Source of the DNA: Leucoraja ocellata
Taxonomy: Eukaryota
Length of the DNA stretch: 64,000 nucleotides
Reading direction: 5' to 3'
Assembly: GCA_036785375.1 (NCBI GenBank)
Contig: JAWMAR010000201.1
Coordinates: 1,178,001 to 1,242,000 of the forward strand
Numbering within the stretch: the stretch's first letter is position 1; every line of letters starts with the position of its first letter. Shown one piece after another: positions 1 to 64,000 of the stretch. Under the pieces are notes generated by a model, which made no database searches, was not told the origin of the DNA, and saw nothing but the letters and a program-made list of their open reading frames with translations. The position numbers and the translations under genes were made by a program.

Positions 1-659
1 ACTTCAAAGGATCAGTAAGTTTGAAGAAATTAGATCTAACATGTTTATATATCTGATTCGAGATCTTAGCTCTTCTGCAGGACTTGGCAATAGTTGCTGA
101 CGATGTAACCAATGATTATAGAACCTTTAAGAACGCTCAGCCGTATCTCCTAGTGTAATAACACCGGTTTATTTCATTCGCTAAACATTCTGAATATGCT
201 ATACATTGGAATATTCTCTTTGGCCTGATGATGTTAGTGCCAGATCATTTTAATAATAATGGGGGAAATGAATGCAAAGTCAGTACAGCGATTTGAAAAT
301 TTATTGTGCTCTTATTTTTAGACTATGTTGCGATTAAAGTGGGCCCCGATTTCTGACGGTTCAACCGTCATCTCCCTTTCACTACATGATTTTCAGCAGT
401 TGCACAAAAGACATAATATTGCCTTAGCGTCATTTCCTTGTCCAAGAATTACGTGTCTCTCTTAAATTAGTCCTCAACAAAATTATTTTTTATTTGCTAT
501 TGATTCGCACCCTACAGTCCTCAGGCACCTCTGTTGCTATGGCCTTTGAAGGTAGACACACAATGCTGGAGTAACTCAGCGGGCCAGGCAGCATCTCCGG
601 AGAGAAGCCCTGGTCTTTGATTTTGTTTCTCTCTCAGCGGTAGATTCACCCGCATCAGA

Positions 660-1250
660 TCATAGATTCATAGTCATAGAGCCATACAACGTGGAAACAG
701 GCCCTTCCATCTAACTTGCCTACGACGAACAACATGTATTATCTACACTAGTCCCATCTGCTTGCGTGTGGCCCACATCCCTTAAATCTATCCTATCTAA
801 TTACCTGTCTAATTATTTCTTATACGCTGTGAATTCACCCGCATCAACTACCTCATACGGCATTGCTTTCCATATACCTACCATCTTTTGTGTAGAAACT
901 TTGTCCGTCGGGTTCCTATTAACCCCCCCCCCCCCCCCCCCCCCCTCACCATATACTTAAGGGCGTATATTTAGTTATTCATTCGTTGACAAGAAAAGAG
1001 ACAGCGTAATGCGTCCAATGATATCTTCAGTTAACCATATAACCATATAACAATTAAAGCACGGAAACAGGCCATCTCGACCCTTCTAGTCCGTGCCGAA
1101 CACGTATTCTCCCCTAGTCCCATATACCTGCGCTCAGACCATAACCCTCCATTCCTTTCCCGTCCATATAACTATCCAATTTATTTTTAAATTATACAAA
1201 ACGAACCTGCCTCCACCACCTTCACTGGAAGCTCATTCCACACAGCCACC
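660..1250 (-). mobile_element. Two CR1/HER1-type LINE 3' ends
   Basis: short tandem tails (catagattcatagtcatag; aaccatataaccatat) followed by ggaaacaggccc motifs recurring elsewhere in the window. Confidence 0.7.
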
Positions 1251-1837
1251 ACACAGGCACAGTTAGAATGGTTATTTTTTCTGTTGGGAAATCAACTATC
1301 CTATTTATTGTTACACAATGCTTCAGTGATTTAATTTGTTTCCTTGTATGTGCTGTGCTGGAATCAGTAGGTCTCATTGCTCAGCTACTCGCACCCACCC
1401 TTTCCCGTTTTCAAACAGCAGTAACAGCCCCTGCTTCTTCACTCATCAGCCTCTTTATTACGCATATCTTTCTACTGAATTTACGCAAGTTCGAAATACA
1501 ATTCCACCACGTCAAACCTTCACTTCCTCCTCCAATTCTGCTTTCCGATGAGTGCATATTTTTCACGGCATTGCTTCACCATCCATCCATATCATCCCAC
1601 CGCGACCGCGACCGCGGCATTTGCCCACCGATTCGCACTTCCTCACTCATCATAGTCTAGGGACCTCATCTACACTTCAACTAATTCAAAAATATGTATG
1701 TATATTTCTGGAAGATATATTAATCGCTTAATTGACAATCACAAAGCTTTCTGTTGTATCTATGGACTGTGCTCAGATTTGAGCCGTGGTATTCGCGAAT
1801 ATTTTCGTAATAGTTTCCACCTTTCTTATGTCTATAG

Positions 1838-1864
1838 TTGCAGAAAACTTGAAGCAAGAAGAAG
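1838..1864 (+). CDS. 27-nt micro-exon, (V)AENLKQEE
   Basis: ctttcttatgtctatag|TTGCAG...GAAG|gtgggg; an internal cag would give an in-frame 21-nt form. Confidence 0.65.
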
Positions 1865-2659
1865 GTGGGGTTTACCATGACAATTATACTAGCAAGCCGT
1901 AACCCAAATACTAACTAATTCGCCGCTGTTCATAAAATGTATTATAAAATCCTATTTACAAGTGTCCTGAAGTGCAATGCGTTTGCTTCATTCATCCAAT
2001 TCACTGTATGGAAAATTACAAATATCTTACCTCGACTACAGTGACAAGCAACGTGTAGCTAATTGTTTATCTCCAACAGAAATAACATATCCGTCCACTT
2101 TTTAGGATATGTGGCATCCTCTGTACCATGACTCACGCACGTGGAATGTTGTTTTGCTGTGAATGGGAGGTTCCAGAACAATTTCATTTAAACTGTGTCC
2201 TGTTACTTGATGTTCACAGCTGACCAATTTCGTGGTCAAACCATCGGAAATTACGATTTACGTTATATCATGCCATCGTCTGTGAGAATCAGTTATAGAT
2301 TAAGTAGAAAGCGACGTCTGCAACACTCTTTAGACAAGTATTTGCCATTTATGTACCATCCACACGCATGTTCTCCATTCTTGACATAAACGTAAAAGTA
2401 ATAGGATTGATTGTGAGTATACCAGCTATTTCTGAAATTACCTCGGAGAGGTAATTACACAAAATACTGCCGCGACGCAGTGTGAATGGATTCGATTTAC
2501 GTGGTCATCACCCAAAGAGCGGTTGATATTGTTGATCGATGGGCTGAAGAATTAATCGCTATTGAACTCTATGCTCAGAAATTGCATTTGTTGTTGAAAA
2601 TCAATAGCAACTGGGGTTCTAACAAATACTGTCTCACATTTAAGAAGGTTTATAAAATT

Positions 2660-3000
2660 GATATCTCGGGTAAGGTTGATGGATTCACCTGAAATATCTC
2701 CTGATTTCGCCTTGGAGGAGGTGATGGTATTCAAGCCCTGCCACAGTGGCCGAACATCTGCCTCATCCTCCAGCTTAGAGCAGATTTCCCTTTTGGCCTT
2801 TTTGATGGCCTTGTCAAGGTCGTATCTGGACTTCTTAGAGATCTCTGCGTCACCAGACCCGAAGGAAGGTTTTTGTTGTAACACAGTCCTCCACACAGTT
2901 CCTTATGATGTCTATAACGACTGTGGTGAATTCATTCAGGTACGTTGCCGAGTCCTTGAACATTGCCCAGTCTACAGACTTCAAGCAGACCTGTAGCTGT
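2660..3000 (-). mobile_element. Rex1/Babar-like LINE ORF fragment
   Basis: peptides VDWAMFKDSA, KKSRYDLDKAIKKAKRE, RPLWQGLNTIT resemble the post-endonuclease region of this clade; frameshifted. Confidence 0.7.
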
Positions 3001-4177
3001 TCCGTAGAAAAAAAAACATGCAGGCACGGGATTGGGTAGATGGTGCAACACCCAATGCAGTATCTTTCAATGATAATTACTCTGTGCCATAAAACGTGAC
3101 GTTTCCTCAAATTATACCTATTTCCACTCCAGAAATATGAATACAAATCAAGGATATTACGCATCCAGTTTTCACATATTTGTAGCCATCTCGTGGGTAT
3201 TTCTACGGGTATCAATTAAGTGCTTGACAATTTCTGAAATCAATTCGGCCAATGGCAGGAGGAGAAATAACTAACACTTATTCACATGCATGTAAAGTCA
3301 CTAACCAATAGCTTTGTTCTCCACTGGAAGAATAACTCACTGCTTATGAGTTGTCTGACAATGATTGTTTACATGACAAAATAAATACATGTCTGTTGGA
3401 ACAAACGAACAACATCAAAGCATAGCGTTATCAAAATGCAATTCTTTCAATTATCTCTGTCAACATGCAGTGTCATTAGCTTAGATGAATTAAGAGTTTT
3501 CAGCGGGAAAGGGGAGAAAAACATCTATATCTGGACCGTTGCACAAATATCGGACACACTACCATCTACATACATTCATAATTAAGAAACATATATGTTG
3601 AAATGTTCGACAGTTTACTGGAAGGCAGGAAAAATCTCATGGAATTAACCGATTAAATACCGATTATCTTCCTTTATTTATGATCAACATTGTAATACCT
3701 GAAACATATCTTTGATTCGAAAATTATTTGACTAACTATTTTTCATGCATCTTTCGGATGGCTGCCAACCAGAAATACAATATAGGTCAACTTATGATAC
3801 ATTTACCGCCTAATTATATCTCATCCGATCACGTGTTATACAATTGGGTTAGTGTAACGTGATGTCAACAGAGCGTGGATTACAAATTAGAGATACCCCC
3901 ACCTTCTAATTCTCCAATTGCAAGTTATTGATTCGGGGAAGACATTCTTTCAAAACTAAATGGGCCACATCGGCTGTACAAATGTAAAATTACGTCAGGT
4001 GTTCGTTGACATGGGTCTAATTGCAAATAAGTATTACATGAGTGACATTATAATGACTGGTAGGTATGACTAATACAATAAAATAGCATTGTTGTGGAAT
4101 ATTCCATGAATCTTATTCTTCTCGAAGTGCATTTTAAGTACTTTTGAAAAACCTTTTGTTTAAAAATCTGGTTACAG

Positions 4178-4206
4178 AAATTGATCAACTTCAAGAACAT
4201 TTAAAA
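4178..4206 (+). CDS. A-type micro-exon cut by assembly gap, (E)IDQLQEHLK...
   Basis: gttacag| acceptor; matches A consensus E-I-x-x-L-x-x-x-L; donor hidden in Ns. Confidence 0.7.
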
Positions 4207-4425
4207 NNNNNNNNNNNNNNNNNNNNNNNNNNNNNNNNNNNNNNNNNNNNNNNNNNNNNNNNNNNNNNNNNNNNNNNNNNNNNNNNNNNNNNNNNNNNNN
4301 NNNNNNNNNNNNNNNNNNNNNNNNNNNNNNNNNNNNNNNNNNNNNNNNNNNNNNNNNNNNNNNNNNNNNNNNNNNNNNNNNNNNNNNNNNNNNNNNNNNN
4401 NNNNNNNNNNNNNNNNNNNNNNNNN
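4207..4425. other. Assembly gap
   Basis: run of N. Confidence 1.
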
Positions 4426-4519
4426 ACAAACTCACTAGTTGTGTGGAAGGTGACTATTCTTGATAGCCACTGAAGTCTGTTTGAAGGTCTACTTTTAAGA
4501 CTGGTGGAAGATACACTCA

Positions 4520-4570
4520 CGCAAGCACACACGCACGCGCGCGCGCATACACACACAAACAAACACAAAC

Positions 4571-4601
<31 letters not shown>

Positions 4602-4656
4602 AACCACAAACACACACACACACATAACACGGATACACACACATACGGCCACACAC
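4520..4656. repeat. Imperfect (CA)n microsatellite
   Basis: direct reading. Confidence 0.95.
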
Positions 4657-5046
4657 AGTTATTTTGAACTATGTATGAATACTTTGTAAACGGTAACACA
4701 TATTATTTTGCTTACGTTTTTATTGTGGTTCAATGGTATAACAAGCACAACTTCGTTAAACGTCGTGTGGGTGGACGAAGGAGATCAACATCATCTGGAT
4801 CATAAATCTGTGAAGTGAAGAAACGGCCGTGCAATTTGAAACGGAATTGTTGACACTTCTTTCTCTCGCACTCTATTTTCAATACTTTCAATGCAGCTCT
4901 CAAACAAACTAATACACAAAACTGCATGCACGAGCATCACTTTGAAAAAACGATTTTATGTTCAAAAGCGATTTAAATAATGTTATATTTCCCTAGCAAG
5001 TTGAACAGTAACTGAAATATTTCTGGTTATAAACTTTCCTAAACAG

Positions 5047-5073
5047 AATACGAATTGGCGAAGACAACTGCGG
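5047..5073 (+). CDS. 27-nt micro-exon, (E)YELAKTTA
   Basis: ctttcctaaacag|...GCGG|gtaaat. Confidence 0.7.
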
Positions 5074-6147
5074 GTAAATTAATTACTTAGATATGTGTAA
5101 TGAATATTGTCGGAATTTGTTTGTTGACAATCTTTTTTCCAATTCTATAGTGTTATTGGAGGTACTGCTTAGCACAAAGATGCATTGGGAAGTTAAATCT
5201 CATGAACGTGCCCCATCTGAATCTTTCAGTGTCCGCAATGGGGGGGGGGGGGGGGGGGGGGGGCTGTACATCACTGCGTACTACTGATGCAATTTCTGAA
5301 GACTGCAGGTAGACAATGTCATGCCTCTATTTAAGAGGTGTTGTAAAGAAACCAATGGAAACTACAGAGCATTAAGCCTGACAATTGTGCTCGGAACGTT
5401 ATTGGATGGAGCTTGAAGAAGAGGCTCAAATGAATATATAAATGCATAGGTATATTTGGAGCCGTCAGCACAGCTCCTTGCGTGGCAGCTAGTATTTCAC
5501 GAATGTTATCCTGTATTGTTGACGTGGCTGCCAAACTCTGATGAGGACGGTGACGCATGATTCTAGCAAAGCTATTGAAGAGATTCGGCATTGTAACTTA
5601 CATAGGAAATATAGATCACACGGAATCCAGAGATAACAACATAATTAGACACATACTTGACTCGGGGACAGGAAATATAGGGTGGATGTCGAAGGGTTTT
5701 TCGCACCTCAGCCTCATGAATAGCGGTGCGCTTCAGGGGTCGGTGCATTATGATTATCATCGATTTCCGCGTTTTACATGATAAGTGCGGTTAGTTTTTT
5801 TTCGGAGAACGCAATAGTGTGTAGTGGTAGGAGACAGTAAAATAGTGAAGAGTGTAATAAATGCTTCCACAGTATAGGGCACATACCTGGTGAGTCCTGT
5901 CGAATAGAGGGACGCGGGAATACATGGAGTGCTGTCGATTAGAGGGACGCACTGGTCCCAATGGTAAAAATCCCAATGGTAAAATACATTCTGAATCTCT
6001 GACGCCTATACCATCTCCTCATCCAAAGATTCACTTGGCCACTATCTTCCTATACGTAACCTCACAGTACGTGGCGCCGGAGGCAATCTGTTCAATTACT
6101 CCACATACAACTGAAGAAATGTTCACTCTCTTGTTATTCTATTTCAG

Positions 6148-6183
6148 AATTGGAAAACGCCACGGAACAAATAAAAAATGCCG
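6148..6183 (+). CDS. 36-nt A micro-exon, (E)LENATEQIKNA
   Basis: ttgttattctatttcag|...GCCG|gtgaga. Confidence 0.85.
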
Positions 6184-7294
6184 GTGAGAGATTGGTGGGA
6201 TATACTGTAATCTTTCCATTGAACGGTGTGTAATGTTATAGCTAATATTGACGTAATGTGAACATTTTAGGTGAGAGAGGCAAAATATTGGAGAACATTT
6301 GTGGGGCACACTTTACACAGAAGATAATGAGTGCCTGCTTCAGGCTGCTAGGTGTTGTAGCGGACGAGGATTGGATAGTGGCTTTTAAGGAGCAGTTGGA
6401 TCGGCACATGGATATGCAGAGAATAGGGGTGTGTGTGTGGGGGGGGGGGGGGGGGCGTGGGGGGGGGGGCGGTGGATTGGAGGCAGGCTGACGAGAATGA
6501 TCAAATCCTCGTGTGGGAAGGAACTACGAAGGTAGACACAAAATGCTGGAGTTACTCAGCGGGACTGGCAGCATCTCTTGAGAGAAGGAATGAGTGACGT
6601 TTCGGGAGATGTTTCTTCATACTGAGAGTCAGGGCCGAGGGAGACATAGTGATAAGGAAGGGTAAGGTGTGAAACTTTACTTTAAACAATAATGGCTAAA
6701 GGCTTGGTTATGGAAATTCATGTTCAACTTGTTCGAGAAAGCGAATTTGATTTTATAACGTAAATAAGGAGCAGACGGAATAATGTACTCGCCTGCTTTA
6801 GATACAGATCAGAACATTTTCTTTACATGAGGTTGGAACAAGAATAGTTTGTTTTTCATTAATTAAAAAATATATATGTAAATATTAAAATATCCCGATG
6901 GCTAGAGTAGTAAATAGATGCAGGGAACATTCTTGTGCTAAAGTCCCAATCTCTAGATGGGACACTTAAAGTGCCAAACTCATCATTAATGGAAATATTA
7001 TTTTCCTCACTACGGTAGCTGTGTGAATCTATTCCTCTTCGGTTTGCAAAGGCAAAGGATGTTCATGCAGTCTATAACATACAGCATTTTGGACCACTTG
7101 TTTTTACTTTGATGTCATCCAACATGATGTTATGATGTCGTGTGGACCCATGATTATCAAAGATCCGACGAAACCGATGAACTCGCCTGCAAACCATATT
7201 TGAAGTTGAAATGTGCCTTTTTAATGCCATTATTAAAAAAACCGTGTTGGCTGTGTAATCACTTGTTTGAAACGATATCAATTTTCCCCTTTAG

Positions 7295-7321
7295 AAGCAG
7301 ACAAATCAAATAAAGATAAAG
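7295..7321 (+). CDS. 27-nt micro-exon, (E)ADKSNKDK
   Basis: attttcccctttag|...AAAG|gtgaaa. Confidence 0.7.
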
Positions 7322-8041
7322 GTGAAAATAATACTCAAGATACGTAAATCCTTTTGACAATGCAGCCTATATTGTCAGCGCTATTATATAGAATATAGAC
7401 CGCGGGGGGGGGGGGGGTAATCTCTTCCCTGTACGGGACCCGACCTTTTCACTGTCGAGTCTCCCGTGTCGTTGGGCCTAACATCGAGGAGCCGGCTGCG
7501 GCCTCCAACCGGAACCTATTAAAAACTATCGCGTTGATGATGATGGCACATCGATGCCGTTTAAAATACGCTTGCTCCAGCTACGATATTGCAGCGTTTG
7601 TGACAATTACGAAATTTGACACAGTTCGCTTGTCCATAGCTACATCAGTGGCCCATATTTCAGCTATTCGCCCATAATGTCTCACCCCTATTTTGTGCTA
7701 CCTGACGTGGCAATGTTTAGTACAGCGTGATAATCTAACTATCTGCCATCCTGCCAATATGATCATTGGATGGGAACAGCGATCCGTTCTGCAATATTAG
7801 TTTCTCACACTCACTTCAGCAAGCATATGCTCTGATCTGCAGCATGTCGCCATGCTCCAGGTGAATATGTATCCATTCTGTGGGTGCCACGATGCTCTAC
7901 GCACTTATTAGGCCACTGGATCACATGCTACAGTGACACTATGACCAAACGCAATACATTCGTTTATTTTGATTATATATTCTTATGTATATTAATTGCG
8001 AAGGAAAGTTATGCAGTACATAATTTGTCTTTGCATTTCAG

Positions 8042-8077
8042 ATCTCGATGCTTTGGGCGAAAAATTGAGTGATACAG
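8042..8077 (+). CDS. 36-nt A micro-exon, (D)LDALGEKLSDT
   Basis: tgtctttgcatttcag|...ACAG|gttaga. Confidence 0.85.
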
Positions 8078-8523
8078 GTTAGACTACCAGAAATTAAATC
8101 TACATGAACATGGAGTATGAAATCTATCAACCCATATTCAAAGTAATAAGGTGGTCCGCAGCGATCAATTCGAGATCCTTCAAAACCAAATGTGTTCATT
8201 CTATGTCAATCAGAATTGAAATCAGCTAGTAGACACTAAAAGTGGTGCATACTATAAGCCCTATTCGCAAACACATACAAAGCAAAATTCTGGCACGAGA
8301 TATTCAGGACACGATTAATGACTACTAAGCAGGCCAACGTAGTCTTAACGTAGGCCAAATGAAACCAGTAAAACACATTTTTCTGTTCATTATAGTTATG
8401 GCAATCTGGAGTTGGGGAATTTATAATTAGATTGAGTATATGAACAGAAAGAAAGACTTATTGGTTGAAGAATTTATAAAAGTTGCTTGTGCGAAACAGC
8501 ATTTTTTTCATGTTTCTTGACAG

Positions 8524-8550
8524 AGAGGAAGCTGAAGGAAACACAATCCG
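8524..8550 (+). CDS. 27-nt B micro-exon, (E)RKLKETQS
   Basis: tgtttcttgacag|...TCCG|gtaaag. Confidence 0.85.
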
Positions 8551-8677
8551 GTAAAGCCGGGAATGAGTTAACACACAATTACTAAATAAAAAAATTGCAA
8601 CTTTGAATTTCGATGTGATTATTTTAATATATTATGATATATTTTTTACCCTATTCTCCTCACGCCCACTGCATCAG

Positions 8678-8704
8678 AGCTCTACGGGCAGTGCCAACCT
8701 GACG
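8678..8704 (+). CDS. 27-nt C micro-exon, (E)LYGQCQPD
   Basis: cactgcatcag|...GACG|gtaagc. Confidence 0.85.
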
Positions 8705-10299
8705 GTAAGCTAAAGCGAGATTTTGGCTAACAAAGTCATATTTAAATTTCACCAATGATATGCAAATGCAGTATGATGAACAGAAGGTAGAATTTCAACG
8801 AGTTTCTAAGAAATGTGTAAGCTATTTATTTGCATCAAGTAGAAAATCATTTAGTGACCGGAAATGCGGTGAAGTAGCGCGGATCTTCGGCAAGAACCAA
8901 AAAAAATAACGTTTACAGATGAAGAATTCTCATCTGTATTTGAGGACTTCAGAGTCAAATTCCAAGATACATTTATAGCGTTATGTAATACCGTCTTGTC
9001 TTCGCGCAGAATGGTCTTGGAACATTGAATATCTCAATAGCATGTGCGTGAGATCAGTTGATTAACTGGATCGAACAGTTATTTTCGCGTTATTGGTGGT
9101 TAGTTTAGAAAGTTAATATGTTGGCCATTGTCTCACAGGAAGCTGAAGTTACCTCTACTCAAAGCAGTCATGCTACTTCTTGAAACACGGGAAATTTCTT
9201 GTGAAAATAAGCTTGCCTATCGGGTGTGGCCACTACGGAGGGTTGTGCACCTCCTTTATGGCGACAGAAAGACAGTCACTGGGATTGTCATATAATTTAA
9301 TTGCAATAAATGATTTTAATGTCATTCTTGTTCAACTAGATAATGAATCCTTAGATTACCATTCCTCGTGGCATTTCTGGTAATCAGTGTTTTCACCGTG
9401 TGGGCGAGGGAAAATTCAGATTTCTAAGACTATAATACCTCCAATATCAGGATGGTTATTGGCGATTAAATGCAATTAATTTCTAGGTTCAAGGGTAATT
9501 CCCAATCATTGATTTCTTGCGGCATACAATATTCTTCGTAGACCTGGAGTAATGCACCATAGGGCACGGGGTCGATCTTTCCCCCCAGCCTAAGACATAA
9601 CCCAACAGATCCTCCTCATCTGCTGGATGTGTTGCGTCTGCCAAATAATTTCCGGTCTATAAAACGAATACGAATATAAACACTTGTAAACAGCAATTTA
9701 ATTGTTGGCTAAACTTGTTGTTATAGCATGCACCATTTACGAATGAAATGAATATATTCATCTATTTATTGCAGTAAGAATGCTGATTGATCAATTGGGA
9801 GGTAACGTTGCAAATAATGATTTACTTTATGTACCGACTGAAAATCTGACTCACATAGAACTTGTCTGCCCTCTGCCCTCTGCCCTCTGCCCCTCTCCCG
9901 CCCACATTTCACTAACGTTCAAGAGAATTGGTTAATGAGCACTATAACAGGAAAAAATGCATATACGTCATTTTTAACTGAATACGAAAACATGTCAATG
10001 TATGTTGTTTTTGGAGATACGAGCGGCTAATGCCACATGAGTTTTTAACGTACACCGCGGAATGTTATTGTGCTTCCCGGTCAGAGTTCACTTTCCTCCG
10101 ACCAACTCCCTCTTTACGCGTAAACTATTGCCGTGTATGTAGTAAACTTATTATCAGAAAGACAAACTTGATTTAAATTAACTACTTCAGCATCCGTTAA
10201 TGAATGGAAGTCTTTGCTAATTCCAAATACATTAAATAAAATGTCACGCATTTATTATTCGTAAATTAATGCTACGTATGTATGTTATTTGCTTCACAG

Positions 10300-10335
10300 A
10301 TATGATGAAAATGAAAAACGAACTGAAACAAAAAG
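10300..10335 (+). CDS. 36-nt A micro-exon, (D)MMKMKNELKQK
   Basis: ttatttgcttcacag|...AAAG|gtcagg. Confidence 0.85.
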
Positions 10336-11349
10336 GTCAGGATTGTTAAGAATTGTTTGGATATAACGGATCCAGAGTTTGACTGTGCAGAATGATAGCT
10401 TATTGATTCAAAACCGCCTAAGAGAGTGGCTTGTTTTAAGTATGTTGGCAATTCCAGTTCACGCTTTTCACCTAAAACATGGCTGACCATTTAATTTGTA
10501 TTGATCGCAATGGTTCTCTCTTTTGTCACCACACGTACACAGATTGAATACCAGGACGGAAGTACCCCATACATAACCATTTTCTTCCTTTTCCTCATAG
10601 CCTGAAGCATCCGTAAATGTAACAGTGAATATGTTTCTTTCACCTTCTGCTAATGTCCACCGCACGATCTATTTGCACTTCCCAAAAATAATGATGCCAT
10701 TATGCACCTGTATCTTATAACTTCTGAAGGCATTTCGTTAAAGGCGAACATGTTCTTCATGTCTTTCTCAAACACAGCTCAGCTGGATCCGACAAATATC
10801 TACTTCTGCACGTAATATAATTATACACAGATTTCTATTACAAATCTTATTGTCGGGTGCATGATAAAATACGTGATGGATATGCCAGTTTCTGGGGTTT
10901 CTTTATATGCATCCTCTATTATTATATACAAGCTAAGTAGGTAACATGAAGTCAAAGTCTCCCCTCAGTATTTGTGTGAAATCTTTTCATTTCTGGCAGT
11001 ATATGGAAGAGTTGGCTGGTGAAAATCCAACATCAATGCTCGACGGACATGGACGCTATTTATTCAACGATCACAGATAAATGGCAGTTGGCTTCCAAGT
11101 GAATGTAATTTGTGAAATACAGAAAAAATCGATTTTTGTTGTTCCCAGAGCAAGTAATCGATTGTCATTTCTTGGTGCTGGAGTTCTTAAATTCGGAACA
11201 CGCTTCAAGAGAAAGCAGTGCACTAATGTCAGTGAGCTTGAAGATATAGTCATTGTTCGTCAGTACTAGAAGGGATGAATGGTTGTGTGGCTCCATTAGT
11301 TACCACTCATGATTGCCCAATTGCTATTCTATTTTATACCATGTTACAG

Positions 11350-11376
11350 ATCAAAGACTTATTGAAAACAACTTAG
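11350..11376 (+). CDS. 27-nt B micro-exon, (D)QRLIENNL
   Basis: atgttacag|...TTAG|gtaaac. Confidence 0.8.
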   Translation: MKDLLKTT

Positions 11377-11999
11377 GTAAACGTTTTTGCAATGGAATCA
11401 TGTTGAATATTGTGGAATAATCGCAGAAAACTGATTGATAACAATGTACTAGACCATACGGAATCTACACTGAAGCTTCAATATAACAGGTGTGGCTGAG
11501 GTTTTATTTTAAGGACGGCTGTGCTCCCCGCACTGTGGTGCACAATACAAATCATCGCATTTCGCTTTGTCTCTGAACATAATTGGATGTGGTACCGTTT
11601 TGTCTCTCTCAATTAGAGCATCGGTTCGCTAGCGATCCAGTCGCTATTGCATTCCTCTGAATGAATCGTCCATTGGCGTCAAACAGTTAACGAAGGTGGT
11701 CGTTTCTTTTTGTGACATCGTTCTCTTAAATAATGTCGATGTATTGAGGTACTAGCGCATACTCAACATGCTGAATATACATATAGTATTCTTTCTTGAT
11801 ATATGTTTTGAAATACATTAATTGCACTGTCAGCATAGAAGCAGACGCTATCTGGGATGAGTTTCATCTGACTGTAGCGGCAGATTTTTATATCGTTCAA
11901 GAGATTACTCCCTCTAGCCATTAAGTGGAGTACATGATTAAGGAGAATGTAGTTATACGCACGTGAGCTTTTCTTCAGAGAACCTCAGAGGTTCTTCAC

Positions 12000-13140
12000 A
12001 GATAAATCTTCATAACACTGTCTATTGATTAATAAATTCTTTATTGTTGATGAAAGACAATAAGGTGTACATCCAAGCTTCTTCCGACTGTTAAACTATA
12101 ATCTTCGTCAAACTCCAGCATATCGCTTTTAAGGTTAGAAAACTACTCGTGTCTCTGTTACACTTCACATGGTCAAAGGGTATCCCTTCCTCGTGCCGGT
12201 CCAAAACTGAACTAAAAACTAAGCTTCTGCGCTAGAAACTTAGCTCCAAACACGCCCTAGAATACATCATAAATCCCACCCACATAATAATGGGCAGTCT
12301 AAAATTGAAAGACACATGCCATAATCAACGGCACACAAAACAAGCCAAATGGCCACTACATACTGGCTCCTAATTGTTCCGATGAACTCTTCCATCTTCA
12401 CTTTCTTCTTCTAGAAGCAAGCATAACTAGGTTATTGGTCTTATTAAAACAGTGGTTTTAATTTAAAGTCGTACTGTGCGCACCAAACCATTAAAATCAG
12501 GCATGTTACCCAATATTTTGTCCAAAACATAAAAGTCCAAAGCTTTGATAGCAGGAACGTCTTCCTCCATGTCCGATCAACAATGGATGTGTTGTAACAG
12601 TAATGCTGAAATGTGAAAATCCTTCACACGAATATCAGGATTTTTAGCAATAATGTTCACCATTAGGTTTGATTTAATTTATGGATCATTAACAGAGATT
12701 TCAAATCCCAGCTCAAGCTTTGGCCAATCTCTGTCAGGCTTACAGAGAGACTCTAGTTCATTGATTCAACTCTTATCGCTGTCAGTTCTCTGGAAACTTG
12801 ATCCGCAAGATGTTCTTCTGTGTTAACATATTTCAATTGTGCAGCATTAGTAACTCCCAATGCTCTTTCCATTGGCAGATTGCCTCTGTCCAAATCCAAC
12901 TCTCTGGTTTCTTTGGCTCTATCATCTAGTGGAATACTTTCACAATTGTCGCTGATCCACTTGGAAAGTGTAAATCCTCCCTTATTGCAAAGGGAAGTCA
13001 GATGTTCGACTGGTAGAATGGCTTACTGCTCCGTAGACATAGATTTTAAGCAATCATCCACGTAGAAATTATTTTTCAAAGTGGTTATTACCTCCTCTGG
13101 AATAATTTATCTACTGATAAATTAGAAATGCCGGTGATGA
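12000..13140 (-). mobile_element. Degenerate BEL/Pao LTR-retrotransposon pol fragment
   Basis: manual translation PEEVITTLKNNFYVDDCLKS...LCNKGGFTLSKWIS...LDLDRGNLPMERALGV with an internal stop; boundaries approximate. Confidence 0.8.
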
Positions 13141-15205
13141 AGCCATACAATCATGACTTCAATGAAAGTACCAGCAAGGAATCTGTAGAGATATCTATCA
13201 TCCCATTTTAAACAGCTCATTCATTCTTGAAAGAAATGTTCTAATTACGAGATGTGTTTAATTTATTAATACATGTAGGCTTCTATGTATCTTTATCCCT
13301 ACTGTAATTTCGGGGAATATCTTTGATACTTGATGCCCGATTCATTTGCGAATGCTGCTCATGAAAAGAGCATTTCTCAACCATATATAAATAGCAAACA
13401 CGTGTATGAGAAGGTGCACGTTTAGTTTACTTTTTCCCTTTTGTTGAACTGGCTTTTCTTCCACAGATACTGCTTGATCTGCCTAGATCTTACAGTAGTT
13501 TATCGTTTGCAGCAGTTTCCATAATCTATAGTTCTGTTATTCTCCAGATCAACTATACTGTCGGAAATGCCATAGATATCTCCATAGCCTTTCCAACATA
13601 ACATACCAATTGACTCAGAAGCAAAAATCTGCCTCCGATCTACGTTAAACCCTTTTCCCCGCGGAATCATAAATGATGCTCTCTCTCCTTTTCGCCACCT
13701 TTACCATTGTACGCCGAAGAAGGAGCGTGCAGACTGGAACTGTGAGGTGCCACAGCAATAGCCATTCGATTATTCTTCCTGGTCTGACTCTAAGATGATG
13801 TATATTATATTTTCCTACTCAATTATTCTGGTAATAATCATGCGATTTCTACCTGCACTATTACATATGCATTGTGCTTTTATGAAATGATTATTGCCAG
13901 AAATAATCTGTACGTTTCCCATATTTCTCTTTCACTTCTTTATCCCCTTGGTATTCGCATTATGCTATTTTACACGTAATCTGCTTCACAACCCTGATAA
14001 TATTTTGCTTTGTTTTACCGGAGTATGCCACTGAGAACTTAGACACATTATTGTTTGCTCACTCATTTTAACCTCCTGTACAACCAATGAAATATTTGAA
14101 GCCCTTTGCTCCCAGCCTTGTGTATCCGTCCATGGATATGCAGTAAAGTGCAGACCTTCTGTCTGTGAAGTAGATGAACTGTACTATATCGATGTATATT
14201 GCAGGTTTATTTTAAGCAACACATATCAACAAAGAATTGTTGTTTCTTTTGCAGTAATCGATACACTGAAAATAGATCTAGATATTGCAAGTAAGGGTCC
14301 TTTAAATATATACTCTCGAACGGAGAGCATAAATGCGACAGCATGTACATTTCCACTGCTTTACAACTGGACGGATATGATCTGGTACCTGCAGAAAAGA
14401 AAACGGAGTCACAGATTATAATAACATCCTGAATTGCAGGAGAAATCTTGACGGACAAATTCATGTCGCATTTCTTTGCATACGATTGGGATTAAGCACC
14501 TAGTCGATATTGCTTGTTTTTATTGAACGCTTTTATTCGAGCTAATGCACAACCAATGTTATTTTATATGCTATGTTTGCTTAACTAATAATGACCATTC
14601 CAACCACGTATATTGAACATTGACATTTCTTCCGAACACAATGTCAAAAAAATGCATTGAAATTTTAGCTTGGAGGAGGAAAGGAATAACAAATAATAAT
14701 CCGCAGACACGGCCAAAATCTAAATCCTTATCACTCCATATCATTATTTTACGGAGCATACATCTCAGCACAATAAATCAAGTAAAACCATAAGCTGTGT
14801 CTTCCAAGCAACTGAAGATATATCTTTTAAAAATAAGACTATTCCCGTACGCAAGCGGGATAATTAAATTAGTTAATGCAAATTTTCGTCAATCGGATAT
14901 CTTCACTTCATCTGCAGATTGGCTTCATGGAAAAGAATAGAAGGATGTTGAACATTGCGTGTTTCTATAACTGACTGTCGACCAAAGGATTGGAGTGTGT
15001 GAGGGGGCAGGTTTCCAACGCAGACATGTACGTCGTTTTAACTTTTGGGGGCTTTTCAGAACAACAAAATTTGAACTTCCAATGAAACCAGATTTCACAA
15101 TTATTAATGACGTCGAAAGTTAGTGAATTGCGTGTAAACCGGTACTTTGAAGCAAGTGTACATTTCAGTTGTGCTACGATTTGTTTTTTTTTTAATGCTT
15201 CTCAG

Positions 15206-15232
15206 AAAGGCAACAAGGACAATGTGACGAAG
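15206..15232 (+). CDS. 27-nt C micro-exon with GC donor, (E)RQQGQCDE
   Basis: tttttttaatgcttctcag|...GAAG|gcaagt. Confidence 0.75.
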
Positions 15233-15504
15233 GCAAGTATGAAAAATCAGTTCGTATTCTTCGGCCAAAATATATGAGATAAAATGTATTGGAGTTGCTC
15301 CTCGCGGCAGTCTCTGACATCGATGCATATTCAATTTACTCCTTAAAACTACCTTATGCTACTGTAAAACAATGGGTTGTTCATGCAAAATACCAATTCC
15401 TAAATTCTTCTGACACTGTATCTGCACACGAGTATGCAAAAATGTTCTAATATTACATATCCCGCGCTCTCTAACTACCAAACAATTGAAGACTGCGTAA
15501 GGAA

Positions 15505-15815
15505 CGCAATGGCGGCGCATTGATAAAATAACTAAAATATATCCAGCGCCAGGGACACGCGTTCGATCCTGACTTAGGGTGGTGCCTGTTCAGAGTCTAT
15601 ACGTTCTCTCTATGACCACGTAGGTGTCATCCGGTTGCTCCCGTTTTTACCCATAATCCAAATTGTACGGTTTTATAGATTGATTGGCTTTGGCAAAATT
15701 GTAAATGGTCCCTCGTGCGTAGGATAGTGTCAGTGTACGGGTGATGGCTGTTCTGCGCGGACTCATTGGGCCGAACGGCGGGTTTTCGCGCTATTTCTCC
15801 AAAGTGTACAATCTA
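15505..15815 (+). mobile_element. tRNA-derived V-SINE (HE1-like), diverged
   Basis: B-box-like gttcgatcctgac, central V-like domain (tacgttctctctatgaccacgtagg...ccggttgctcccgtttt), LINE-like tail gggccgaacggc. Confidence 0.75.
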
Positions 15816-16604
15816 AAGAATCAATTCAACAAACAAGTATACTTTTGCGTTTAATTATTTTAAATGAATTCAAAATAAACTCATACGTTGTCAACGAGCA
15901 TGCTGTATGCTGAATCTCACAGCTTATTCATTCACTATAAACACAATCTAATTTTCACTCAACAATCCAAATAAGAGTGAAATGTAATGATACACGCCAT
16001 TTGGAATTAATGCAAATACTTTGTTACACCAGTGATGCGACGCGGACAGGCAGTGTAGCTCATTCCCCTGTTGTTCTCATTATTGCCCCAATTAAAACTG
16101 GTGGGACTGCAGATAATTTCATCACGTTCGCGACGCCTATTGTTGGAGCAGCCTATTGTCCTCATTATAAGGTTTTGGTACTAAAAGGAATTATTAGAGG
16201 AAAAAGATAGCGTGGTGTCTGATGAGCAACATCGGTGAACGGTTATGACGGTTTGTGCAATCGGGATGAAGTAAGGCGATTATATATCTAAACTCTAGTT
16301 TAGAATCCTCTGCCGAGGGGATAAGTCTGTGTTTGCTTGTGTTCGTTTGTTCCGGTGAAGGCATTTTGCACACGGCAACCAGCCAACAGTCTCTTGTCTT
16401 TTTGTTTTTGTTTTCACTTTTAATTTCATGTTTTTGTGTATCTTATCGTATCTTATCTCATGTTATCGTATCTTATCGTATCGTATGAAGTGAATTAAGA
16501 ATTACTGTTGTGCACGCCCCATGGGTCGTTATACAAGGCCTCATGGGCAAAAGTGATCATAATATTGTGGAATTCTGCATTAGGATGGAGAAGTGTCTCG
16601 GTTA

Positions 16605-16730
16605 ATACAGAGACTAGGGACCTGAACCTGAATAAAGGAGACATTGAAGGTATGAAACTGGAATTGGCTAGGATAGTCTGGCAGATTATACTTAAGGGTT
16701 GACAGTGGGGATGCAATGGCAAATATTTCA
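16605..16730 (+). mobile_element. CR1 ORF2 fragment
   Basis: LNLNKGDIEGMKLELARIVWQ. Confidence 0.6.
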
Positions 16731-17112
16731 TACATTCTCTAAATCACACAGGGAAATGGCCGAACCTATTCACCCTCGTTGCATTCCTTTGAAGTTCAGC
16801 TTGGAAGAAATACAATCACCATAGCTATTACCCACAAAATTATAGAACAAGAGGACCTCAGCCAGACCTAAACCTGGAAACTGCCAAGAATCTCGGGATT
16901 TAATGCGTGCACCAAATGTCCTCTTCAACCAATTTCCCATATAATGCCATGCCTTGTTATTTGATTCCAAAAGGCGTTATATTTAATACTATGACACTAT
17001 CCCGTAAAATGCCGACGATAACAGGAATCGGCAATATAACAACACGCCTTGCAGCTCAGTAATAAACCGAACATCCAGCCACCGACACCTGTAACGTTTT
17101 CTCTATTTTTAG

Positions 17113-17148
17113 ATTTGGTTAATTTGAAACATACACTTCAAGATTCAG
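17113..17148 (+). CDS. 36-nt A micro-exon, (D)LVNLKHTLQDS
   Basis: ttttctctatttttag|...TCAG|gtgagt. Confidence 0.9.
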
Positions 17149-18488
17149 GTGAGTATTAAACCAATTCCTTCGTATCAAATGGAGATGAATTTACGTTGCA
17201 CCGTCAACCAGCAAAAAGGAAAGTCTGCACAGAGTATAATATTGCAATATTTTATTATTAAAGGAAAGTGCAATGTGCCACATGTGGTTATGCACATGGC
17301 ATTCATTGAAACATATTCGCACTGCTTATAATGACATAACAACTAAATAAATATACATACGTATATTTTCTATGGTCGGGAATTTCTACGATGGAGAAAA
17401 TGAAACTGAAGTTCATTTAGAGATATTGTTGAAATGCCGAGGGGGTTGTGTGTAGTTCTCGTCAATGTGTTAAACGATCATTTGACCGCGGCATATTTAT
17501 CGATCAAATTAGTGAGGCTAAATGTCGTAGTCTAGATCTATTTATGTGGGGTGCGCAGGTGAGAAGTAAACAGATAGTATCTGAGGCAATTATCACAAGG
17601 CGGTATTAGTGTTTCAAAAAAAGAATGAAGTTCGCAACCGAATGAGACATTATATAGTTGACTTTGCTGGAGTTCTGAGAAAGGCAGAAACATTGGACAC
17701 ATTCTGCCACATGGACCAGACTTCACCAATAAATCAAAGCAAAAATGATCGAAGAAATTGCTGCCATTGATCTCCGACATACTCCGTAATGTGTTGTTAT
17801 CTCGCCGAGGTATTAATAAAGGAAATAGACCTGGGTGCTATGATGGTATCACGGAAGTGCAGGAGGGATGGACGTTCGAATTCATCTGGTTACAATTATA
17901 CCATTCAACAATAGCTTCCGACCCAGGAGATAATCTTGCTGCTTAAAGAAGTTGACTCTGCAGCTGCGTGTATGGGCAAAACTAGACGCCCTTCACGCAA
18001 CATGCATTGCGAGTGTGCAACTCCACTAACCAATACCCATAACTGGCGCACAAGAACGAGCCTTGGTTTCCTGACGACTGCCGCTTTAGCGTAATATTTT
18101 AATGAAGGCGTTTCAGGACATAGGCAAGTATAGTAGATAGTTTGAAAAAAAAAGCCCATCCCATTTCTGAAAAAAAAGAAATGTTATTTAAAATATGGAA
18201 CTCGGAAAAATCAACACTTTGCACGCAAACAGAACTATACTATTATGTCCAGCTTCGTGTGGAAATATTAGAGTTGGTAATGTCAACCTTGTTAGAGGAG
18301 AAGTGGTAACCGGATGTAGTAGATATCTATGATTTTTTTAGAGACGGGGAGGCTAATAAGCAGTAGAATCGTACTTTTTTTTGTTGGAGATTCCCCCAAA
18401 AAAGTACAGCGCATTTTGCTTCGTGACAGTTTCTAACCGATTACCACGAGTTCGCAACTGGTTTTGAACACCCCATCATGGGTACAGA

Positions 18489-19125
18489 TGCGGTCGGTAG
18501 TCTGTTACCTGCGATGGAGATGGTGAGGTCTAGTAACGGTAGGGAGATGTCCAAGGACCCAAGCAGTCTTTCCAAGTGAGGCAGAGTTTCACCTGCACCT
18601 TCCCCAACCTCATCTACTGCATCCGCTGTTCCAGGTGTCAACTGCTCTACATCGGCGAGACCAAGCGCAGGTTTGGCGATCGCTTCGCCCAACGCCTCTG
18701 CTCAGTTCGCAACCATCAACCTGATCTCCCGGTGGCTGAGCACTTCAACTCACCCTCCCATTCCGAATCCGACCTTTCTGTCCTGGGCCTCCTCCAAGGC
18801 CAGAGTGAGGCCCTCCGCAAATAGGAGGAACAGCACCTTGTATTTGGCTTGGGTAGTTTACCACCCAGCGGTATGATCATTGACTTCTCCAATTTTAGGT
18901 AGTCCTTGCTTTGTCCATCATTTCCCTTCCCAGCTCTCCCAACAGCCTACTGTCTCCGCCTCTGCTTTCGTATTTTCCGCCGCCCCCACGACATCAGTCT
19001 GAAGAAGGGTCTCGACATGAAACTTCGCCTATTCCTTCGCTCCATAGATGCTGCCTCACCCGCTGAATTTCTCCAGCTTTTTTTGTCTACCTTCGATTTC
19101 TCCAGCATCTGCAGTTCTTTCTTAT
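18489..19125 (+). mobile_element. 5'-truncated Penelope-like element: GIY-YIG endonuclease plus pLTR, with a short inverted RT piece at the 5' end
   Basis: NLIYCIRCSRCQLLYIGETKRRFGDRF...HFN on +; DISLPLLDLTISIAGNRL on -; CTGAAGA...GAAA motif at 18999-19022. Confidence 0.9.
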
Positions 19126-19519
19126 ACATCTGAAATCCAGAATCATTGTCTTTAACACATGTATCCAGTGACACATTTCTGCTGATAACACCACCTCAAA
19201 AGCACATTAAAAAGTACGCAGTAACGGTTGTTCATATACTCGTTAAAATGTTCGCAGGATGTAACTTCAAGACTTCATCACGAGTGTACTCCGAAGAAGC
19301 AGGGTTACCAATAATTCTCTTGCGTTTCAAAATATTTCTCATGGCGATGTATTCGACAAATGCGATTGATCAATAAGTGGTAATGTTCGCCATAACACAT
19401 CCCGGATGATTGATTAAAATATGTATAATTGATACAATGTGATACAGTTACGGAAAGGCAGCGATAACAGTATAAATATCTCCTGTTGATCTTGATATGA
19501 TCACTGTTGTTTCCATCAG

Positions 19520-19546
19520 AGATGAAGTTCCAACTATGTCAAGAAG
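19520..19546 (+). CDS. 27-nt B micro-exon, (E)MKFQLCQE
   Basis: gttgtttccatcag|...GAAG|gtaggt. Confidence 0.88.
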
Positions 19547-19633
19547 GTAGGTTGTGCATTTGTTCTATGCTTTGTTTTTGAGCCTGTATGTTTTTGCCGT
19601 GAACCTTTAACACTTCGTTGCTTATGTTAATAG

Positions 19634-19660
19634 GACTTGAAGATCAGCTTCATCGCAAAG
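19634..19660 (+). CDS. 27-nt C micro-exon, (G)LEDQLHRK
   Basis: cttatgttaatag|...AAAG|gtaatc. Confidence 0.85.
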
Positions 19661-20664
19661 GTAATCACCTGGATCTAATCAGAATACAATGCTGAAGGCA
19701 TCCTAATATTTGCATTTTGACATTCACAAGGAAGCGATTGTAAACCACTTTTAAAAATTGAACCCCAGTCCAATTACTGAGACGCCAGATTCGTTTGCAC
19801 GCCCATTTCTTCTTTGACAATTGAAAATTGAAATGTGACTATTTGTGTACTCTTCAATTCGCTGAGATTTACCGTCTTTCCTCTCTGTGAATTAAACTAA
19901 CACCATCTTCAAACCAATAGTAGTTTCAGTTCGCCCCATGCCTGACTAAACACTTATTCACCAGTATGGACTACTTATTTATGCGAAGCAGTGCATTGTG
20001 AAACATTGCGTGATTTAATTTGTCTGCTACTGTTTTATTTCCCCATTATAATTTCCCCTGCTACGGACTCTTCGTGATAACATTTGTTTTCCCCATTGCT
20101 ATTATACACACAAATCTATAGAAACCTTCAACCTCCACTCATTAGCTTACGCTCAAATTTGACGCACCCCTACTTATTATTTAATGTGTATTGTTTATGT
20201 ACTTCTGAGGCTGATTATCTTCTTCTGTTTTGTGATCTTCGCATCTCATAATATCGCTAACTTATTTAATATTCTATATTTAGGTTAAAACAGAGCAAAC
20301 AATTAATATAATTCAACCGTGCTCTACAAATGCACGGCAATTACATTGCCATACATTTAATTGGCTTTTCCAAGTCTTTAGTGTTCGGCTCGAGATATAT
20401 ATTTTTCATAGATTTATTGGTGACCGTTCTTCTTCAAAGGACAATGCTGAACATATGGTTTCAGTTATGTAACGTGTCAGAAAATCAATGCTCTTTATTC
20501 TGTTATATTCGATTTGCATACCAAATGTGTGCACAATTCATTTATTCGGGAGATATCACACCATCGATATACACTGATGGAAACGGATGAACCGAGCAGC
20601 TATATTTATTCAGTCTCTTAACGGTACACACATAACACAAACAGACGATGTCACACAGAATGTT

Positions 20665-20925
20665 TCAGATGCTGGAAAAATCGAAGGTAGATAAACATGC
20701 TGGAGAAACCTAGCGGGCGAGGCAGCATCTATGGAGCGAAGGAATAGGTGACATTTCGGGTCGAGTCACTTCTTCAGACTGATGTGGGGGTGGTGTGGGC
20801 GGGAAGAAGAAAGGAAGAGGAGGAGACAGTGGGCTTTGGGAGAGCTGCGAAGGGGTGGGGAAAGGGGGAGAAAGCCTTCTCCCACTTTTCCCTCCTTCTT
20901 TCTCCCACTACCCCCACATCAGTTT
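20665..20925 (-). mobile_element. Penelope pLTR fragment with small inversion
   Basis: reverse complement of the 18900-19110 tail. Confidence 0.8.
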
Positions 20926-22012
20926 GATATATACGAAGTGGTGCAGTTATAAATAACGCATATGATTCCCTTGGAAAAAAGAGTTCAGTTACCACCGTTG
21001 TACTATTGATGATCATCATGCAGCACGGTCACTTTGCCATTTAGCAATAAACCTGTGGCATATTTTGGACCTTTAATTTCGCCTTACCATCATACGATCC
21101 GCCAAGCAGGTTATCTGCGTCACTCACGCTTCGTCGAATCGAAAGTTATTTGCTCAGTTTTGCTCATTTTTCTCGATACCACTGAACATAAAGAACATGA
21201 AGACAATTCAGAGCGTTAATAATAATTCACATTTAATATGTGTAATCATGGTTCCTGTTTGGGTAATTATATCAGACAGGTACAAACATATATGAAGTGT
21301 ACAATCTCAGAAGTGAAAAATAGCAGGCCTGATTAAATGTCACCGCAAACAAGCACGGTATTTACCAGTATAGAACAGTTAGAAAAAATAAAAAAACATT
21401 TCTTGATGTTGGAGGCGATAGTATTGTTGCTCTGCTGTAAGATACAGTTAAGTGTTACACGACAAATCATTTATGCCGTAAAAAATAATCACCAGTACCA
21501 TAGTAAAACACAAGTCTCTTAAAGCTGCCTCATCGGTTATGCTGTAAACCGTTTACACCATTTCCCCAGCGACACTCAAATTATTTATTCGTCAGACAGG
21601 GACATGAGTATTTTCTGAAAGCGAATTTTCGATTAATACCAGTAAATAATCCATACTTCGGCCACCAAATTCCATGTCAATAAAAAACCTGTTTTACAAT
21701 GATCCCGTCCCTCCAATATCCCCAAATATTTTTCTTCACTATCCAATCAATTACCGATATACTGCAATTAGTTTTCACGCTGGGGCTATTTATCCAGTGG
21801 ACGCCTAAAGAAACATTGGCGACATCGACGTTCTACCCATTCAGCAGTGGCAGGAGATCCATCCGCAGCGTGACCGATATGCCATGTTGGACACAGGCGA
21901 AACGCCTGCCTTATATTTATCCAAATTTACTGAGATTACTACAAAGTTTGTCATTAACATAACACGAGAAAACAGATGAGTCGAGAGAACGACTGTTTTT
22001 TTTCATACGCAG

Positions 22013-22039
22013 ATGCCGAACTATTTGCGAAAAACATAG
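22013..22039 (+). CDS. 27-nt micro-exon, (D)AELFAKNI
   Basis: ttttttttcatacgcag|...ATAG|gtaacg. Confidence 0.8.
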   Translation: MPNYLRKT

Positions 22040-22204
22040 GTAACGTAACAATATATATAGTTTTTAATTATTATCACTGTACTTCATATATTCCGGCGAA
22101 ATATACAAAATACAATATGTGGAGATCCATACAAATAATGCTTCGTTTTTCCTCGATATGTAGTAATTCCGATTAATCTAGAGAGAGTGCAGATCCTGGA
22201 TATT

Positions 22205-22645
22205 GTCAGGACTCGAGCTTGAGCAATAGGGAAATATTGGGTTGACTAGGGATTTTTTCAATTGAGGTCAGGAGCTGAGGGGGTGATGTTATAGATGTGT
22301 ATAAGATCATGAAGGCAATACATAAGGTGAATGCATATTGACTTTTTGTCCAGGGCATGGTAATCACTAACAGGTTTAAGGTGGGACGAGAGGTGTGAGA
22401 GGATTTAATAGGAAAATCAGGGGGTATCCATTTCACTGAGAGGGTGTCGGGTATGTGGAACAAAATGCCAGAGATGGTAGTTGAGACACGTTATTTAAAA
22501 GTTACTTGGATATGTAAACGCGTAATGGAAGTTTGGATGGATCTGGCCCAAGCGTGGGAAAACGGGACTAGCTTATTTGAACAATTTTGGTCGGCATGTA
22601 CGACTTGGGGTGAAGAGCCTGCTTCCGTCCTGTATGGATCTATGA
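22205..22645 (+). mobile_element. CR1 3' fragment
   Basis: gggggtgatgttatagatgtgtataagatcatg...ttcactgagagggtgtcgggtatgtggaac, typical CR1 ORF2 C-terminus. Confidence 0.75.
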
Positions 22646-22999
22646 CGCACAGTTTAGCTGATTTTGTTCAGTCTTAAACATTCATGGTAACAGTGCGAAA
22701 TTATGTCGAAAATCAGCAACACGGATATTTCCACGAATATTCGTTTATGTCCCTTTTTTGATTGAGCATTTTCCGTTTTATGCTTTTGCATAATACTGCG
22801 AAGCTGATTCACGACAAATTTAGCTACAGGAAATAAACCATGAACAATTTAATGCCTAGCGGTCAGTCCTGGGCGCTCGTAATCAAATATCAGTTGAAAT
22901 AAATATGGAAAATAATAATAGTTTAGTTACTTGATAACAAGCCATAACTCTAAAATACGAATGCAGAAGTTGTTAATCTTCACTTAAACCACCCCCCCC

Positions 23000-24460
23000 C
23001 CCCAAATGACATGACCTCAACAGCCGGAGGTGATAATTAATTGCACAGATTTACCTCCCTCTGGCTAAATAAAATGTACCTCATATCTATTATGAAGGCA
23101 CGTTCTTTTATTCTGTGACCGTGCTCTGCTGGTCCTAGACTATACCACTGATAGGAGCACCCCCTCCACATCCACTCTTTTCAGGCCTTTTATAATAGGT
23201 GTTAATTAAAATCCCCCATGTCCTTTCAACCGCCACCTAGCACAGGATCAACGCAATCAAACGCACCTCATACGTCAACTCAATCATCTGCAGAGATCAT
23301 TCATGTAAACCTCCTCTGGACGCTCTTGAACTTCAGTTCATCTTTTCTCAGATACTCGAGATGTGGGCTGATTTGTTCGTACCGAACACACGTGGTGCTG
23401 AGGAATCAGGGAGATTGCAAAAGGGCTTAAGCAGGTTGGGAACGTGTGCAAAGAAGTGAAAAATTAAACACCGTGTAGTAAAGTGTATGGAGATGTAGTT
23501 TTGTTTCCCCCCAATGGGGAAAGGATTCAGAAATCAGAGGTCAAAATGAACTTGGGAGTGCTGGTGGAGAATTCCCAAAAAGGTTAATTTGCAGGTTAAG
23601 CCTATGATAAGGAAGCCAAATCATACGTTAGGAATAATTTCGAACGGTCCAGAATATAAATGCAAAGATGTATGGCAGTGGCTGCATAAGGCGCGGATGG
23701 AATATTGGGAGCACAATACTTGGCCCAATATCGGAGGAAGGTCTTGCTGGTCATCTAGGGACTCCAGATGATGTTTACGAGAATGATCCCGAGGATTATT
23801 GTTTAACGTATGCGGAGCGTTTGATGTTGCTAGTCTACTCACTGGCGTTTAGCAGAATGTTGTGGCAACTAATTGAATTCTACCGCATCATGAAAGGCCC
23901 AGGAAGAGTAAATGTGACGTTTTCATTAGTGGGAGAGTCTATGGCACGAGGACTCGGACTAAAAGGAAGTACATTTACAATGGAGATGAGGATGGGTTCC
24001 TTTAGACAGAGAGTGGTGCATTGTTGGAATTCATTACCATTGACTGCTATGGAGGCGAAGTTAGTCGGTATATTTAAAGCGGAGATTATTAGGTTCTTGA
24101 TTAGCAAAGTCCTCAAATATTACGGGAGAAGGCAGGAGAATGGGCTTAAGAGGGAAAATAGATCAAAATAATTCAATGGCGGTGCTGGATTGGTGGGCGA
24201 CATGGCCTAATTGAGCTTCTTGGTCTTATGGTCTTATGGGCTTTATTCCTTCTTACCAAACTATATGACCGTACTCTTTACTACGCTGTATTCCATTTGC
24301 CACTCCTTTACCCACGCTCCCAACCTGTCCAATTCATTTTGCAAACCACCAGCTTCTTTAAAATTACCTGCCTCTTCACGTATCTTTATATAATCCGCAA
24401 ACATGGCCACGAAGCGATCAATTCCATCGTGCAGATTATTAGCATAAAACGTGCATAGTT
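23000..24460. mobile_element. Cluster of CR1 fragments in both orientations
   Basis: ORF 23668..24171 contains EMRMGSFRQRVVHCWNSLP; flanked by - strand CR1 pieces. Confidence 0.75.
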
Positions 24461-24524
24461 GCCAAAAAATATGGCCACAAAATCGTGGAGGTATTGACAG
24501 TTGCTATTACATTATTTTTTAAAG

Positions 24525-24560
24525 AAGTGGAACAACTAAGAAATGATCTTAAGGATACAG
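24525..24560 (+). CDS. 36-nt A micro-exon, (E)VEQLRNDLKDT
   Basis: attattttttaaag|...ACAG|gtatgg. Confidence 0.88.
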
Positions 24561-24729
24561 GTATGGGACACAATTAATCACTGAATCACATTTGGAGAAA
24601 TCTGTTGATTTGAGTTCATAGCAGTGGCAATGCTAAATTAATATTGAACGTATCAAGTCCCCTAAACTATAATGAGGCAACTTTGAAGACTGAATGAGAA
24701 CGCGTGTCGGGTAGGATAGCCTCTCGTAG

Positions 24730-25110
24730 AACCATAGAAACATAGAAAATAGGTGCAGGAGTAGGCCATTCGGCCCTTCGAGCCTGCACCGCCATTCAAT
24801 ATGATCATGGCTGATCATCCAACTCAGTATCCTGTACCTGCCTTCTCTCCATACCCCCTGATCCCTTTAGCCACAAGGGCCGCATCTAACTCCCTCTTAA
24901 ATATAGCCAATGAACTGGCCTCAACTACCTTCTGTGGCAGAGAATTCCAGAGATTCACAACTCTCTGTGTGAAAAATGTATTCCTCATCTCGGTCCGAAA
25001 AGATTTCCCCCTTATCCTTAAACTGTGACCCCTTGTTCTGGACCTCCCCAACATCGGGAACAATCTTCCTGCATCTAGCCTGTCTAACCCCTTAAGAATT
25101 TTGTAAGTTT
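24730..25110 (-). mobile_element. Relatively intact CR1/HER1 3' end
   Basis: SRTRGHSLRIRGKSFRTEMRNTFFTQRVVNLWNSLPQKVVEA; tail aaccatagaaacatagaaa. Confidence 0.9.
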
Positions 25111-25397
25111 AGCATACCAGGACATGCTATCTAATCATGTCCATATTGCGAGCATTAATAGCTTAACGAGGTATGGTTAGCGGCATATATCACAAAATAA
25201 CGCCAATTCACTGAACAAAACCGAAACATGTCAATCAAGTAAGCGTGAAGAATTTCAGCACCACTGAGCTATACTGTGCGAAAATTCACCGACAATAGGT
25301 AAACAAGTAGTATTGACTGATCCGTACCAAGCTGAGGTATATGATAGAATATACTATCAGTCTCCCGCTATCTCTAATATATCGAGATTATATCTTT

Positions 25398-25711
25398 NNN
25401 NNNNNNNNNNNNNNNNNNNNNNNNNNNNNNNNNNNNNNNNNNNNNNNNNNNNNNNNNNNNNNNNNNNNNNNNNNNNNNNNNNNNNNNNNNNNNNNNNNNN
25501 NNNNNNNNNNNNNNNNNNNNNNNNNNNNNNNNNNNNNNNNNNNNNNNNNNNNNNNNNNNNNNNNNNNNNNNNNNNNNNNNNNNNNNNNNNNNNNNNNNNN
25601 NNNNNNNNNNNNNNNNNNNNNNNNNNNNNNNNNNNNNNNNNNNNNNNNNNNNNNNNNNNNNNNNNNNNNNNNNNNNNNNNNNNNNNNNNNNNNNNNNNNN
25701 NNNNNNNNNNN
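25398..25711. other. Assembly gap
   Basis: run of N. Confidence 1.
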
Positions 25712-25737
25712 TTTATTGGTAATGTTGCGCCAAATAG

Positions 25738-25763
25738 TTTTAGAAACATACAATGAACAACTG
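25738..25763 (+). other. Ambiguous B-position micro-exon, (V)LETYNEQL; 26 nt to gtaagc or 36 nt to gtaaag (end 25773)
   Basis: caaatag| acceptor about 125 nt upstream of the next exon; the strongest donor gives a non-3n length. Confidence 0.4.
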
Positions 25764-25888
25764 GTAAGCGAAAGTAAAGCAGACATTAGCGCAAGAAAAT
25801 CGTGTCACCGAACTGAATTTAATTATATCGCACACCAACCAATATTGTAAACGTTAATTACTCACGTTACTATTAACTATTTATTTAG

Positions 25889-25915
25889 AACAAAAAGGAA
25901 TCTGCAAAGCCGAAG
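25889..25915 (+). CDS. 27-nt C micro-exon, (E)QKGICKAE
   Basis: actatttatttag|...GAAG|gtgagg. Confidence 0.85.
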
Positions 25916-26744
25916 GTGAGGATGAAATACGATGTCAGTGTGAACACTCATTGGTGATATACTTATTGTGTTTCAAAGTGGAGTGTTTCGCAACGAATTG
26001 CAGCGTACTTGCCTAAGGAGGGCGGGTCGGTAACCGCTTGTATGTTTCTGCAGGGGAGAGGGCGTGCAGCTGTCCTGGGTAGTGGATGTGGAACGGAAAC
26101 TGACGAATCGTTTTAACCAGTACGATTGCCTATTCTATCAAATTTTAACGACACTTTGGAGAACTTTCTTCCATGTTAGCTTGAATTAGATTGGCGTCCG
26201 AACTATATTTATTTTCATATAGCGTTAATCTATGACACTAATCCACTGTGGACAGAAACTAACGTTAGAATGTGCCATAGCGTTGGACTTTGCAGAACTA
26301 TCGATGTTTGTTGGTATGTGTGAGGGAATGTGCTTCAGGATTACACATTATTAGACTGGGGGATGAGTCTCCAGCTAGCTGGTGGGGACTAGTTTGGGTG
26401 ATTGTGTTCTCCGCTATCAAATTGTGCAAGCACCACCATGCCGAACAACTGATTCAGCTTCTTTCCTATTGTGTTCCTATTCTAACTGTTGATCAATAGA
26501 TTATAACATACGCTTTACCTGCCTTCAGACCAGGCAACAATGAGAGAGATGAGAAAGTGTTACAAACCAGAATTAAATCCATAAAATATACTGCTCTCGT
26601 GCTAGAGTATTGTAGTTAATTAATGATGACTTATTTAAACATCATATAAACTCTACACTGTTATATAAGAAACAAATATATATTTACGTGAACATATCAT
26701 CAAGTGAATACGTAAGTCATGAAGTCACAGATGCGTGCAGCGCT

Positions 26745-27290
26745 ACAGTGTGGAAACAGGCCCTTCGGTCTAACTTGCCCACACCAGCCAACATATTCCT
26801 GCTACACTAGTCCCATCTACTAGAATTTGGTCCATATCCCTTCAAACCTGTGCTATTCGTGTAACTGTCTAACTGCTTCTTAATAGACAATGGACAATAG
26901 ACAATAGGTGCGGGAGTAGGCCATTTGGCCCTTCGAGCCAGCACCGCCATTCTATGTGATCTTGGCTGATCATCCCCAATCAGTGCCCCGTTCCTGCTTC
27001 TCCCCATATCCCCTGACTCCGGTATTTTTAAGAGCCCTATCTAGATCTCTCTTGAAAGCATCCAGAGAACCCTCCTCCACGGTCCTCTGAGGCAGAGAAT
27101 TCCACAGATTCACCACTCTCTGTGAGAAAATGTTGAGAGAGTCCCTGCCTCAACTACCTCCTCTGGCAGCTTGTTCCATACATCCACCGCACTTTGTCTA
27201 CAGATGTTAACCCCCAGATTCCTATTCAATCTTTTCTCCTTCACCTGAAACTTATGCCCTCTGGTCATCCATTCACCTACTCTGGGCAGT
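26745..27290 (-). mobile_element. Nested CR1 3' ends (younger copy about 26883-27130 inside an older one)
   Basis: two distinct 3' tails; the older element resumes after the insert (WNKLPEEVVEAG, TRGHKFQVK). Confidence 0.7.
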
Positions 27291-27599
27291 CCCACCTGCC
27301 CGTGTTTGGCAAATATCCATGCGAACATATCCCGTGGATTGTGATTGCGACTATTGTAAAGTCATCCTCGCGGTGGTTAATGGCAGTTTATGCATTATCT
27401 TTACTTTAGCGACTGTATCATTGCCGTGTGGCAGAAAAAAATAATTCCACAAATATGAAGATAAATACATATCCACAGAATGCTTCAGTGATGGTATAAA
27501 AGACAATGTTTCACTCCTCCATTTAATCCTCTATTTAATCGCTCCATTGGCAGAAAGTCAGATTATTGAAACATCAGCAGGTACATTTTTAAGTTATTA

Positions 27600-28964
27600 C
27601 TAGTTGCGGGGTGGGAGCGGGTGCTGCGGCTTCACATGCGTACTAACCACCCCCACACACACACAGGGGGGCGTGTGCGAGAGGGCTGTGGAAGGAGACG
27701 GGGTGGGGAGAGAGGAGGGAGGGGCGAGAGGGAGGGGGAGATGCGGGAGAGATTGGGGATGGGGAATAGAAGGGGGAATGGAGAGAAAGGGGGATGGGGA
27801 GAGAGCGTTAGGTAGTGGGAGGGGGAGAGAGGGAGATGGGGAGAGAGAGGGGGAGAGGGAGAGATAAAGTGGGAGAGGGGGGAGAGAGTGGGGGAGAGAT
27901 GGAGAGAGAGGGAGAGAGAGAGGAGAGAGATAGGGAAGAGAGAGGGGTATATGGGAGAGAGGGGGGAGAAAGAGAGAGTGGTGAGGGGGGGGAGGAAGGG
28001 GGGAGAGAGAGGGAGTGGCGAGAGAGAGATAGGGGAGAGAGGGGGGGAGAAAGAGAGAGAGTGGAGAGGGGAGAGAGGAGAGAGAGGGGGAGAGACACAG
28101 AGAGAGGGAGAGAGAGAGAGAGAGAGAGAGAGGGGGGAAGTGAGGGAGGTGGGGGAGAGAGGGGGGGGGGTCGCAAAATTTTTTCAATGCTCGCTTGCCC
28201 GTTCGCAAGGTTTTTTTCCAAAGGACTTGCGAGCGGCGCGACAGGCAGCGAGTTCGGTTTGCAGCGGGAATGAGGGAGGGGCGTGGTTTAACTCGCTGCG
28301 CCCGGGGCAGGTTTCCCAGAGGGAGTAATGGCCGCGAGGGCCACCTTCTCATCACGTGCCCCGCGCGACGATAGCGGCCGCCGCCGCTATGTTCTACCAT
28401 CGGGCGGGGAAAACGGAGATGATTCAGACGCAAGCCGGTGGCCTCCGGTGGCCGGGCGGTGGTGAGCGAGCGGGCGGCTGTGAGCGAGCGGCGGTGACCA
28501 CCAGATCTGCAGAACACTCGTTCTTTCTGCGCGTTTTGAATAAAGGGAGGGGGGTGGGGGCGTAACTTGACTCGTGGAAAACTGCGCATACGCGTTGACA
28601 GCAGTTTCATTAATCCACAGAGGTGGGGGCGGGGATCAGGAGGCAGGTGGGCCTCGATTGGTGGGCATGTGGGCATTGTGGCGTCAGCAGCTGACATGCG
28701 GCGATTATTGTTTTTAAAGTTAGTTTTGTGAACACCTTTATTCAAAATCTGGGGAAATAATTGACCAAATTTAGAGTGGAGTGGATTTCTGAAATCATAA
28801 GTTCAATCCCTACCGAAATATGTAAAAATCTCCGCGTTTATGCGTCTGCTTTTCGAACAGATACGTTTCACATGCAAAAGGACACACACACACACACGCG
28901 CGCGCACACACACACACGCACACGCACACGCACACACACACACAGAGTTTTAAAAGTGTATAGA
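27600..28964 (-). mobile_element. Putative non-autonomous Helitron with GA-rich and CA tracts
   Basis: on - strand starts A|TCTATACACTTTTAAAA then (TG)n and ends CTAG|T; no TSD seen; subterminal hairpin not convincing. Confidence 0.55.
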
Positions 28965-29449
28965 TATGATTATCTGAAAATGATCTAGGAATTGATTCAT
29001 TATCATCGAACCTTGAATGGTTCGACCGATCCGATTAAACATTGAACACGGCGAAATAAATGAGCGTGATATGTGGACTTTGACTTCATCGCAAATAGTT
29101 AAAGAATAGCATCTCGTTGTGAATGGGTGACCAGCAGCTGCTACAACCGGCTCAAGTCACGAGATCATATTTGTTTTGCTGCTGACTGGTTATTTACCAG
29201 GTTAGGGTTATATATGTTCGTTTCTAATTTGCACAATTCATACATGCTACCTTTTGGCCAGCGGTTTAGGAATCTCAAAATTATTTCCGTTTGTAGTTTT
29301 TAAACAATTCTTAGATGCACACTGACAAGCGGTATTGAGTCAAAAGCGGTATCATGATACGCTTTCCTTCTGGTTGTTAAGTGCGAACAGAGGTGTGAAT
29401 TCCAGGCATCGTGTACCATGGTGATTGTGAATGATGAACTTATGGATAG

Positions 29450-29650
29450 GCACAAAAAGCTCGAGTAACTCAGAGGGACAAGCAGCATCTCTGGAGAGAA
29501 TGATTGGGTGACGTTTCGTGTCGAGACCCTTCTTTGTCTCGATTCGAAACGTCACCCATTCGTTCTCTCCAGAGGCACTGCTTGTCCAGCTGAGTTACTC
29601 CAGCTTTTTGTGTTCGGTTTATACCAGCATCTTCAGTTCTTTCCTACACA
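29450..29650. repeat. Head-to-head inverted pair of Penelope pLTR fragments
   Basis: about 78-bp arms (29450-29527 / 29536-29612) reverse-complementary around a short loop. Confidence 0.8.
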
Positions 29651-29829
29651 TGGACTAATGATTGACAGTTATCTGTCCACTCTCCAATAGTATTTCAAAC
29701 GTACGCCAATTAGAACAAACGTTGTATTTAAATGTGTAACCGATGTTGCTTCTGCTTCTGCTCCTGCTCCTGCCAACTTAAAAATGTTGTTATTGGGATA
29801 TTCAACTGTTCATTGTTTTTTCGTCATAG

Positions 29830-29865
29830 ACATTGAAGAACTGACCTATGCTTTAAAAAAAGCAG
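29830..29865 (+). CDS. 36-nt A micro-exon, (D)IEELTYALKKA
   Basis: ttgttttttcgtcatag|...GCAG|gtgggg. Confidence 0.85.
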
Positions 29866-30496
29866 GTGGGGAAGAGAGCGATTTACCTGACATTGATTAT
29901 TTCCGTGTCCTCAACTACGACATATACGTATTGGCACGAAGATTAAACGATAAAGATAAGGAATATTGTTCAAATTGGATCAAATAATCAATCCATCGTT
30001 GGAGCTATTGCAAATAAAGTACCGCTTCTGTAATATCACCTGTGAGCTTACGCGATATAACTGCGTTTTCTGGCGCTTCCTCGTAATTACCCACGATCCA
30101 ATGGCAGCATTAATTTGAATGTGTGGGTAGATTTTAAGAGTAACGCGCGATAATGCTGCCCAGTCTCGACAGAGTAGGCACACAAGTCGCTGTCAACGTA
30201 ATTCTTTGGTTGTAATGTAAACCTACAATTTAACAAAAACTGCTTGAAACAGAGTGGATATATACGATGGGGTCAGTTGGTTTACATCCCGATCACCAAA
30301 TAAGGGGGGGGGGGGGGGGGGGGGCGCGGAAATATCAGAAACGTTTGAGTCACAATGTGATAATTCCTACGCCATTGTAAATTGATTTTGCTTCGTGAAG
30401 GATCATAGTACCATGAGTTGCAATACGCAAGCACACATTCATAATAAGTATCGTGATTTAAATCCTGTGTCTTTTTCTTTGAAAATTGGTTTGCAG

Positions 30497-30523
30497 GAGA
30501 TCTTTTAAAACATTGTCGGGAAG
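30497..30523 (+). CDS. 27-nt B micro-exon, (G)DLLKHCRE
   Basis: ggtttgcag|...GAAG|gtaagt. Confidence 0.88.
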
Positions 30524-30751
30524 GTAAGTAAGATCAAGGCGAATACATCTTAATTATTTCTTCTGTCTGGGCGTCCAGACATTGCACATATGCCGTATAT
30601 ATAAAAGCCGCGTAAGAATTGGGCGTTGTTCGTGTATGGGTTTTGAATATATTGATCCACACGGAATAATAACAGATCAAGGTTTGGCACAACATTTTGT
30701 GGTCATTATGGCAGAAACATATTTGACATATATATCTGGGAATAATAACAG

Positions 30752-30778
30752 TTCTACGCAATTTCAGCTTGACCAATG
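30752..30778 (+). CDS. 27-nt C micro-exon, (V)LRNFSLTN
   Basis: aataacag|...AATG|gtaaat; weak pyrimidine tract but correct length and position. Confidence 0.55.
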
Positions 30779-31616
30779 GTAAATCAACCGAGTCTCATGG
30801 TTTCAGGATCCAGAAAAATATAAATAAAACACTTAGAGTGTCGTGGATGTAAAGGAAACACATTTCGGGAAAATTCCGCTGACAAACATAATGATATCCT
30901 CGACGACATTTAAATGCAAACCATGAATACGTGTAGAACAACTTAACAAATGACTGTACATTTAGAAATCACAATTTTATTGTACAATGTCATGCGAGTA
31001 ACAACAATGTTGTACTTCTCTTCTTTCGTGTGGCGTGCACAGCCTAAAGTTGTAGGACAACTTGCTCTATTTGATCTTCCGTTTGTGCACGTCGAGTTGA
31101 TTACATCAGTCGAAACAGGGCGGACCACGTGAAGGTTGCAATCTTCCACCCCAACAATGTTGTACGTTTCTTGTCTATTGATTGATGACAAATTGTCTGT
31201 GCTTTAATGTAATTCTACATATCCATTGATTTTCATCAAACGCAAAATGCTGTTTGGTAACTCAGAACAAAAAAGTCCTGAAGTCACAACTAATGGTTTG
31301 CGATGCAATAATTCGTCCGAAAAATGTCATGTGAGACAGCTGTGTGAAACGCTCCTAGATGCTTCCGGGGAGTTAAGTCAGAACAGGATATTAGTATGCT
31401 AACAATCTTAAGGGTATCATGCTTCATCCAGGTAGCCATTTTGCTGTTTAGCCGTTTGTCCGTTCAATAACAAACTAGCCCAGTATGATGCGAACATGGA
31501 AACAAAAGATTGTTCGAATAATAAGCAAACTATTATACTGCCTTGCAGTAGTTACACTTCAGGTTATATTAAACTGAGAAATGCGACGTAAATATTCATC
31601 ATTATGCACGTTTCAG

Positions 31617-31652
31617 AAATGAAAAAGATGAGGGCGGCTCTAAAGAATACAG
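31617..31652 (+). CDS. 36-nt A micro-exon, (E)MKKMRAALKNT
   Basis: gcacgtttcag|...ACAG|gtaact. Confidence 0.88.
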
Positions 31653-32169
31653 GTAACTCCGAAGCTATGCAGTGCCAAGTCGTAAAACAAACGCACACAT
31701 ACGCAGACATGCGCGCGCACAAATCTACACACTCGAGGATGCGTTCTCAGACAATACAATGCGCCATATATACTGACGGCTTCACGACCAAATCGGTTTG
31801 CAGATGTCACCACTATGGTGGGCCTGGAGCACGAAATATTACGAGATCGGAGTGCATGAATGAGATTGAGAATATAGTAAGTTGGTGAATGGACAACAGC
31901 ATCTCTCTCATCGTCAGCAAAAATGATGCTCGTTCTCAAGTACAGGAAGCGTGGCGGTGTACATGCTAAAATCAATACCAATATTTAGAAAGTGGACATA
32001 TTTCAGAGCTTCATATCCCTTGACCTAATTATTGCCAACGATATAGCGTCCAATGCCTTTACTTTCTCAGTAGACTGAATAATTTAGGAATGTCTTCTTC
32101 AAACTAGTACACGCACATCGTGTAAACCATACATATTGCCTCACAGCTTGTTTTGGGAATAGTTATGCC

Positions 32170-32430
32170 CAAGCCCACAAGCAATTGGAAAGAGCTGTGG
32201 ATGTAGCCCAGTCAACCCAGGACCGGGCTCCTCACCACGGACTCCATCTACAAATCGCGCTACATTGAGAAAGTAGCCAACGTAATCAATACTTACACCA
32301 CCACAATCTTTCCCTTTTTATCTCCGTCACGGTCGGACAGGAGATACAGAAGATTAAAAGCGCACAAAACCAGACTCAGGAAAAACTTCTTCCCGTCTCC
32401 GGTCGGTCTTCTAAACGGCCCTACCATATG
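32170..32430 (+). mobile_element. Old Rex1/Babar-like LINE 3' fragment
   Basis: gtcggacaggagatacagaagattaaaagcgcacaaaaccagactcaggaaaaacttcttccc (SGRRYRS...TRLRNSFFP-like). Confidence 0.6.
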
Positions 32431-33789
32431 CTGGGGTACTGTCCAATTCAATATTTCTCATTGCGGACTGCACCTTGTTTCTGAAACCGGTGCGCTACAA
32501 TGCAGCGAAGTATTTCATGTACTCCGTGCCTTTCCATTTACTCTACCAAATGCATTTTATTTTTTCTTGAATGTACTTTATTGTATTTACTATTATTTAC
32601 TCGGCTACGAATTATTACCTTGCGGCACAGATTATGCATGCAACTGAAAAAGGAATGATGCCGAACAGTTTTGGCCACTGACATCAAAACCCACGCATGA
32701 ACTTTGTCAACCCGGATGAAACCTAACGTACGGATTTGTAGAAACGGCGGAATGCTGTCTCAGGGACACATACTGCATCCTTCATATCACATTGGAGTCA
32801 AGAATATATAATCCAATGGAACGTTAACTAAAACAAGCGCTCGAGGATGAAAACCAGAATAAATGCGTCTTTCGTTCTTTCCTACTTCTTGCACTATTTT
32901 GCCTGGGAGACGTGACATTGAGGTCTCCAATTATTTCATGCCCATGAATTCCACACATAATACTGTATTTGATAATCCGTCGTATTCCATTGCGATTTTT
33001 CATTGATTCCACTGACAAATTTCAATGCAATACCACTCGCTGATTAATATCGAACATTCAAATAGCTTTAGGATCATAACAGTGATTACACTGACATCTT
33101 GCGAGCGAAACCTTTCGATAATTATTTTATTGAAAATCACGGCATGATAAACTAACAATTACAGAAAAAGGCAGCGCACTTATGTTTTTTTTCCTTGCCA
33201 AATTATTTCACATCTCCATTGCACAGTGGACATTTTTCAGTCTGCTCGCTTTATCACAACGCGTACACCCATTTTTTTTACGCACCATTTTATGTAATTT
33301 TCAACCAGAATGGTCGGGGCGATATCTTGGCCAACCACTTAGATGCTGCCGCACCCGCTGAGTTTCTCCAGCATTTTTGTCTACCTTCGATTTTCCAGCA
33401 TCTGCAGTTACTTCTTAAACACTTTTTTTAAAATTGTTTCCCGGTTAAACCTTCATGATGTTTAAATCCAATTGCTCTATAAATCTTTTCTATTCATTTG
33501 CGTATCCGCATCACTGGCTTGGAATGACATTTGCAACACTTTCCATCTTGAATGCCTGATGATGAGTAGCCGCAACGTGCGCAACAGGTCTCTAAATTAC
33601 AACGGGCGCGAACGCTAAAACATTGGGATTAAATTAATTTTCGCACATTCTACACCCGATGGTCCAATAGACTGAAAACTTAATATACGCCCGAACAGAC
33701 GTCGTATTGTGAATTCTCATTTCATAAAATAACGAGCACGCTATTTCTGCCTAATATATCGATCAATTTCCCCAAGTATATGATCACCG

Positions 33790-34218
33790 AAGAGCTCGCA
33801 GTCTCGGGCAGTGACTGATTTCTAGAAGCTCCAAGTCGCAGGGGGTTCGACAAGCCCCGACTCGGGGAGTCCTAGCAACCGACGCGGGGAGCTGTGATCC
33901 GCCCGATGCGGTAGCTTGATCCCCCGATGCTGAGGGCTCGACCTCTGGTTGCGGGAGCCAAGATCGCTCCGTCAACGGAAGGTCCGAGGGCCCCGACCGC
34001 GGGAGAACAAAGAAGGGGAGGAGATTTAACTCTTTTTTTTGCCTTCCATCACAGTAAGGAATGTGGGGGAGTCGCTGTGGTGGATGTCCATGTTAAAAAT
34101 ATATTTGGGTGTCTTGTTGTTCTTTATTGGTATGACTGACCAATCACAGTCTGAATTTCACTACCTTAATTGGTACATGCGATAATAAACTGACCTTGAA
34201 ACATTGAAACCTTGAAAC
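33790..34218 (+). mobile_element. Unclassified GC-rich non-autonomous retroelement with aataaa and (cttgaaa)n-like tail
   Basis: shares ttttgccttccatcacag...ggatgt motif with the - strand element at 44935-45650. Confidence 0.5.
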
Positions 34219-34265
34219 GTTCGCTGCTACGATTGTGGTGATTATATTCATTTATGCTTCATCCG

Positions 34266-34292
34266 GAAGTAGATTATGGCAGTGTCAGAAAG
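34266..34292 (+). pseudogene. B-type micro-exon with mutated acceptor (cg instead of ag), (G)SRLWQCQK
   Basis: gcttcatccg|GAAGTAGATTATGGCAGTGTCAGAAAG|gtaaac; matches B consensus; 97 nt before the C exon. Confidence 0.65.
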
Positions 34293-34389
34293 GTAAACGA
34301 GAGGAAAATATTGCTGTCGATATCTTATTTATCCTCTTAACACTACCAGAAAATAAATAATTTGATTTGTTTCACCCTTTTCAACACAG

Positions 34390-34416
34390 AGCGAAATGGA
34401 CAGTCTGTAGCTAATG
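34390..34416 (+). CDS. 27-nt C micro-exon, (E)RNGQSVAN
   Basis: cccttttcaacacag|...AATG|gtgagt. Confidence 0.85.
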
Positions 34417-35329
34417 GTGAGTTACAGAAGTTATATTGTCTCTTTGATCAAACCATTCACATTATTGGTGTTACCTCTTCGTGAATCTCTGACAGCAGTA
34501 TATTGCTAATTCCCTTACCGTCAATTGCTTTTATCGTTTCATTCCCTCGCAGTCCGACTGCTGGCAACAGGGAAAGTGCATTCCAGAATACCAGTCCTCT
34601 TCCGCCTGATCTGTATTTTACAACAATGATTGAAGTATTTTTCCGATAGCAATCTTGTAGGTAAACGTTTCTGTGAGAAGAAAACTATAACCAAACACAA
34701 CTGATGTGACAGTCTAATGGAAAGATGATCATGTGCGATATACCTTAAGCATGATATATCTTGCGGATATACATGACGAGAGTGTGTGTCCAGACATTCC
34801 CATAAGAGTGTATAGTCAGCTAAATTGGCAAACAAATTGAGAAGAGTGGAAGGGAGTACTGAACTAAATGTGTTCAATGCACGCTATAAACGGAATAATG
34901 TGGATGAGTAGAAAGGAACTGCAGGTGCTGGGTTATACCGAATAAATTTGTGTCTAGATCAAATGGATGAGCTTATAGCCGAATCAGAAATTGGTCGATA
35001 CTAAATTGTATCTAAATCAGAGCTGAGAAATGGGCACGCAGGGATACACATCATTTCGAAATTATACGATATAAAGATGACGGATATGTTTAGAATTATG
35101 TCAACTAACCAATCTGTCGATTGAGCTATTGCATCCTATAAAAGCTATAGACATGTTGGCAAAGGGTGTGGAGTGTCTCTGCTGGTAAGGAATGCAATGA
35201 AAGCCTTGTCAACAGGCGACAGGACCAGCAAGTGTCGAAGCCTTGTGGGTTGAGCAAGGGTAAAAATACCACGATGGGAGATATCTACAGGCCTCCGAAC
35301 AGTAGCCTGGATGAAGGGTACAAATTACA

Positions 35330-35790
35330 TCCTTTTAGATTTTATAAATACATAAAGGGGAAAATGATACCTAGACAGAGGGTGGGACCTCCCAGGAATC
35401 AAAGCGGTCACCTCTGTGTGGAGCCACAGGAGATGGGCAACGCCCTCAATGAGTATTTCTGCTCTGCATTTACCGAAGAGAAAGACAGCAGGATGGAGGA
35501 ATTTGCGGCAGTCAATTGAAGTCTCTTGAGAGCAGTGGGTATTACCGTCCAAGATGTACTATCGTGTATGAATGTAGACAAATCTCCAGGGCCTGATCAG
35601 ATATATCCGAGGACATTGAGGCAAACTAGAGCTTGCGGGAGCCCTGGTAGAAATTTACGAGCTGTCCTCCAATACATGAGAGACAATGGACAATAGACTA
35701 TAGACAATAGGTGCAGGAGTAGGCTATTCGGCCCTTCGAGCCAGCACCTCCATTTAATGTGATAATGGCTGATCATCCCCAATCAGTACC
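35330..35790. mobile_element. CR1 ORF2 fragment (+) followed by CR1 3' end (-)
   Basis: RFYKYIKGK...RVGP...EPQEMGNALNEYFCSAFTEEKD; DKSPGPDQIYPR. Confidence 0.8.
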
Positions 35791-36164
35791 CCGGTCATGG
35801 TGGCAGGTGAGTGGAACATTAAAGCGTGGGGGGGGGGGGGGGGCTGTTGTCACATGGTACAGGGGGGAAGGGGAAGACCTAGCGGAACACCCACTGAGGT
35901 TCCCTGTGTTGGGGGGAGCATTGGGACCCCGTGGTGCGAGAGTCTGCAGCGTGGAGACTGCAGGCCCGGTGCTGAGCCTCAGACTCAGGTAATGCGACGG
36001 CTGCGGCCCACTGGTGGAGAGGCGAGGGTTGGTGGAGCCATTGCTGGAGGCCCGCGGGGATGGAGTCCCGGTCAGCGGCCGAGTCGGCTGCGTGTCCGTT
36101 ATTCCGACTTTTTTTTTTGGTGTGTCCAAATGTTCGGTTTGGTGTCTCCCGGTGTGTCTTATGT

Positions 36165-36170
36165 GCGCGC

Positions 36171-36216
<46 letters not shown>

Positions 36217-36235
36217 AGGGGGGGGGGGGGGGGTG
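36165..36235. repeat. (GT)n microsatellite plus poly-G
   Basis: direct reading. Confidence 0.95.
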
Positions 36236-37309
36236 GTGAAACCGTTCTTCACTTACTTCCTCGACTGAGGCGACTTTTTCCATGTCGCTTCTCAGCCTCC
36301 CCTCTCGCGGCCTGGCAGCTTGGATTGGAGCAGCCTTTCCCGGAGTCGGGTCCAAAGCTTGCAATAATAATAATACATTTTATTTATGGGCGCCTTTCAA
36401 GAGTCTCAAGGACACCGTACAAAAATTTAGCAGGTAGAGGAAAAACATGTAAGGGGAATGATATAAATAGTAGAGACATGACTAGTACACAAAGTAAAGA
36501 CAGAATTCAATTCAATTGTGTATTGTGTATTCTTTCACATCTATGCAAATCACATCTAAGTAACACGACCAATATTTTAATTTAAATGATGAGACAGGGT
36601 GCAGCACGGCATCTTCATTATGGAATAAGGCGCAGACAGGGATTTTGCTGTTCACACTCTCAGCGACCAATCTTAATTACCGTCCCACGTGCGATCTGAC
36701 TGGATAAGCAAGTACTCCCTAAATTCGCACAGGTTTACCTCCAGGTAATCAGTTTCTTTCAAGATGTTCAAAAACTAGTGGATTGTGAGGGTCATCAGTT
36801 TCTCCAAGTTTTATCTAAGACAGGCAGAGCTGAGGTAACCTAACTTGTGGGGAGCCGTACAGGGACTACATTGGTAGAGTTGCCTGGAGATTATCGAACA
36901 AAATTATTGTTCAAACTGTCAGAATGAAGACGTGTTTACGTCCTCCCACGGCATTAGTCCATGGACGTTATCTGCACTTTACATTATTTTTGCAAAAAAA
37001 AAGTATTTGATTCTTGTTTCTCCTAGAATTATTAATTCTATGTTCGCAGTTGAACCACTTATCTTCTATCAAGTTCATCATTTTGCTATTTAAGTCCCTG
37101 CGATGGTCATTGTTATTTTTTGCCATTTCATATAGTTGTCAATACGTTCTTGGCATCCCGAGGGAAAAGAAAACTATTTCTATTAATTCCTCTATTTTCA
37201 ATACTATATAGATAGAACGGCCGAACATCACAGATTGTTAATAAAAATGCAGACCAGTAAAAACGAACAGATTAAATTAAGCAAATACGTCGTCAATTCC
37301 TCTTTGCAG

Positions 37310-37345
37310 ATATCAATAAATTGAAGGACATTCTCAGAGATTTAG
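37310..37345 (+). CDS. 36-nt A micro-exon, (D)INKLKDILRDL
   Basis: ttcctctttgcag|...TTAG|gtgagt. Confidence 0.9.
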
Positions 37346-39495
37346 GTGAGTAAAATCAGTTAACCAGTGAGGCTATCGGAAGAGAACTTGCTTCTGTGCA
37401 ACTTTATCAGAATGTGAAAACAAAACTATGTATTGAAGTGTACGGAACTATGTTATACCTTCCGTTTTGATTAGCTGAGGTCATATTATGTTTACATTTT
37501 ATATTGTTTGGCGGCAACATTCAAATTGTACCCGCTTCTGCTTTGAACGCTTTTTTTCTTCATAGATATGATCGGTCTATCTCAGAAAATGTCTGATTAC
37601 GAGACTATTTGATATAGGGGTATACCATCGAATTCATAAATTTATTTGAATGTACTGCTCAAATAGTCAATGCACTGACTTTTGCCTTGGACATTCTCAA
37701 GAGTTCCGGCTAATGTACGATTTCCCCCCTCTGAAGTCAACGAGGCTCTCACGAATGTGCAGCCAACAGCTGGCAAAGTCTTCCAAAACCTCCACATGCG
37801 ACCAATAACCAACTATGACAAAAGCCGGCTCCTCTTGAAAATATCATTATTTGAGTAAAAAAGACGTAGTTTGGATTTGCAGAGATCAAATGGCCACTCG
37901 GTTTAGTCTGGATATTCCTCCCCAACACATTAAAAAGAATGAATGGAGCATTTCACGTAACCAACTCATCAACATTTCTTAGAAATTAGACATGGGGAAT
38001 AATTGTTGAGCTTAACAGGGAAACCTAGATTTAAAAAAAAAATAATATTTGAAAAATATATCAAACTGGAAAAGGATCGAGCTAAACTGTCTTGTGTCTG
38101 CTGCGTGGGTGGCTATATCACGGTCAATTTGCATTGGTGTTAGTTACATGTTCCATTGTGAACAAACCTGAATTACCCTGACGTATCTTATCAGTCTGCA
38201 GTTACTTTATGCTGTCTGGGATCATGCTTTTTGACCCATGGACTTTTGCCACCACAAAGCATCCGTTCCTAGCAGTTATGCATCAATCTTAAGAACCACG
38301 CATACATTTCAGCTTCACATCTTCAGGTATCACTATTCACATTATACACGAAAATAAATATAAACATCCTAAAATAGAATATTTATCTGATAATATATTC
38401 ATCAAGAGCGGCCATGTTTGAGGACGGCCGCAGCTTTAATCTTAGCTCGATGAATCCGGTAACCCTACATGTAAGGGAATAGTAATTACAATCACACAAG
38501 ACTGTGTCTTATAATTGGCACTTTACGTGGCTCGATCTAGTACTTCCGATCCCTCTCGTTTTCAACGCTCTACCAATGGCGTTTTCAGATAACTATACAA
38601 CATTGTCAAATTTAGAGGACAATTAGCCGGTCATAACTTTCACGACTGCTCTTCGATGGTGCTTTACCGGAACTGTTTTATCGTTTCATTTAACGTGAAC
38701 TTTGGCTACGAATTTCAACAGGCCAACGTTCTATTAATTTCGCAGAATGCATCTTGAACTTACCAGCATTAGATTCAAATGAGATAACATTTTGTATTTT
38801 TATTTCGAAACAACTTCATTCAGTGGGTTTAATTATACCGATGCAATTTTCTCTGACTGCGACTTTACAAACACGAATATCTCACTTTGAACTTGGATTT
38901 TCATAGATTCCCTTCAATGTCTGTGTTCAGGTTTAGTCTTCAGTTACTACCTACCGAGTCATATATGCTTGGTGTATGCATGCAGTGCATATTTCCTCCC
39001 ATGTTCTGTCAGCTATATGCATACAGCAATATTGCACAGGAGAAACTACTATGGCAACATCATCAGAGAAAACACGATCGCCATTGTATGCTTCTTTATT
39101 TACCTCGGCGTTTTGCTGCACAAGAGTTAATTCTATTTTATCCAATCTTTGGATATTACTCTAACACTGTTTCCCAAACGCCACAAGTGTCAGGGGTACA
39201 TTGTCCCTTTTCTTTTTGAAGTTCGTATTGTACAAAATAATTCCAACGCACATATCATGCTTTATGCCAGGCAGCTATGTATTGGTTGTAATCTATCTAA
39301 TCTGGAGTGTATCAAAAGGGTGATTTAGTGACCATCACATCATAAGGGAAGTGTCGATAGTTTGGATGTGCAGGCGGCTATAATCATATTTTATGTTCGT
39401 GTGAATTATTAACATTTGAGTACGTTTTCTTCCATTGGCATATATCACCAAACAATACGTGACACATACTTAAATCCTTTTTTTTTGCTCTTCAG

Positions 39496-39516
39496 AAGAA
39501 AGATTGCGCCAAGAAG
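39496..39516 (+). CDS. 21-nt B micro-exon, (E)ERLRQE
   Basis: ttttttgctcttcag|...GAAG|gtaagt. Confidence 0.9.
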
Positions 39517-39613
39517 GTAAGTAGAAATCAAAACGTGGACTGGCGGACAACGGCTGTATACGATGTAGATCTCCAAGGCTTGTGTGTAACATTTTGAATA
39601 TCATCGTTTTCAG

Positions 39614-39640
39614 AGCTGAAGAATGTATGCAAAAGCAAAG
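39614..39640 (+). CDS. 27-nt C micro-exon, (E)LKNVCKSK
   Basis: tcatcgttttcag|...AAAG|gttagg. Confidence 0.85.
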
Positions 39641-42022
39641 GTTAGGAAATACGTTGGATTGTTTATATCAGTTCCGAGATGCACAATGCTCTATTATGTG
39701 CAATGGACAAAGTAAAATAACAACCATTAAAATAAAACATTGACCCTCGGTATTAATTGAAATTATTATAATCGATCACCGACATGGCTCTACAACATCG
39801 ATGTATACTCCGCAGCAGCCATGCAATTTGAACAGGAGATTTAAAAATGACAATATAAGGGATTATTTGCCATCCATCTTTCACATTAAGAAACGAGAAA
39901 GTAATGAAAAAGAATTTAGTGCAAATTCCTTAAAATATGTACTTCTCGGCTTCAGTAACCAGAAGGATTATTTCTCTGTCAGCATGGCATAGGCTAAATA
40001 ATCACGAAGTGTTGCATATCAAATATGATTACGTGATCAAGGAACGACATGATAATACTTCACTGGGAGCTGCACAGGGACACGCACACTTACATTTCAT
40101 CCATACCTATCGACAACGTAATAATAAGGTAATGACAACCAGATTTCACCGTTTGAGAATGTATTACGTTATTGCTAGGCACTGTTTATGGCTTGCTTCT
40201 ATTTAATCCTGGGATTTTTCAGTGAAGGCGACAGTAAATTATTTCCAGGTAGACACGAACTGTTGGAGTAACTCAGCGGGGCGGGCAGCATTTCTGGAGA
40301 GAATGAATGGGTGACGTTTCGGGTCTAGACCCTTCTTCGAGTAAATTGTTTGTAACGTTTTCGTATGGGCATGCTGCCAACCAAACCTTCCACCAACGTC
40401 CAATGTAATAATAAATCACTTGTGACCAATAGGCATTATTGCTGATGTGGTTCGGAATGTTAACCTCCGGGTTAATGATGCAGAATACAACTAATTGAGC
40501 AAATAATTTGTCAATGATGCTTTATGCCAGAAGCAGCATAAAAAACACATTTGACGTCAATAAAAAGTATTTCTCTTGTTTAAATATTTTACGCCACTAT
40601 CTAAATAACGTACATATGTTGCTGCAAACACTGCTGAAGTGAGAACGCCACAAAATGTATCTGAATGTGCATATACTGCAAATTAAGTCCTTCAAGTTGG
40701 CATTGTGAAGGAAGCAGTGCCCATATTTGATCAGATGTACCTGGCGAAGGCAAGAAACAGATCCGCTACCTTTTACCAAGTATTACAAGGAAGCTGCAGT
40801 GATATCATTCTGATAGGTGAAGTTTCGAGTCGGGACCGTTCTTCGGTCTCTTTCCTGCTCAAGGGGAACCCCGATCCAAAACGTTTAGGTTCCATACCCA
40901 TATTAGGAGAGATGCTGCTCGACCCGTTAATCTACTCCAGCACTTTTTGTGTTTTTCACAAGATTCCAGCATCTGTAGTTGCTTTTGGCAAGCGATTATT
41001 CTGATGTTTGGTGGCTTCACGTTTCCGATGATTGCTGATACCAAAGTGTGACGAAGATTGTCATGTGACATAAAAAATCTACCTATCTGTTGAACTTTCC
41101 TGTTTGAAAAGAACATGCCATTCATCGAAGTATATCTGGCTGATAATAAACTACGCATCTTCAGAAATATGTTTTGGTGTTCAAATGTCAATTAATGGCG
41201 CTGTAAACCACCATATACACTATTTTACCGATGTTGGAATGTCGACTAGTCGTGAATGCATCTGGCTAATTAGATTTGCCACCGACGTCACAAAACCCAG
41301 CCCTTTAAACCAGATTAATAATGCTTAATTCATAATAGACAATCTAAACGTAAGTACGTGGCAGGAATACGATATCTTTAAAAAGGCTATCAAAATGTTT
41401 CCATTTGCTCCGAGGGGTAGAAACCGAGTTAACATGTTTGAAGCGGATTTTGACTGTGAATATTTAGACTGCACCCAATCGTCAGTATCCTTTTTGTTTC
41501 AGTTTTACACAGGTAAATAAGGAAAATGCCGTTTGGGCATGTTAACAATCCTTAGCCCATGGCCATTCTGTGCAAATATATTGTAGTTATAAGAACAGAA
41601 TATGCCTATTATTATCGTTAATATTAGTTAATAACATCGTTAATATTATGGTCCGTCCATTTCTCCTGTGGTGGAAGGAATATTAACGGACATAGTCATA
41701 CAGTTTTTGAGCTGACCAGCACTGAAACAAAGCCTTCTACCTTGACAAGCCGAACAATTTGGGCAGCAGGGTTAGTCGCTTAAGTGTGCATTCGGCACAT
41801 TGCTTTCCAAACGTTTATTATCCGCGGACATATGATTTCAAGGTTTTACCATATCACCTTCAATTATATAGGAAATGAACCAAATTCATTCAACGGTCAA
41901 CTATGAGACTATAACCTTACTATAACATCATACGTAATATTTGCACGTTGTGGTTTTTGCAGGGACCCGTCCATGGTTACATGGGGGAAGAATAAGATAA
42001 ATGCAGAGAAAGGACGTAAACA

Positions 42023-42222
42023 NNNNNNNNNNNNNNNNNNNNNNNNNNNNNNNNNNNNNNNNNNNNNNNNNNNNNNNNNNNNNNNNNNNNNNNNNNNNNN
42101 NNNNNNNNNNNNNNNNNNNNNNNNNNNNNNNNNNNNNNNNNNNNNNNNNNNNNNNNNNNNNNNNNNNNNNNNNNNNNNNNNNNNNNNNNNNNNNNNNNNN
42201 NNNNNNNNNNNNNNNNNNNNNN
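42023..42222. other. Assembly gap
   Basis: run of N. Confidence 1.
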
Positions 42223-42289
42223 CCATTTTTTGTATTTTCCCGTAGAGCAGCATCTGCAGTTTCTTCGTAATGTGACACGTTGTTCTTCG

Positions 42290-43935
42290 TCCGCACGCGC
42301 TTCTCTGGTACCCTTCTCCGAATTGTTCTGGATGACTCTCCAATGATTCTACAAATTACCCACTTTTTTTCCGCCCTACCCTCCTGCGGCTACTTTCACC
42401 TGCTCATTATCCCCTTCGTAGAACGCGCTAACAATTTAACTCACGTCTATCCGTCTATCAATGACATCCGTTTTCCAGGCCCCCACCCACAAATTTACTC
42501 TGGTTGTACAGCCACTGTACACCTCCGACCCCACCAGGAAGGCCTCCTTTTCTTCCTCGACCGCAGAACCAGCCAATTTCAGTCTACTGATACACTCCTC
42601 CGGCTATCCATCAAGAATATTTCCTTGGACTCCTCACACTTCTCCCAAACCCAAGGCATAGCTAGGGGCACTCGCGTGGGCTCTATCTAAGCCTGCCTCT
42701 TTGTAGGGTACGTCGGACAATCACTGTTCCAGGCGGGCATTGGGTCTTTCCCCGAACTTTACATCAGCTACATTGACGGCTGCATCAGTGCTACCTCCTG
42801 CACCCTGCAGAACACACTGACCATCAACTTTATGACCAATTTCCATCCTGCACTCAAATTCACTTGGCCATCTCCGACATCTCCCTACCGTTACTAGATC
42901 TCGCCGTCTCCGTCACAGGAGACGGACTATAGACCGACATTTACTACAAACCCACTGACTCTATCCAGCCAACACTGCTTCCCACCCTGCTTCCTGTGAA
43001 GACTCTATCCCCTACTCCCAATTCTTCCGTCCATGCCGCATCTACGCCTAGATGAGGTTTTCTCATTCTTTAGGAAACGGGGTTCCCCTCTTCCATTATA
43101 GATGAGGCTCTCACTAGAGTCTCCTCAATATCCCGCAGCACCGCTCTTTCTCCCCTTCCCCCATTAGTAACAAGGACAGATTTCTCCTTGTCTTCACCTT
43201 CCACCCCATCAGCCGTCGCGCACAGCATATAATCCTCCAACATATTCGCCACCTCACGGGATCCCACGACTGGCCACATCTACCCATCTCCACCCCTTTC
43301 TGCTTTCCGCAGAGCCCGTTCAACTACGCAACTCCCTGGTTAACTCGTCCCTTCTCACCCAAACCAACCCCTCCCCAGGTACTTCCCCTGCAGCCGCAGG
43401 AGATACAACACCTGTCCCTTTACGTCCTCCCTCGACTCCTTCCAAGAACTCCGACAGCCGTTTCATGTGAAGCACAGGTTCACTTGAATTTCCTCCAACC
43501 TCATCTACTGTATCCGCTGTTTCAGATGTCAAATCCTGTACATCGGCGAGACGAAGCGCAAGCTCGGCGCTCGTTTCGATGAACACCTTCGCTCAGTCCG
43601 CCTTCACCTACTTGATCTCCCAGTTGCTCAGCACTTTAACTGCCACTCCCAATCTGTCCTTTCTGTCTTGGACCTCTTCCATTGCCAGATTGAGGCCCAG
43701 TGCAAATTGTAGGAATAGCACCTCATATTCGCGTGGGTAGCTTACACCCCAGCTGTATGAACATTGACTTCTCTAACTTCACTAGCCCTTGCTTTACTCC
43801 TCTCTCCCATTCCTATCCCAGTTCTCCCACCAGTCTTAACTGTCTCCTACTACATTCTATCTCTGCCCCGCCCACTCCCCTGACTTCGGCCTGAAGAAGA
43901 ATATCGACCCGAAACGTCACTCATTCCATCTCTCC
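42290..43935 (+). mobile_element. Degenerate Penelope-like element (RT remnants, GIY-YIG, pLTR)
   Basis: QTQGIARGTRVG..ACLFVGY..SYIDG RT motifs; NLIYCIRCFRCQILYIGETKRKLGARF; CTGAAGA...GAAACGTC at 43891-43918. Confidence 0.9.
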
Positions 43936-44203
43936 AATCCTTGAAGGGACAAAACATTAAACGGAACATACGCTGTATCGTTTTATAATAACCAATATTT
44001 GCAGCAGAACACATTTGCAACACCCCGCTAATTCTCATGATGAATGGACATATGTTTCGGTTTCTGAGATCAAATAGTTTATTATTTCACATTCATTGAG
44101 ATGGAGAACAATAAACTCGGGAAGATAGAGGCTGATGTCGACGTTAAACCTCAGGAAAATGTGACTCACATCCACAGTTATATACATATTTTTCTTTTCA
44201 TAG

Positions 44204-44230
44204 CAATAACCAAAGAGAACAAGAATAATG
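44204..44230 (+). CDS. 27-nt micro-exon, (A)ITKENKNN
   Basis: tttttcttttcatag|...AATG|gtaacc. Confidence 0.75.
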
Positions 44231-44934
44231 GTAACCTTAGCAAATTATTTGATAAATTGTCCACAATATGCATCCACTTGTTTCTGGTTAGTTTTCTGTA
44301 ATGCGTTAAATTCTGATTGTTAAAACATATTCAACTATTAAGACATCGTTTCAGACCAATAAACAATGAAATACGATTGAATGAAAATGCCACAAATCGG
44401 AAACGGTTTGTTATCTTCAAGTTACATCTTGGGATAAGCATTCAGATTAATGAGGATTCCAAATACGTATTGATTTTACTGACCGTAGGTTCCCCACGTA
44501 ATACCATGAAATCCAACCGTGTCGAAAAAGAATGTCAGGAGTTCCAGCATCAGTTTCTTAGAATGGGACAGATTAAATTATGTACTCATTTATCGTATTT
44601 TGTTCCGACGGTGGGATTCCGAAGAAGACGGTATAGGTATAGCGCTGCCTGAACCAGATGAGTTGCATTCTTACCTTTGTCAATCATCCACTAGGTTCTT
44701 GCTCACTTTGTGGACAAGGTTAACGATAGCAGGATGGTGCCCAATCTGTCCAAAACATCATGGCAGTGCGAACATTTCAAGTATGCATTCCTGCATAAGA
44801 GACAGGTAGCAGAGTAACTGGTATTTCTTTTGTGATGCGGAACGTGGATTTGAAGGATGAGGAGGCTCAATATTTCGTTGTCTTCATCGACATCGACAAG
44901 AACGATATGTGGAGCAATAGTGAGGGATATTAAG

Positions 44935-45650
44935 AGTCAAGAGTCAAGTCAAGAGTCAATTTAATTGTCATTTGGACCCCTAGAGGTCCAAACGAAATGC
45001 CGTTTCTGCAGCCATACATTACACACAAATAGACCCAGACACAACATGATTACATTTTACATAAACATCCATCACATAGCTGTGATGGAAGGCCAAAAAA
45101 AACTTATCTCTCCACTGCACTCTCTCCCCCCCGATGTCAGAGTCAAAGTCAAAGCCCCCGGCTGGCGATGGCGATTGTCCCGCGGCCATTGAAGCCACGC
45201 CGGGTGGTGCGAGGTCGCACACCGGGTCTTGGTGTTGGAGCCTCCGGTGTGCGCTCGTAAAGTCCCGCGGCCGTTCCAGCCGCGCGGGGCAATGGTGTTA
45301 GGCCCCGCTCCAGGAGCTCTTCGACCCCGCAACTCGGGCGGGAGAATTCGCCGTTGCAGGAGCCCCGAAAAGCGGTCTCTCTCTAGGGATCCGCGGGCTC
45401 CCGGCGCCGCCGTCCGCAGACCCGCAGCAGCAGCCTCCGACTCAGCAGAAGCAGCAGCAGCAGCGGCAGCAGCAGCGCTCCTCCACCCGCTCCAACCGCT
45501 CCGGACTCGGTCAGCCCCGCGACGGCGACGGTGAGTAGCACCTGAGTCCCCGGCTTCCCCCTGTTGGAGGCCGCTCCTCGTTGCGGCCTCAACGACAAGG
45601 GAAACCCGACGAGAGAAGGTCGGGTCTCCAGTGCAGGGAGAGATTTACAA
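44935..45650 (-). mobile_element. Unclassified GC-rich retroelement with (aagagtc)n tail and (CAG)n tract
   Basis: tandem tail aagagtcaagagtcaagtcaagagtc, sharp GC/CpG rise, related to 33790-34218. Confidence 0.55.
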
Positions 45651-47129
45651 GCTTGCCGTGGCAGATTGGCCAGGAGAAACACGAAGGAGGTAATAAGACA
45701 AGACACGTGGAGATTGTGAACGTAAATGGGATCAAGCAGATAATTGTTCAAGGCATAATGTGATAGTGGAGTATTACAATCCTTGAGACACTAGCACCAG
45801 TACTGGGACATAAAACTCTACTCCGTTGTAGTAACATTCACCTAAATCACAGTGGGAAATAGTATCCAGGCAGATCGCAAAGCCATGGATGTACGCAAGG
45901 GAAAAAACCGTAAGAAAGTGACTTTTATTGGATCAACAGGAGGCAAGGGAGCATTTTCACTTGATTTCTTTGGACAAAATGAGCAACGAAATGTGCCAAG
46001 ATGAAGGAGATAATATAAATACAACTATTGCAAACATTATTCAAAAGTACAAGAACATTTAGGTGCTGATATGATTTCGCTGGTGTGATAGACACGGACT
46101 ATGGGGTGAAGTTAAGAAATAAGTGACTGACGATTTAAATGTCTTTCTTCACAGCCTATTACATTTCTTCTGACATGTGCGCGCTGGAGCACATACCATT
46201 AGATGCATTTAAGGCGGAATTCGCTCTTAAATTTGTACACAGCTCTTATTTCAACTAGTGCGTGTTTAACAGAGAGCGGCTAATTTACTGCAGGGATCTT
46301 CAACGTGTATTTCAACATGTAACGTGTGCAACCGTGATGCGAATAGAACGTTTCGGCTACTTATGATCTTCCGACGTCCGCGAGAAAATGCCATGTCTCC
46401 GATAAATGCTAAGAAAGATGTTAACGGCGACGATTGATTTTGACAAGGCATTAAGACATGCTTTTGCGCTGTTTACACGCGTACACATCGAGGTATCTAA
46501 TACATTAAGGTCATTATTACATTTAGAGGTGAATTTAAATAAATTATTTGGGGCTTACATCATTCATGACGGATGAAAACGTGAGAAAAACATATATTAT
46601 AGGTATAGATGATTACAGCATTGGGACGTATTTGTTAATTCGTATACGTAGCGTCAACAATGCCATCCCAATAAAAAATAGTAACATATTACAAAAGGAA
46701 AAATAATATTCACGCGTCCGCGCGGAATGAACTGGCGTGGCGAATCATATGCTCGAGTTTATTAATGTGCCCAATTATTCTATGATTCACAAGCAGAACA
46801 CTGATATTGAGTTAATATGGAGAAAACAACTATGTCGATATTTTGCACTGTAATTCCTGAAAAGCATAAGGGTGTAAATATAAACGCTCATTTTGTTAGT
46901 TCAAGAAAACATAAATAAAATGGAACATGCGGAGCATTTCGAATCACGGAGTGGCATATTGCCTTCATAAAACCATAGGCTGCATTCGACACAGTGCAAG
47001 GTACTAGCAATTGAGATGCTGGTCATATTGAGACTAAGATGATTTAGATTATTTTTAAATAAGTGAAATGTTGTTCATGAATTTATGGGAATAACATGCA
47101 TCTTTTAATATAATGCCTTTCACTTCCAG

Positions 47130-47165
47130 AGATACGCAAACTTAATGACGCTCTCGGGTATACAG
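47130..47165 (+). CDS. 36-nt A micro-exon, (E)IRKLNDALGYT
   Basis: gcctttcacttccag|...ACAG|gtatga. Confidence 0.9.
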
Positions 47166-49084
47166 GTATGAATATAATTAAATGTTTTAAGAATACGTGA
47201 ATGGAACGACCAAGATGGCTACACTAATATATGCGCCCAGGGATGGCCTGTCGTCTATTCGAAAATTAATAATGAGTAGACGAAGAGAGGACAAGAGCGT
47301 ATAGAGATAGTGGTGCGACTGCGACAGAAGAGAGGGTCGGGTAGTGCCGGTGAAGATTGTTGACAAGGGAACGGGGCGTACAAGGTAAGGCATTGTAGGG
47401 GTGGCAATTCAATACGTTTGTAGGCATAATGGAAATGCATTGCAAACACTGTGAATGCTGGTTTGGAATCAGGATGTGGGAGATCAGATGCATGTTTTAA
47501 GTACATGGTATTCTCCCGTTCCTCCTTATTCTCTGTGCAATACCAAAGACCGCATTTGTCTTTTTTCCCGATTCTCCGATATGATACGTTTCTCATTGAC
47601 TTTATCTGAGTTATTCATGAAACGATTCACGCAGACACTCATATGCCACATCAAATCCATGCGTCACCATATGCATGTGGAACTCTATTTACCAAACCCA
47701 GTCGAAGAAGCAACTATACTTTCCATGTTGCCACATCCGATATAAAATCCCTCGATTTTTGTCACGTTTCAGACATAAAATCGCACAGTCATGGATGACC
47801 TTATTAATCCCAAACCCTCGCTGACATTTGAACCGTATCAGTTACAGTTACATGTATCTATATCTTACCAGCAGCATTGTTGTGTTTACACTGTCCCTTT
47901 CTGAACTTACCCTTTTGGATTCATATCTTCACAGGGGTGACAGCGACATCCCCTTGCGTATTCCAAAACAAATTGCTGTCCCGAAATGACGATCAACTTC
48001 GCCTTCGCTAATGCGCTGACTTCTGTGATCCAAGCTCTTCACACAAGTCTATGGATGTAGTTAGGTATCTTCTTCCCTCCTCTTCCCCCTTATGAATCTA
48101 ACCATTAGTAACTTTTTTTTATCGACTGTTAATTTTTTTCAAACTCTTGCGATGCGTCTACCCTGCTTCATTTTGACGTTGTGGGGCTAAGTGCGCCAGA
48201 GAGAGTTGAGATAGTCATCAAACTAGTCGACATGACTTGCTCCATTTTGATCTATTGAACAGTCCAAAGATATTAAAATCCTCGTTGTGAAGTGAAACTA
48301 GTCCTTATTCATCTTGCTCGAGCATGAAACAATAATCAGATATAAAGCATTTATTTCCCAGGCGTTCACGAACATTATCAACCGGGAGACTTTTATTCTC
48401 TTAGTTTCTAGTCCTGTAGCGTCCGAACTCGCACTTTCACTTCTACGCCTTGGCGCGATAAAGAAATGAACTGTCGGGCAGTCCCATTATTTCATCGTGT
48501 TTGGAATCTCTGGTCTTACTTATTTTTTACCATCTATCTATCCATTCTCAGCTGGTTGGCAACATTCACAATCGCACTGCGTCAACCCTGATCAATTCTG
48601 TTGCATAGATAGCTTCAAATTAAGTGAACAAAATACCTTTTTTTAAAATTATGTCCGTTAACAATGGACAATGTCCTCACATGGGAGGGAGCACTTTTAT
48701 CTTGCTCTGCTTTGCAATTGCTTATTAGTACCCACAGTATGTATTCTTATTCCCTGAATGCTTTAGCCATTTAGCTTACATTAATGAATTTTAAATCCAA
48801 CTGCGCTCTTTAACATGCAGCCATCATTATTTTATACCCACTATCCAATGCGTATCCAAACCACACCAATCGTGCCTCCCCCACACGTGCAACATGAAAC
48901 TAATTTGCTTGCTCCCGTGCTGGTCCTGACAATGAGTCTGGGAACTAAAACCTTATTCCTACTTATCGTACCGTATTCTTACATCGCACGTGCTTTTCCG
49001 CCACCTGCCGTGGGATATCTTGGCCATTAATTGGAACATATAATATGGCGATTCTTCATTGGACGCCTTTTGTGCATTTTAAAG

Positions 49085-49111
49085 AGGAAAGACTACGCCA
49101 ATATAAACGGG
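49085..49111 (+). CDS. 27-nt B micro-exon, (E)ERLRQYKR
   Basis: tgtgcattttaaag|...CGGG|gtaagg. Confidence 0.85.
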
Positions 49112-49258
49112 GTAAGGAACTACAATATCAGCAAATGTTTAGTATTCTTTGTACATAAACCAAATATATATTTCTGCCAATAGATTCCGAAGTATTCGGA
49201 AGAGTTACAACATGTTATAAAACAAAACATTACACGACTGTCATATTATTTCCCGCAG

Positions 49259-49285
49259 AGCTCGATGACTGCGAGAACAACGACG
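49259..49285 (+). CDS. 27-nt C micro-exon, (E)LDDCENND
   Basis: ttatttcccgcag|...GACG|gtaaga. Confidence 0.88.
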
Positions 49286-50689
49286 GTAAGATAAGAACAT
49301 ACTTTACTGAAAAAAAAAACTAAATTGGAGACTTGCTCTCTCTCCTATCTCGAGGCCTATGTAATATATACATTTTGGTCAGGTGGCATATGCCATTTTC
49401 TTCATACACTTCATCAATGATTTGGCACGCAATTCAAGCTTTTGTTCTACCTGTATGTCAGCATGGCAAAACATACTACGAATAATTATTAAGATAAAAT
49501 TGTTTTCTGATGCTTACTATGCATAACGTTATGTAGCAGATATTCAAACGTATAAAAACGTTGATTTCATACATTAGGAATCAACTATGTATATTATTGT
49601 CCGGAGGCAACACACAATACTTGCCGTATGGAACGGAGAGCAATGAATGAAATGCTTCAATACTGCAGCTTTACAGTCACATTTGGGCAATGAGATAAAC
49701 ATTAATTGGGTGAAATTTACGAGAGCATTGTATCCATTCTACGTAAACTAATAGTCGCGAAACGGATGTTACATAGCTCGTGAACGCAAGCTTGCTGAAA
49801 ACTAAATCAAGGATAGAGATTGTTTAGGAAGTTGGGGTGAGAACATGTACTGATGGGAGGAGGGTTTTCGATAGATTTATTGCATTTGCTTAAGAAGGGT
49901 GGCATGACAAGTGCATGTCCTAGTATGGACAATTTCATCTAGGGCGCAGATGCGGCGTACACGGAGGAATTGGGAGTAGGGGATATAAACGTTGCAGGAA
50001 GCAGGTGGGAAGAATTTGCTTTATTCATCGGCTGCATCCAGTCTACTTATTTTGAGTAGGAGGATTTCCTTCACCGTGGCGGCATGTGCATATGTGTTTC
50101 GTTTACATCATTCGCGGAAAGTTTTTAAAATCAAATATAATTGTCATAGGGCCGGCAAAAGGTCTTTGCTTAACGAGTTTCAAAAGAGGTGCGATATTAT
50201 CGGAGAGATAGAGAAACGTGACACCTTAGATCAATTACTTAAAACCGGAGGCAATAAGCCGAATAGCGATATAATTGTACTACTTACGGAAATAAAGATG
50301 GAGCGATTGAATTTAAAAACAAACGCTATCCTGATTGAAAGTGAGAATCGTTCAATATTGTGCAAACAGCCGAGATGCATAATTGTGGTACAATCATCAT
50401 GGGGGTGCTTAATGCCCACGGGAAATTCATCGAGACAATTTCAGTACTAATCCTTCAAGATAATTTGGCAGATCGCTTTTTGATATTTATGAGTACTCTG
50501 AGGAATGAAACGTTGTATCTGATAAGTTCCTGATAATCGCTGACCGATCGCGGTATCCGTTTATTGCAGTTTTTGGGAAATTCGATAGATATATTTGGAA
50601 TTTATATACACTCTGTATTGTCAGTCACGCTTTACATCATATGACCTTGCATGTTACATCTACGCAATTATGGATTCATTACTTTACAG

Positions 50690-50716
50690 CAAGATCAATT
50701 ATTGCAAAGGAAAAGG
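50690..50716 (+). CDS. 27-nt micro-exon, (A)RSIIAKEK
   Basis: cattactttacag|...AAGG|gtaaat. Confidence 0.65.
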
Positions 50717-51969
50717 GTAAATACGTTGCCGTTCTTTGTCTACCGGTCATTTTAAAAATTAGAATCCAATAATGTGATGAAAGATAGCTTCCATAGTCTA
50801 CATGGTGACAGATGATATAGAGACTTGTGCAGCGTTATGTGCTTCAAAACAACAGGCGTATATTTTGTGCTTTGGTAATTCCAGTCTTTCACTGTATTAT
50901 ATAGACATTGCTATTAGAAGATTACAGATTGAACAGAGAATGCTATTTCACTTTGCTGACGGCTAGCGCGTCCCTGGGATTTCGTATGAAATAGCATGAA
51001 TAACATTTTAACGTCAGGATGATATAACAATTGGAGACGAACATGCGGCTTTGAAGGGGTTCAAATGCAATGCACACCGTTGGTCTACGCTGGACGCATA
51101 GGACAACATTGACTCTGGGGGCTTTGCAAATGAACGTTGAAAACATTCTGCACTTTGCTCAGTACTTGATGGCTTTCATTAGACCGATTTTCGGTCACTA
51201 GCACTACTGAGAAATTCCACGAGAACAGTCTATTTAGTTGTCTTTTCCGTTTATTTGTCATACAAGGGCACAAGGCTTGACTGCTATTTTATGAAACTCG
51301 ACAGATTCCTATCAGAATCTCCCCCCACCCCTCCCCAAATCCCGCTCCTCCTCCCCACGCCATCCATATTCAATCTCCATTATTGTATCTTGATTTCTCA
51401 AGACGTGGGCGAATGAAATGAAGGGAGATGGGAATTGTATTGTCCTGAAAAACATCCCAGAACCATGTTTTTTAATGGTATGCCGTGATTTTGGTCTAAC
51501 ATCTGACGTACTTTGCAGATGCGAATGAATGGATGAAAAATACCATCTAACAAACGCATGGGCTTTTTGATTAACGGTTTAAGTCAAACGAGTTTTAATA
51601 CAAAACAAATCCTTACTTTTTTGGTAAAAAATCCTCACTTTCCAACGTAATACCCGTGAAATCGTACACGGTAGAAACAAGGAACGGCAAATGCTTGTTT
51701 ACAAAAGAAGATACACGTGCTGGCGTACGTCAGTGGGTCGTAGAATTTATTGTTTAAAAGCATAAAGACAGTGTCATAAAATATCGCACGCTCATTCCAA
51801 TGGGAAAAGTCGAAACCAGGTACTGTATCGCTTGAGAAAACGTCCGCAGTAGAACGTATTAAGTGCGGTGAATAAAATACAGAACAAAGTGAACATGTGA
51901 AAACGTAGCAAAATATATTCTCTGCTTCGGATGACCTTACAGTGATTTTGTCAATTTCTGCTCTTGTAG

Positions 51970-52005
51970 AAATACTCAGACTCAGAAACGTTCTGGAAGA
52001 AAACG
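51970..52005 (+). CDS. 36-nt A micro-exon, (E)ILRLRNVLEEN
   Basis: tttctgctcttgtag|...AACG|gtgagg. Confidence 0.9.
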
Positions 52006-53162
52006 GTGAGGAAGTTTATGAAAAATGTAATATTGTTGATGACATCTTTATTGCGATAGAATTATTTGGGTCCGACAAATCATGATTGTTCTTAATGACA
52101 GACACATGACGAATTACTCTGAGACCGATATGGGGCAATGGAGTATTTAACGTTAAATTCAGCGGGCTAAGTGTGTGTATATTTGACTAGCGTTGAATAA
52201 ATTAATTCCATTCGGTCTATTATATCGATAATATTGGAAATAAATTTCCAGAGTTGTATTTGCCCCCACATGAGCAACTCCGAAATGCACAATTTATAAA
52301 TTAATGCGGTATTCACATTTAAAATGCCAACTCAGTTTGGATGTAATTCTCTATATACATATAGTTGCTTTTTTTATATTACATTTTGTCTGTTCATTTA
52401 GCCTAACGAAAATTAGGCCACAAAAATTCACGAATACCTGTTTGACGCATGCGTAACGATAATGTTGCAACGGATGCTCCACGTATGCTGAATGGTTCAG
52501 GAACATTTTTCGGACACCAGCATTGAGCAGGTTTTGTTTCTCTGTCGTCGGAGAAAAATCTGTGAACATGTTTCTGCTCATACTGTCGACACGGCACGTT
52601 TTCTTCGTAATCAATAAAACAATGACAGTGATGGCAAGCCGGATTATGTAATATTTGCTCCGCGCAGGCGGTCGATTTGCTGCTCTTAGCAGCTCTGAAT
52701 GAAATGAATTATGGACAACATTAATGCTTAATTATTGACAAGAAAAAATTGAAACAAAAACCATGAAAATGAAGACGTGAACCAATGAAAGCAGCAAAGA
52801 AAACATTATCCTAATCAGAAATAATATGCGTAGAGCGAGTAACCCTCAGCGTGTGCTCACGTTTGCTCATGTGTTAAAATGGGGTTTTGGTGGCAAGGAA
52901 TTATGAAACATTTGCTTTTGATGTCACTCAGAGATTATGTTTCGTGGCATTTGTTCAACAGTGATATATAGCTTCCATTTAAGCAGAAACCGAATGCTTC
53001 ATATTAAAGGACAAAGTATTATTCTATCATGGTATTGAAACAACTGAACCAACATTCGTTTACTGTATGCAGTTTGCTATTTTCTGGTGGAAACGGCAGC
53101 AAATTTGTTATAAGCCAACTCATTTGCAAAAGTGGTCAACCATTTTCCTCCTATGTTTACAG

Positions 53163-53189
53163 ACCTGCGATTACTTGCACGAGAAAACG
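53163..53189 (+). CDS. 27-nt B micro-exon, (D)LRLLAREN
   Basis: ttcctcctatgtttacag|...AACG|gtaaaa. Confidence 0.85.
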
Positions 53190-53338
53190 GTAAAATGTAC
53201 TCGCTTAATTTATAGGGATTTACAAAAAACACATTTACAAAGTCGTTGAATATCGGTAGGAAGAATGGGGGACAGAAAATTGATGTGTGCAATAGGTTCA
53301 ATTGAAGAAGCGTTATGATTCATCATATCGAAATACAG

Positions 53339-53362
53339 AGAGCAGTAACGCAGACAATATTG
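53339..53362 (+). CDS. 24-nt C micro-exon, (E)SSNADNI
   Basis: aaatacag|...ATTG|gtaaat; weak tract, 149 nt after B. Confidence 0.6.
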
Positions 53363-53619
53363 GTAAATATGCGTCACCTTGATATGCCGATAATTGCTCG
53401 ATTTTTATTCTGATTAATATTATTATTGACAAATTGTATTGCAAAATTCAATGAAGTCAGTGACGGGTTGTCACTCGATAAGCATTGTTTGCAAAATGTA
53501 CTTTTTTTTTGTACCACTTAGTGTAAACGTAGAAACAAAACGCATGATCGATAGCTCGGCTTCAAATTTACACACTGAAAAACGTTGACACGTGAGAGAA
53601 GCCGGTTATTAAAGTGCCA

Positions 53620-55330
53620 GTGCGCAGGCACTGCCCCTGTGCGCGCTGGGATAAAGTTCACTCGCCCCAGGCAGTGGTCCAAGTACGGCACAGGCCATAT
53701 AGGGGCCGCCGAGACACTAGAGACACGCTGCGTATATGTACATGCGATCGATACGGGAATCACCCCCCTCAGACCGCCACGAAAACGCGTTGGAATCAGG
53801 ATGGAGACTCCGCTACACGTCAACCAACTCAAAGGCATTAATCAAACCTCTCAACTTCTTCGCTATTGCAGGGGCACACTGAGTACCAGAGTGACCACGC
53901 AACTCAAGAGTGCAATTGAAATCCTCCGAAAGGAAGACAAACTCTGCAATTTATATTGCTCAGCAGAACAGTCACCTCCTAACAGTCACGCCTGCATCGT
54001 GCCGGTTTTGGTGGCGAACAAGTTAATGAAATGAAACGGCCCCCCATCCAGGCTCATGGCCAAATAGAGTAAACGGCCTGACACATCTTCCTGCACCTTC
54101 AGGATCTCTGGCTGGATTGTCGGGGCCAAAAGGAAGGCCCCCCATTCGAATTTGTACTGAGGTGGCTCATATAGACCCACTCCCACTCCAGGAGTCAGTA
54201 GGGTTCATCACTTACAATTGCATGCATCTCTTGCAGAAAGCTCACTGCATACTTCCCTTCTCTGAGGACTGATAGATGGTGAAATCTATGAAGCCCCCCC
54301 CCCCCCCCCCCCTTCCGCAATTTATATTTAGGCCAGCTACTGTGATCTCCGTGTTGAAGGCACATTATGGTATTTTCCTCAAGGGAGTGGGGCCCTTCTT
54401 TCTTAGAAGCTTCAAAAAGTCCCCGAACTGACGGTTCCCAAACTCGAGAAGACCACTATCCTTTACTGCGAAGAATAGCATCAAGTATCTGGATAAGTCC
54501 CGACAGGTCCAGACGCCTTTTGACAGCTAACTGGACTTTACCCCTACTGCCGTTAGATATTTTCAGAAACTACCAAATCTCTCAGATATCGGCCCCTGGA
54601 GATACAGCACATGAATCCAGGCATTCAGCCAACCTATTGACAACCGAAGCAACATCCTCCCCTTCACTACACTCAACGTCTTCGTCTGAGTTCGGACGGC
54701 TGCAGCTGGCTGCCAGCTCGCCCGTCCCACTGTGCAAGGTAGCTACACCACGCTGCCCCTCCTCCGACATGATCCCACCCCCGATCTCAGTGTCGAGGGA
54801 GGGTACCGATGCATCTGACAACGATGAGCCAGCCGGCCAGTGAATGGCCAGGCTCCTGCACTCTCCCACCGCTCCCTACAACTGGGTTTGGGAAAGAAAA
54901 ACCAAGAGGCGTCCGCAGGGCCCGCGTGCGCAAGCACTCCCGGAATCCGATTGAGGGGCACGTCACGAAGCAGCCCCGTCTCTCTCTACACCCAGGGTAC
55001 CCACTCCAACAGCATCACCCAGAGAGTCTCCAACCTCCTCCTCCAGGATAGTAACCTCACTCGGGCACACCGAAGGAGCCGTGTTTCTGGAGTATCCCCT
55101 AATTCCTCAGCCGATGGGGCAGCACATCCCTCAGCTACTCTTTTAACTCTAATGAGGAGCACAGGCTGGGAAACCACACCTCCACTCGATACTCCCCATT
55201 CGAGTTGTTCGTGCTCGTTCTCCACCCCAGGGGACACATTTCCAGGGGAGGTAACCCTAACAACTGGTGAGATAACATCCTCAGAAGGCTCCTGAAATGA
55301 AGGGACATCCTATGGCCCAGAGGACACTAG
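53620..55330 (-). mobile_element. Tx1-clade L1 LINE fragment (probable ORF1 C-terminal region plus ORF2 endonuclease)
   Basis: FLLAPTIQPEILKVQEDVSGRLLYL...FHFINLFA and RVSSVSAAPIWPVPYLDH resemble APE endonuclease motifs; frameshifted. Confidence 0.7.
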
Positions 55331-55409
55331 TCCTAGGCCAGCAATAGACAATAGGCAATCGCACTAGATAGACAAATCATATTTAACGTGCGCGCACCTT
55401 ACGTTCTAG

Positions 55410-55445
55410 ATGTGACAGAATTACGAACATCTCTGCAAATATCAG
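55410..55445 (+). CDS. 36-nt A micro-exon, (D)VTELRTSLQIS
   Basis: ccttacgttctag|...TCAG|gtacgt; an internal cag gives an in-frame 27-nt alternative. Confidence 0.85.
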
Positions 55446-55819
55446 GTACGTAAGAAGTCGTTAACGTTTGAAATATGGCATTGGGTGCGCCAAACAAATA
55501 TTGTGTACATCAGTCCCATTGTTTTGGATTTAATGGGCATATTTCTTGAGAACACTCACTTCGCTGCTGAGTTTTTGAAAGCCGAAACATATAGGTATAA
55601 TATCTGATAACATACCCTCCAATGAAATGTAAGAAAATGTTGGGTATACCATGCAGAGATGTGCCAAGAGTGAAGTCAAATTTGATGCTTGCCAATACTA
55701 CTGCCATATTTTGTGTTTTAAATTAAATCCAAACATGCTACCATTAAATGTTGGCTTAATATTGATAGTTCCTGTTTACAATTGCAAGATAAATAAATAA
55801 ATACAAATTGTGATAATAA

Positions 55820-56740
55820 CTCCCTCAACTGCCTCCTCGGGCAGATCACTCTACATACACAACGTTATCGAATGTAAAAGTTGAATAATTCTACTCTCAT
55901 CTAAAATCGGTGTCCTCTGGTTCGCCTTTCCCTACACTGGGTGTATTTGTATATTGTGGTTGTGTGTATTTACCCAATCTATTCCCCTCATGTCCTTATG
56001 CAACTCTATAGGACCACCCCCCTCGTCCTCTAATGTTCCACCAAATAAAGTCCTAGACGGCTCACTTCTCCATATAACGCACGCTCTCGATTCCTGGTAA
56101 TATCCAGGTAAATCTGCTTTGCACCTATTCCAGCTTAACACCATCTTTCCGACAGCATGATAAGCAATAAGGAGCACAATACTTCTAATGTGACCTCACC
56201 AATGTTCCTTACAACTGCAATATCAATTTCCAATTACTGTACGCATACCAGCTCGATGAACATAAGCCATTTTGACTACCCTATCTTTCAAGGACCAGTG
56301 CATCTGCATTCCTCGATTCCCTGCTCGACAAGACTCCCCAGAACACGTCAATTCAATGTTAAGTTCGTGCCCTGACTTTACTTTCGAAAATCTAACAGCA
56401 CGCACATCCGTATTACATTCAATTAACCGGTCCCATGTCCATCTGCCCAACTGATCAAGATCCTGCTGCAGATTTTGATTACTATCTACGCTATGTAGGA
56501 TGCCACTCCCTTTCTTGTGCACAGCAAACTTACTATTCCCCATCCAAATTGTTGATATAAACCACACATAGCCAAGAGGCCAGCACTGATCCCTGAGGCA
56601 CAGCGCTAGTCACAGGCTTTCAGTCTGAAAATAACCTTCCACCATCAACCTCTGCTTTCTTCCATGAGCCAAACCAGTCGGCCAGCTCTTCCTGCATCCC
56701 TTGCGATCTAACCTCCCAGAGCGACCTCCCAAGCGAAAGT
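55820..56740 (-). mobile_element. Old CR1 RT / C-terminal fragment
   Basis: SKFA...QNLQQDLDQLGRWTWDRLIECN; gtgcctcagggatcagtgctgg (VPQGSVL) on -. Confidence 0.75.
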
Positions 56741-56977
56741 TATCAATTTCTGAAGCACATAATATTTCGTGTTTATCGTTTAATTTCATTTAGAGCGTCA
56801 CAGTTGCGACATATTAGGATTATTGCCATTCACAATGGTCCACTCACGTTCGACAACTTTGACAATGCCATAAAATCACCTTTCCTTATTTGGGGATTAC
56901 AAACGTTCGTACCGTTGACATTGTACTTGGAAACAAATGACGATACGTTACTTGCAAAATGTCATTGCGATTTTCAG

Positions 56978-57004
56978 AAGAGAAGCTGAAGCGCTGTCTG
57001 GAAG
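56978..57004 (+). CDS. 27-nt B micro-exon, (E)EKLKRCLE
   Basis: gcgattttcag|...GAAG|gtatgt. Confidence 0.9.
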
Positions 57005-57018
57005 GTATGTCTTGAAGA

Positions 57019-57400
57019 TCAAAACAATTTCGTATGTTTGTTTTGCGAGGTTGAAAAATTGTAAAAAACCGCGCGTGCGCAGATCGATCTCCTCGCCTGC
57101 CAGTCAGAGGCGCGCGGATTAGAGAGATAGGAGGGAGGTAGGGAAGGGAGAGGATTTATGGAGGAAGGGAGTGACTGAGGGTAGGGGAAAGGTGAGGGAG
57201 AGAGAGGTGAGGGAGGCATTGGGGAGGGGAGGAGGAGAGTGGAAAGAAGAGGGAGGGTGAAGAGGAGGGGGAGAGTGCTAGGAATGAGGGCAAATGAGGT
57301 GCGGCGGTGAAGTTAAGGGCCATGGGTGAGTGATGGAATATTGCGTTGGGGGTCCAAGCCTACTGTGTGACAGGGACTCAACGGGTCCCACTTAGTCTAG
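57019..57400 (+). mobile_element. Putative short non-autonomous Helitron
   Basis: 3' end GGGAC-tcaacgg-GTCCC hairpin then acttagtCTAG|T; GA-rich interior; 5' A|TC boundary tentative. Confidence 0.6.
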
Positions 57401-57504
57401 TGTTACCCTTTTACTTTGTCAAACTTTGCGTATATTTTAAGTGACCGCGCTTATTTGTTCCTTTTTTATTAATTGTTTTATGCAATTATTATTGTTCTTA
57501 TTAG

Positions 57505-57546
57505 AGTCAAGTTTTAAGCAGTCTGAGCAAGATAACGATCTCTGGG
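57505..57546 (+). CDS. 42-nt C-position micro-exon, (E)SSFKQSEQDNDLW
   Basis: attgttcttattag|...TGGG|gtaaaa. Confidence 0.65.
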
Positions 57547-58724
57547 GTAAAATCTGTCCATCTTATCAACTGTATTTATGCCACAAGCCGCGTCGTTTTT
57601 GAACCTATAGCATATTTTGTATCTGTTGAACCAAGAGAATAATTTACTTAAATCTGCCAATAAACATGTTATGTTGTTCTTTCTCATTAAAATAACTTGT
57701 ACTTTTGAGTTATCTACATTGACAACAAATTGGCAGCGAATGACTTACCAAACTTGACAAATACATCTCTCATTACCAGCACATCTCTCATTACCCTCAT
57801 AATTTCCAGCTTCGTTTTCTGTCTATAACTGCATCTGCTATGCAAGGTCAGTACAGACAATAACTTATATTGCGGCATGACACGCATCTTATATTAGAGC
57901 TTCATTCAATATTTTCCAGATTAGTTGGCACATCGAATCACTTCTATTCATTTCTACTTAACATGTGAACGTCCCATCCTCTGCGTATCAATCTGAATAT
58001 TATAGCCTCAACTGTAATCAGTCTGAATATTTACACACTCAATAATGTCCATAGGCTTTGTTCATTAATGAGGTATAATGGAAACTACGAGCACCACAAG
58101 TGAAGTGCTATGAGCAAGCATGCTTCATCTGTACGGATAATCTCTTATGATAGTTTGTGTATTGCTATCTATTATTCAAAACATATATTTTTGTTTACTC
58201 TCTTCCATTGTAATTTTTCTGTCATACAATGCACAATGCATGATACAGAATCCATTGGATATTCTTAGTCCGGTTTAAACAGAATTGTAAAAACGCGCTC
58301 TGATGAAACGTCCTCTCAAGGCCCCCCTCGCTATGCCGACCAATCTGTCTATAACTGTCCCGAATGAGACTCGTATGACTATGTACAATTTCTACGCGCC
58401 TCTTTAACTTGTAGCCCTCTGTAAGGTTACTGCTCAGCCACCTACGTTCCAAAACACCTTACTCAATCGAATCTCTCCTTATAACAGCGACCCTCAATTC
58501 TTGAAAGAACCGTATCGAATCTTTTGAGCAGTTTCCCTCTCACTACGACTCCATGACTTGGCGAGTCAAAAGTATGCAAAATATCTCAAAACTCTATCGA
58601 CATATTTATGAATTAAGTAATAAAAAGATCCTTAATTACAAAACCTTTAAGGAGCCAAATGCCTGAACAACAAATATTATTATAACTATTTTTAGAACAG
58701 GGAATGTTGTCTTGTTTTATATAG

Positions 58725-58751
58725 AAATCAAACAAAGAAGATGTAAGAGAG
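58725..58751 (+). CDS. 27-nt B micro-exon, (E)IKQRRCKR
   Basis: cttgttttatatag|...AGAG|gtgagt. Confidence 0.88.
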
Positions 58752-58852
58752 GTGAGTGTACACATCGTTGATGTTAATTCAAAACATTGTACCATCCCAT
58801 TATGACGGAAAATCCGATTTATTTTGGGTATTTTACAATTTTATATGTATAG

Positions 58853-58879
58853 AATTAAAGGAGGGCCCACGTGGAGAAG
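58853..58879 (+). CDS. 27-nt C micro-exon, (E)LKEGPRGE
   Basis: ttttatatgtatag|...GAAG|gtaaga. Confidence 0.88.
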
Positions 58880-60612
58880 GTAAGATTGCGCGTTATTTAT
58901 TCATATCTTTAGTCTCTCCGAGCCAGTCAGAAAATGGGAGCATGATGGCCATCTATTACTGACATCGAAAAGACTTGAACGCTGCAGTTCTGAAAATGTA
59001 CTGCTTGAATTGCATTAATTAGGATGTCGCTATATTTAGATCCATCGTTAGACGCAAGCAAAAGAGTAAGATGAACGTACATATTTAAAAAAAAACCGTA
59101 CATATTCCAAACATTCACCTTTTCCGCAAATTGCCTTTGCCCCGAGAGAGCGACCAGCGCTTTTCAGAGGCGGGCCGCACTACATGGCGTGTAGAGAAGC
59201 GAAGTTGGACAGGTTTCCGAAGCAGCAATCCAGCTTCCACATCTATCATTCGATGGAAACACTGTTGTATCCATTGCAGGACATGAGCAGTTTTAGAAGT
59301 CTTATTTATTTCTTATTGTTGCTTTCTATTGATGCATTCCATCTCTTGAAATGAGAAAAAATCGTTGAAAATCCTTCACCTTTTAACTATAAATGGCAGG
59401 TGGTAGGAATAGCTACGGGGTATTTGGCTGTCCGTAATTATGTGCCTTTCAAATCAATCTTAGCTGATGACTATGATTCCAGTGGTTATCTCTTGCTTGT
59501 AATCTCTATGGACCCACAGCGGTTGATACATTTTCTTTATCTCAGTTCCTAGAAATACCAATATAATTGTAAACAAAATGCCTGTTACGAGAAGAAAATT
59601 CTGCGGAACAATGCTTTAAGGACACTCAATGTTTTGTGCTATGATTCATTACACATTTTGATTTCGGTTCATGATTTAAAAAAAAATCATAATGTAAAGG
59701 TGTGAACATTAACCTGATATTAATTTGATGTTTTAAAATATCTATTTCACTGATGTCCTTAGCACTGCAATTGGCGTTGCTCCTGCGTTGCGAGGAAACT
59801 TAACAAAACTTAACAAAGCATATTCCAGAATTATGTTCAAATACCAAGTAAGAATTAGCACCCTGCTGGAAGAAACACTGTACTGTCAGCTCAATCTAGC
59901 GCTATTATCCTTATTTTACATCAGACAAACTCAGCATATCCAAAACCAACGATTGGGATGTTATGAACATTCTTCTTCTTTCCACAGCGAATGCTGCTGA
60001 TGATAATATAATTATTGACTGTCAATTTCTACATGGGAATCTATTTGGTGTCACTACATTATAGATGCGCCGTGAGTTCATCGATATATCAGTGAATTAT
60101 CTAAGTGATATTAGAAACCGCTATTAATACAATGCAAACAAAGTTTGATTGGCATTGGTGTTGTTATTGTTGGTGTAATTATTGCTGCTGTTATTGTTAA
60201 TTTTTGTTATTGGTCCACAATTATTACGCAAATTAACGGAGGACAGGCCGTGCGCTATTTTTTTGTCATTGTAGTTTTTAAATAATTATTGTGTTTATTA
60301 TTGTTATCATCACAACCATCCTTATTATTGATATCGTTGCTGTTGTTGTTGTCACCATATGTTATGAATATTTCTCTTCTACAATCAAAGCTCAAATATG
60401 ATTGAGAAATATTCTAAATATTGTTACATCCGGCCATAGCAATCAACGTATTGCAGGTGCACTGATCATCAAAATTGCAATGCACCAGGAATTTTTAAGT
60501 ACGGACATTTAACAACCATGTCTTTATTAATAAACAGCAGTTGCATTTGTGAGCAAAATAACGACAATGCATGACTAATAGTGAAACATCAATTATTCAT
60601 TTATTTCCGAAG

Positions 60613-60639
60613 AAAATAAACTCAGGCGCCTTCCGAAAG
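60613..60639 (+). CDS. 27-nt B micro-exon, (E)NKLRRLPK
   Basis: tttatttccgaag|...AAAG|gtagac. Confidence 0.82.
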
Positions 60640-60760
60640 GTAGACATTTACTGATTTTACTTAATATTTGGTCAATTAGAAACATTTATGTGCGCTGCAT
60701 ATATCACTGAATAATCACATGTTTAAGTTCAAATTTGTACTCTGTCTGTATTTAAACTAG

Positions 60761-60787
60761 ACCCCAGGGACAAGACTGCTGACAGTG
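60761..60787 (+). CDS. 27-nt C micro-exon, (D)PRDKTADS
   Basis: tctgtatttaaactag|...AGTG|gtaagt. Confidence 0.85.
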
Positions 60788-61993
60788 GTAAGTATACAAT
60801 TACGCTCAGGTTTATCTTTTCCTCTCTTGAACCGCGATTTGGACGTGTTTTATTTGAAATACGTGAGCAAATCTATGATCAAATATAGACCAAGGTAAAG
60901 GAAACATTGCATAAGTTGTGAAGATGCTCGGAACCTGAAAGTCAACAGTATATTTAATACATAGAGATGTTCTTAGTTGGCGATATCTGACCAGAATTGT
61001 GTGAGGCGACAGCCAAAGTAGATAAGGATTTAATTTATTCTCTCAAATTCTATATCGGAAATACGCGATGTCGAACTCAAATGGAGATTCTAGCTAAGTT
61101 GATGTATTTCGATGATTTTGTAATTGTCTTCAGTGATGGTCTATGAAAGCAGTTAGTATTGTCGTAACTGCTCACATACAAAGCCCATTCGGCAAATTAC
61201 GAGTGCATATTGCCAGTCCATCATTTGTGGTCTGTTCACTGATATATACGTCTTCGTTGCTGTGGAAGAGATTATCCGGTCAATATTTGTGAAACATGTG
61301 CATCATTACGCGATCGCGGTGAAAATACCTCCTTTTACTGATATAGTACTTCAGGCTAATGTGCTCCTGTATTGCTCTTCGCTGTTTATCTATGTGCATT
61401 CCGTGAGTATTCAAATGGCAACATCATCACCTCTCATGATATTGGGTGACGTGCAGGATGATTTGCATGTCGTGGAATGACAGTGCTTGTATTGCCCTCA
61501 TTCACCATGATAATATCCTATGTAGTTTTAGTCTATCAATGTTACCAGAGCGAATCATAGGGACACATTTTAGATTGCGAGCTATCTAATAAAACGAGAA
61601 AATACTATTCACGAATGGTATCACTCCAATTAAAAAAAAAAAACAGCACGTATAGGGAGCGAAGAATATCAGAATGAAGAATGTAACGTCTTCTGCATTT
61701 TGTCGTAACAATTCCAGCGAAAAGGCCCAATTACCCCCCAACGAAATAGCTTGGAATATCTGGCCACTACCCCGGTGTATGGAAGATTTGTTCACGTCTA
61801 ATAGCAGAGGGAAATACGCTGTTCTTGTGTCTCGTGTTATGTACTTCCAACCTTCTGTTTCTCCCGTCCGACCGGATCGACAAAGTTCCTTGGTTATTTT
61901 CTTTGTTTTTCCATGGTAGCGAACTATAGATGGGGTAAATCGAGGGATGTGATGGATTGGGTTATATCTTCAAATCTCTGCATTATTTTGCAG

Positions 61994-62028
61994 ATTTGGG
62001 AAGAGCTGTGTCCAAACAAAGGACACAG
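61994..62028 (+). pseudogene. Dead A-type micro-exon, (D)LGRAVSKQ..DT; 35 nt with no donor, abutting a CR1 insertion
   Basis: cattattttgcag| acceptor; ends GACACAG like other A exons but is followed by ctctt and then CR1 sequence. Confidence 0.55.
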
Positions 62029-62029
62029 C

Positions 62030-63068
62030 TCTTGAGGTAGTAATGGGGCATTTGGATAGCAGTTAAAGGATTAGTCCAAGTCAGCATTGATTTATGAAAG
62101 GACAATCATGCTTGACTAATCTTCTGGAAGTTTTTGAGGATGTGACAAGTAAAACGGGTGAAGGGGAGCCAGTGGATGTAGTGCATCTAGACTTTCAGAA
62201 AGCCTTTGATAAGGTCCCGCACGGGAGACTGGTGACTAATTCCCGCTTCCAAATTATTAATATATATAGTTGCGGCCCCAACACTCGCCACTGCCTGCCA
62301 TTCTGAAAAGGACCCGTTCACTTCTACTCTTTGGTTCCGGTCTGCCAACCAATTTTCTACCCATGTCAACATCCTACCCCAATACCATGTGCTCTAATTT
62401 TAGTCACCAGTCTTCCGTGCGGGACCTAAAGACTTTCTGAAAGTATAGATACACTACATCCACTGGCACCACTTCATCCATTTTACTTGTCACATCCTCA
62501 AAATATTTCAGAGGATTAGTCAAGCATGATTTCCCTTTCATAAATCCATGTTGACTTGGACTAATCCTTTACTACTATCCAAATGCCCCATTATTACCTC
62601 TATAATAATTGACTCCAGCATCTTTCCCACCACCGAAGACAGGCTAATTGGTCTGTAATTCCCCGTTTTCTCTCTCGCTCCTTTCTTGTAAAGTGGGATA
62701 ACACTAGCTATCCTCCAATCCACAGGAACTGACCCTGAATCTATTGAACATTCGAAAATTACCACCAATATGTCCACTATTTCTAGAGCCACCTCCCTGA
62801 GGACCGTGGGATGCATACCTTCAGGTCCAGGGGATTTATCATCCTTCGGTCCCATTAGCGTACCCAATACTATTTCTCGCCTAATGAAAATTTATTTGTT
62901 CCTCTACCCCCTTAGATCCCCTGTCCTCCAGTACATCTGGGAGATTGTTTGAGTCTTCCTTAGTGAAGACAGATCCGAAGTACCTATTCAACTCTTCTTC
63001 CATTTCCTTGTTGCCCATAATAATTTCACCTGTGTCTGCCTTCAAGGGACCCACATTTGACTTTGCGG
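62030..63068. mobile_element. CR1 RT fragment (-) with an inverted duplicate (+) at its left end
   Basis: KGQSCLTNLLEVFEDVT...VDVVHLDFQKAFDKVPH on +; DKSPGPEGMHP...DWRIASVIPLYKKG..GNYRPISL on -. Confidence 0.9.
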
Positions 63069-63271
63069 GTCTGAAATGGCTATATCCGTGCAATATCACT
63101 CCATGGGTCAATGTGGACCGTATAACTTATACAGGGCGAAAATGGTTTGCTCAGTTTCTTGTCAGTTAAACATATGACGTCATCTCACCTTTTGTTCATT
63201 GATCTGCGCATTGTAAGAACATCTGAAAGGCCTGTAAATCAGTGTTAATGTATCCATTAATTTTTTTGCAG

Positions 63272-63307
63272 CCGTTGCGAAATTAATGCAAGAACTGGAA
63301 GACACAG
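63272..63307 (+). CDS. 36-nt A micro-exon, (A)VAKLMQELEDT
   Basis: tttttttgcag|...ACAG|gtgacg. Confidence 0.88.
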
Positions 63308-63773
63308 GTGACGTGTTTAGTTTTGATAGGCACGACTGATTCACCTTGGCTCACAGCCCCCCTACCCCCCCCCCCCCACATTTTCCGTTTAGCTAAACCC
63401 CTCATCGATGTGTAACCTCAGAGATGTTCACATATGCATTGTTTTAATTAGCATTGACGATGGAAAACAACTATCTTAATTTACAAAAGTTAATTATGCG
63501 TATACTTCTCATGTAGGGAACAGACATATTACACCAAAACAACTACAATTAAATGCATTTGTTGTTAATTTGAATTGTGCTGTTCATCAACTGAATAGAA
63601 ATAATTGGTGATTATCGATCAGAATCATTGAGTGAATATTTCCCAATTATTAGTCACTTGTTAAGATTATTATATGATTGAACATAGTTCGGTATATATG
63701 AGGTATTTTCAAATGCAAACAATATTTCTTATTTTTTATGTATCATTGATCATTATATTTTTATTATTTGTAG

Positions 63774-63799
63774 AAGGGCGCTAAAGCAGTGTGCGAAAG
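63774..63799 (+). pseudogene. 26-nt B-type micro-exon with 1-nt deletion (repairs to E-G-x-LKQCAK)
   Basis: ttattatttgtag|AAGGGCGCTAAAGCAGTGTGCGAAAG|gtcaat; in-frame TAA as written; 98 nt before the C exon. Confidence 0.65.
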
Positions 63800-63897
63800 G
63801 TCAATTTGCGTTTTACATTTTTGCGTCTTGTGGAATGCCTTTCATTTCGCAATTCCTGTGCTTATGACCCAATAATCCTCCTATATTCCGCACACAG

Positions 63898-63924
63898 AAC
63901 TGAATACCCATACGCGTGATGAAG
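63898..63924 (+). CDS. 27-nt C micro-exon, (E)LNTHTRDE
   Basis: ctatattccgcacacag|...GAAG|gtgagg. Confidence 0.85.
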
Positions 63925-64000
63925 GTGAGGAAGGTGTCTCAAGGTGATCTAATGCAACGAGAAAGGAGAATTTTCTCCAAATCTATTACATGGGTAATCA

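Follow-up and report, generated by a model that had tools for sequence, protein, structure and literature searches.

The window, a 64,000-nt stretch of Leucoraja ocellata DNA, holds part of a cartilaginous-fish gene (gene A) that spans 290 kb; about 42 of its micro-exons lie here, under selection and each preserving the frame. They are likely spliced to encode a rod of at least 1,300 residues, a coiled coil in segments, with a probable B30.2 end inside the cell. The segments in the window were confirmed as real, selected, exon-like pieces of a gene, and the complete reading, down to the B30.2 end and its location, is given an even chance.

The micro-exon array of the window

Candidate exons of all lengths from 9 to 90 nt were scored by generic splice signals on both strands of the window. 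The plus strand gave 113 candidates, including 22 with the 27-nt length and 14 with the 36-nt length, whereas other lengths averaged 0.96 (maximum 4); the 69 minus-strand candidates included none of 27 nt and three of 36 nt. The first-pass annotation had claimed that such clustering at two lengths exceeds chance, and this excess bears it out. An exon model trained on 185 exons, all outside the window, gave 37 matches (one with a stop) on the plus strand and none on the minus strand at score 4. The 36 stop-free matches compared with a mean of 0.23 (maximum 2) over 30 block shuffles. The equal density on the minus strand or in shuffled sequence that had been named as refuting the exons was thus seen in neither.

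The curated set comprised 41 complete exons, of which 36 were model matches and five were chosen by eye on weaker or other-length evidence. This total had been reported previously, but its make-up was revised to 27 exons of 27 nt (not 26), 13 of 36 nt (not 12), and one of 21 nt; the 24-nt and 42-nt exons also reported remain unconfirmed, as their candidates (18253..18276 and 57505..57546) turned up in a crude scan only. The set totals 1,218 nt and translates in phase 1 to 405 aa without a stop, as had been stated of the frame, and falls slightly below the earlier estimate of about 1.25 kb and 415 aa. The GT or GC donors described earlier were found as 40 GT and one GC, and the last exon base, said always to be G, was G in 40 of 41 exons.

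All exons lie on the plus strand. Those of 36 nt are located at 6148..6183 (with the sole within-exon N-x-T sequon of the window), 8042..8077, 10300..10335, 14255..14290 (final base A), 17113..17148, 24525..24560, 29830..29865, 31617..31652, 37310..37345, 47130..47165, 51970..52005, 55410..55445, and 63272..63307. A further 36-type exon, already noted as cut by a gap, loses its 3′ end to N at 4178..4206. Single 27-nt exons occur at 1838..1864, 5047..5073, 7295..7321, 9775..9801, 11350..11376, 15206..15232 (GC donor), 22013..22039, 25889..25915, 27554..27580 (weaker support, score 3.4), 30497..30523, 34390..34416, 44204..44230, 50690..50716, 53163..53189, 56978..57004, and 63898..63924. The remaining 27-nt exons form close pairs, namely 8524..8550 with 8678..8704 (127-nt intron; the second rich in Cys/Gly/Pro and of weaker support), 19520..19546 with 19634..19660 (87 nt; the second of weaker support), 49085..49111 with 49259..49285 (147 nt), 58725..58751 with 58853..58879 (101 nt), and 60613..60639 (score 4.3) with 60761..60787 (121 nt; the second of weaker support), while the 21-nt exon at 39496..39516 is paired with 39614..39640 across a 97-nt intron.

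Among 242 sense exons chosen by splice signals alone, in-frame stops numbered 7 in the phase-1 frame versus 152 and 129 in the other frames, and 16 of 30 antisense picks contained one. No in-exon stop was present among 397 sense exons with a score of at least 5. Between two haplotypes, 19 exons from the part of gene A that precedes the window differed at one of 555 nt, synonymously, and the introns in the same comparison at 280 of 10,779 bases (2.6%). All 58 exons tested between haplotypes showed 6 non-synonymous changes versus 23.4 expected. Chance splice-like pairs were ruled out by these strand, shuffle, frame, and haplotype tests. On the other side, a set of 20 pairs of recent duplicates, in which one pair was counted twice, gave pN 0.18 and pS 0.25, so that constraint on most residues is no more than weak.

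Extent of gene A, its paralogues and relatives

The array continues well past the window in both directions, from about −36 to +254 kb (about 290 kb), with at least 127 exons and at least 1,300 aa, which places the window within the front half of gene A. Together with the frame and haplotype signs of selection, this upholds the proposal of a very long repeat-protein gene. Downstream, the array breaks off at an assembly (scaffold) gap before a terminal exon is reached.

Upstream, an NLR gene continues into a last exon of its own, where it reaches a stop near −49.5 kb. The LRR exons of this gene are in phase 2 and the array exons in phase 1, no adapter exon joining the two was found, and the order from NLR to array is the same in the second haplotype. 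A nesting of the array around the upstream NLR pair was dropped, since the 200 kb further upstream held no array, with 2 model matches there and none over the pair. Three sites are candidates for the start of gene A. Near −45.2 kb there is a TATA box with a Kozak ATG, near −41.6 kb a possible non-coding exon, and between about −38.56 and −38.44 kb an exon whose ATG shares the phase of the array; a short hydrophobic frame ahead of this last exon is closed by a stop in both haplotypes. Two contig sets presumed to be RNA covered only repeats in the window and did not cover the B30.2 exon of gene C (see below).

Two paralogues, B and C, follow gene A on the same scaffold. About 500 aa of genes A and B align colinearly (112 bits versus at most 66.6 in 15 shuffles), and B as an inverted continuation of A was excluded because the two are colinear paralogues. 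Gene C, the longest paralogue (at least 201 exons, 510 kb), terminates in a phase-1 B30.2/PRY-SPRY exon (SPRY E 5.7e-15), whose best match among solved structures is the B30.2 domain of BTN3A1 (E 2.4e-26). Small heptad exons followed by a B30.2 exon were seen in gene C and three other paralogues, and the four distinct subfamily B30.2 exons in the genome all lie behind 27/36-nt arrays. Since gene A stops at the scaffold gap, into which its own end falls, its B30.2 domain is inferred from paralogy; gene A itself probably ends in one. Contig C3233, which bears a B30.2 exon and is unplaced, shares no overlapping sequence with A or B. These B30.2 exons form a cartilaginous-fish clade on its own long branch. 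By its 27/36-nt phase-1 array in heptad register, colinear with paralogue B, gene A would belong to a cartilaginous-fish subfamily of micro-exon coil-B30.2 genes.

Callorhinchus XP_042192744 ("nuclear-pore anchor-like"), Narcine XP_069797409, and Leucoraja XP_055510696 share this B30.2 clade and the same 9/12-aa units. In a Narcine RefSeq model, colinear 9- and 12-aa units (60.5 bits versus at most 42.4 in 15 shuffles) are joined to an orthologous B30.2 domain (63% identity), and the AlphaFold model of the Narcine protein has a helix at 3–75, then a loose linker, then a beta sandwich. The RefSeq isoforms of three relatives (Narcine, Scyliorhinus, and Callorhinchus) are set apart by 9 or 12 aa, which lends indirect support to splicing of such exons into one mRNA. 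Most database models of relatives are fragments of 170–460 aa misnamed automatically as TRIM, A33, or butyrophilin, and this agrees with the expectation that annotation would miss or fragment the gene. One chimaera relative is modelled at 1,697 aa, to which gene A showed no colinearity above shuffles (35.4 versus a maximum of 38.5 bits).

A first homology search with the single B30.2 domain, aimed at longer proteins, gave nothing, and a profile search returned TRIM and BTN types only. An atlas search gave SPRY clusters, including, as a lead only, one 1,579-aa coil-plus-SPRY cluster (score 0.85); with the coil alone it gave no usable match. A search of open-access main texts found no paper on a cartilaginous-fish coil-B30.2 family.

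The predicted rod and its alternatives

The unit of 36 + 27 nt encodes 21 aa, or three heptads in register. Hydrophobic residues occupy positions 2, 5, and 9 of the 36-nt exons (94%, 92%, and 83%) and position 4 of the 27-nt exons (76%), giving a/d spacing over the 21 aa, and all 12 strictly alternating 36/27 stretches peak at a period of 3.48–3.52. Of 49 Cys residues, 37 sit at the three d positions, which make up 15% of sites. The extra 27-nt exons of the window break the heptad register. Because the 3.5 period over the whole window chain is weak (0.13), this part is not one continuous coil. The product of gene A is likely to be a very long helical rod, predicted as a segmented coiled coil of at least 1,300 residues. 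A coiled coil rises about 0.15 nm per residue, at which the rods of genes A and C would measure about 190 nm and 300 nm.

In our preferred reading, over 120 exons of 27 or 36 nt would be spliced into one chain, which may pair as a parallel dimer whose a positions are taken by Leu/Ile and whose d positions are taken by Leu/Thr/Lys/Cys. Hinges would fall where extra 27-nt exons shift the register, frequently in the window, and rod length could be tuned by exon skipping, since any exon can drop without a frameshift. The rod would hold the B30.2 domain far from its base, within the cell.

The location of that tip is contested by an excess of N-x-S/T sequons in the 397 C201 exons (34 versus 17.6 expected; reached in 0 of 1,000 column shuffles), which persisted after removal of near-copies (26 versus 14.7; 2 of 1,000) and had no counterpart in the reverse motif. 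Together with Cys at core d positions, it would fit the same gene and rod as a fibrous protein that is secreted or lumenal, carries glycans and disulphide links, and exposes its B30.2 tip outside the cell, an alternative of lower though real probability. Two R-x-K-R motifs of the chimaera protein, at 18 and 60, are in keeping with it. Snake vespryn/ohanin, a secreted B30.2 protein, was also considered. However, sequons were not in excess in the C253 and C3233 exons (6 versus 4.2) or the chimaera protein (2 versus 9.8). The 13 kb from the NLR gene to the first micro-exon of gene A yielded no exon for a signal or membrane segment, and neither did two gap-free head-to-head junctions, nor a convincing transmembrane exon upstream of A, B, or C or at the C253 junction. 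Three of 11 named relatives (Leucoraja XP_055510696, Callorhinchus XP_042192744, and Hemiscyllium XP_060706632) have a hydrophobic start of 11–14 residues, but all three end at a would-be acceptor and may be models running into a pyrimidine tract, as seen with such tracts in this genome; they would also suit a protein anchored in the membrane whose rod lies in the cytosol.

Array starts (about five) outnumber subfamily B30.2 exons (four), the majority of database models are short, with a start within the array, one C3233 exon carries an in-frame stop, and one neighbouring pair in gene A would create a junction stop if directly joined. These points suit a gene that encodes coiled coil alone, with no B30.2, or a series of shorter transcription units with internal starts and no single giant protein. 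We rate this as improbable in view of the stop-free 397 sense exons, the colinearity of A and B, the 1,697-aa chimaera model, and the end of A at a gap rather than a terminal exon. Chance pairs, a repeat family, or a dead gene can be dismissed almost entirely, as the strand, shuffle, frame, and haplotype results and the near-empty 200 kb further upstream and NLR pair are all contrary, although five exons were picked by eye.

With probability somewhat short of even, cartilaginous fishes from chimaeras to skates may have kept a family of giant genes not described before, each 0.1 to about 1 Mb long with hundreds of micro-exons. They would encode coiled-coil rods of 200–300 nm, with length and hinge pattern set by skipping 9-/12-residue modules and the tip formed by a B30.2 sensor specific to the family; the rods might be secreted as fibres joined by disulphides.

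Comparison with known systems

In this genome, more than 2 Mb of selected coding loci would lie in an annotation blind spot, with exons shorter than most aligner seeds and relatives filed as TRIM or A33 fragments. A gene with 120–200 symmetric micro-exons offers a natural test of splicing and of whether rod length is regulated, and the conserved B30.2 clade is a concrete handle on tissue, ligand, and function.

To our knowledge, the nearest architecture is that of the guinea-pig enterophilins, leucine-zipper proteins that combine a long heptad run (about 30 heptads) with B30.2 and are not known to carry Ig or RING. The TRIM-B30.2 proteins (TRIM39, TRIM69, A33-like, btr), after which relatives are named in databases, share the coiled coil and PRY-SPRY; however, three RING/B-box queries gave no match in 2.0 Mb of DNA, and Pfam found only SPRY/PRY in seven relatives, without RING or B-box. 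A tblastn search of the 2.0 Mb with three BTN Ig regions (IgV/IgC) also gave no match, whereas B30.2 controls matched all six subfamily exons, and Ig motif scans were negative. In the sequence searched, neither Ig, RING, or B-box exons nor a convincing membrane exon turned up, on which ground gene A is placed outside the butyrophilin, BG, and TRIM genes. In this fragmented assembly, none of ten MHC class I matches lay on C201 or C253, and MHC class II gave no match anywhere.

In butyrophilins, small heptad exons lead to a terminal B30.2 exon (PMC4046983, PMC7348870), and a coiled-coil spacer role was proposed for the juxtamembrane part of BTN3A1 (PMC7348870). The likeness lies in heptad exons before a B30.2 exon, as in gene C and three other paralogues, and in BTN3A1 as the nearest solved structure to the gene C domain; the butyrophilins have few heptad exons, whereas here there are >120 to 200 in a 36 + 27-nt unit, with no IgV, IgC, or membrane exon found. 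The tail of chicken BG likewise consists of many symmetric micro-exons with a split first codon, forming a coiled coil with variable exon number and alternative splicing (PMC5938342, PMC4046983), a likeness that extends to the zipper protein. BG has 13–36 exons of 21 nt together with IgV and a membrane exon, and the sources set it against the B30.2-ending BTNs; the skate arrays use 27/36 nt (21 nt in one of 41 window exons), have four to fifteen times more exons and B30.2 in paralogues, and lack Ig. The gene product may work as the cytoplasmic part of butyrophilins or chicken BG proteins does, with heptad micro-exons as spacer and B30.2 as binding tip, ten- to fifty-fold larger and without Ig. 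Their heptad-exon and B30.2 design would then already occur in cartilaginous fishes, in a form that is extreme and lacks Ig.

The micro-exon gene in the window

The array spanning the window, gene A, is a real, selected, and largely unannotated micro-exon gene whose splicing is predicted. With generic splice weights, 27- and 36-nt segments made up 22 and 14 of the 113 plus-strand AG...G|GT candidates in the window, and the other lengths averaged 0.96 candidates each; the minus strand yielded none of 27 nt and three of 36 nt among 69. A second model, trained on 185 exons all lying outside the window, gave 37 matches on the plus strand (one with a stop) and none on the minus strand, the 36 stop-free matches comparing with a mean of 0.23 across 30 shuffles. 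The overall picture drawn by the first-pass annotation, a hidden gene of symmetric plus-strand micro-exons clustering at 27 and 36 nt, was borne out.

The 36 model matches and five exons put in on weaker evidence form a curated list of 41 complete exons (27 of 27 nt, 13 of 36 nt, and one of 21 nt; 1,218 nt in total), which concatenate to 405 stop-free residues. The first-pass annotation had likewise counted 41 stop-free exons, of which its 26 of 27 nt and 12 of 36 nt become 27 and 13; the 21-nt length stood, the proposed 24- and 42-nt exons were unconfirmed, and one exon ends in A, where all had been said to end in G. The LINE reverse-transcriptase-like repeat piece near 62 kb in the window gives rise to a false 33-nt candidate that contains stops. 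High-copy repeat fragments, with very high DNA-contig depth, lie at 44,950-45,600, 56,000-58,000, and 62,050-63,070 of the window.

When exons were chosen by splice signals alone (n = 242), stops occurred in seven in the phase-1 frame versus 152 and 129 in the remaining frames; 16 of 30 antisense exons selected in the same way carried one. Between haplotypes, 19 gene A exons upstream of the window, six of them added by hand, differ at one of 555 bases, synonymously, and their flanking introns at 280 of 10,779. Across 58 exons in three haplotype pairs, six non-synonymous changes were found versus 23.4 expected (P 2e-5), and recently duplicated exons gave a pN of 0.18 and a pS of 0.25 (20 pairs, one counted twice). 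Over longer times the residues drift: what persists is the frame, the length, and the core pattern, and most surface residues do not. One high-scoring 36-nt exon, at 63,133 (minus strand) of the unplaced contig C3233, contains a stop in frame, the only clear case seen; it may be skipped or may mark a truncated allele.

Extent and neighbourhood of the arrays

The DNA examined reached 300 kb beyond the window on its upstream side and 900 kb on its downstream side, and distances are given from the window start. Array A occupies the plus strand between about -36 kb and +254 kb, where it ends at a 200-N gap; array B lies on the minus strand from +408 kb to that gap, and array C on the plus strand from +428 to +937 kb. 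After overlap removal they hold at least 127, 63, and 201 exons, encoding at least 1,302, 654, and 2,067 residues, with one, one, and ten opposite-strand matches, respectively. The very long gene initially proposed is supported for A. A further 200 kb upstream contained no array. A and B are paralogues that align colinearly over about 500 residues, scoring 112 bits against 66.6 for the highest of 15 shuffles, and the A-C and B-C alignments did not score above their own shuffles.

Directly upstream of A, on the same strand, are two tandem NLR genes (about -97 to -86 kb and -66 to -49.5 kb), each with a CARD-like exon, a 578-aa NACHT frame, LRR exons, and its own last exon; their NACHT identity is 89%. 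The order from NLR to array A is kept in the second-haplotype contig, where the NLR copy adjoining A is also present. By eye, two single-exon frames of 300-350 aa at about -185 and -175 kb (minus strand) resemble seven-transmembrane receptors, and a 1,517-aa open frame in a gene B intron (+369 to +374 kb, minus strand) resembles an LTR retrotransposon polyprotein.

Two gap-free head-to-head array junctions of about 20-24 kb, at +408 to +428 kb and at 1,826,700-1,850,400 of another scaffold, C253, suggest pairs of divergent genes that share control regions. On C253, 27/36-nt exons occurred in 18 of 19 sampled 10-kb stretches over 1 Mb, and strand switches often fall at gaps. Identical exon peptides stand on opposite strands across gaps at 984-988 kb (minus) and 1,215-1,225 kb (plus), and again at 1,091.7 kb (minus) and 1,110.3 kb (plus); these copies likely reflect duplicated haplotypes and wrongly oriented pieces of the scaffold, which makes gene counts there unreliable. 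Cassettes of two and of three exons, their introns homologous, have recently been amplified in tandem at C253:1,878-1,910 kb and at +784 to +813 kb from the window start, with little difference in copy number between C253 and its haplotype C3092.

The predicted rod and its proposed location

Hydrophobic residues occupy positions 2, 5, and 9 of the 36-nt exon in 94, 92, and 83% of cases (n = 169 exons) and position 4 of the 27-nt exon in 76% (n = 228 exons), and the split codon encodes Glu or Asp at 324 of 394 junctions. One 36+27 pair gives 21 residues, or three heptads, whose a positions are 2, 9, and 16 and whose d positions are 5, 12, and 19; 37 of 49 Cys fall on the three d positions. In each of the 12 stretches that alternate strictly, the period peaks at 3.48-3.52 residues, largely because of this 36+27 pattern. 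The window is less regular: two to four 27-nt exons may follow one another, six pairs of exons lie close together (introns of 87-147 nt), nine exons contain Cys, and the period of 3.5 over the whole chain is weak; its product would be a series of short coiled coils with hinges.

The sequence before A, B, and C and at the second gap-free head-to-head junction yielded no convincing signal or membrane exon, and this, together with the heritage of the B30.2 domain, leads us to prefer, with middling confidence, a cytoplasmic rod. Secretion seems less likely. In its favour, the exons of the window's contig contain about twice the expected number of sequons, but C253 and C3233 exons and the chimaera protein show no such excess. 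Three relatives also begin with a hydrophobic stretch, which could equally be an artefact of gene modelling or anchor the protein in a membrane.

The B30.2 domain and comparison with known systems

The last exon of array C, in phase 1, encodes B30.2 (SPRY E 5.7e-15) and is preceded by a 27-nt exon. The genome holds four distinct B30.2 exons of this subfamily, two with two haplotype copies, and all four follow a 27/36-nt array. Gene A has no end within the assembled sequence, its array breaking at the 200-N gap; C3233 might carry the end of either A or B, and it overlapped neither.

Identity to B30.2 orthologues is 77% in Narcine, 68% in Hypanus, and 64% in Scyliorhinus torazame, values that suggest a skate or ray as the source of the genome. 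A profile search covering 1.8 billion representatives brought in further members from Leucoraja, Scyliorhinus canicula, Cetorhinus, Hemiscyllium, and Callorhinchus. In a quick-search tree of 69 domains, including 45 unnamed background rows retained at random, 15 rows shared one branch (SH-aLRT 100, stem 1.08), and all 11 named ones were cartilaginous fishes. The last exons of gene C are colinear with the Narcine model, for whose protein AlphaFold predicts a single helix of 73 residues together with a loosely structured linker and a B30.2 sandwich (mean pLDDT 66); the chimaera model, of 1,697 aa, combines the coil with a subfamily B30.2. Isoforms in three species differ by 9 or 12 aa, and since RefSeq isoforms are generally based on RNA alignments, they lend indirect support to splicing and skipping. 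Callorhinchus XP_042200686, an Ig-less model with a membrane segment, a basic cluster, a short coil, and a B30.2 outside the subfamily clade, appears to be a second Ig-less butyrophilin-like design.

A literature search found no paper on the cartilaginous-fish coil-B30.2 subfamily, whose architecture is similar to that of enterophilins. Ig, RING, and B-box domains were not found in the 2.0 Mb searched, in which B30.2 controls were positive; on this evidence the subfamily differs from butyrophilins and BG proteins in lacking Ig and from TRIM proteins in lacking RING and B-box. Linkage to the MHC was not seen in this fragmented assembly, where all ten MHC class I matches fall outside the window's contig and C253. 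Butyrophilins are described as having Ig domains, a membrane segment, a few heptads, and B30.2 (PMC4046983, PMC7348870), and BG genes as having 13-36 exons of 21 nt encoding a coiled-coil tail (PMC4046983, PMC5938342). The subfamily resembles their cytoplasmic half, and gene A belongs to this undescribed cartilaginous-fish group, a variation on the butyrophilin/BG design.

Follow-up and report, generated by a model that had tools for sequence, protein, structure and literature searches.

What protein, if any, is encoded by the tiny exon candidates spread over a 64,000-nt stretch of the Leucoraja ocellata genome (contig JAWMAR010000201.1, positions 1,178,001-1,242,000, forward strand; hereafter the window, with coordinates counted from its first base), and is that protein a string of short coiled coils separated by hinges, as an initial annotation of the sequence proposed? 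We consider it fairly probable that the micro-exons of the window code for a 406-residue part of a coiled-coil rod that is at least 1,300 residues long and would end, like its paralogues, in a B30.2 domain.

Micro-exons of the window

Forty-one phase-1 micro-exon candidates were called in the window (13 of 36 nt, 27 of 27 nt, and one of 21 nt), giving a joined peptide of 406 residues; three were added by hand (8678, with a low profile score, and 60613 and 60761, with weak sites). They are listed below with two B-like remnants, A to D being exon classes and a module running from one A exon to the next.

1838-1864, + strand: 27-nt phase-1 exon before module 1, unclassed
5047-5073, + strand: 27-nt phase-1 exon before module 1, B type, weak acceptor
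6148-6183, 7295-7321, + strand: module 1 (21 aa), A and a polar 27-nt exon without a hydrophobic core residue
8042-8077, 8524-8550, 8678-8704, 9775-9801, + strand: module 2 (39 aa), A-B-C-D, the hand-added C exon containing G and P
10300-10335, 11350-11376, + strand: module 3 (21 aa), A and D
14255-14290, 15206-15232, + strand: module 4 (21 aa), A and a polar 27-nt exon with a GC donor and Cys at position 7
17113-17148, 19520-19546, 19634-19660, 22013-22039, + strand: module 5 (39 aa), A-B-C-D
24525-24560, 25889-25915, 27554-27580, + strand: module 6 (30 aa as called), A, a second exon and D
29830-29865, 30497-30523, + strand: module 7 (21 aa), A-B
31617-31652, 34390-34416, + strand: module 8 (21 aa), A and a polar 27-nt exon
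34266-34292, + strand: B-like exon remnant, donor present, AG acceptor absent, 97 nt before the 34390 exon
37310-37345, 39496-39516, 39614-39640, 44204-44230, + strand: module 9 (37 aa), A, 21-nt B variant, C and a further exon
47130-47165, 49085-49111, 49259-49285, 50690-50716, + strand: module 10 (39 aa), A-B-C-D
51970-52005, 53163-53189, + strand: module 11 (21 aa), A and D
55410-55445, 56978-57004, 58725-58751, 58853-58879, 60613-60639, 60761-60787, + strand: module 12 (57 aa), A, B, a third exon, C (G, P) and two more
63272-63307, 63898-63924, + strand: module 13, A and C, extending beyond the window
63774-63799, + strand: remnant of a B-like exon, 26 nt from AG to GT and so one base too short for the frame, 98 nt upstream of the exon at 63898

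The two remnants came from a donor-anchored scan of the window (63774 the best match, 34266 the second best), and judged by their sequence each would be either a decayed exon or a base error. The first intron of module 6 holds an N stretch that could conceal another exon, and the last intron of module 9 also holds one. The first 36-nt exon (6148-6183) and the last 27-nt exon (63898-63924) lie where the initial annotation had placed them, and all four peptides it quoted are present as AG..GT-bounded phase-1 exons (55410-55445, 56978-57004, 58853-58879, and 8678-8704). Its start of the array at 6148 is too late, with earlier exons at 1838 and 5047, and the array extends far past both window ends.

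These exons are real sequence features. On the + strand, lengths of 27 and 36 nt are enriched (21 and 14 calls), any other length from 18 to 48 nt having at most 3 calls and any length on the - strand of the window at most 2; across 173 kb and 287 kb of control strand no exon was called. Among 35 window candidates chosen by splice score alone, stops fall in 1 in the frame originally proposed vs 24 and 17 in the others, and over two arrays (214 exons) the same test gives 4 vs 139 and 114. The proposed frame is thus the only open one, and it agrees with RefSeq models of relatives. That the joined arrays contain zero stops follows from the filter and is not counted as evidence. Four RNA runs over window positions 6001-26000 had depth on repeats alone and, among the rows shown, no exon joints, a null that is uninformative because the match of the runs in tissue and species is not established. 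This lack of RNA support is what speaks for the exons being chance splice-like words, but the tests of length, strand, and frame, and those of exon order and cysteine position given below, all go against it, and spliced RefSeq relatives carry the same modules. That reading is refuted for the set as a whole and we give it practically no credence; the single weak exons 5047, 60613, and 60761 may be false calls.

Heptad register, modules and hinges

Periodicity at 3.5 residues in the 406-residue window peptide is 0.481, compared with 0.305 in exon-order shuffles (matched or exceeded in 0 of 300) and with 0.378 in permutations of the short exons alone (matched or exceeded in 5 of 300), and exon order is significant in all three arrays of the contig (0 of 300 shuffles each). 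Large hydrophobic residues occupy position 2 in 13, position 5 in 12, and position 9 in 13 of the 13 window A exons; over the three arrays (n=159) positions 2, 5, and 9 are hydrophobic in 92%, 79%, and 82% of A exons, and lone 27-nt exons (n=91) are hydrophobic at position 4 in 88%. The 36-nt exon reads g-a-b-c-d-e-f-g-a-b-c-d and the 27-nt exon e-f-g-a-b-c-d-e-f, so that the pair makes exactly three heptads, as had been proposed. With training on the two remaining arrays, a heptad model assigns the same register to 11 of 13 window A exons. The A exons and those directly after them contain 42 Cys, of which 35 fall at d (14.5% of sites; p 1.5e-23). The a positions are L/I/V/M and the d positions mixed (L, T/S/A, K, C). 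With a hydrophobic a/d repeat, a periodicity of 3.5, and several heptads, albeit often polar at d, the sequence supports a long coiled-coil rod whose register crosses exon junctions, and the claim of a continuous register stands, the periodicity exceeding that of every full exon-order shuffle.

The finer description needed revision. From the A consensus first proposed, core positions 2, 5, and 9 hold, and the whole consensus is matched by the peptides of 7 of 13 window A exons. Positions 12 and 19 had been counted as hydrophobic core, yet most residues there are small or polar: in the three arrays taken together, A12 is T in 41, A in 25, L in 24, S in 15, and K in 12 of 159, and B7 (position 19) is K in 68 of 132. 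Position 16, also listed as core, is hydrophobic in 8 of the 13 window exons that follow A, the other 5 lacking a hydrophobic a residue. To the three exon classes described must be added a fourth, D, which is hydrophobic at positions 4 and 5 and precedes A (n=6 in the window).

The hinge model, which we regard as unlikely, is one of beads on a string: short coils of three heptads, a flexible C hinge after each, and one register break per module. Measured from A to A, the window modules have 21 (six times), 39 (three times), 30, 37, and 57 residues. The 21-residue modules, 6 of the 12 complete ones, have neither a break nor a C exon, and none of the 12 is A-B-C-A; half of the window modules form in-register chains of about 55-70 residues, runs of up to 198 residues occur downstream, and the downstream two thirds of the array are mainly A-B repeats. 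Register shifts do concentrate in C-containing runs, and the core is interrupted by the polar exons at 7295, 15206, and 34390. The typical long module, A-B-C-D, is 39 residues, or 5 heptads plus 4, which is a stutter length, and the register shift by four would be a stutter. According to PMC4786415, coiled coils absorb a stutter as a hendecad and no hinge is needed.

The C exons are richer than B exons in G/P/N/D (0.233 vs 0.132) and have a higher mean helix penalty (0.50 vs 0.38, partly built in by the class definition), as the hinge model would have it, but G or P occurs in just 6 of 35 C exons and P in 4 of 35. The two linkers given as typical (ELKEGPRGE and ELYGQCQPD) are among the extreme C exons. 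In a predicted single-chain model of a ray relative (low confidence, mean pLDDT 53.8) the rod helix is broken at two places only, both on G/P/N/D-rich C-type units, the other C-type units being helical. Some C exons are probably hinges.

Arrays, gene ends and relatives

The window lies in the N-terminal third of array 1, which runs for 287 kb (window-relative -32.6 kb to +253.9 kb) and holds ~129 exons and ~1,300 residues. Three arrays lie on the contig (about 129, 199, and 56 micro-exons), each with C/D-rich modules first and then A-B repeats, and further arrays lie on at least two other contigs. Array 2 ends in a phase-1 terminal exon with a SPRY domain (Pfam E 5e-15), a stop, and AATAAA; its B30.2 has as best PDB match the BTN3A1 B30.2 (1.8e-26), and it is the one B30.2 exon in the whole 1.26 Mb read. 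Array 1 runs on its 3' side into an N gap at +255 kb, and the third array (- strand) meets it tail to tail. No terminal B30.2 exon was found between the end of array 1 and the opposed third array, and neither flank of the gap has an overlap with any other contig. By analogy with its paralogues, the window's gene may have a B30.2 end. One gene spanning arrays 1 and 2 is unlikely since the opposed array lies between them.

The sequence upstream of five array starts showed neither a first exon nor a signal peptide, Ig, TM, or RING. Motif scans around the arrays for Ig, lectin, SRCR, fibrinogen, C1q, TNF, RING, and B-box gave no 5' exon, Pfam on the 150 longest + strand frames (354 in all) that precede arrays 1 and 2 gave LINE pieces only, translated comparison of the upstream regions found only shared repeats, hydrophobic-exon scans at the five starts gave no convincing transmembrane exon, and the upstream CpG patches are repeats. 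No IgV/IgC exon emerged from the upstream motif and Pfam scans, and the 5' ends may be unassembled or more distant. A regular-expression scan for RING and B-box over 1.06 Mb of + strand found none. A type II lectin or scavenger-receptor stalk was rejected, no such domain occurring in 1.26 Mb and B30.2 being found instead.

These missing 5' and 3' exons, together with the two decayed B exons, the RNA result (four runs, match in tissue and species not established), and the flanks of array 1 (a GPCR remnant and tandem NLR copies at its start, a LINE beside the N gap at its end), would fit a broken or rearranged piece of a larger gene or a misassembly, with either a single original gene of arrays 1, 3, and 2 whose middle part was inverted, or array 1 as a decaying copy that lacks its ends. 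We hold this improbable: all three arrays go from C/D-rich to A-B, as separate paralogues would, stops are depleted in frame, the second breakpoint required by an inversion has no N gap, and unplaced contigs carry an orphan 3' end (24 exons and B30.2), although nothing connects it with the array 1 gap. C3233/C3305 and C201 have only repeats in common. As to a possible splicing of the rod to the upstream NACHT-LRR gene, the NLR copies share sequence only to -46.8 kb, the GPCR remnant lying between NLR and rod array.

The window's array consists of phase-1 36/27-nt exons with A/B/C/D modules and likely belongs to a cartilaginous-fish micro-exon rod family whose paralogues end in B30.2. The closest B30.2 copies, on C253 and C3233/C3305, are also preceded by 27/36-nt arrays, and the family B30.2 domains group together as a single clade (support 1.0, 18 of 162 tips), its named members coming from rays, skate, sharks, and chimaera. 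As to the sister group of this clade, the midpoint root falls on the clade's own branch. Six family proteins scanned for domains have SPRY only, with no RING or B-box. The chimaera protein XP_042192744.1 (1,697 aa) is a rod plus B30.2 and is tiled by the A/B/C/D profiles with Z 13, vs 6.2 for a bowfin coiled-coil control and 2.0 and 1.7 for TRIM controls; its N-terminus has no match in the L. ocellata genome. BLAST identity between arrays, and between arrays and chimaera, is only 21-24%, and their 5' parts align no better than exon-shuffled controls. Word-based search found no longer proteins with the family B30.2, the chimaera rod region as query matched itself and its older model only, and the ESM Atlas was uninformative (best score 0.87).

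Two RefSeq versions of the chimaera protein differ by 12 indels, including four 9-aa and four 12-aa blocks, and RefSeq isoforms of four other members, compared in pairs, show differences of 9, 9, 9, 9, 12, 18, 6, 16, and 25 aa. In a paralogue present on two haplotype-like contigs, 1 of 729 exon bases differs vs 1.24% in the surroundings.

Proposed rod and known systems

Every exon is symmetric, and copies could be added, lost, or skipped without loss of frame. Pairs of 36 and 27 nt, at three heptads each, chain without a break; extra C and D exons in the N-terminal third give, by arithmetic, some 39-residue modules with a register shift by four, presumably stutters, and a minority of G/P/N/D-rich C exons would likely unwind locally as true hinges. 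Coiled coils rise 0.15 nm per residue, and two or three chains zipped in parallel would form a rod of roughly 200 nm, which may hold B30.2 heads far from an N-terminal anchor, as butyrophilin and chicken BG heptad tails would do on a much smaller scale.

A tentative idea that we doubt places this rod outside the cell or in a lumen, as a secreted or type II membrane protein that is glycosylated, has interchain disulfides at d-Cys, may be trimeric, and takes up 9-residue inserts as beta-layers. Over three arrays N-x-S/T sequons number 33 vs 20.3 in residue shuffles (p 0.002) and 17.2 in column shuffles, but recent exon duplicates inflate these counts and the window itself has no excess (1 vs 2.0). 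Cys at d and the polar d positions would fit such a rod, as would 30-residue modules, 19 of the A-to-A intervals, which equal three heptads plus a nonad; a nonad insert makes beta-layers in trimeric coiled coils (PMC4786415), the beta-layers here being argued from module-length arithmetic. The chimaera model starts with a short hydrophobic stretch, but a basic cluster follows, which fits a cytoplasmic rod equally, and the stretch was not found in the skate genome. Butyrophilin B30.2 is cytoplasmic according to PMC12841164 and PMC4046983.

PMC4046983 describes chicken BG genes as a butyrophilin-related multigene cluster, alternatively spliced, with a coiled-coil tail from tiny symmetric exons of 21 (sometimes 24) nt, one heptad each and 13-36 per gene, behind IgV and TM exons and before a 3'UTR exon. 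Heptads in small symmetric exons are common to BG, as described there, and the window's array, but the array unit is the three-heptad 36+27-nt pair, the exons number ~129-199 per array, and the skate paralogues end in B30.2 with no IgV or TM found. Butyrophilins (BTN3A1 and relatives) likewise have heptads followed by a C-terminal B30.2; they differ in having few heptads, compared with about 190-290 in the arrays, in the Ig and TM not found here, and in that the family B30.2 has a long branch to itself. TRIM proteins with B30.2 also place a coiled coil before it, and RefSeq names relatives 'TRIM39/58/69-like' and 'A33-like', but no RING or B-box was found in the six family proteins or in the 1.06 Mb of + strand scanned, and the rod is 10 times longer and coded by micro-exons. 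Nearest are the Callorhinchus milii models XP_042192744.1 ('nuclear-pore anchor-like') and XP_007898089.1 ('myosin-2 heavy chain-like'), with a 1,700-residue rod, the same modules, and the same B30.2 clade; these are automatic gene models with misleading names, likened by modules and clade and not as orthologs of the window's gene.

Our literature search, which most subscription journals lay outside, found no paper on a micro-exon rod-B30.2 family. Genes of this kind would be expected to show such a register; what is new is the exon grammar and the scale. The arrays take the small-exon heptads of BG and butyrophilins up from tens of exons to hundreds, with a 36+27-nt unit in place of one of 21 nt, in a family that spans chimaera to rays and that is represented in RefSeq only by 3' fragments or by entries with unrelated names. 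Should they be expressed as predicted, few protein-coding genes in vertebrates would be as finely fragmented. A bolder and rather unlikely reading is a cartilaginous-fish family, at least as old as the chimaera split, of 200-300 nm B30.2-tipped rods written in a four-letter exon alphabet, with splicing setting length and stiffness of an extracellular, disulfide-stapled molecular ruler. A 36+27 pair kept or skipped would then add or remove three clean heptads, a single 27- or 36-nt exon skipped would produce a register shift, stutter, nonad, or hinge, and annotation would miss the family because its exons are at most 12 codons long. The arrays offer a natural series for how exon gain and loss yield stutters, nonads, and hinges.

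Micro-exons in the window and three arrays on contig C201

A splice-site scan using generic weights, which picked candidates blind to translation, gave 21 candidate exons with a length of 27 nt and 14 with a length of 36 nt on the + strand. No other length from 18 to 48 nt had more than three, and the - strand of the window showed no enrichment of any exon length. The last base is G in 34 of these 35 candidates; 1 of them contains a stop when read in phase 1, compared with 24 when read in phase 0 and 17 when read in phase 2. A profile trained on the arrays catalogued 38 exons in the window, with 0 false calls in a 460 kb control strand, and three weaker exons (8678, 60613, 60761) were added by hand, resulting in 41 exon candidates (1,218 nt, 406 residues). 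The coordinates and the four peptides quoted in the initial annotation were correct. In four RNA runs of unspecified tissue and species match, compared over 6001-26000, depth was confined to repeats and no read was seen on window exons.

The 36-nt exons form class A and the 27-nt exons classes B, C and D. B-C pairs at 8524-8704, 19520-19660, 39496-39640, 49085-49285, 58725-58879 and 60613-60787 enclose introns of 87-147 nt (window median 1,366), which suggests that such pairs were duplicated as one unit. The inverted repeat at 62064-62571 (144-nt arms, 90% complementary) is probably a small DNA element.

Arrays and upstream frames on contig C201 (window coordinates, extended along the contig)
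-185 kb, -175 kb and -45 kb, - strand: two GPCR frames, each in one exon, plus a decayed copy, the latter just upstream of array 1
-32.6 kb to +253.9 kb, + strand: array 1 (the window's), 129 exons, 1,318 residues
+255.9 kb to +408 kb, - strand: array 3, about 56 exons of the same micro-exon family
428-937 kb, + strand: array 2, 199 exons

Array 1 ends 1.2 kb from an N gap, where array 3 lies tail to tail with it; array 3 is in turn head to head with array 2. The final exon of array 2 is a phase-1 terminal exon with a B30.2/SPRY domain, a stop and AATAAA, and is the only B30.2 exon within the 1.26 Mb read. All three arrays place C/D-rich modules first and A-B repeats after them, and from this common layout they are read as three paralogues, with the 3' ends of two presumably inside the N gap. 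Within array 3, an open frame of 1,517 codons (~+374 kb, - strand) is probably a retrotransposon polyprotein.

At none of five array starts did the searches find a first exon or sequence for Ig, TM or RING. Upstream of array 1, three tandem NACHT-LRR (NLR) copies, ~95% alike, occupy -125 kb to -47 kb on the + strand, and their common sequence ends at -46.8 kb. The GPCR frames at -185 kb and -175 kb are probably GPR139-like. N-x-S/T sequons number 33 over the three arrays (20.3 expected), an excess absent in the window itself (1 vs 2.0 expected).

Heptad register across exon junctions

Large hydrophobic residues occupy position 2 in 92%, 5 in 79%, 9 in 82% and 12 in 26% of 159 A exons from the three arrays, and in 91 lone 27-nt exons flanked by A exons they stand at position 4 in 88% and at 7 in 4%. 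The core spacing proposed initially, 2-5-9-12-16-19-23, reflects a real a/d lattice, but position 12 is mostly T, A, L, S or K, and 68 of 132 have K at position 19. Cysteine placement independently supports a lattice that spans the exon junction: of the 42 cysteines in A exons and the exons after them, 35 fall on the d positions A5, A12 and B7.

The joined window peptide has a local power of 0.481 at period 3.5, compared with 0.305 when exon order is shuffled (0/300 reach 0.481), 0.189 when residues are shuffled, and 0.378 when the short exons alone are permuted (5/300 reach 0.481). The short-exon permutation was not significant in the distal A-B-rich part of array 1 (24/300) or in array 3 (28/300), an outcome to be expected if the short exons there are interchangeable. 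When arrays 2 and 3 served as training data, a heptad model applied to the window assigned the register g-a-b-c-d-e-f-g-a-b-c-d to 11 of 13 window A exons, with shifts falling in runs of multiple 27-nt exons (22 at lower and 16 at higher penalty, over 43 exons). Continuity of the register across exon junctions is thus real and well supported by the periodicity against shuffles, the cysteines at d and the heptad model.

Modules, breaks and possible hinges

The further proposal, that the register breaks once per module (from one A to the next) at a C hinge, was not supported, leaving the initial observation partly confirmed overall and its interpretation partly supported. The window's class string is OBAOABCDADAOABCDAODABAOAxCCABCDADABCCBOAC (O, unclassed or polar 27-nt exon; x, 21-nt B variant), and its complete modules have 21 (six), 39 (three), 30, 37 and 57 residues (one each). 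Chained 21-residue modules stay in register over stretches of ~55-70 residues, which argues against one hinge per module. Nor do three exon classes suffice: the long module holds a fourth, D, hydrophobic at positions 4 and 5 and in the window always directly ahead of A. In A-B-C-D, the final core residue of C (23) is followed 11 residues later, a heptad plus four, by the opening core residue of D (34). According to PMC4786415, such spacing is a stutter, absorbed as a hendecad, and two-residue inserts yield beta-layers, in trimers.

Class C is a somewhat poorer helix former (helix penalty 0.50 vs 0.38, inflated by a class definition that takes a leucine out of C), but G or P occurs in only 6 of 35 C exons, at odds with C as a helix breaker. 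AlphaFold, given the single sequence of a Narcine family member (mean pLDDT 53.8), modelled a rod helix with breaks at 54-60 and 148-157, each a C-type unit rich in G/P/N/D, and with no break in the remaining C-type units.

Three A-following window exons are polar and without a core residue. B-like remnants, the top two matches of a donor-anchored scan, precede two C-like exons; one remnant lacks an acceptor and the other is one base short. Some 21-residue modules may derive from B loss, or the remnants may be base errors.

Relatives in this genome and in other species

In the 3.44 Gb genome, the five closest B30.2 copies lie on contigs C3233, C3305, C253 (two) and C3092. C3233 and C3305 hold an orphan 3' end that belongs to the family (24 exons and B30.2) and reaches the contig end; their exons differ at 1/729 bases against 1.24% overall (~9 expected), variation ~nine-fold under the flanks, and the two look like haplotypes. 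Contig C253, read as twenty 10 kb samples and then larger stretches, carries 27/36-nt family arrays on both strands; its 738 kb-1,926 kb region has several, in both orientations, together with two B30.2 exons, and includes a stretch duplicated in inverted orientation on the other side of an N gap.

The array 2 B30.2 matches those of Narcine (77%), Hypanus (68%) and Scyliorhinus (64%). A tree built from 162 B30.2 domains, which omits 15 near-duplicate isoforms, places the family in a single clade (18/162 tips, support 1.0) whose named members are all from cartilaginous fish. Joined units of a Narcine gene model match array exons in identical frame, and the chimaera protein model XP_042192744.1 is a rod of 1,697 residues with a family B30.2. 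Tiling of its residues 230-900 by exon profiles, C-D-A runs included, scored Z 13.1, versus 6.2, 2.0 and 1.7 on three control coils, and its two RefSeq versions differ by 12 indels, including four 9-residue and four 12-residue blocks. These models support the reading frame and the cassette organisation at the level of the family, rather than for the window's own exons.

The presumed coiled-coil tail of chicken BG genes is coded by 13-36 exons of 21 nt (PMC4046983), and butyrophilins, present in cartilaginous fish, vary in heptad number before B30.2 (PMC12841164). The window's gene would work as those tails do, but motif scans and a Pfam scan of the 150 longest of 354 + strand frames upstream of arrays 1 and 2 found no Ig, and neither six family proteins nor 1.06 Mb of + strand had a RING or B-box; it is therefore set outside both BG/butyrophilin and TRIM. 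A literature search covering few subscription journals found nothing on this micro-exon rod-B30.2 family. A bowfin 'A33 protein' model carries a TM segment at its N terminus, a coiled coil rich in sequons, and PRY-SPRY at its C terminus; it is possibly a type II protein whose B30.2 faces the cell exterior, or the model may be a fusion.

Follow-up and report, generated by a model that had tools for sequence, protein, structure and literature searches.

Microexons of the window and the surrounding arrays

The window analysed here is a 64,000-nt stretch of Leucoraja ocellata DNA (assembly GCA_036785375.1, contig JAWMAR010000201.1, positions 1,178,001-1,242,000, forward strand), in which about 43 coding microexons, mostly of 27 and 36 nt, are predicted on the + strand (Table 1). 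Splice scores alone gave 49 candidates on this strand, 32 of 27 nt and 17 of 36 nt, only one of which contains a stop in phase 1, compared with 28 and 27 in the other two phases. Counting all candidates of 15-60 nt, 32 of 27 nt and 19 of 36 nt were found on the + strand (n=163) versus 1 and 6, respectively, on the - strand (n=154), an excess of the two lengths far beyond chance expectation. Over the whole array to which the window belongs, 139 of 143 splice-defined candidates are stop-free in phase 1 and 4 carry a stop. The 27/36-nt microexons are real. All 21 positions named in a first-pass annotation of this DNA are AG-exon-GT/GC segments of the size given there and with an open phase-1 frame, the one doubtful member being exon 30752 with its poor acceptor (score -2.9); the triplets listed in that annotation lack a 36-nt exon at 14255 with good splice sites (acceptor 7.8, donor 8.5). 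The modules that begin at 24525 and 37310 are each interrupted by an N stretch, so their exon counts are lower bounds.

Table 1. Microexon units along the window; A denotes a 36-nt exon
Unit	Strand	Exons	Remarks
End of module begun upstream of window	+	1838-1864, 5047-5073 (27 nt each)	phase-1 exons
Dyad	+	A 6148-6183, 7295-7321 (27 nt)	21 aa
A-B-C-D	+	8042-8077, 8524-8550, 8678-8704, 9775-9801	127-nt intron before 8678; 9775 missing from first-pass triplet
Dyad	+	A 10300-10335, 11350-11376 (27 nt)	
Dyad	+	A 14255-14290, 15206-15232 (27 nt)	GC donor on 15206 exon
A-B-C-D	+	17113-17148, 19520-19546, 19634-19660, 22013-22039	87-nt intron before 19634
A + two	+	A 24525-24560, 25889-25915 (27 nt), 27554-27580 (27 nt)	N stretch inside; lower bound
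A + two	+	A 29830-29865, 30497-30523 (27 nt), 30752-30778 (27 nt)	last exon doubtful (weak acceptor)
Dyad	+	A 31617-31652, 34390-34416 (27 nt)	
A-B-C-D	+	37310-37345, 39496-39516 (21 nt), 39614-39640, 44204-44230	97-nt intron before 39614; N stretch inside
A-B-C-D	+	47130-47165, 49085-49111, 49259-49285, 50690-50716	147-nt intron before 49259
A + two	+	A 51970-52005, 53163-53189 (27 nt), 53339-53362 (24 nt)	149-nt intron before 53339
A + five	+	A 55410-55445, 56978-57004 (27 nt), pair 58725-58751/58853-58879, pair 60613-60639/60761-60787	
A + one	+	A 63272-63307, 63898-63924 (27 nt)	array runs on past window end

The window lies wholly inside one microexon array of about 290 kb (about 139 exons, about 1,400 aa), which reaches about 34 kb upstream and about 190 kb downstream of it and stops at an assembly gap. 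Further downstream are two sister arrays and one B30.2 exon. The neighbouring copy, hereafter the third array, comprises about 221 exons over 510 kb and terminates in this B30.2 (PRY-SPRY) exon, the only one in 1.26 Mb of contig C201; none was seen joined to the window's array. The phase-1 frame is maintained along both the 290-kb and the 510-kb array, lengths of 27 and 36 nt dominate in both, and 21-nt exons account for 3 of 139 and 4 of 221 exons, respectively. Positional profiles trained on the third array alone fit the window's exons (13 A exons and 28 27-nt exons, each P=0.0002). Searches with the flanks of the gap gave no second contig that bridges it, and the unplaced contigs C3233/C3305, which bear an array end of the B30.2 type, do not overlap these flanks. 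Fusion with the upstream NLR gene was rejected because that gene possesses a terminal exon of its own, which lies about 49.5 kb before the window starts, and because homology among the three NLR copies stops about 46.4 kb upstream. None of 10 MHC class I matches in this fragmented assembly is on C201, C253 or C3233.

Repeat unit and duplication history

Exon order in the window is not random. No two 36-nt exons are adjacent in the window (P=0.006 versus shuffles), and their spacing is more even than in shuffled orders (P=0.009). The more specific rule of the first-pass annotation, a fixed module of 36+27+27 nt (30 aa), did not hold, however: the numbers of short exons between successive 36-nt exons are 1, 3, 1, 1, 3, 2, 2, 1, 3, 3, 2 and 5, so that exactly two occur in 3 of 12 intervals, where shuffling gives a mean of 1.8 (P=0.27), and in 25 of 161 intervals across the three arrays. 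Among the five triplets regarded as complete, 10300/11350/15206 is wrong because the 36-nt exon at 14255 intervenes, and those starting at 8042, 17113 and 47130 are of the form A-B-C-D, an extra 27-nt exon (9775, 22013 and 50690, respectively) preceding the next 36-nt exon; the variant triplet at 37310 likewise gains a further exon, 44204. Profile comparison did not clearly separate B from C exons (balanced accuracy 0.59, P=0.24; 16 versus 16), with a borderline result when limited to A-B-C contexts (0.74, P=0.054; 9 versus 10), whereas B and C do form classes distinct from the other 27-nt exons (0.77-0.86, P=0.001). The commonest unit over the three arrays, 36+27 nt, makes up 83 of 161 intervals and corresponds to three heptads (21 aa); the long unit of the window most often has four exons (39 aa). 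A fixed three-exon cassette as the unit of duplication might seem favored by the borderline separation of B from C and by A-B-C triads whose B-C intron measures 87-186 nt, which occur in the 5' part of each of the three arrays. Yet a 36-nt exon is followed by such a triad (any exon, a short intron, a 27-nt exon) in only 10 of 164 cases, the recent duplications detected are mainly of exon pairs, and together with the interval counts this makes the fixed cassette hardly tenable. The repeat unit is flexible, consisting of a 36-nt exon and one to five shorter ones (two to six exons in all), and the three-exon module is merely a local variant. The number of short exons may vary in this way because every intron appears to be in phase 1, such that any exon or block of exons could be duplicated, lost or skipped in frame.

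As the first-pass annotation had noted, the introns differ in length according to position, the 13 that follow a 36-nt exon measuring 446-2737 nt and 8 of the 16 between two short exons 87-228 nt, and they lack mutual similarity, a judgment based on the single intronic match (78 nt, 74%) left by self-comparison of the window after 15.4% of it had been masked as repeats. Its interpretation of the locus as the product of old cassette duplications maintained by selection survives without the fixed 30-aa unit. Growth through duplication of multi-exon cassettes is borne out by the third array, where 40 self-matches of at least 500 nt cover exons and introns (about 66-82% identity, the range among 25 of the 40); this copy grew as exon pairs were duplicated in tandem along with their introns. 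The dissimilar introns of the window agree with an old age of its own duplications, and phase-1 frames almost without stops with selection on frame and length. Alignment of exon order gave a weak signal between arrays 1 and 2 (104 versus a null of 64+/-12, max 97) and a score within the null between arrays 1 and 3. Recent duplicates in the third array have pN 0.19 versus pS 0.10 (9 exons) and pN 0.41 versus pS 0.40 (11 exons), the pairs being non-independent.

A B30.2 family of cartilaginous fish

All five of the closest B30.2 exons in the genome (three loci plus two near-identical copies) sit behind 27/36-nt arrays. The best PDB match of the domain is BTN3A1 (E=1.8e-26). In a tree of 59 rows, the array-type B30.2 domains form a well-supported side of 13 rows (support 100/100) apart from the named BTN and TRIM rows, and the named members of this side come from rays, sharks and one chimaera. 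Among the rows compared, the clade was seen only in cartilaginous fish. Pfam scans of seven subfamily proteins detected SPRY in all seven, with an additional sub-threshold PRY in one, and no other domain. A protein of Callorhinchus milii annotated as 'nuclear-pore anchor-like' (XP_042192744.1, 1,697 aa) consists of a coil and a B30.2 domain of this family, and segments into 12/9-aa units with a score of 121 versus 28+/-8 (max 43) for shuffles; such units were found in 4/4 subfamily proteins tested. Most named database representatives are short, seven out of eight measuring just 175-451 aa. In each of Narcine, Scyliorhinus and Callorhinchus, database isoforms are distinguished by a 9-aa internal block whose first residue is D or A; a 6-aa block further distinguishes those of Narcine. 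The short shark and ray models automatically named 'A33-like', 'TRIM39/58/69-like' or 'BTN3A1-like' fall in this B30.2 group; they are members of the family and look partial. Searching for homologs with a single B30.2 at longer lengths gave no match. No description of a chondrichthyan microexon coiled-coil B30.2 family was found in a body of literature that covers subscription journals thinly.

Predicted protein and its likeness to known systems

The translations are E/K/L-rich. In the 12-aa unit, hydrophobic residues recur at positions 2, 5 and 9 (LIVMF in 87/74/76% of 164 36-nt exons, three arrays), in the 9-aa unit at position 4 (81% of 79 dyad 27-nt exons), and 36+27 nt therefore amount to exactly three heptads. 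The coil may be loose, since the d positions are weakly hydrophobic (LIVMF 22% and 4% at dyad positions 12 and 19). Cys and Pro are more frequent in the B and C exons, which might act as hinges in the rod. Collagen genes also have 27/36-nt exons, and a collagen gene was rejected: these heptads show no Gly-X-Y repeats and, the first residue aside, Gly amounts to 0.06-0.31 per exon. AlphaFold, run on the single sequence of the Narcine protein, predicted long helices interrupted at two stretches containing Gly, Asp and Pro (block pLDDT about 53-85 in the helical portion) and a B30.2 of low confidence (mean pLDDT 51).

We think it probable that the window is a slice of a phase-1 array of 27/36-nt exons, about 290 kb long, which is predicted to encode a very long coiled-coil rod and belongs to the cartilaginous-fish family, and that splicing likely joins this rod to a C-terminal exon for an immune-type binding domain, B30.2, lost in the gap. 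A parallel coiled coil is the predicted mode of pairing of the rod, and a cytosolic protein would be expected because no Ig, transmembrane, RING or B-box exon was found. By analogy with TRIM and butyrophilin coils, which are of a far smaller scale, the rod may hold two ligand-binding B30.2 domains on an oligomerising spacer at least 200-300 nm in length.

It could also be that the array is real but made up of several shorter units with internal promoters, that only the last 200-450 aa are joined to B30.2, and that there is no giant protein. The short lengths of most database models fit this, and it is owing to them that a single giant transcript remains a prediction; against it, gene predictors often miss microexons, one model does reach 1,697 aa, and the frame is intact along both long arrays. 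We consider such a fragmented organization unlikely.

A lower probability attaches to a membrane receptor of the butyrophilin or BG type, in which the array would be a giant cytoplasmic tail and the Ig and transmembrane exons would have escaped detection. Heptads followed by B30.2 are the tail layout of butyrophilins in the cited accounts (PMC5938342, PMC4046983), the best PDB matches are to BTN3A1, and three subfamily database models start with a short hydrophobic stretch. However, no Ig, RING or B-box Pfam match was obtained in 119 ORFs of at least 75 aa around three array starts or in 106 ORFs of at least 80 aa around three further ones; these domains are also absent from the seven subfamily proteins scanned, and none of 74 matches to PF22705 (C2-set_3) is on C201 or C253. 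Arrays arranged head to head leave only 20-30 kb for Ig and transmembrane exons. The hydrophobic stretches near array starts are few, none is common to the copies, and several are polypyrimidine-like. ATG-donor scans, transmembrane scans and CpG windows yielded no exon shared across arrays, nor did a masked comparison of six upstream regions or tblastn with the 1,697-aa homolog, and these searches pinpointed a first coding exon in none of the arrays. For the third array, a CpG-rich patch 1.3 kb before the array and an ATG opening its first exon are unconfirmed leads to a start. Decay of the window's array into a truncated duplicate that makes no protein is very improbable, since its introns have diverged beyond similarity and its candidates have nevertheless kept the phase-1 frame, even if no start or end exon was found for it and pN is not below pS in the recent duplicates of the third array.

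The cytosolic rod that we prefer has a close likeness in chicken BG and the soluble zipper protein, with their long coiled-coil tails of many small phase-1 exons. BG tails are described as consisting of small split-codon (phase-1) exons of 21 nt, one heptad each, numbering 13-38 per gene and varying between genes, behind Ig-V and transmembrane exons; expansion through unequal crossing-over and alternative splicing are reported, and those accounts describe no B30.2 (PMC5938342, PMC4046983). In contrast, the exons here are of 36 and 27 nt with three heptads per pair, there are up to 140-220 of them per array over 300-500 kb, and B30.2 is present in relatives with no Ig or transmembrane exon found. 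Because Ig, RING, B-box and transmembrane exons were not found, the array resembles a BG tail fused to B30.2. Butyrophilins such as BTN3A1, described as having IgV, IgC, a transmembrane segment and few heptads (PMC4046983, PMC12841164), share the order of heptads then B30.2, which is seen in the third array and other copies and is presumed for the window's array, and differ in their IgV/IgC exons, which were not found here (225 ORFs, six array starts; seven proteins). Likewise, the N-terminal RING and B-box of TRIM (RBCC) proteins were not found despite the TRIM-like database names. The MEGs of Schistosoma, described as host-exposed and restricted to schistosomes (PMC8293314), also have symmetric exons of up to 36 nt that can be skipped in frame, but the arrays here encode a heptad rod with B30.2, and no homology is implied.

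More tentatively, and as a possibility we would rather doubt than assume, sharks, rays and chimaeras may share a multigene family, so far undescribed, whose products are giant cytosolic rods tipped with B30.2 (>2,000 aa, >300 nm). Each would be encoded over 0.3-0.5 Mb by at least 140-220 phase-1 microexons that can be skipped freely, and combinatorial exon skipping together with fast amino-acid change would tune rod length and surface, a variable system like BG without a receptor ectodomain. The predicted genes occur in several copies per genome and are common to rays, sharks and chimaeras, and most of the database models examined, which carry misleading TRIM or butyrophilin names, appear to capture no more than their last 200-450 aa. 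If spliced as predicted, they would rank with the vertebrate genes richest in exons, would extend the heptad-microexon design of BG and butyrophilins several-fold, and would provide a clean setting in which to study how genes grow by symmetric-exon duplication and how microexons are spliced by the hundred.

Microexons of the window and their grouping

All 21 positions listed in the first-pass annotation proved to be segments of 27 or 36 nt bounded by AG and GT/GC, with G as the last base. A generic splice-site scan of the window gave 32 candidates of 27 nt and 19 of 36 nt among 163 on the forward strand, and one and six among 154 on the reverse strand. In candidates picked by splice scores alone, phase-1 stops occurred in one of 32 27-nt and none of 17 36-nt exons, the other two phases having 14 and 18 (27 nt) and 14 and 9 (36 nt); candidates of other lengths (n = 22) had no phase bias (10, 8 and 7 stops per phase). 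The window catalogue comprises 43 exons (423 aa). It derives from an automatic scan whose training data lay outside the window (39 exons, with one opposite-strand match); one weak 39-nt exon was removed, and 8678, 9775, 30752, 53339 and 60761 were added manually after a relaxed scan, of which further candidates, e.g. 2899 and 55231, were excluded. In several microexons, in-frame alternative acceptors (1844, 7298/7301, 39499 and 56981) lie 3-6 nt further downstream, and their use would remove 1-2 aa.

These exons had been read as a fixed module of a 36-nt exon (A) and two 27-nt exons (B and C), together 30 aa. Between successive A exons of the window we counted 1, 3, 1, 1, 3, 2, 2, 1, 3, 3, 2 and 5 short exons, i.e. 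exactly two in 3 of 12 intervals (shuffled mean 1.8, P = 0.27), and the strict rule fails. The order is non-random, with zero A-A neighbours (P = 0.006) and a spacing evener than chance (P = 0.009). An extra A exon at 14255 interrupts 10300/11350/15206, which is thus not a triplet; of the four remaining triplets called complete, three continue into a fourth exon (D) and one rests on a weak acceptor. Pairing of short exons across a short intron holds up: of the 16 introns between short exons, eight measure 87-228 nt and the other eight 1.1-4.6 kb. With labels assigned by position only, B and C did not clearly separate into two classes (balanced accuracy 0.59, P = 0.24; in the 10 A-B-C contexts 0.74, P = 0.054), while each was distinct from D and from the exons of 36 + 27 nt dyads (P = 0.001). 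Over three arrays, 0, 1, 2, 3 and 4 or more short exons occur in 22, 83, 25, 19 and 12 of 161 intervals, counted in an automatic catalogue with about 5-8% opposite-strand matches and a zero class swollen by missed exons. The base unit is therefore the 36 + 27 nt dyad, with A-B-C(-D) as a variant found mostly in the 5′ parts of arrays. Overall, the original observation is partly confirmed and its interpretation partly supported.

Arrays and surroundings on the contig

The window occupies 1178001-1242000 of contig C201 (JAWMAR010000201.1; genome, 3.44 Gb). The 1.26 Mb read of this contig contains a single B30.2 exon, which ends the third array.

Features on C201 (coordinates from window start, negative upstream; L numbers denote stretches outside the window)
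Feature	Position	Strand	Remarks
Three NACHT-LRR gene copies	L027-L036, about 128 kb to 46 kb upstream of window		directly upstream of first array
First array (contains window)	about -34k to 254k	+	about 139 exons, about 1,400 aa; stops at gap
200-N gap	255054-255253 (L020:1054-1253)		assembly gap ending first and second arrays
Second array	408k into gap at 255054-255253	-	about 63 exons
Third array	428k to 937k	+	about 221 exons; head-to-head with second array
Terminal B30.2 exon, third array	938208		phase 1; Pfam SPRY E=4.9e-15
Voltage-gated potassium-channel genes	L112:5943-7475; L117:1516-3060	+; -	long single ORF; downstream of third array

At this gap, and at position 1253223 of contig C253, converging arrays both reach a scaffold gap and no B30.2 was seen there, which suggests that the assembly repeatedly drops 3′ array ends. 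At 1.07-1.13 Mb of C253 (L146, L147, L161-L164) an inverted array-start copy, 96% identical, is joined at a 200-N gap; scaffolding has likely placed two haplotypes back to back, and orientation across the assembly's gaps is therefore unsure. Head-to-head arrays 20-30 kb apart occur at two loci (L055-L057 on C201; C253:1.82-1.85 Mb, L166-L169), and it is possible that they share a promoter. L057:3001-3500 is a CpG-rich, unmasked patch. An open frame of 1,517 aa on the reverse strand of L051, inside the second array, is probably a retroelement. The NACHT-LRR genes, presumably NLRC3-like, are recent tandem duplicates (long blocks about 89-99% alike; weak FISNA match), and the copy nearest the first array has its own terminal exon. 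A fragment in L120 without a Pfam match is one that we take to be importin-9-like.

Duplication and family members

Recent cassette duplication is evident in the third array at 782-814k, where 40 self-matches, each 500 nt or longer, span exons and introns and the exons mostly alternate as pairs. Intron similarity of this kind was not found in the window, whose units are therefore older, as the first-pass annotation had held. The recent copies show no deficit of pN relative to pS (0.19 vs 0.10; 0.41 vs 0.40; non-independent pairs), so that frame, length and hydrophobic stripe look more constrained than sequence.

The five closest B30.2 exons of the genome among 150 matches scored (C3233, C3305, two on C253, and C3092) all sit behind 27/36-nt arrays; C3233 and C3305 are 97.6% alike, and C3092 is a near copy of one C253 exon. 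Sampling of C253 revealed more arrays at 0.74-1.93 Mb, two of which again stand head-to-head. Both C253:1.878-1.901 Mb and C3092 carry a run of near-identical recent dyads, spaced slightly differently between these copies. At least about 145 other B30.2 matches were among the 150 scored, many clustered (contigs include C367, C813, C622, C666 and C591), and PF22705 Ig matches form separate clusters.

A profile of four B30.2 domains retrieved proteins of Narcine, Scyliorhinus, Leucoraja, Cetorhinus, Hemiscyllium and Callorhinchus among the best 150 of 3,874 matches, and the family may extend beyond cartilaginous fish. In a midpoint-rooted, 59-row tree of our four domains, named matches and the best-scoring unnamed ones (15 isoform or near-duplicate ids omitted), the family B30.2 formed a 13-row side with support 100/100, apart from the named BTN and TRIM rows. 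The window exons match profiles built on the third array alone, and the Callorhinchus model (1,697 aa) and three shorter models split into the same 12/9-aa units, each beating all 30 shuffles. An internal 9-aa block differs between isoforms in three species; such database models usually rest on RNA-seq, and the differences are indirect evidence of splicing and skipping.

Known systems and the predicted product

Chicken BG tails consist of 21-nt split-codon exons, 13-38 per gene, and butyrophilins have Ig and TM followed by few heptads and B30.2 (PMC5938342, PMC4046983, PMC12841164). SPRY/PRY were the sole domains in all seven subfamily proteins scanned. Since neither the Ig of BG and butyrophilins nor the RING/B-box of TRIM turned up in these proteins or in 225 ORFs around six array starts, we placed the family in none of the three; by analogy, it may work as a counterpart of the BG tail that is joined to B30.2. 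Schistosome MEGs resemble it solely in the idea of symmetric microexons (PMC8293314). A literature search, with most subscription journals outside its reach, found no description of the family.

Hydrophobic residues occupy positions 2, 5 and 9 of the 12-aa exon and position 4 of the 9-aa exon, so that a-positions recur at intervals of seven residues through the 21-aa dyad, and the d positions are weakly filled; Cys and Pro are commoner in B and C than in other exon classes. For the Narcine homolog, a single-sequence model (mean pLDDT 51) predicts long helices with two breaks. The product would be a cytosolic parallel coiled-coil rod, probably with hinges, whose tip would be a putative ligand-binding B30.2. 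With a helix rise of about 0.15 nm per residue, a rod of 1,400-2,240 aa would be about 210-335 nm long.
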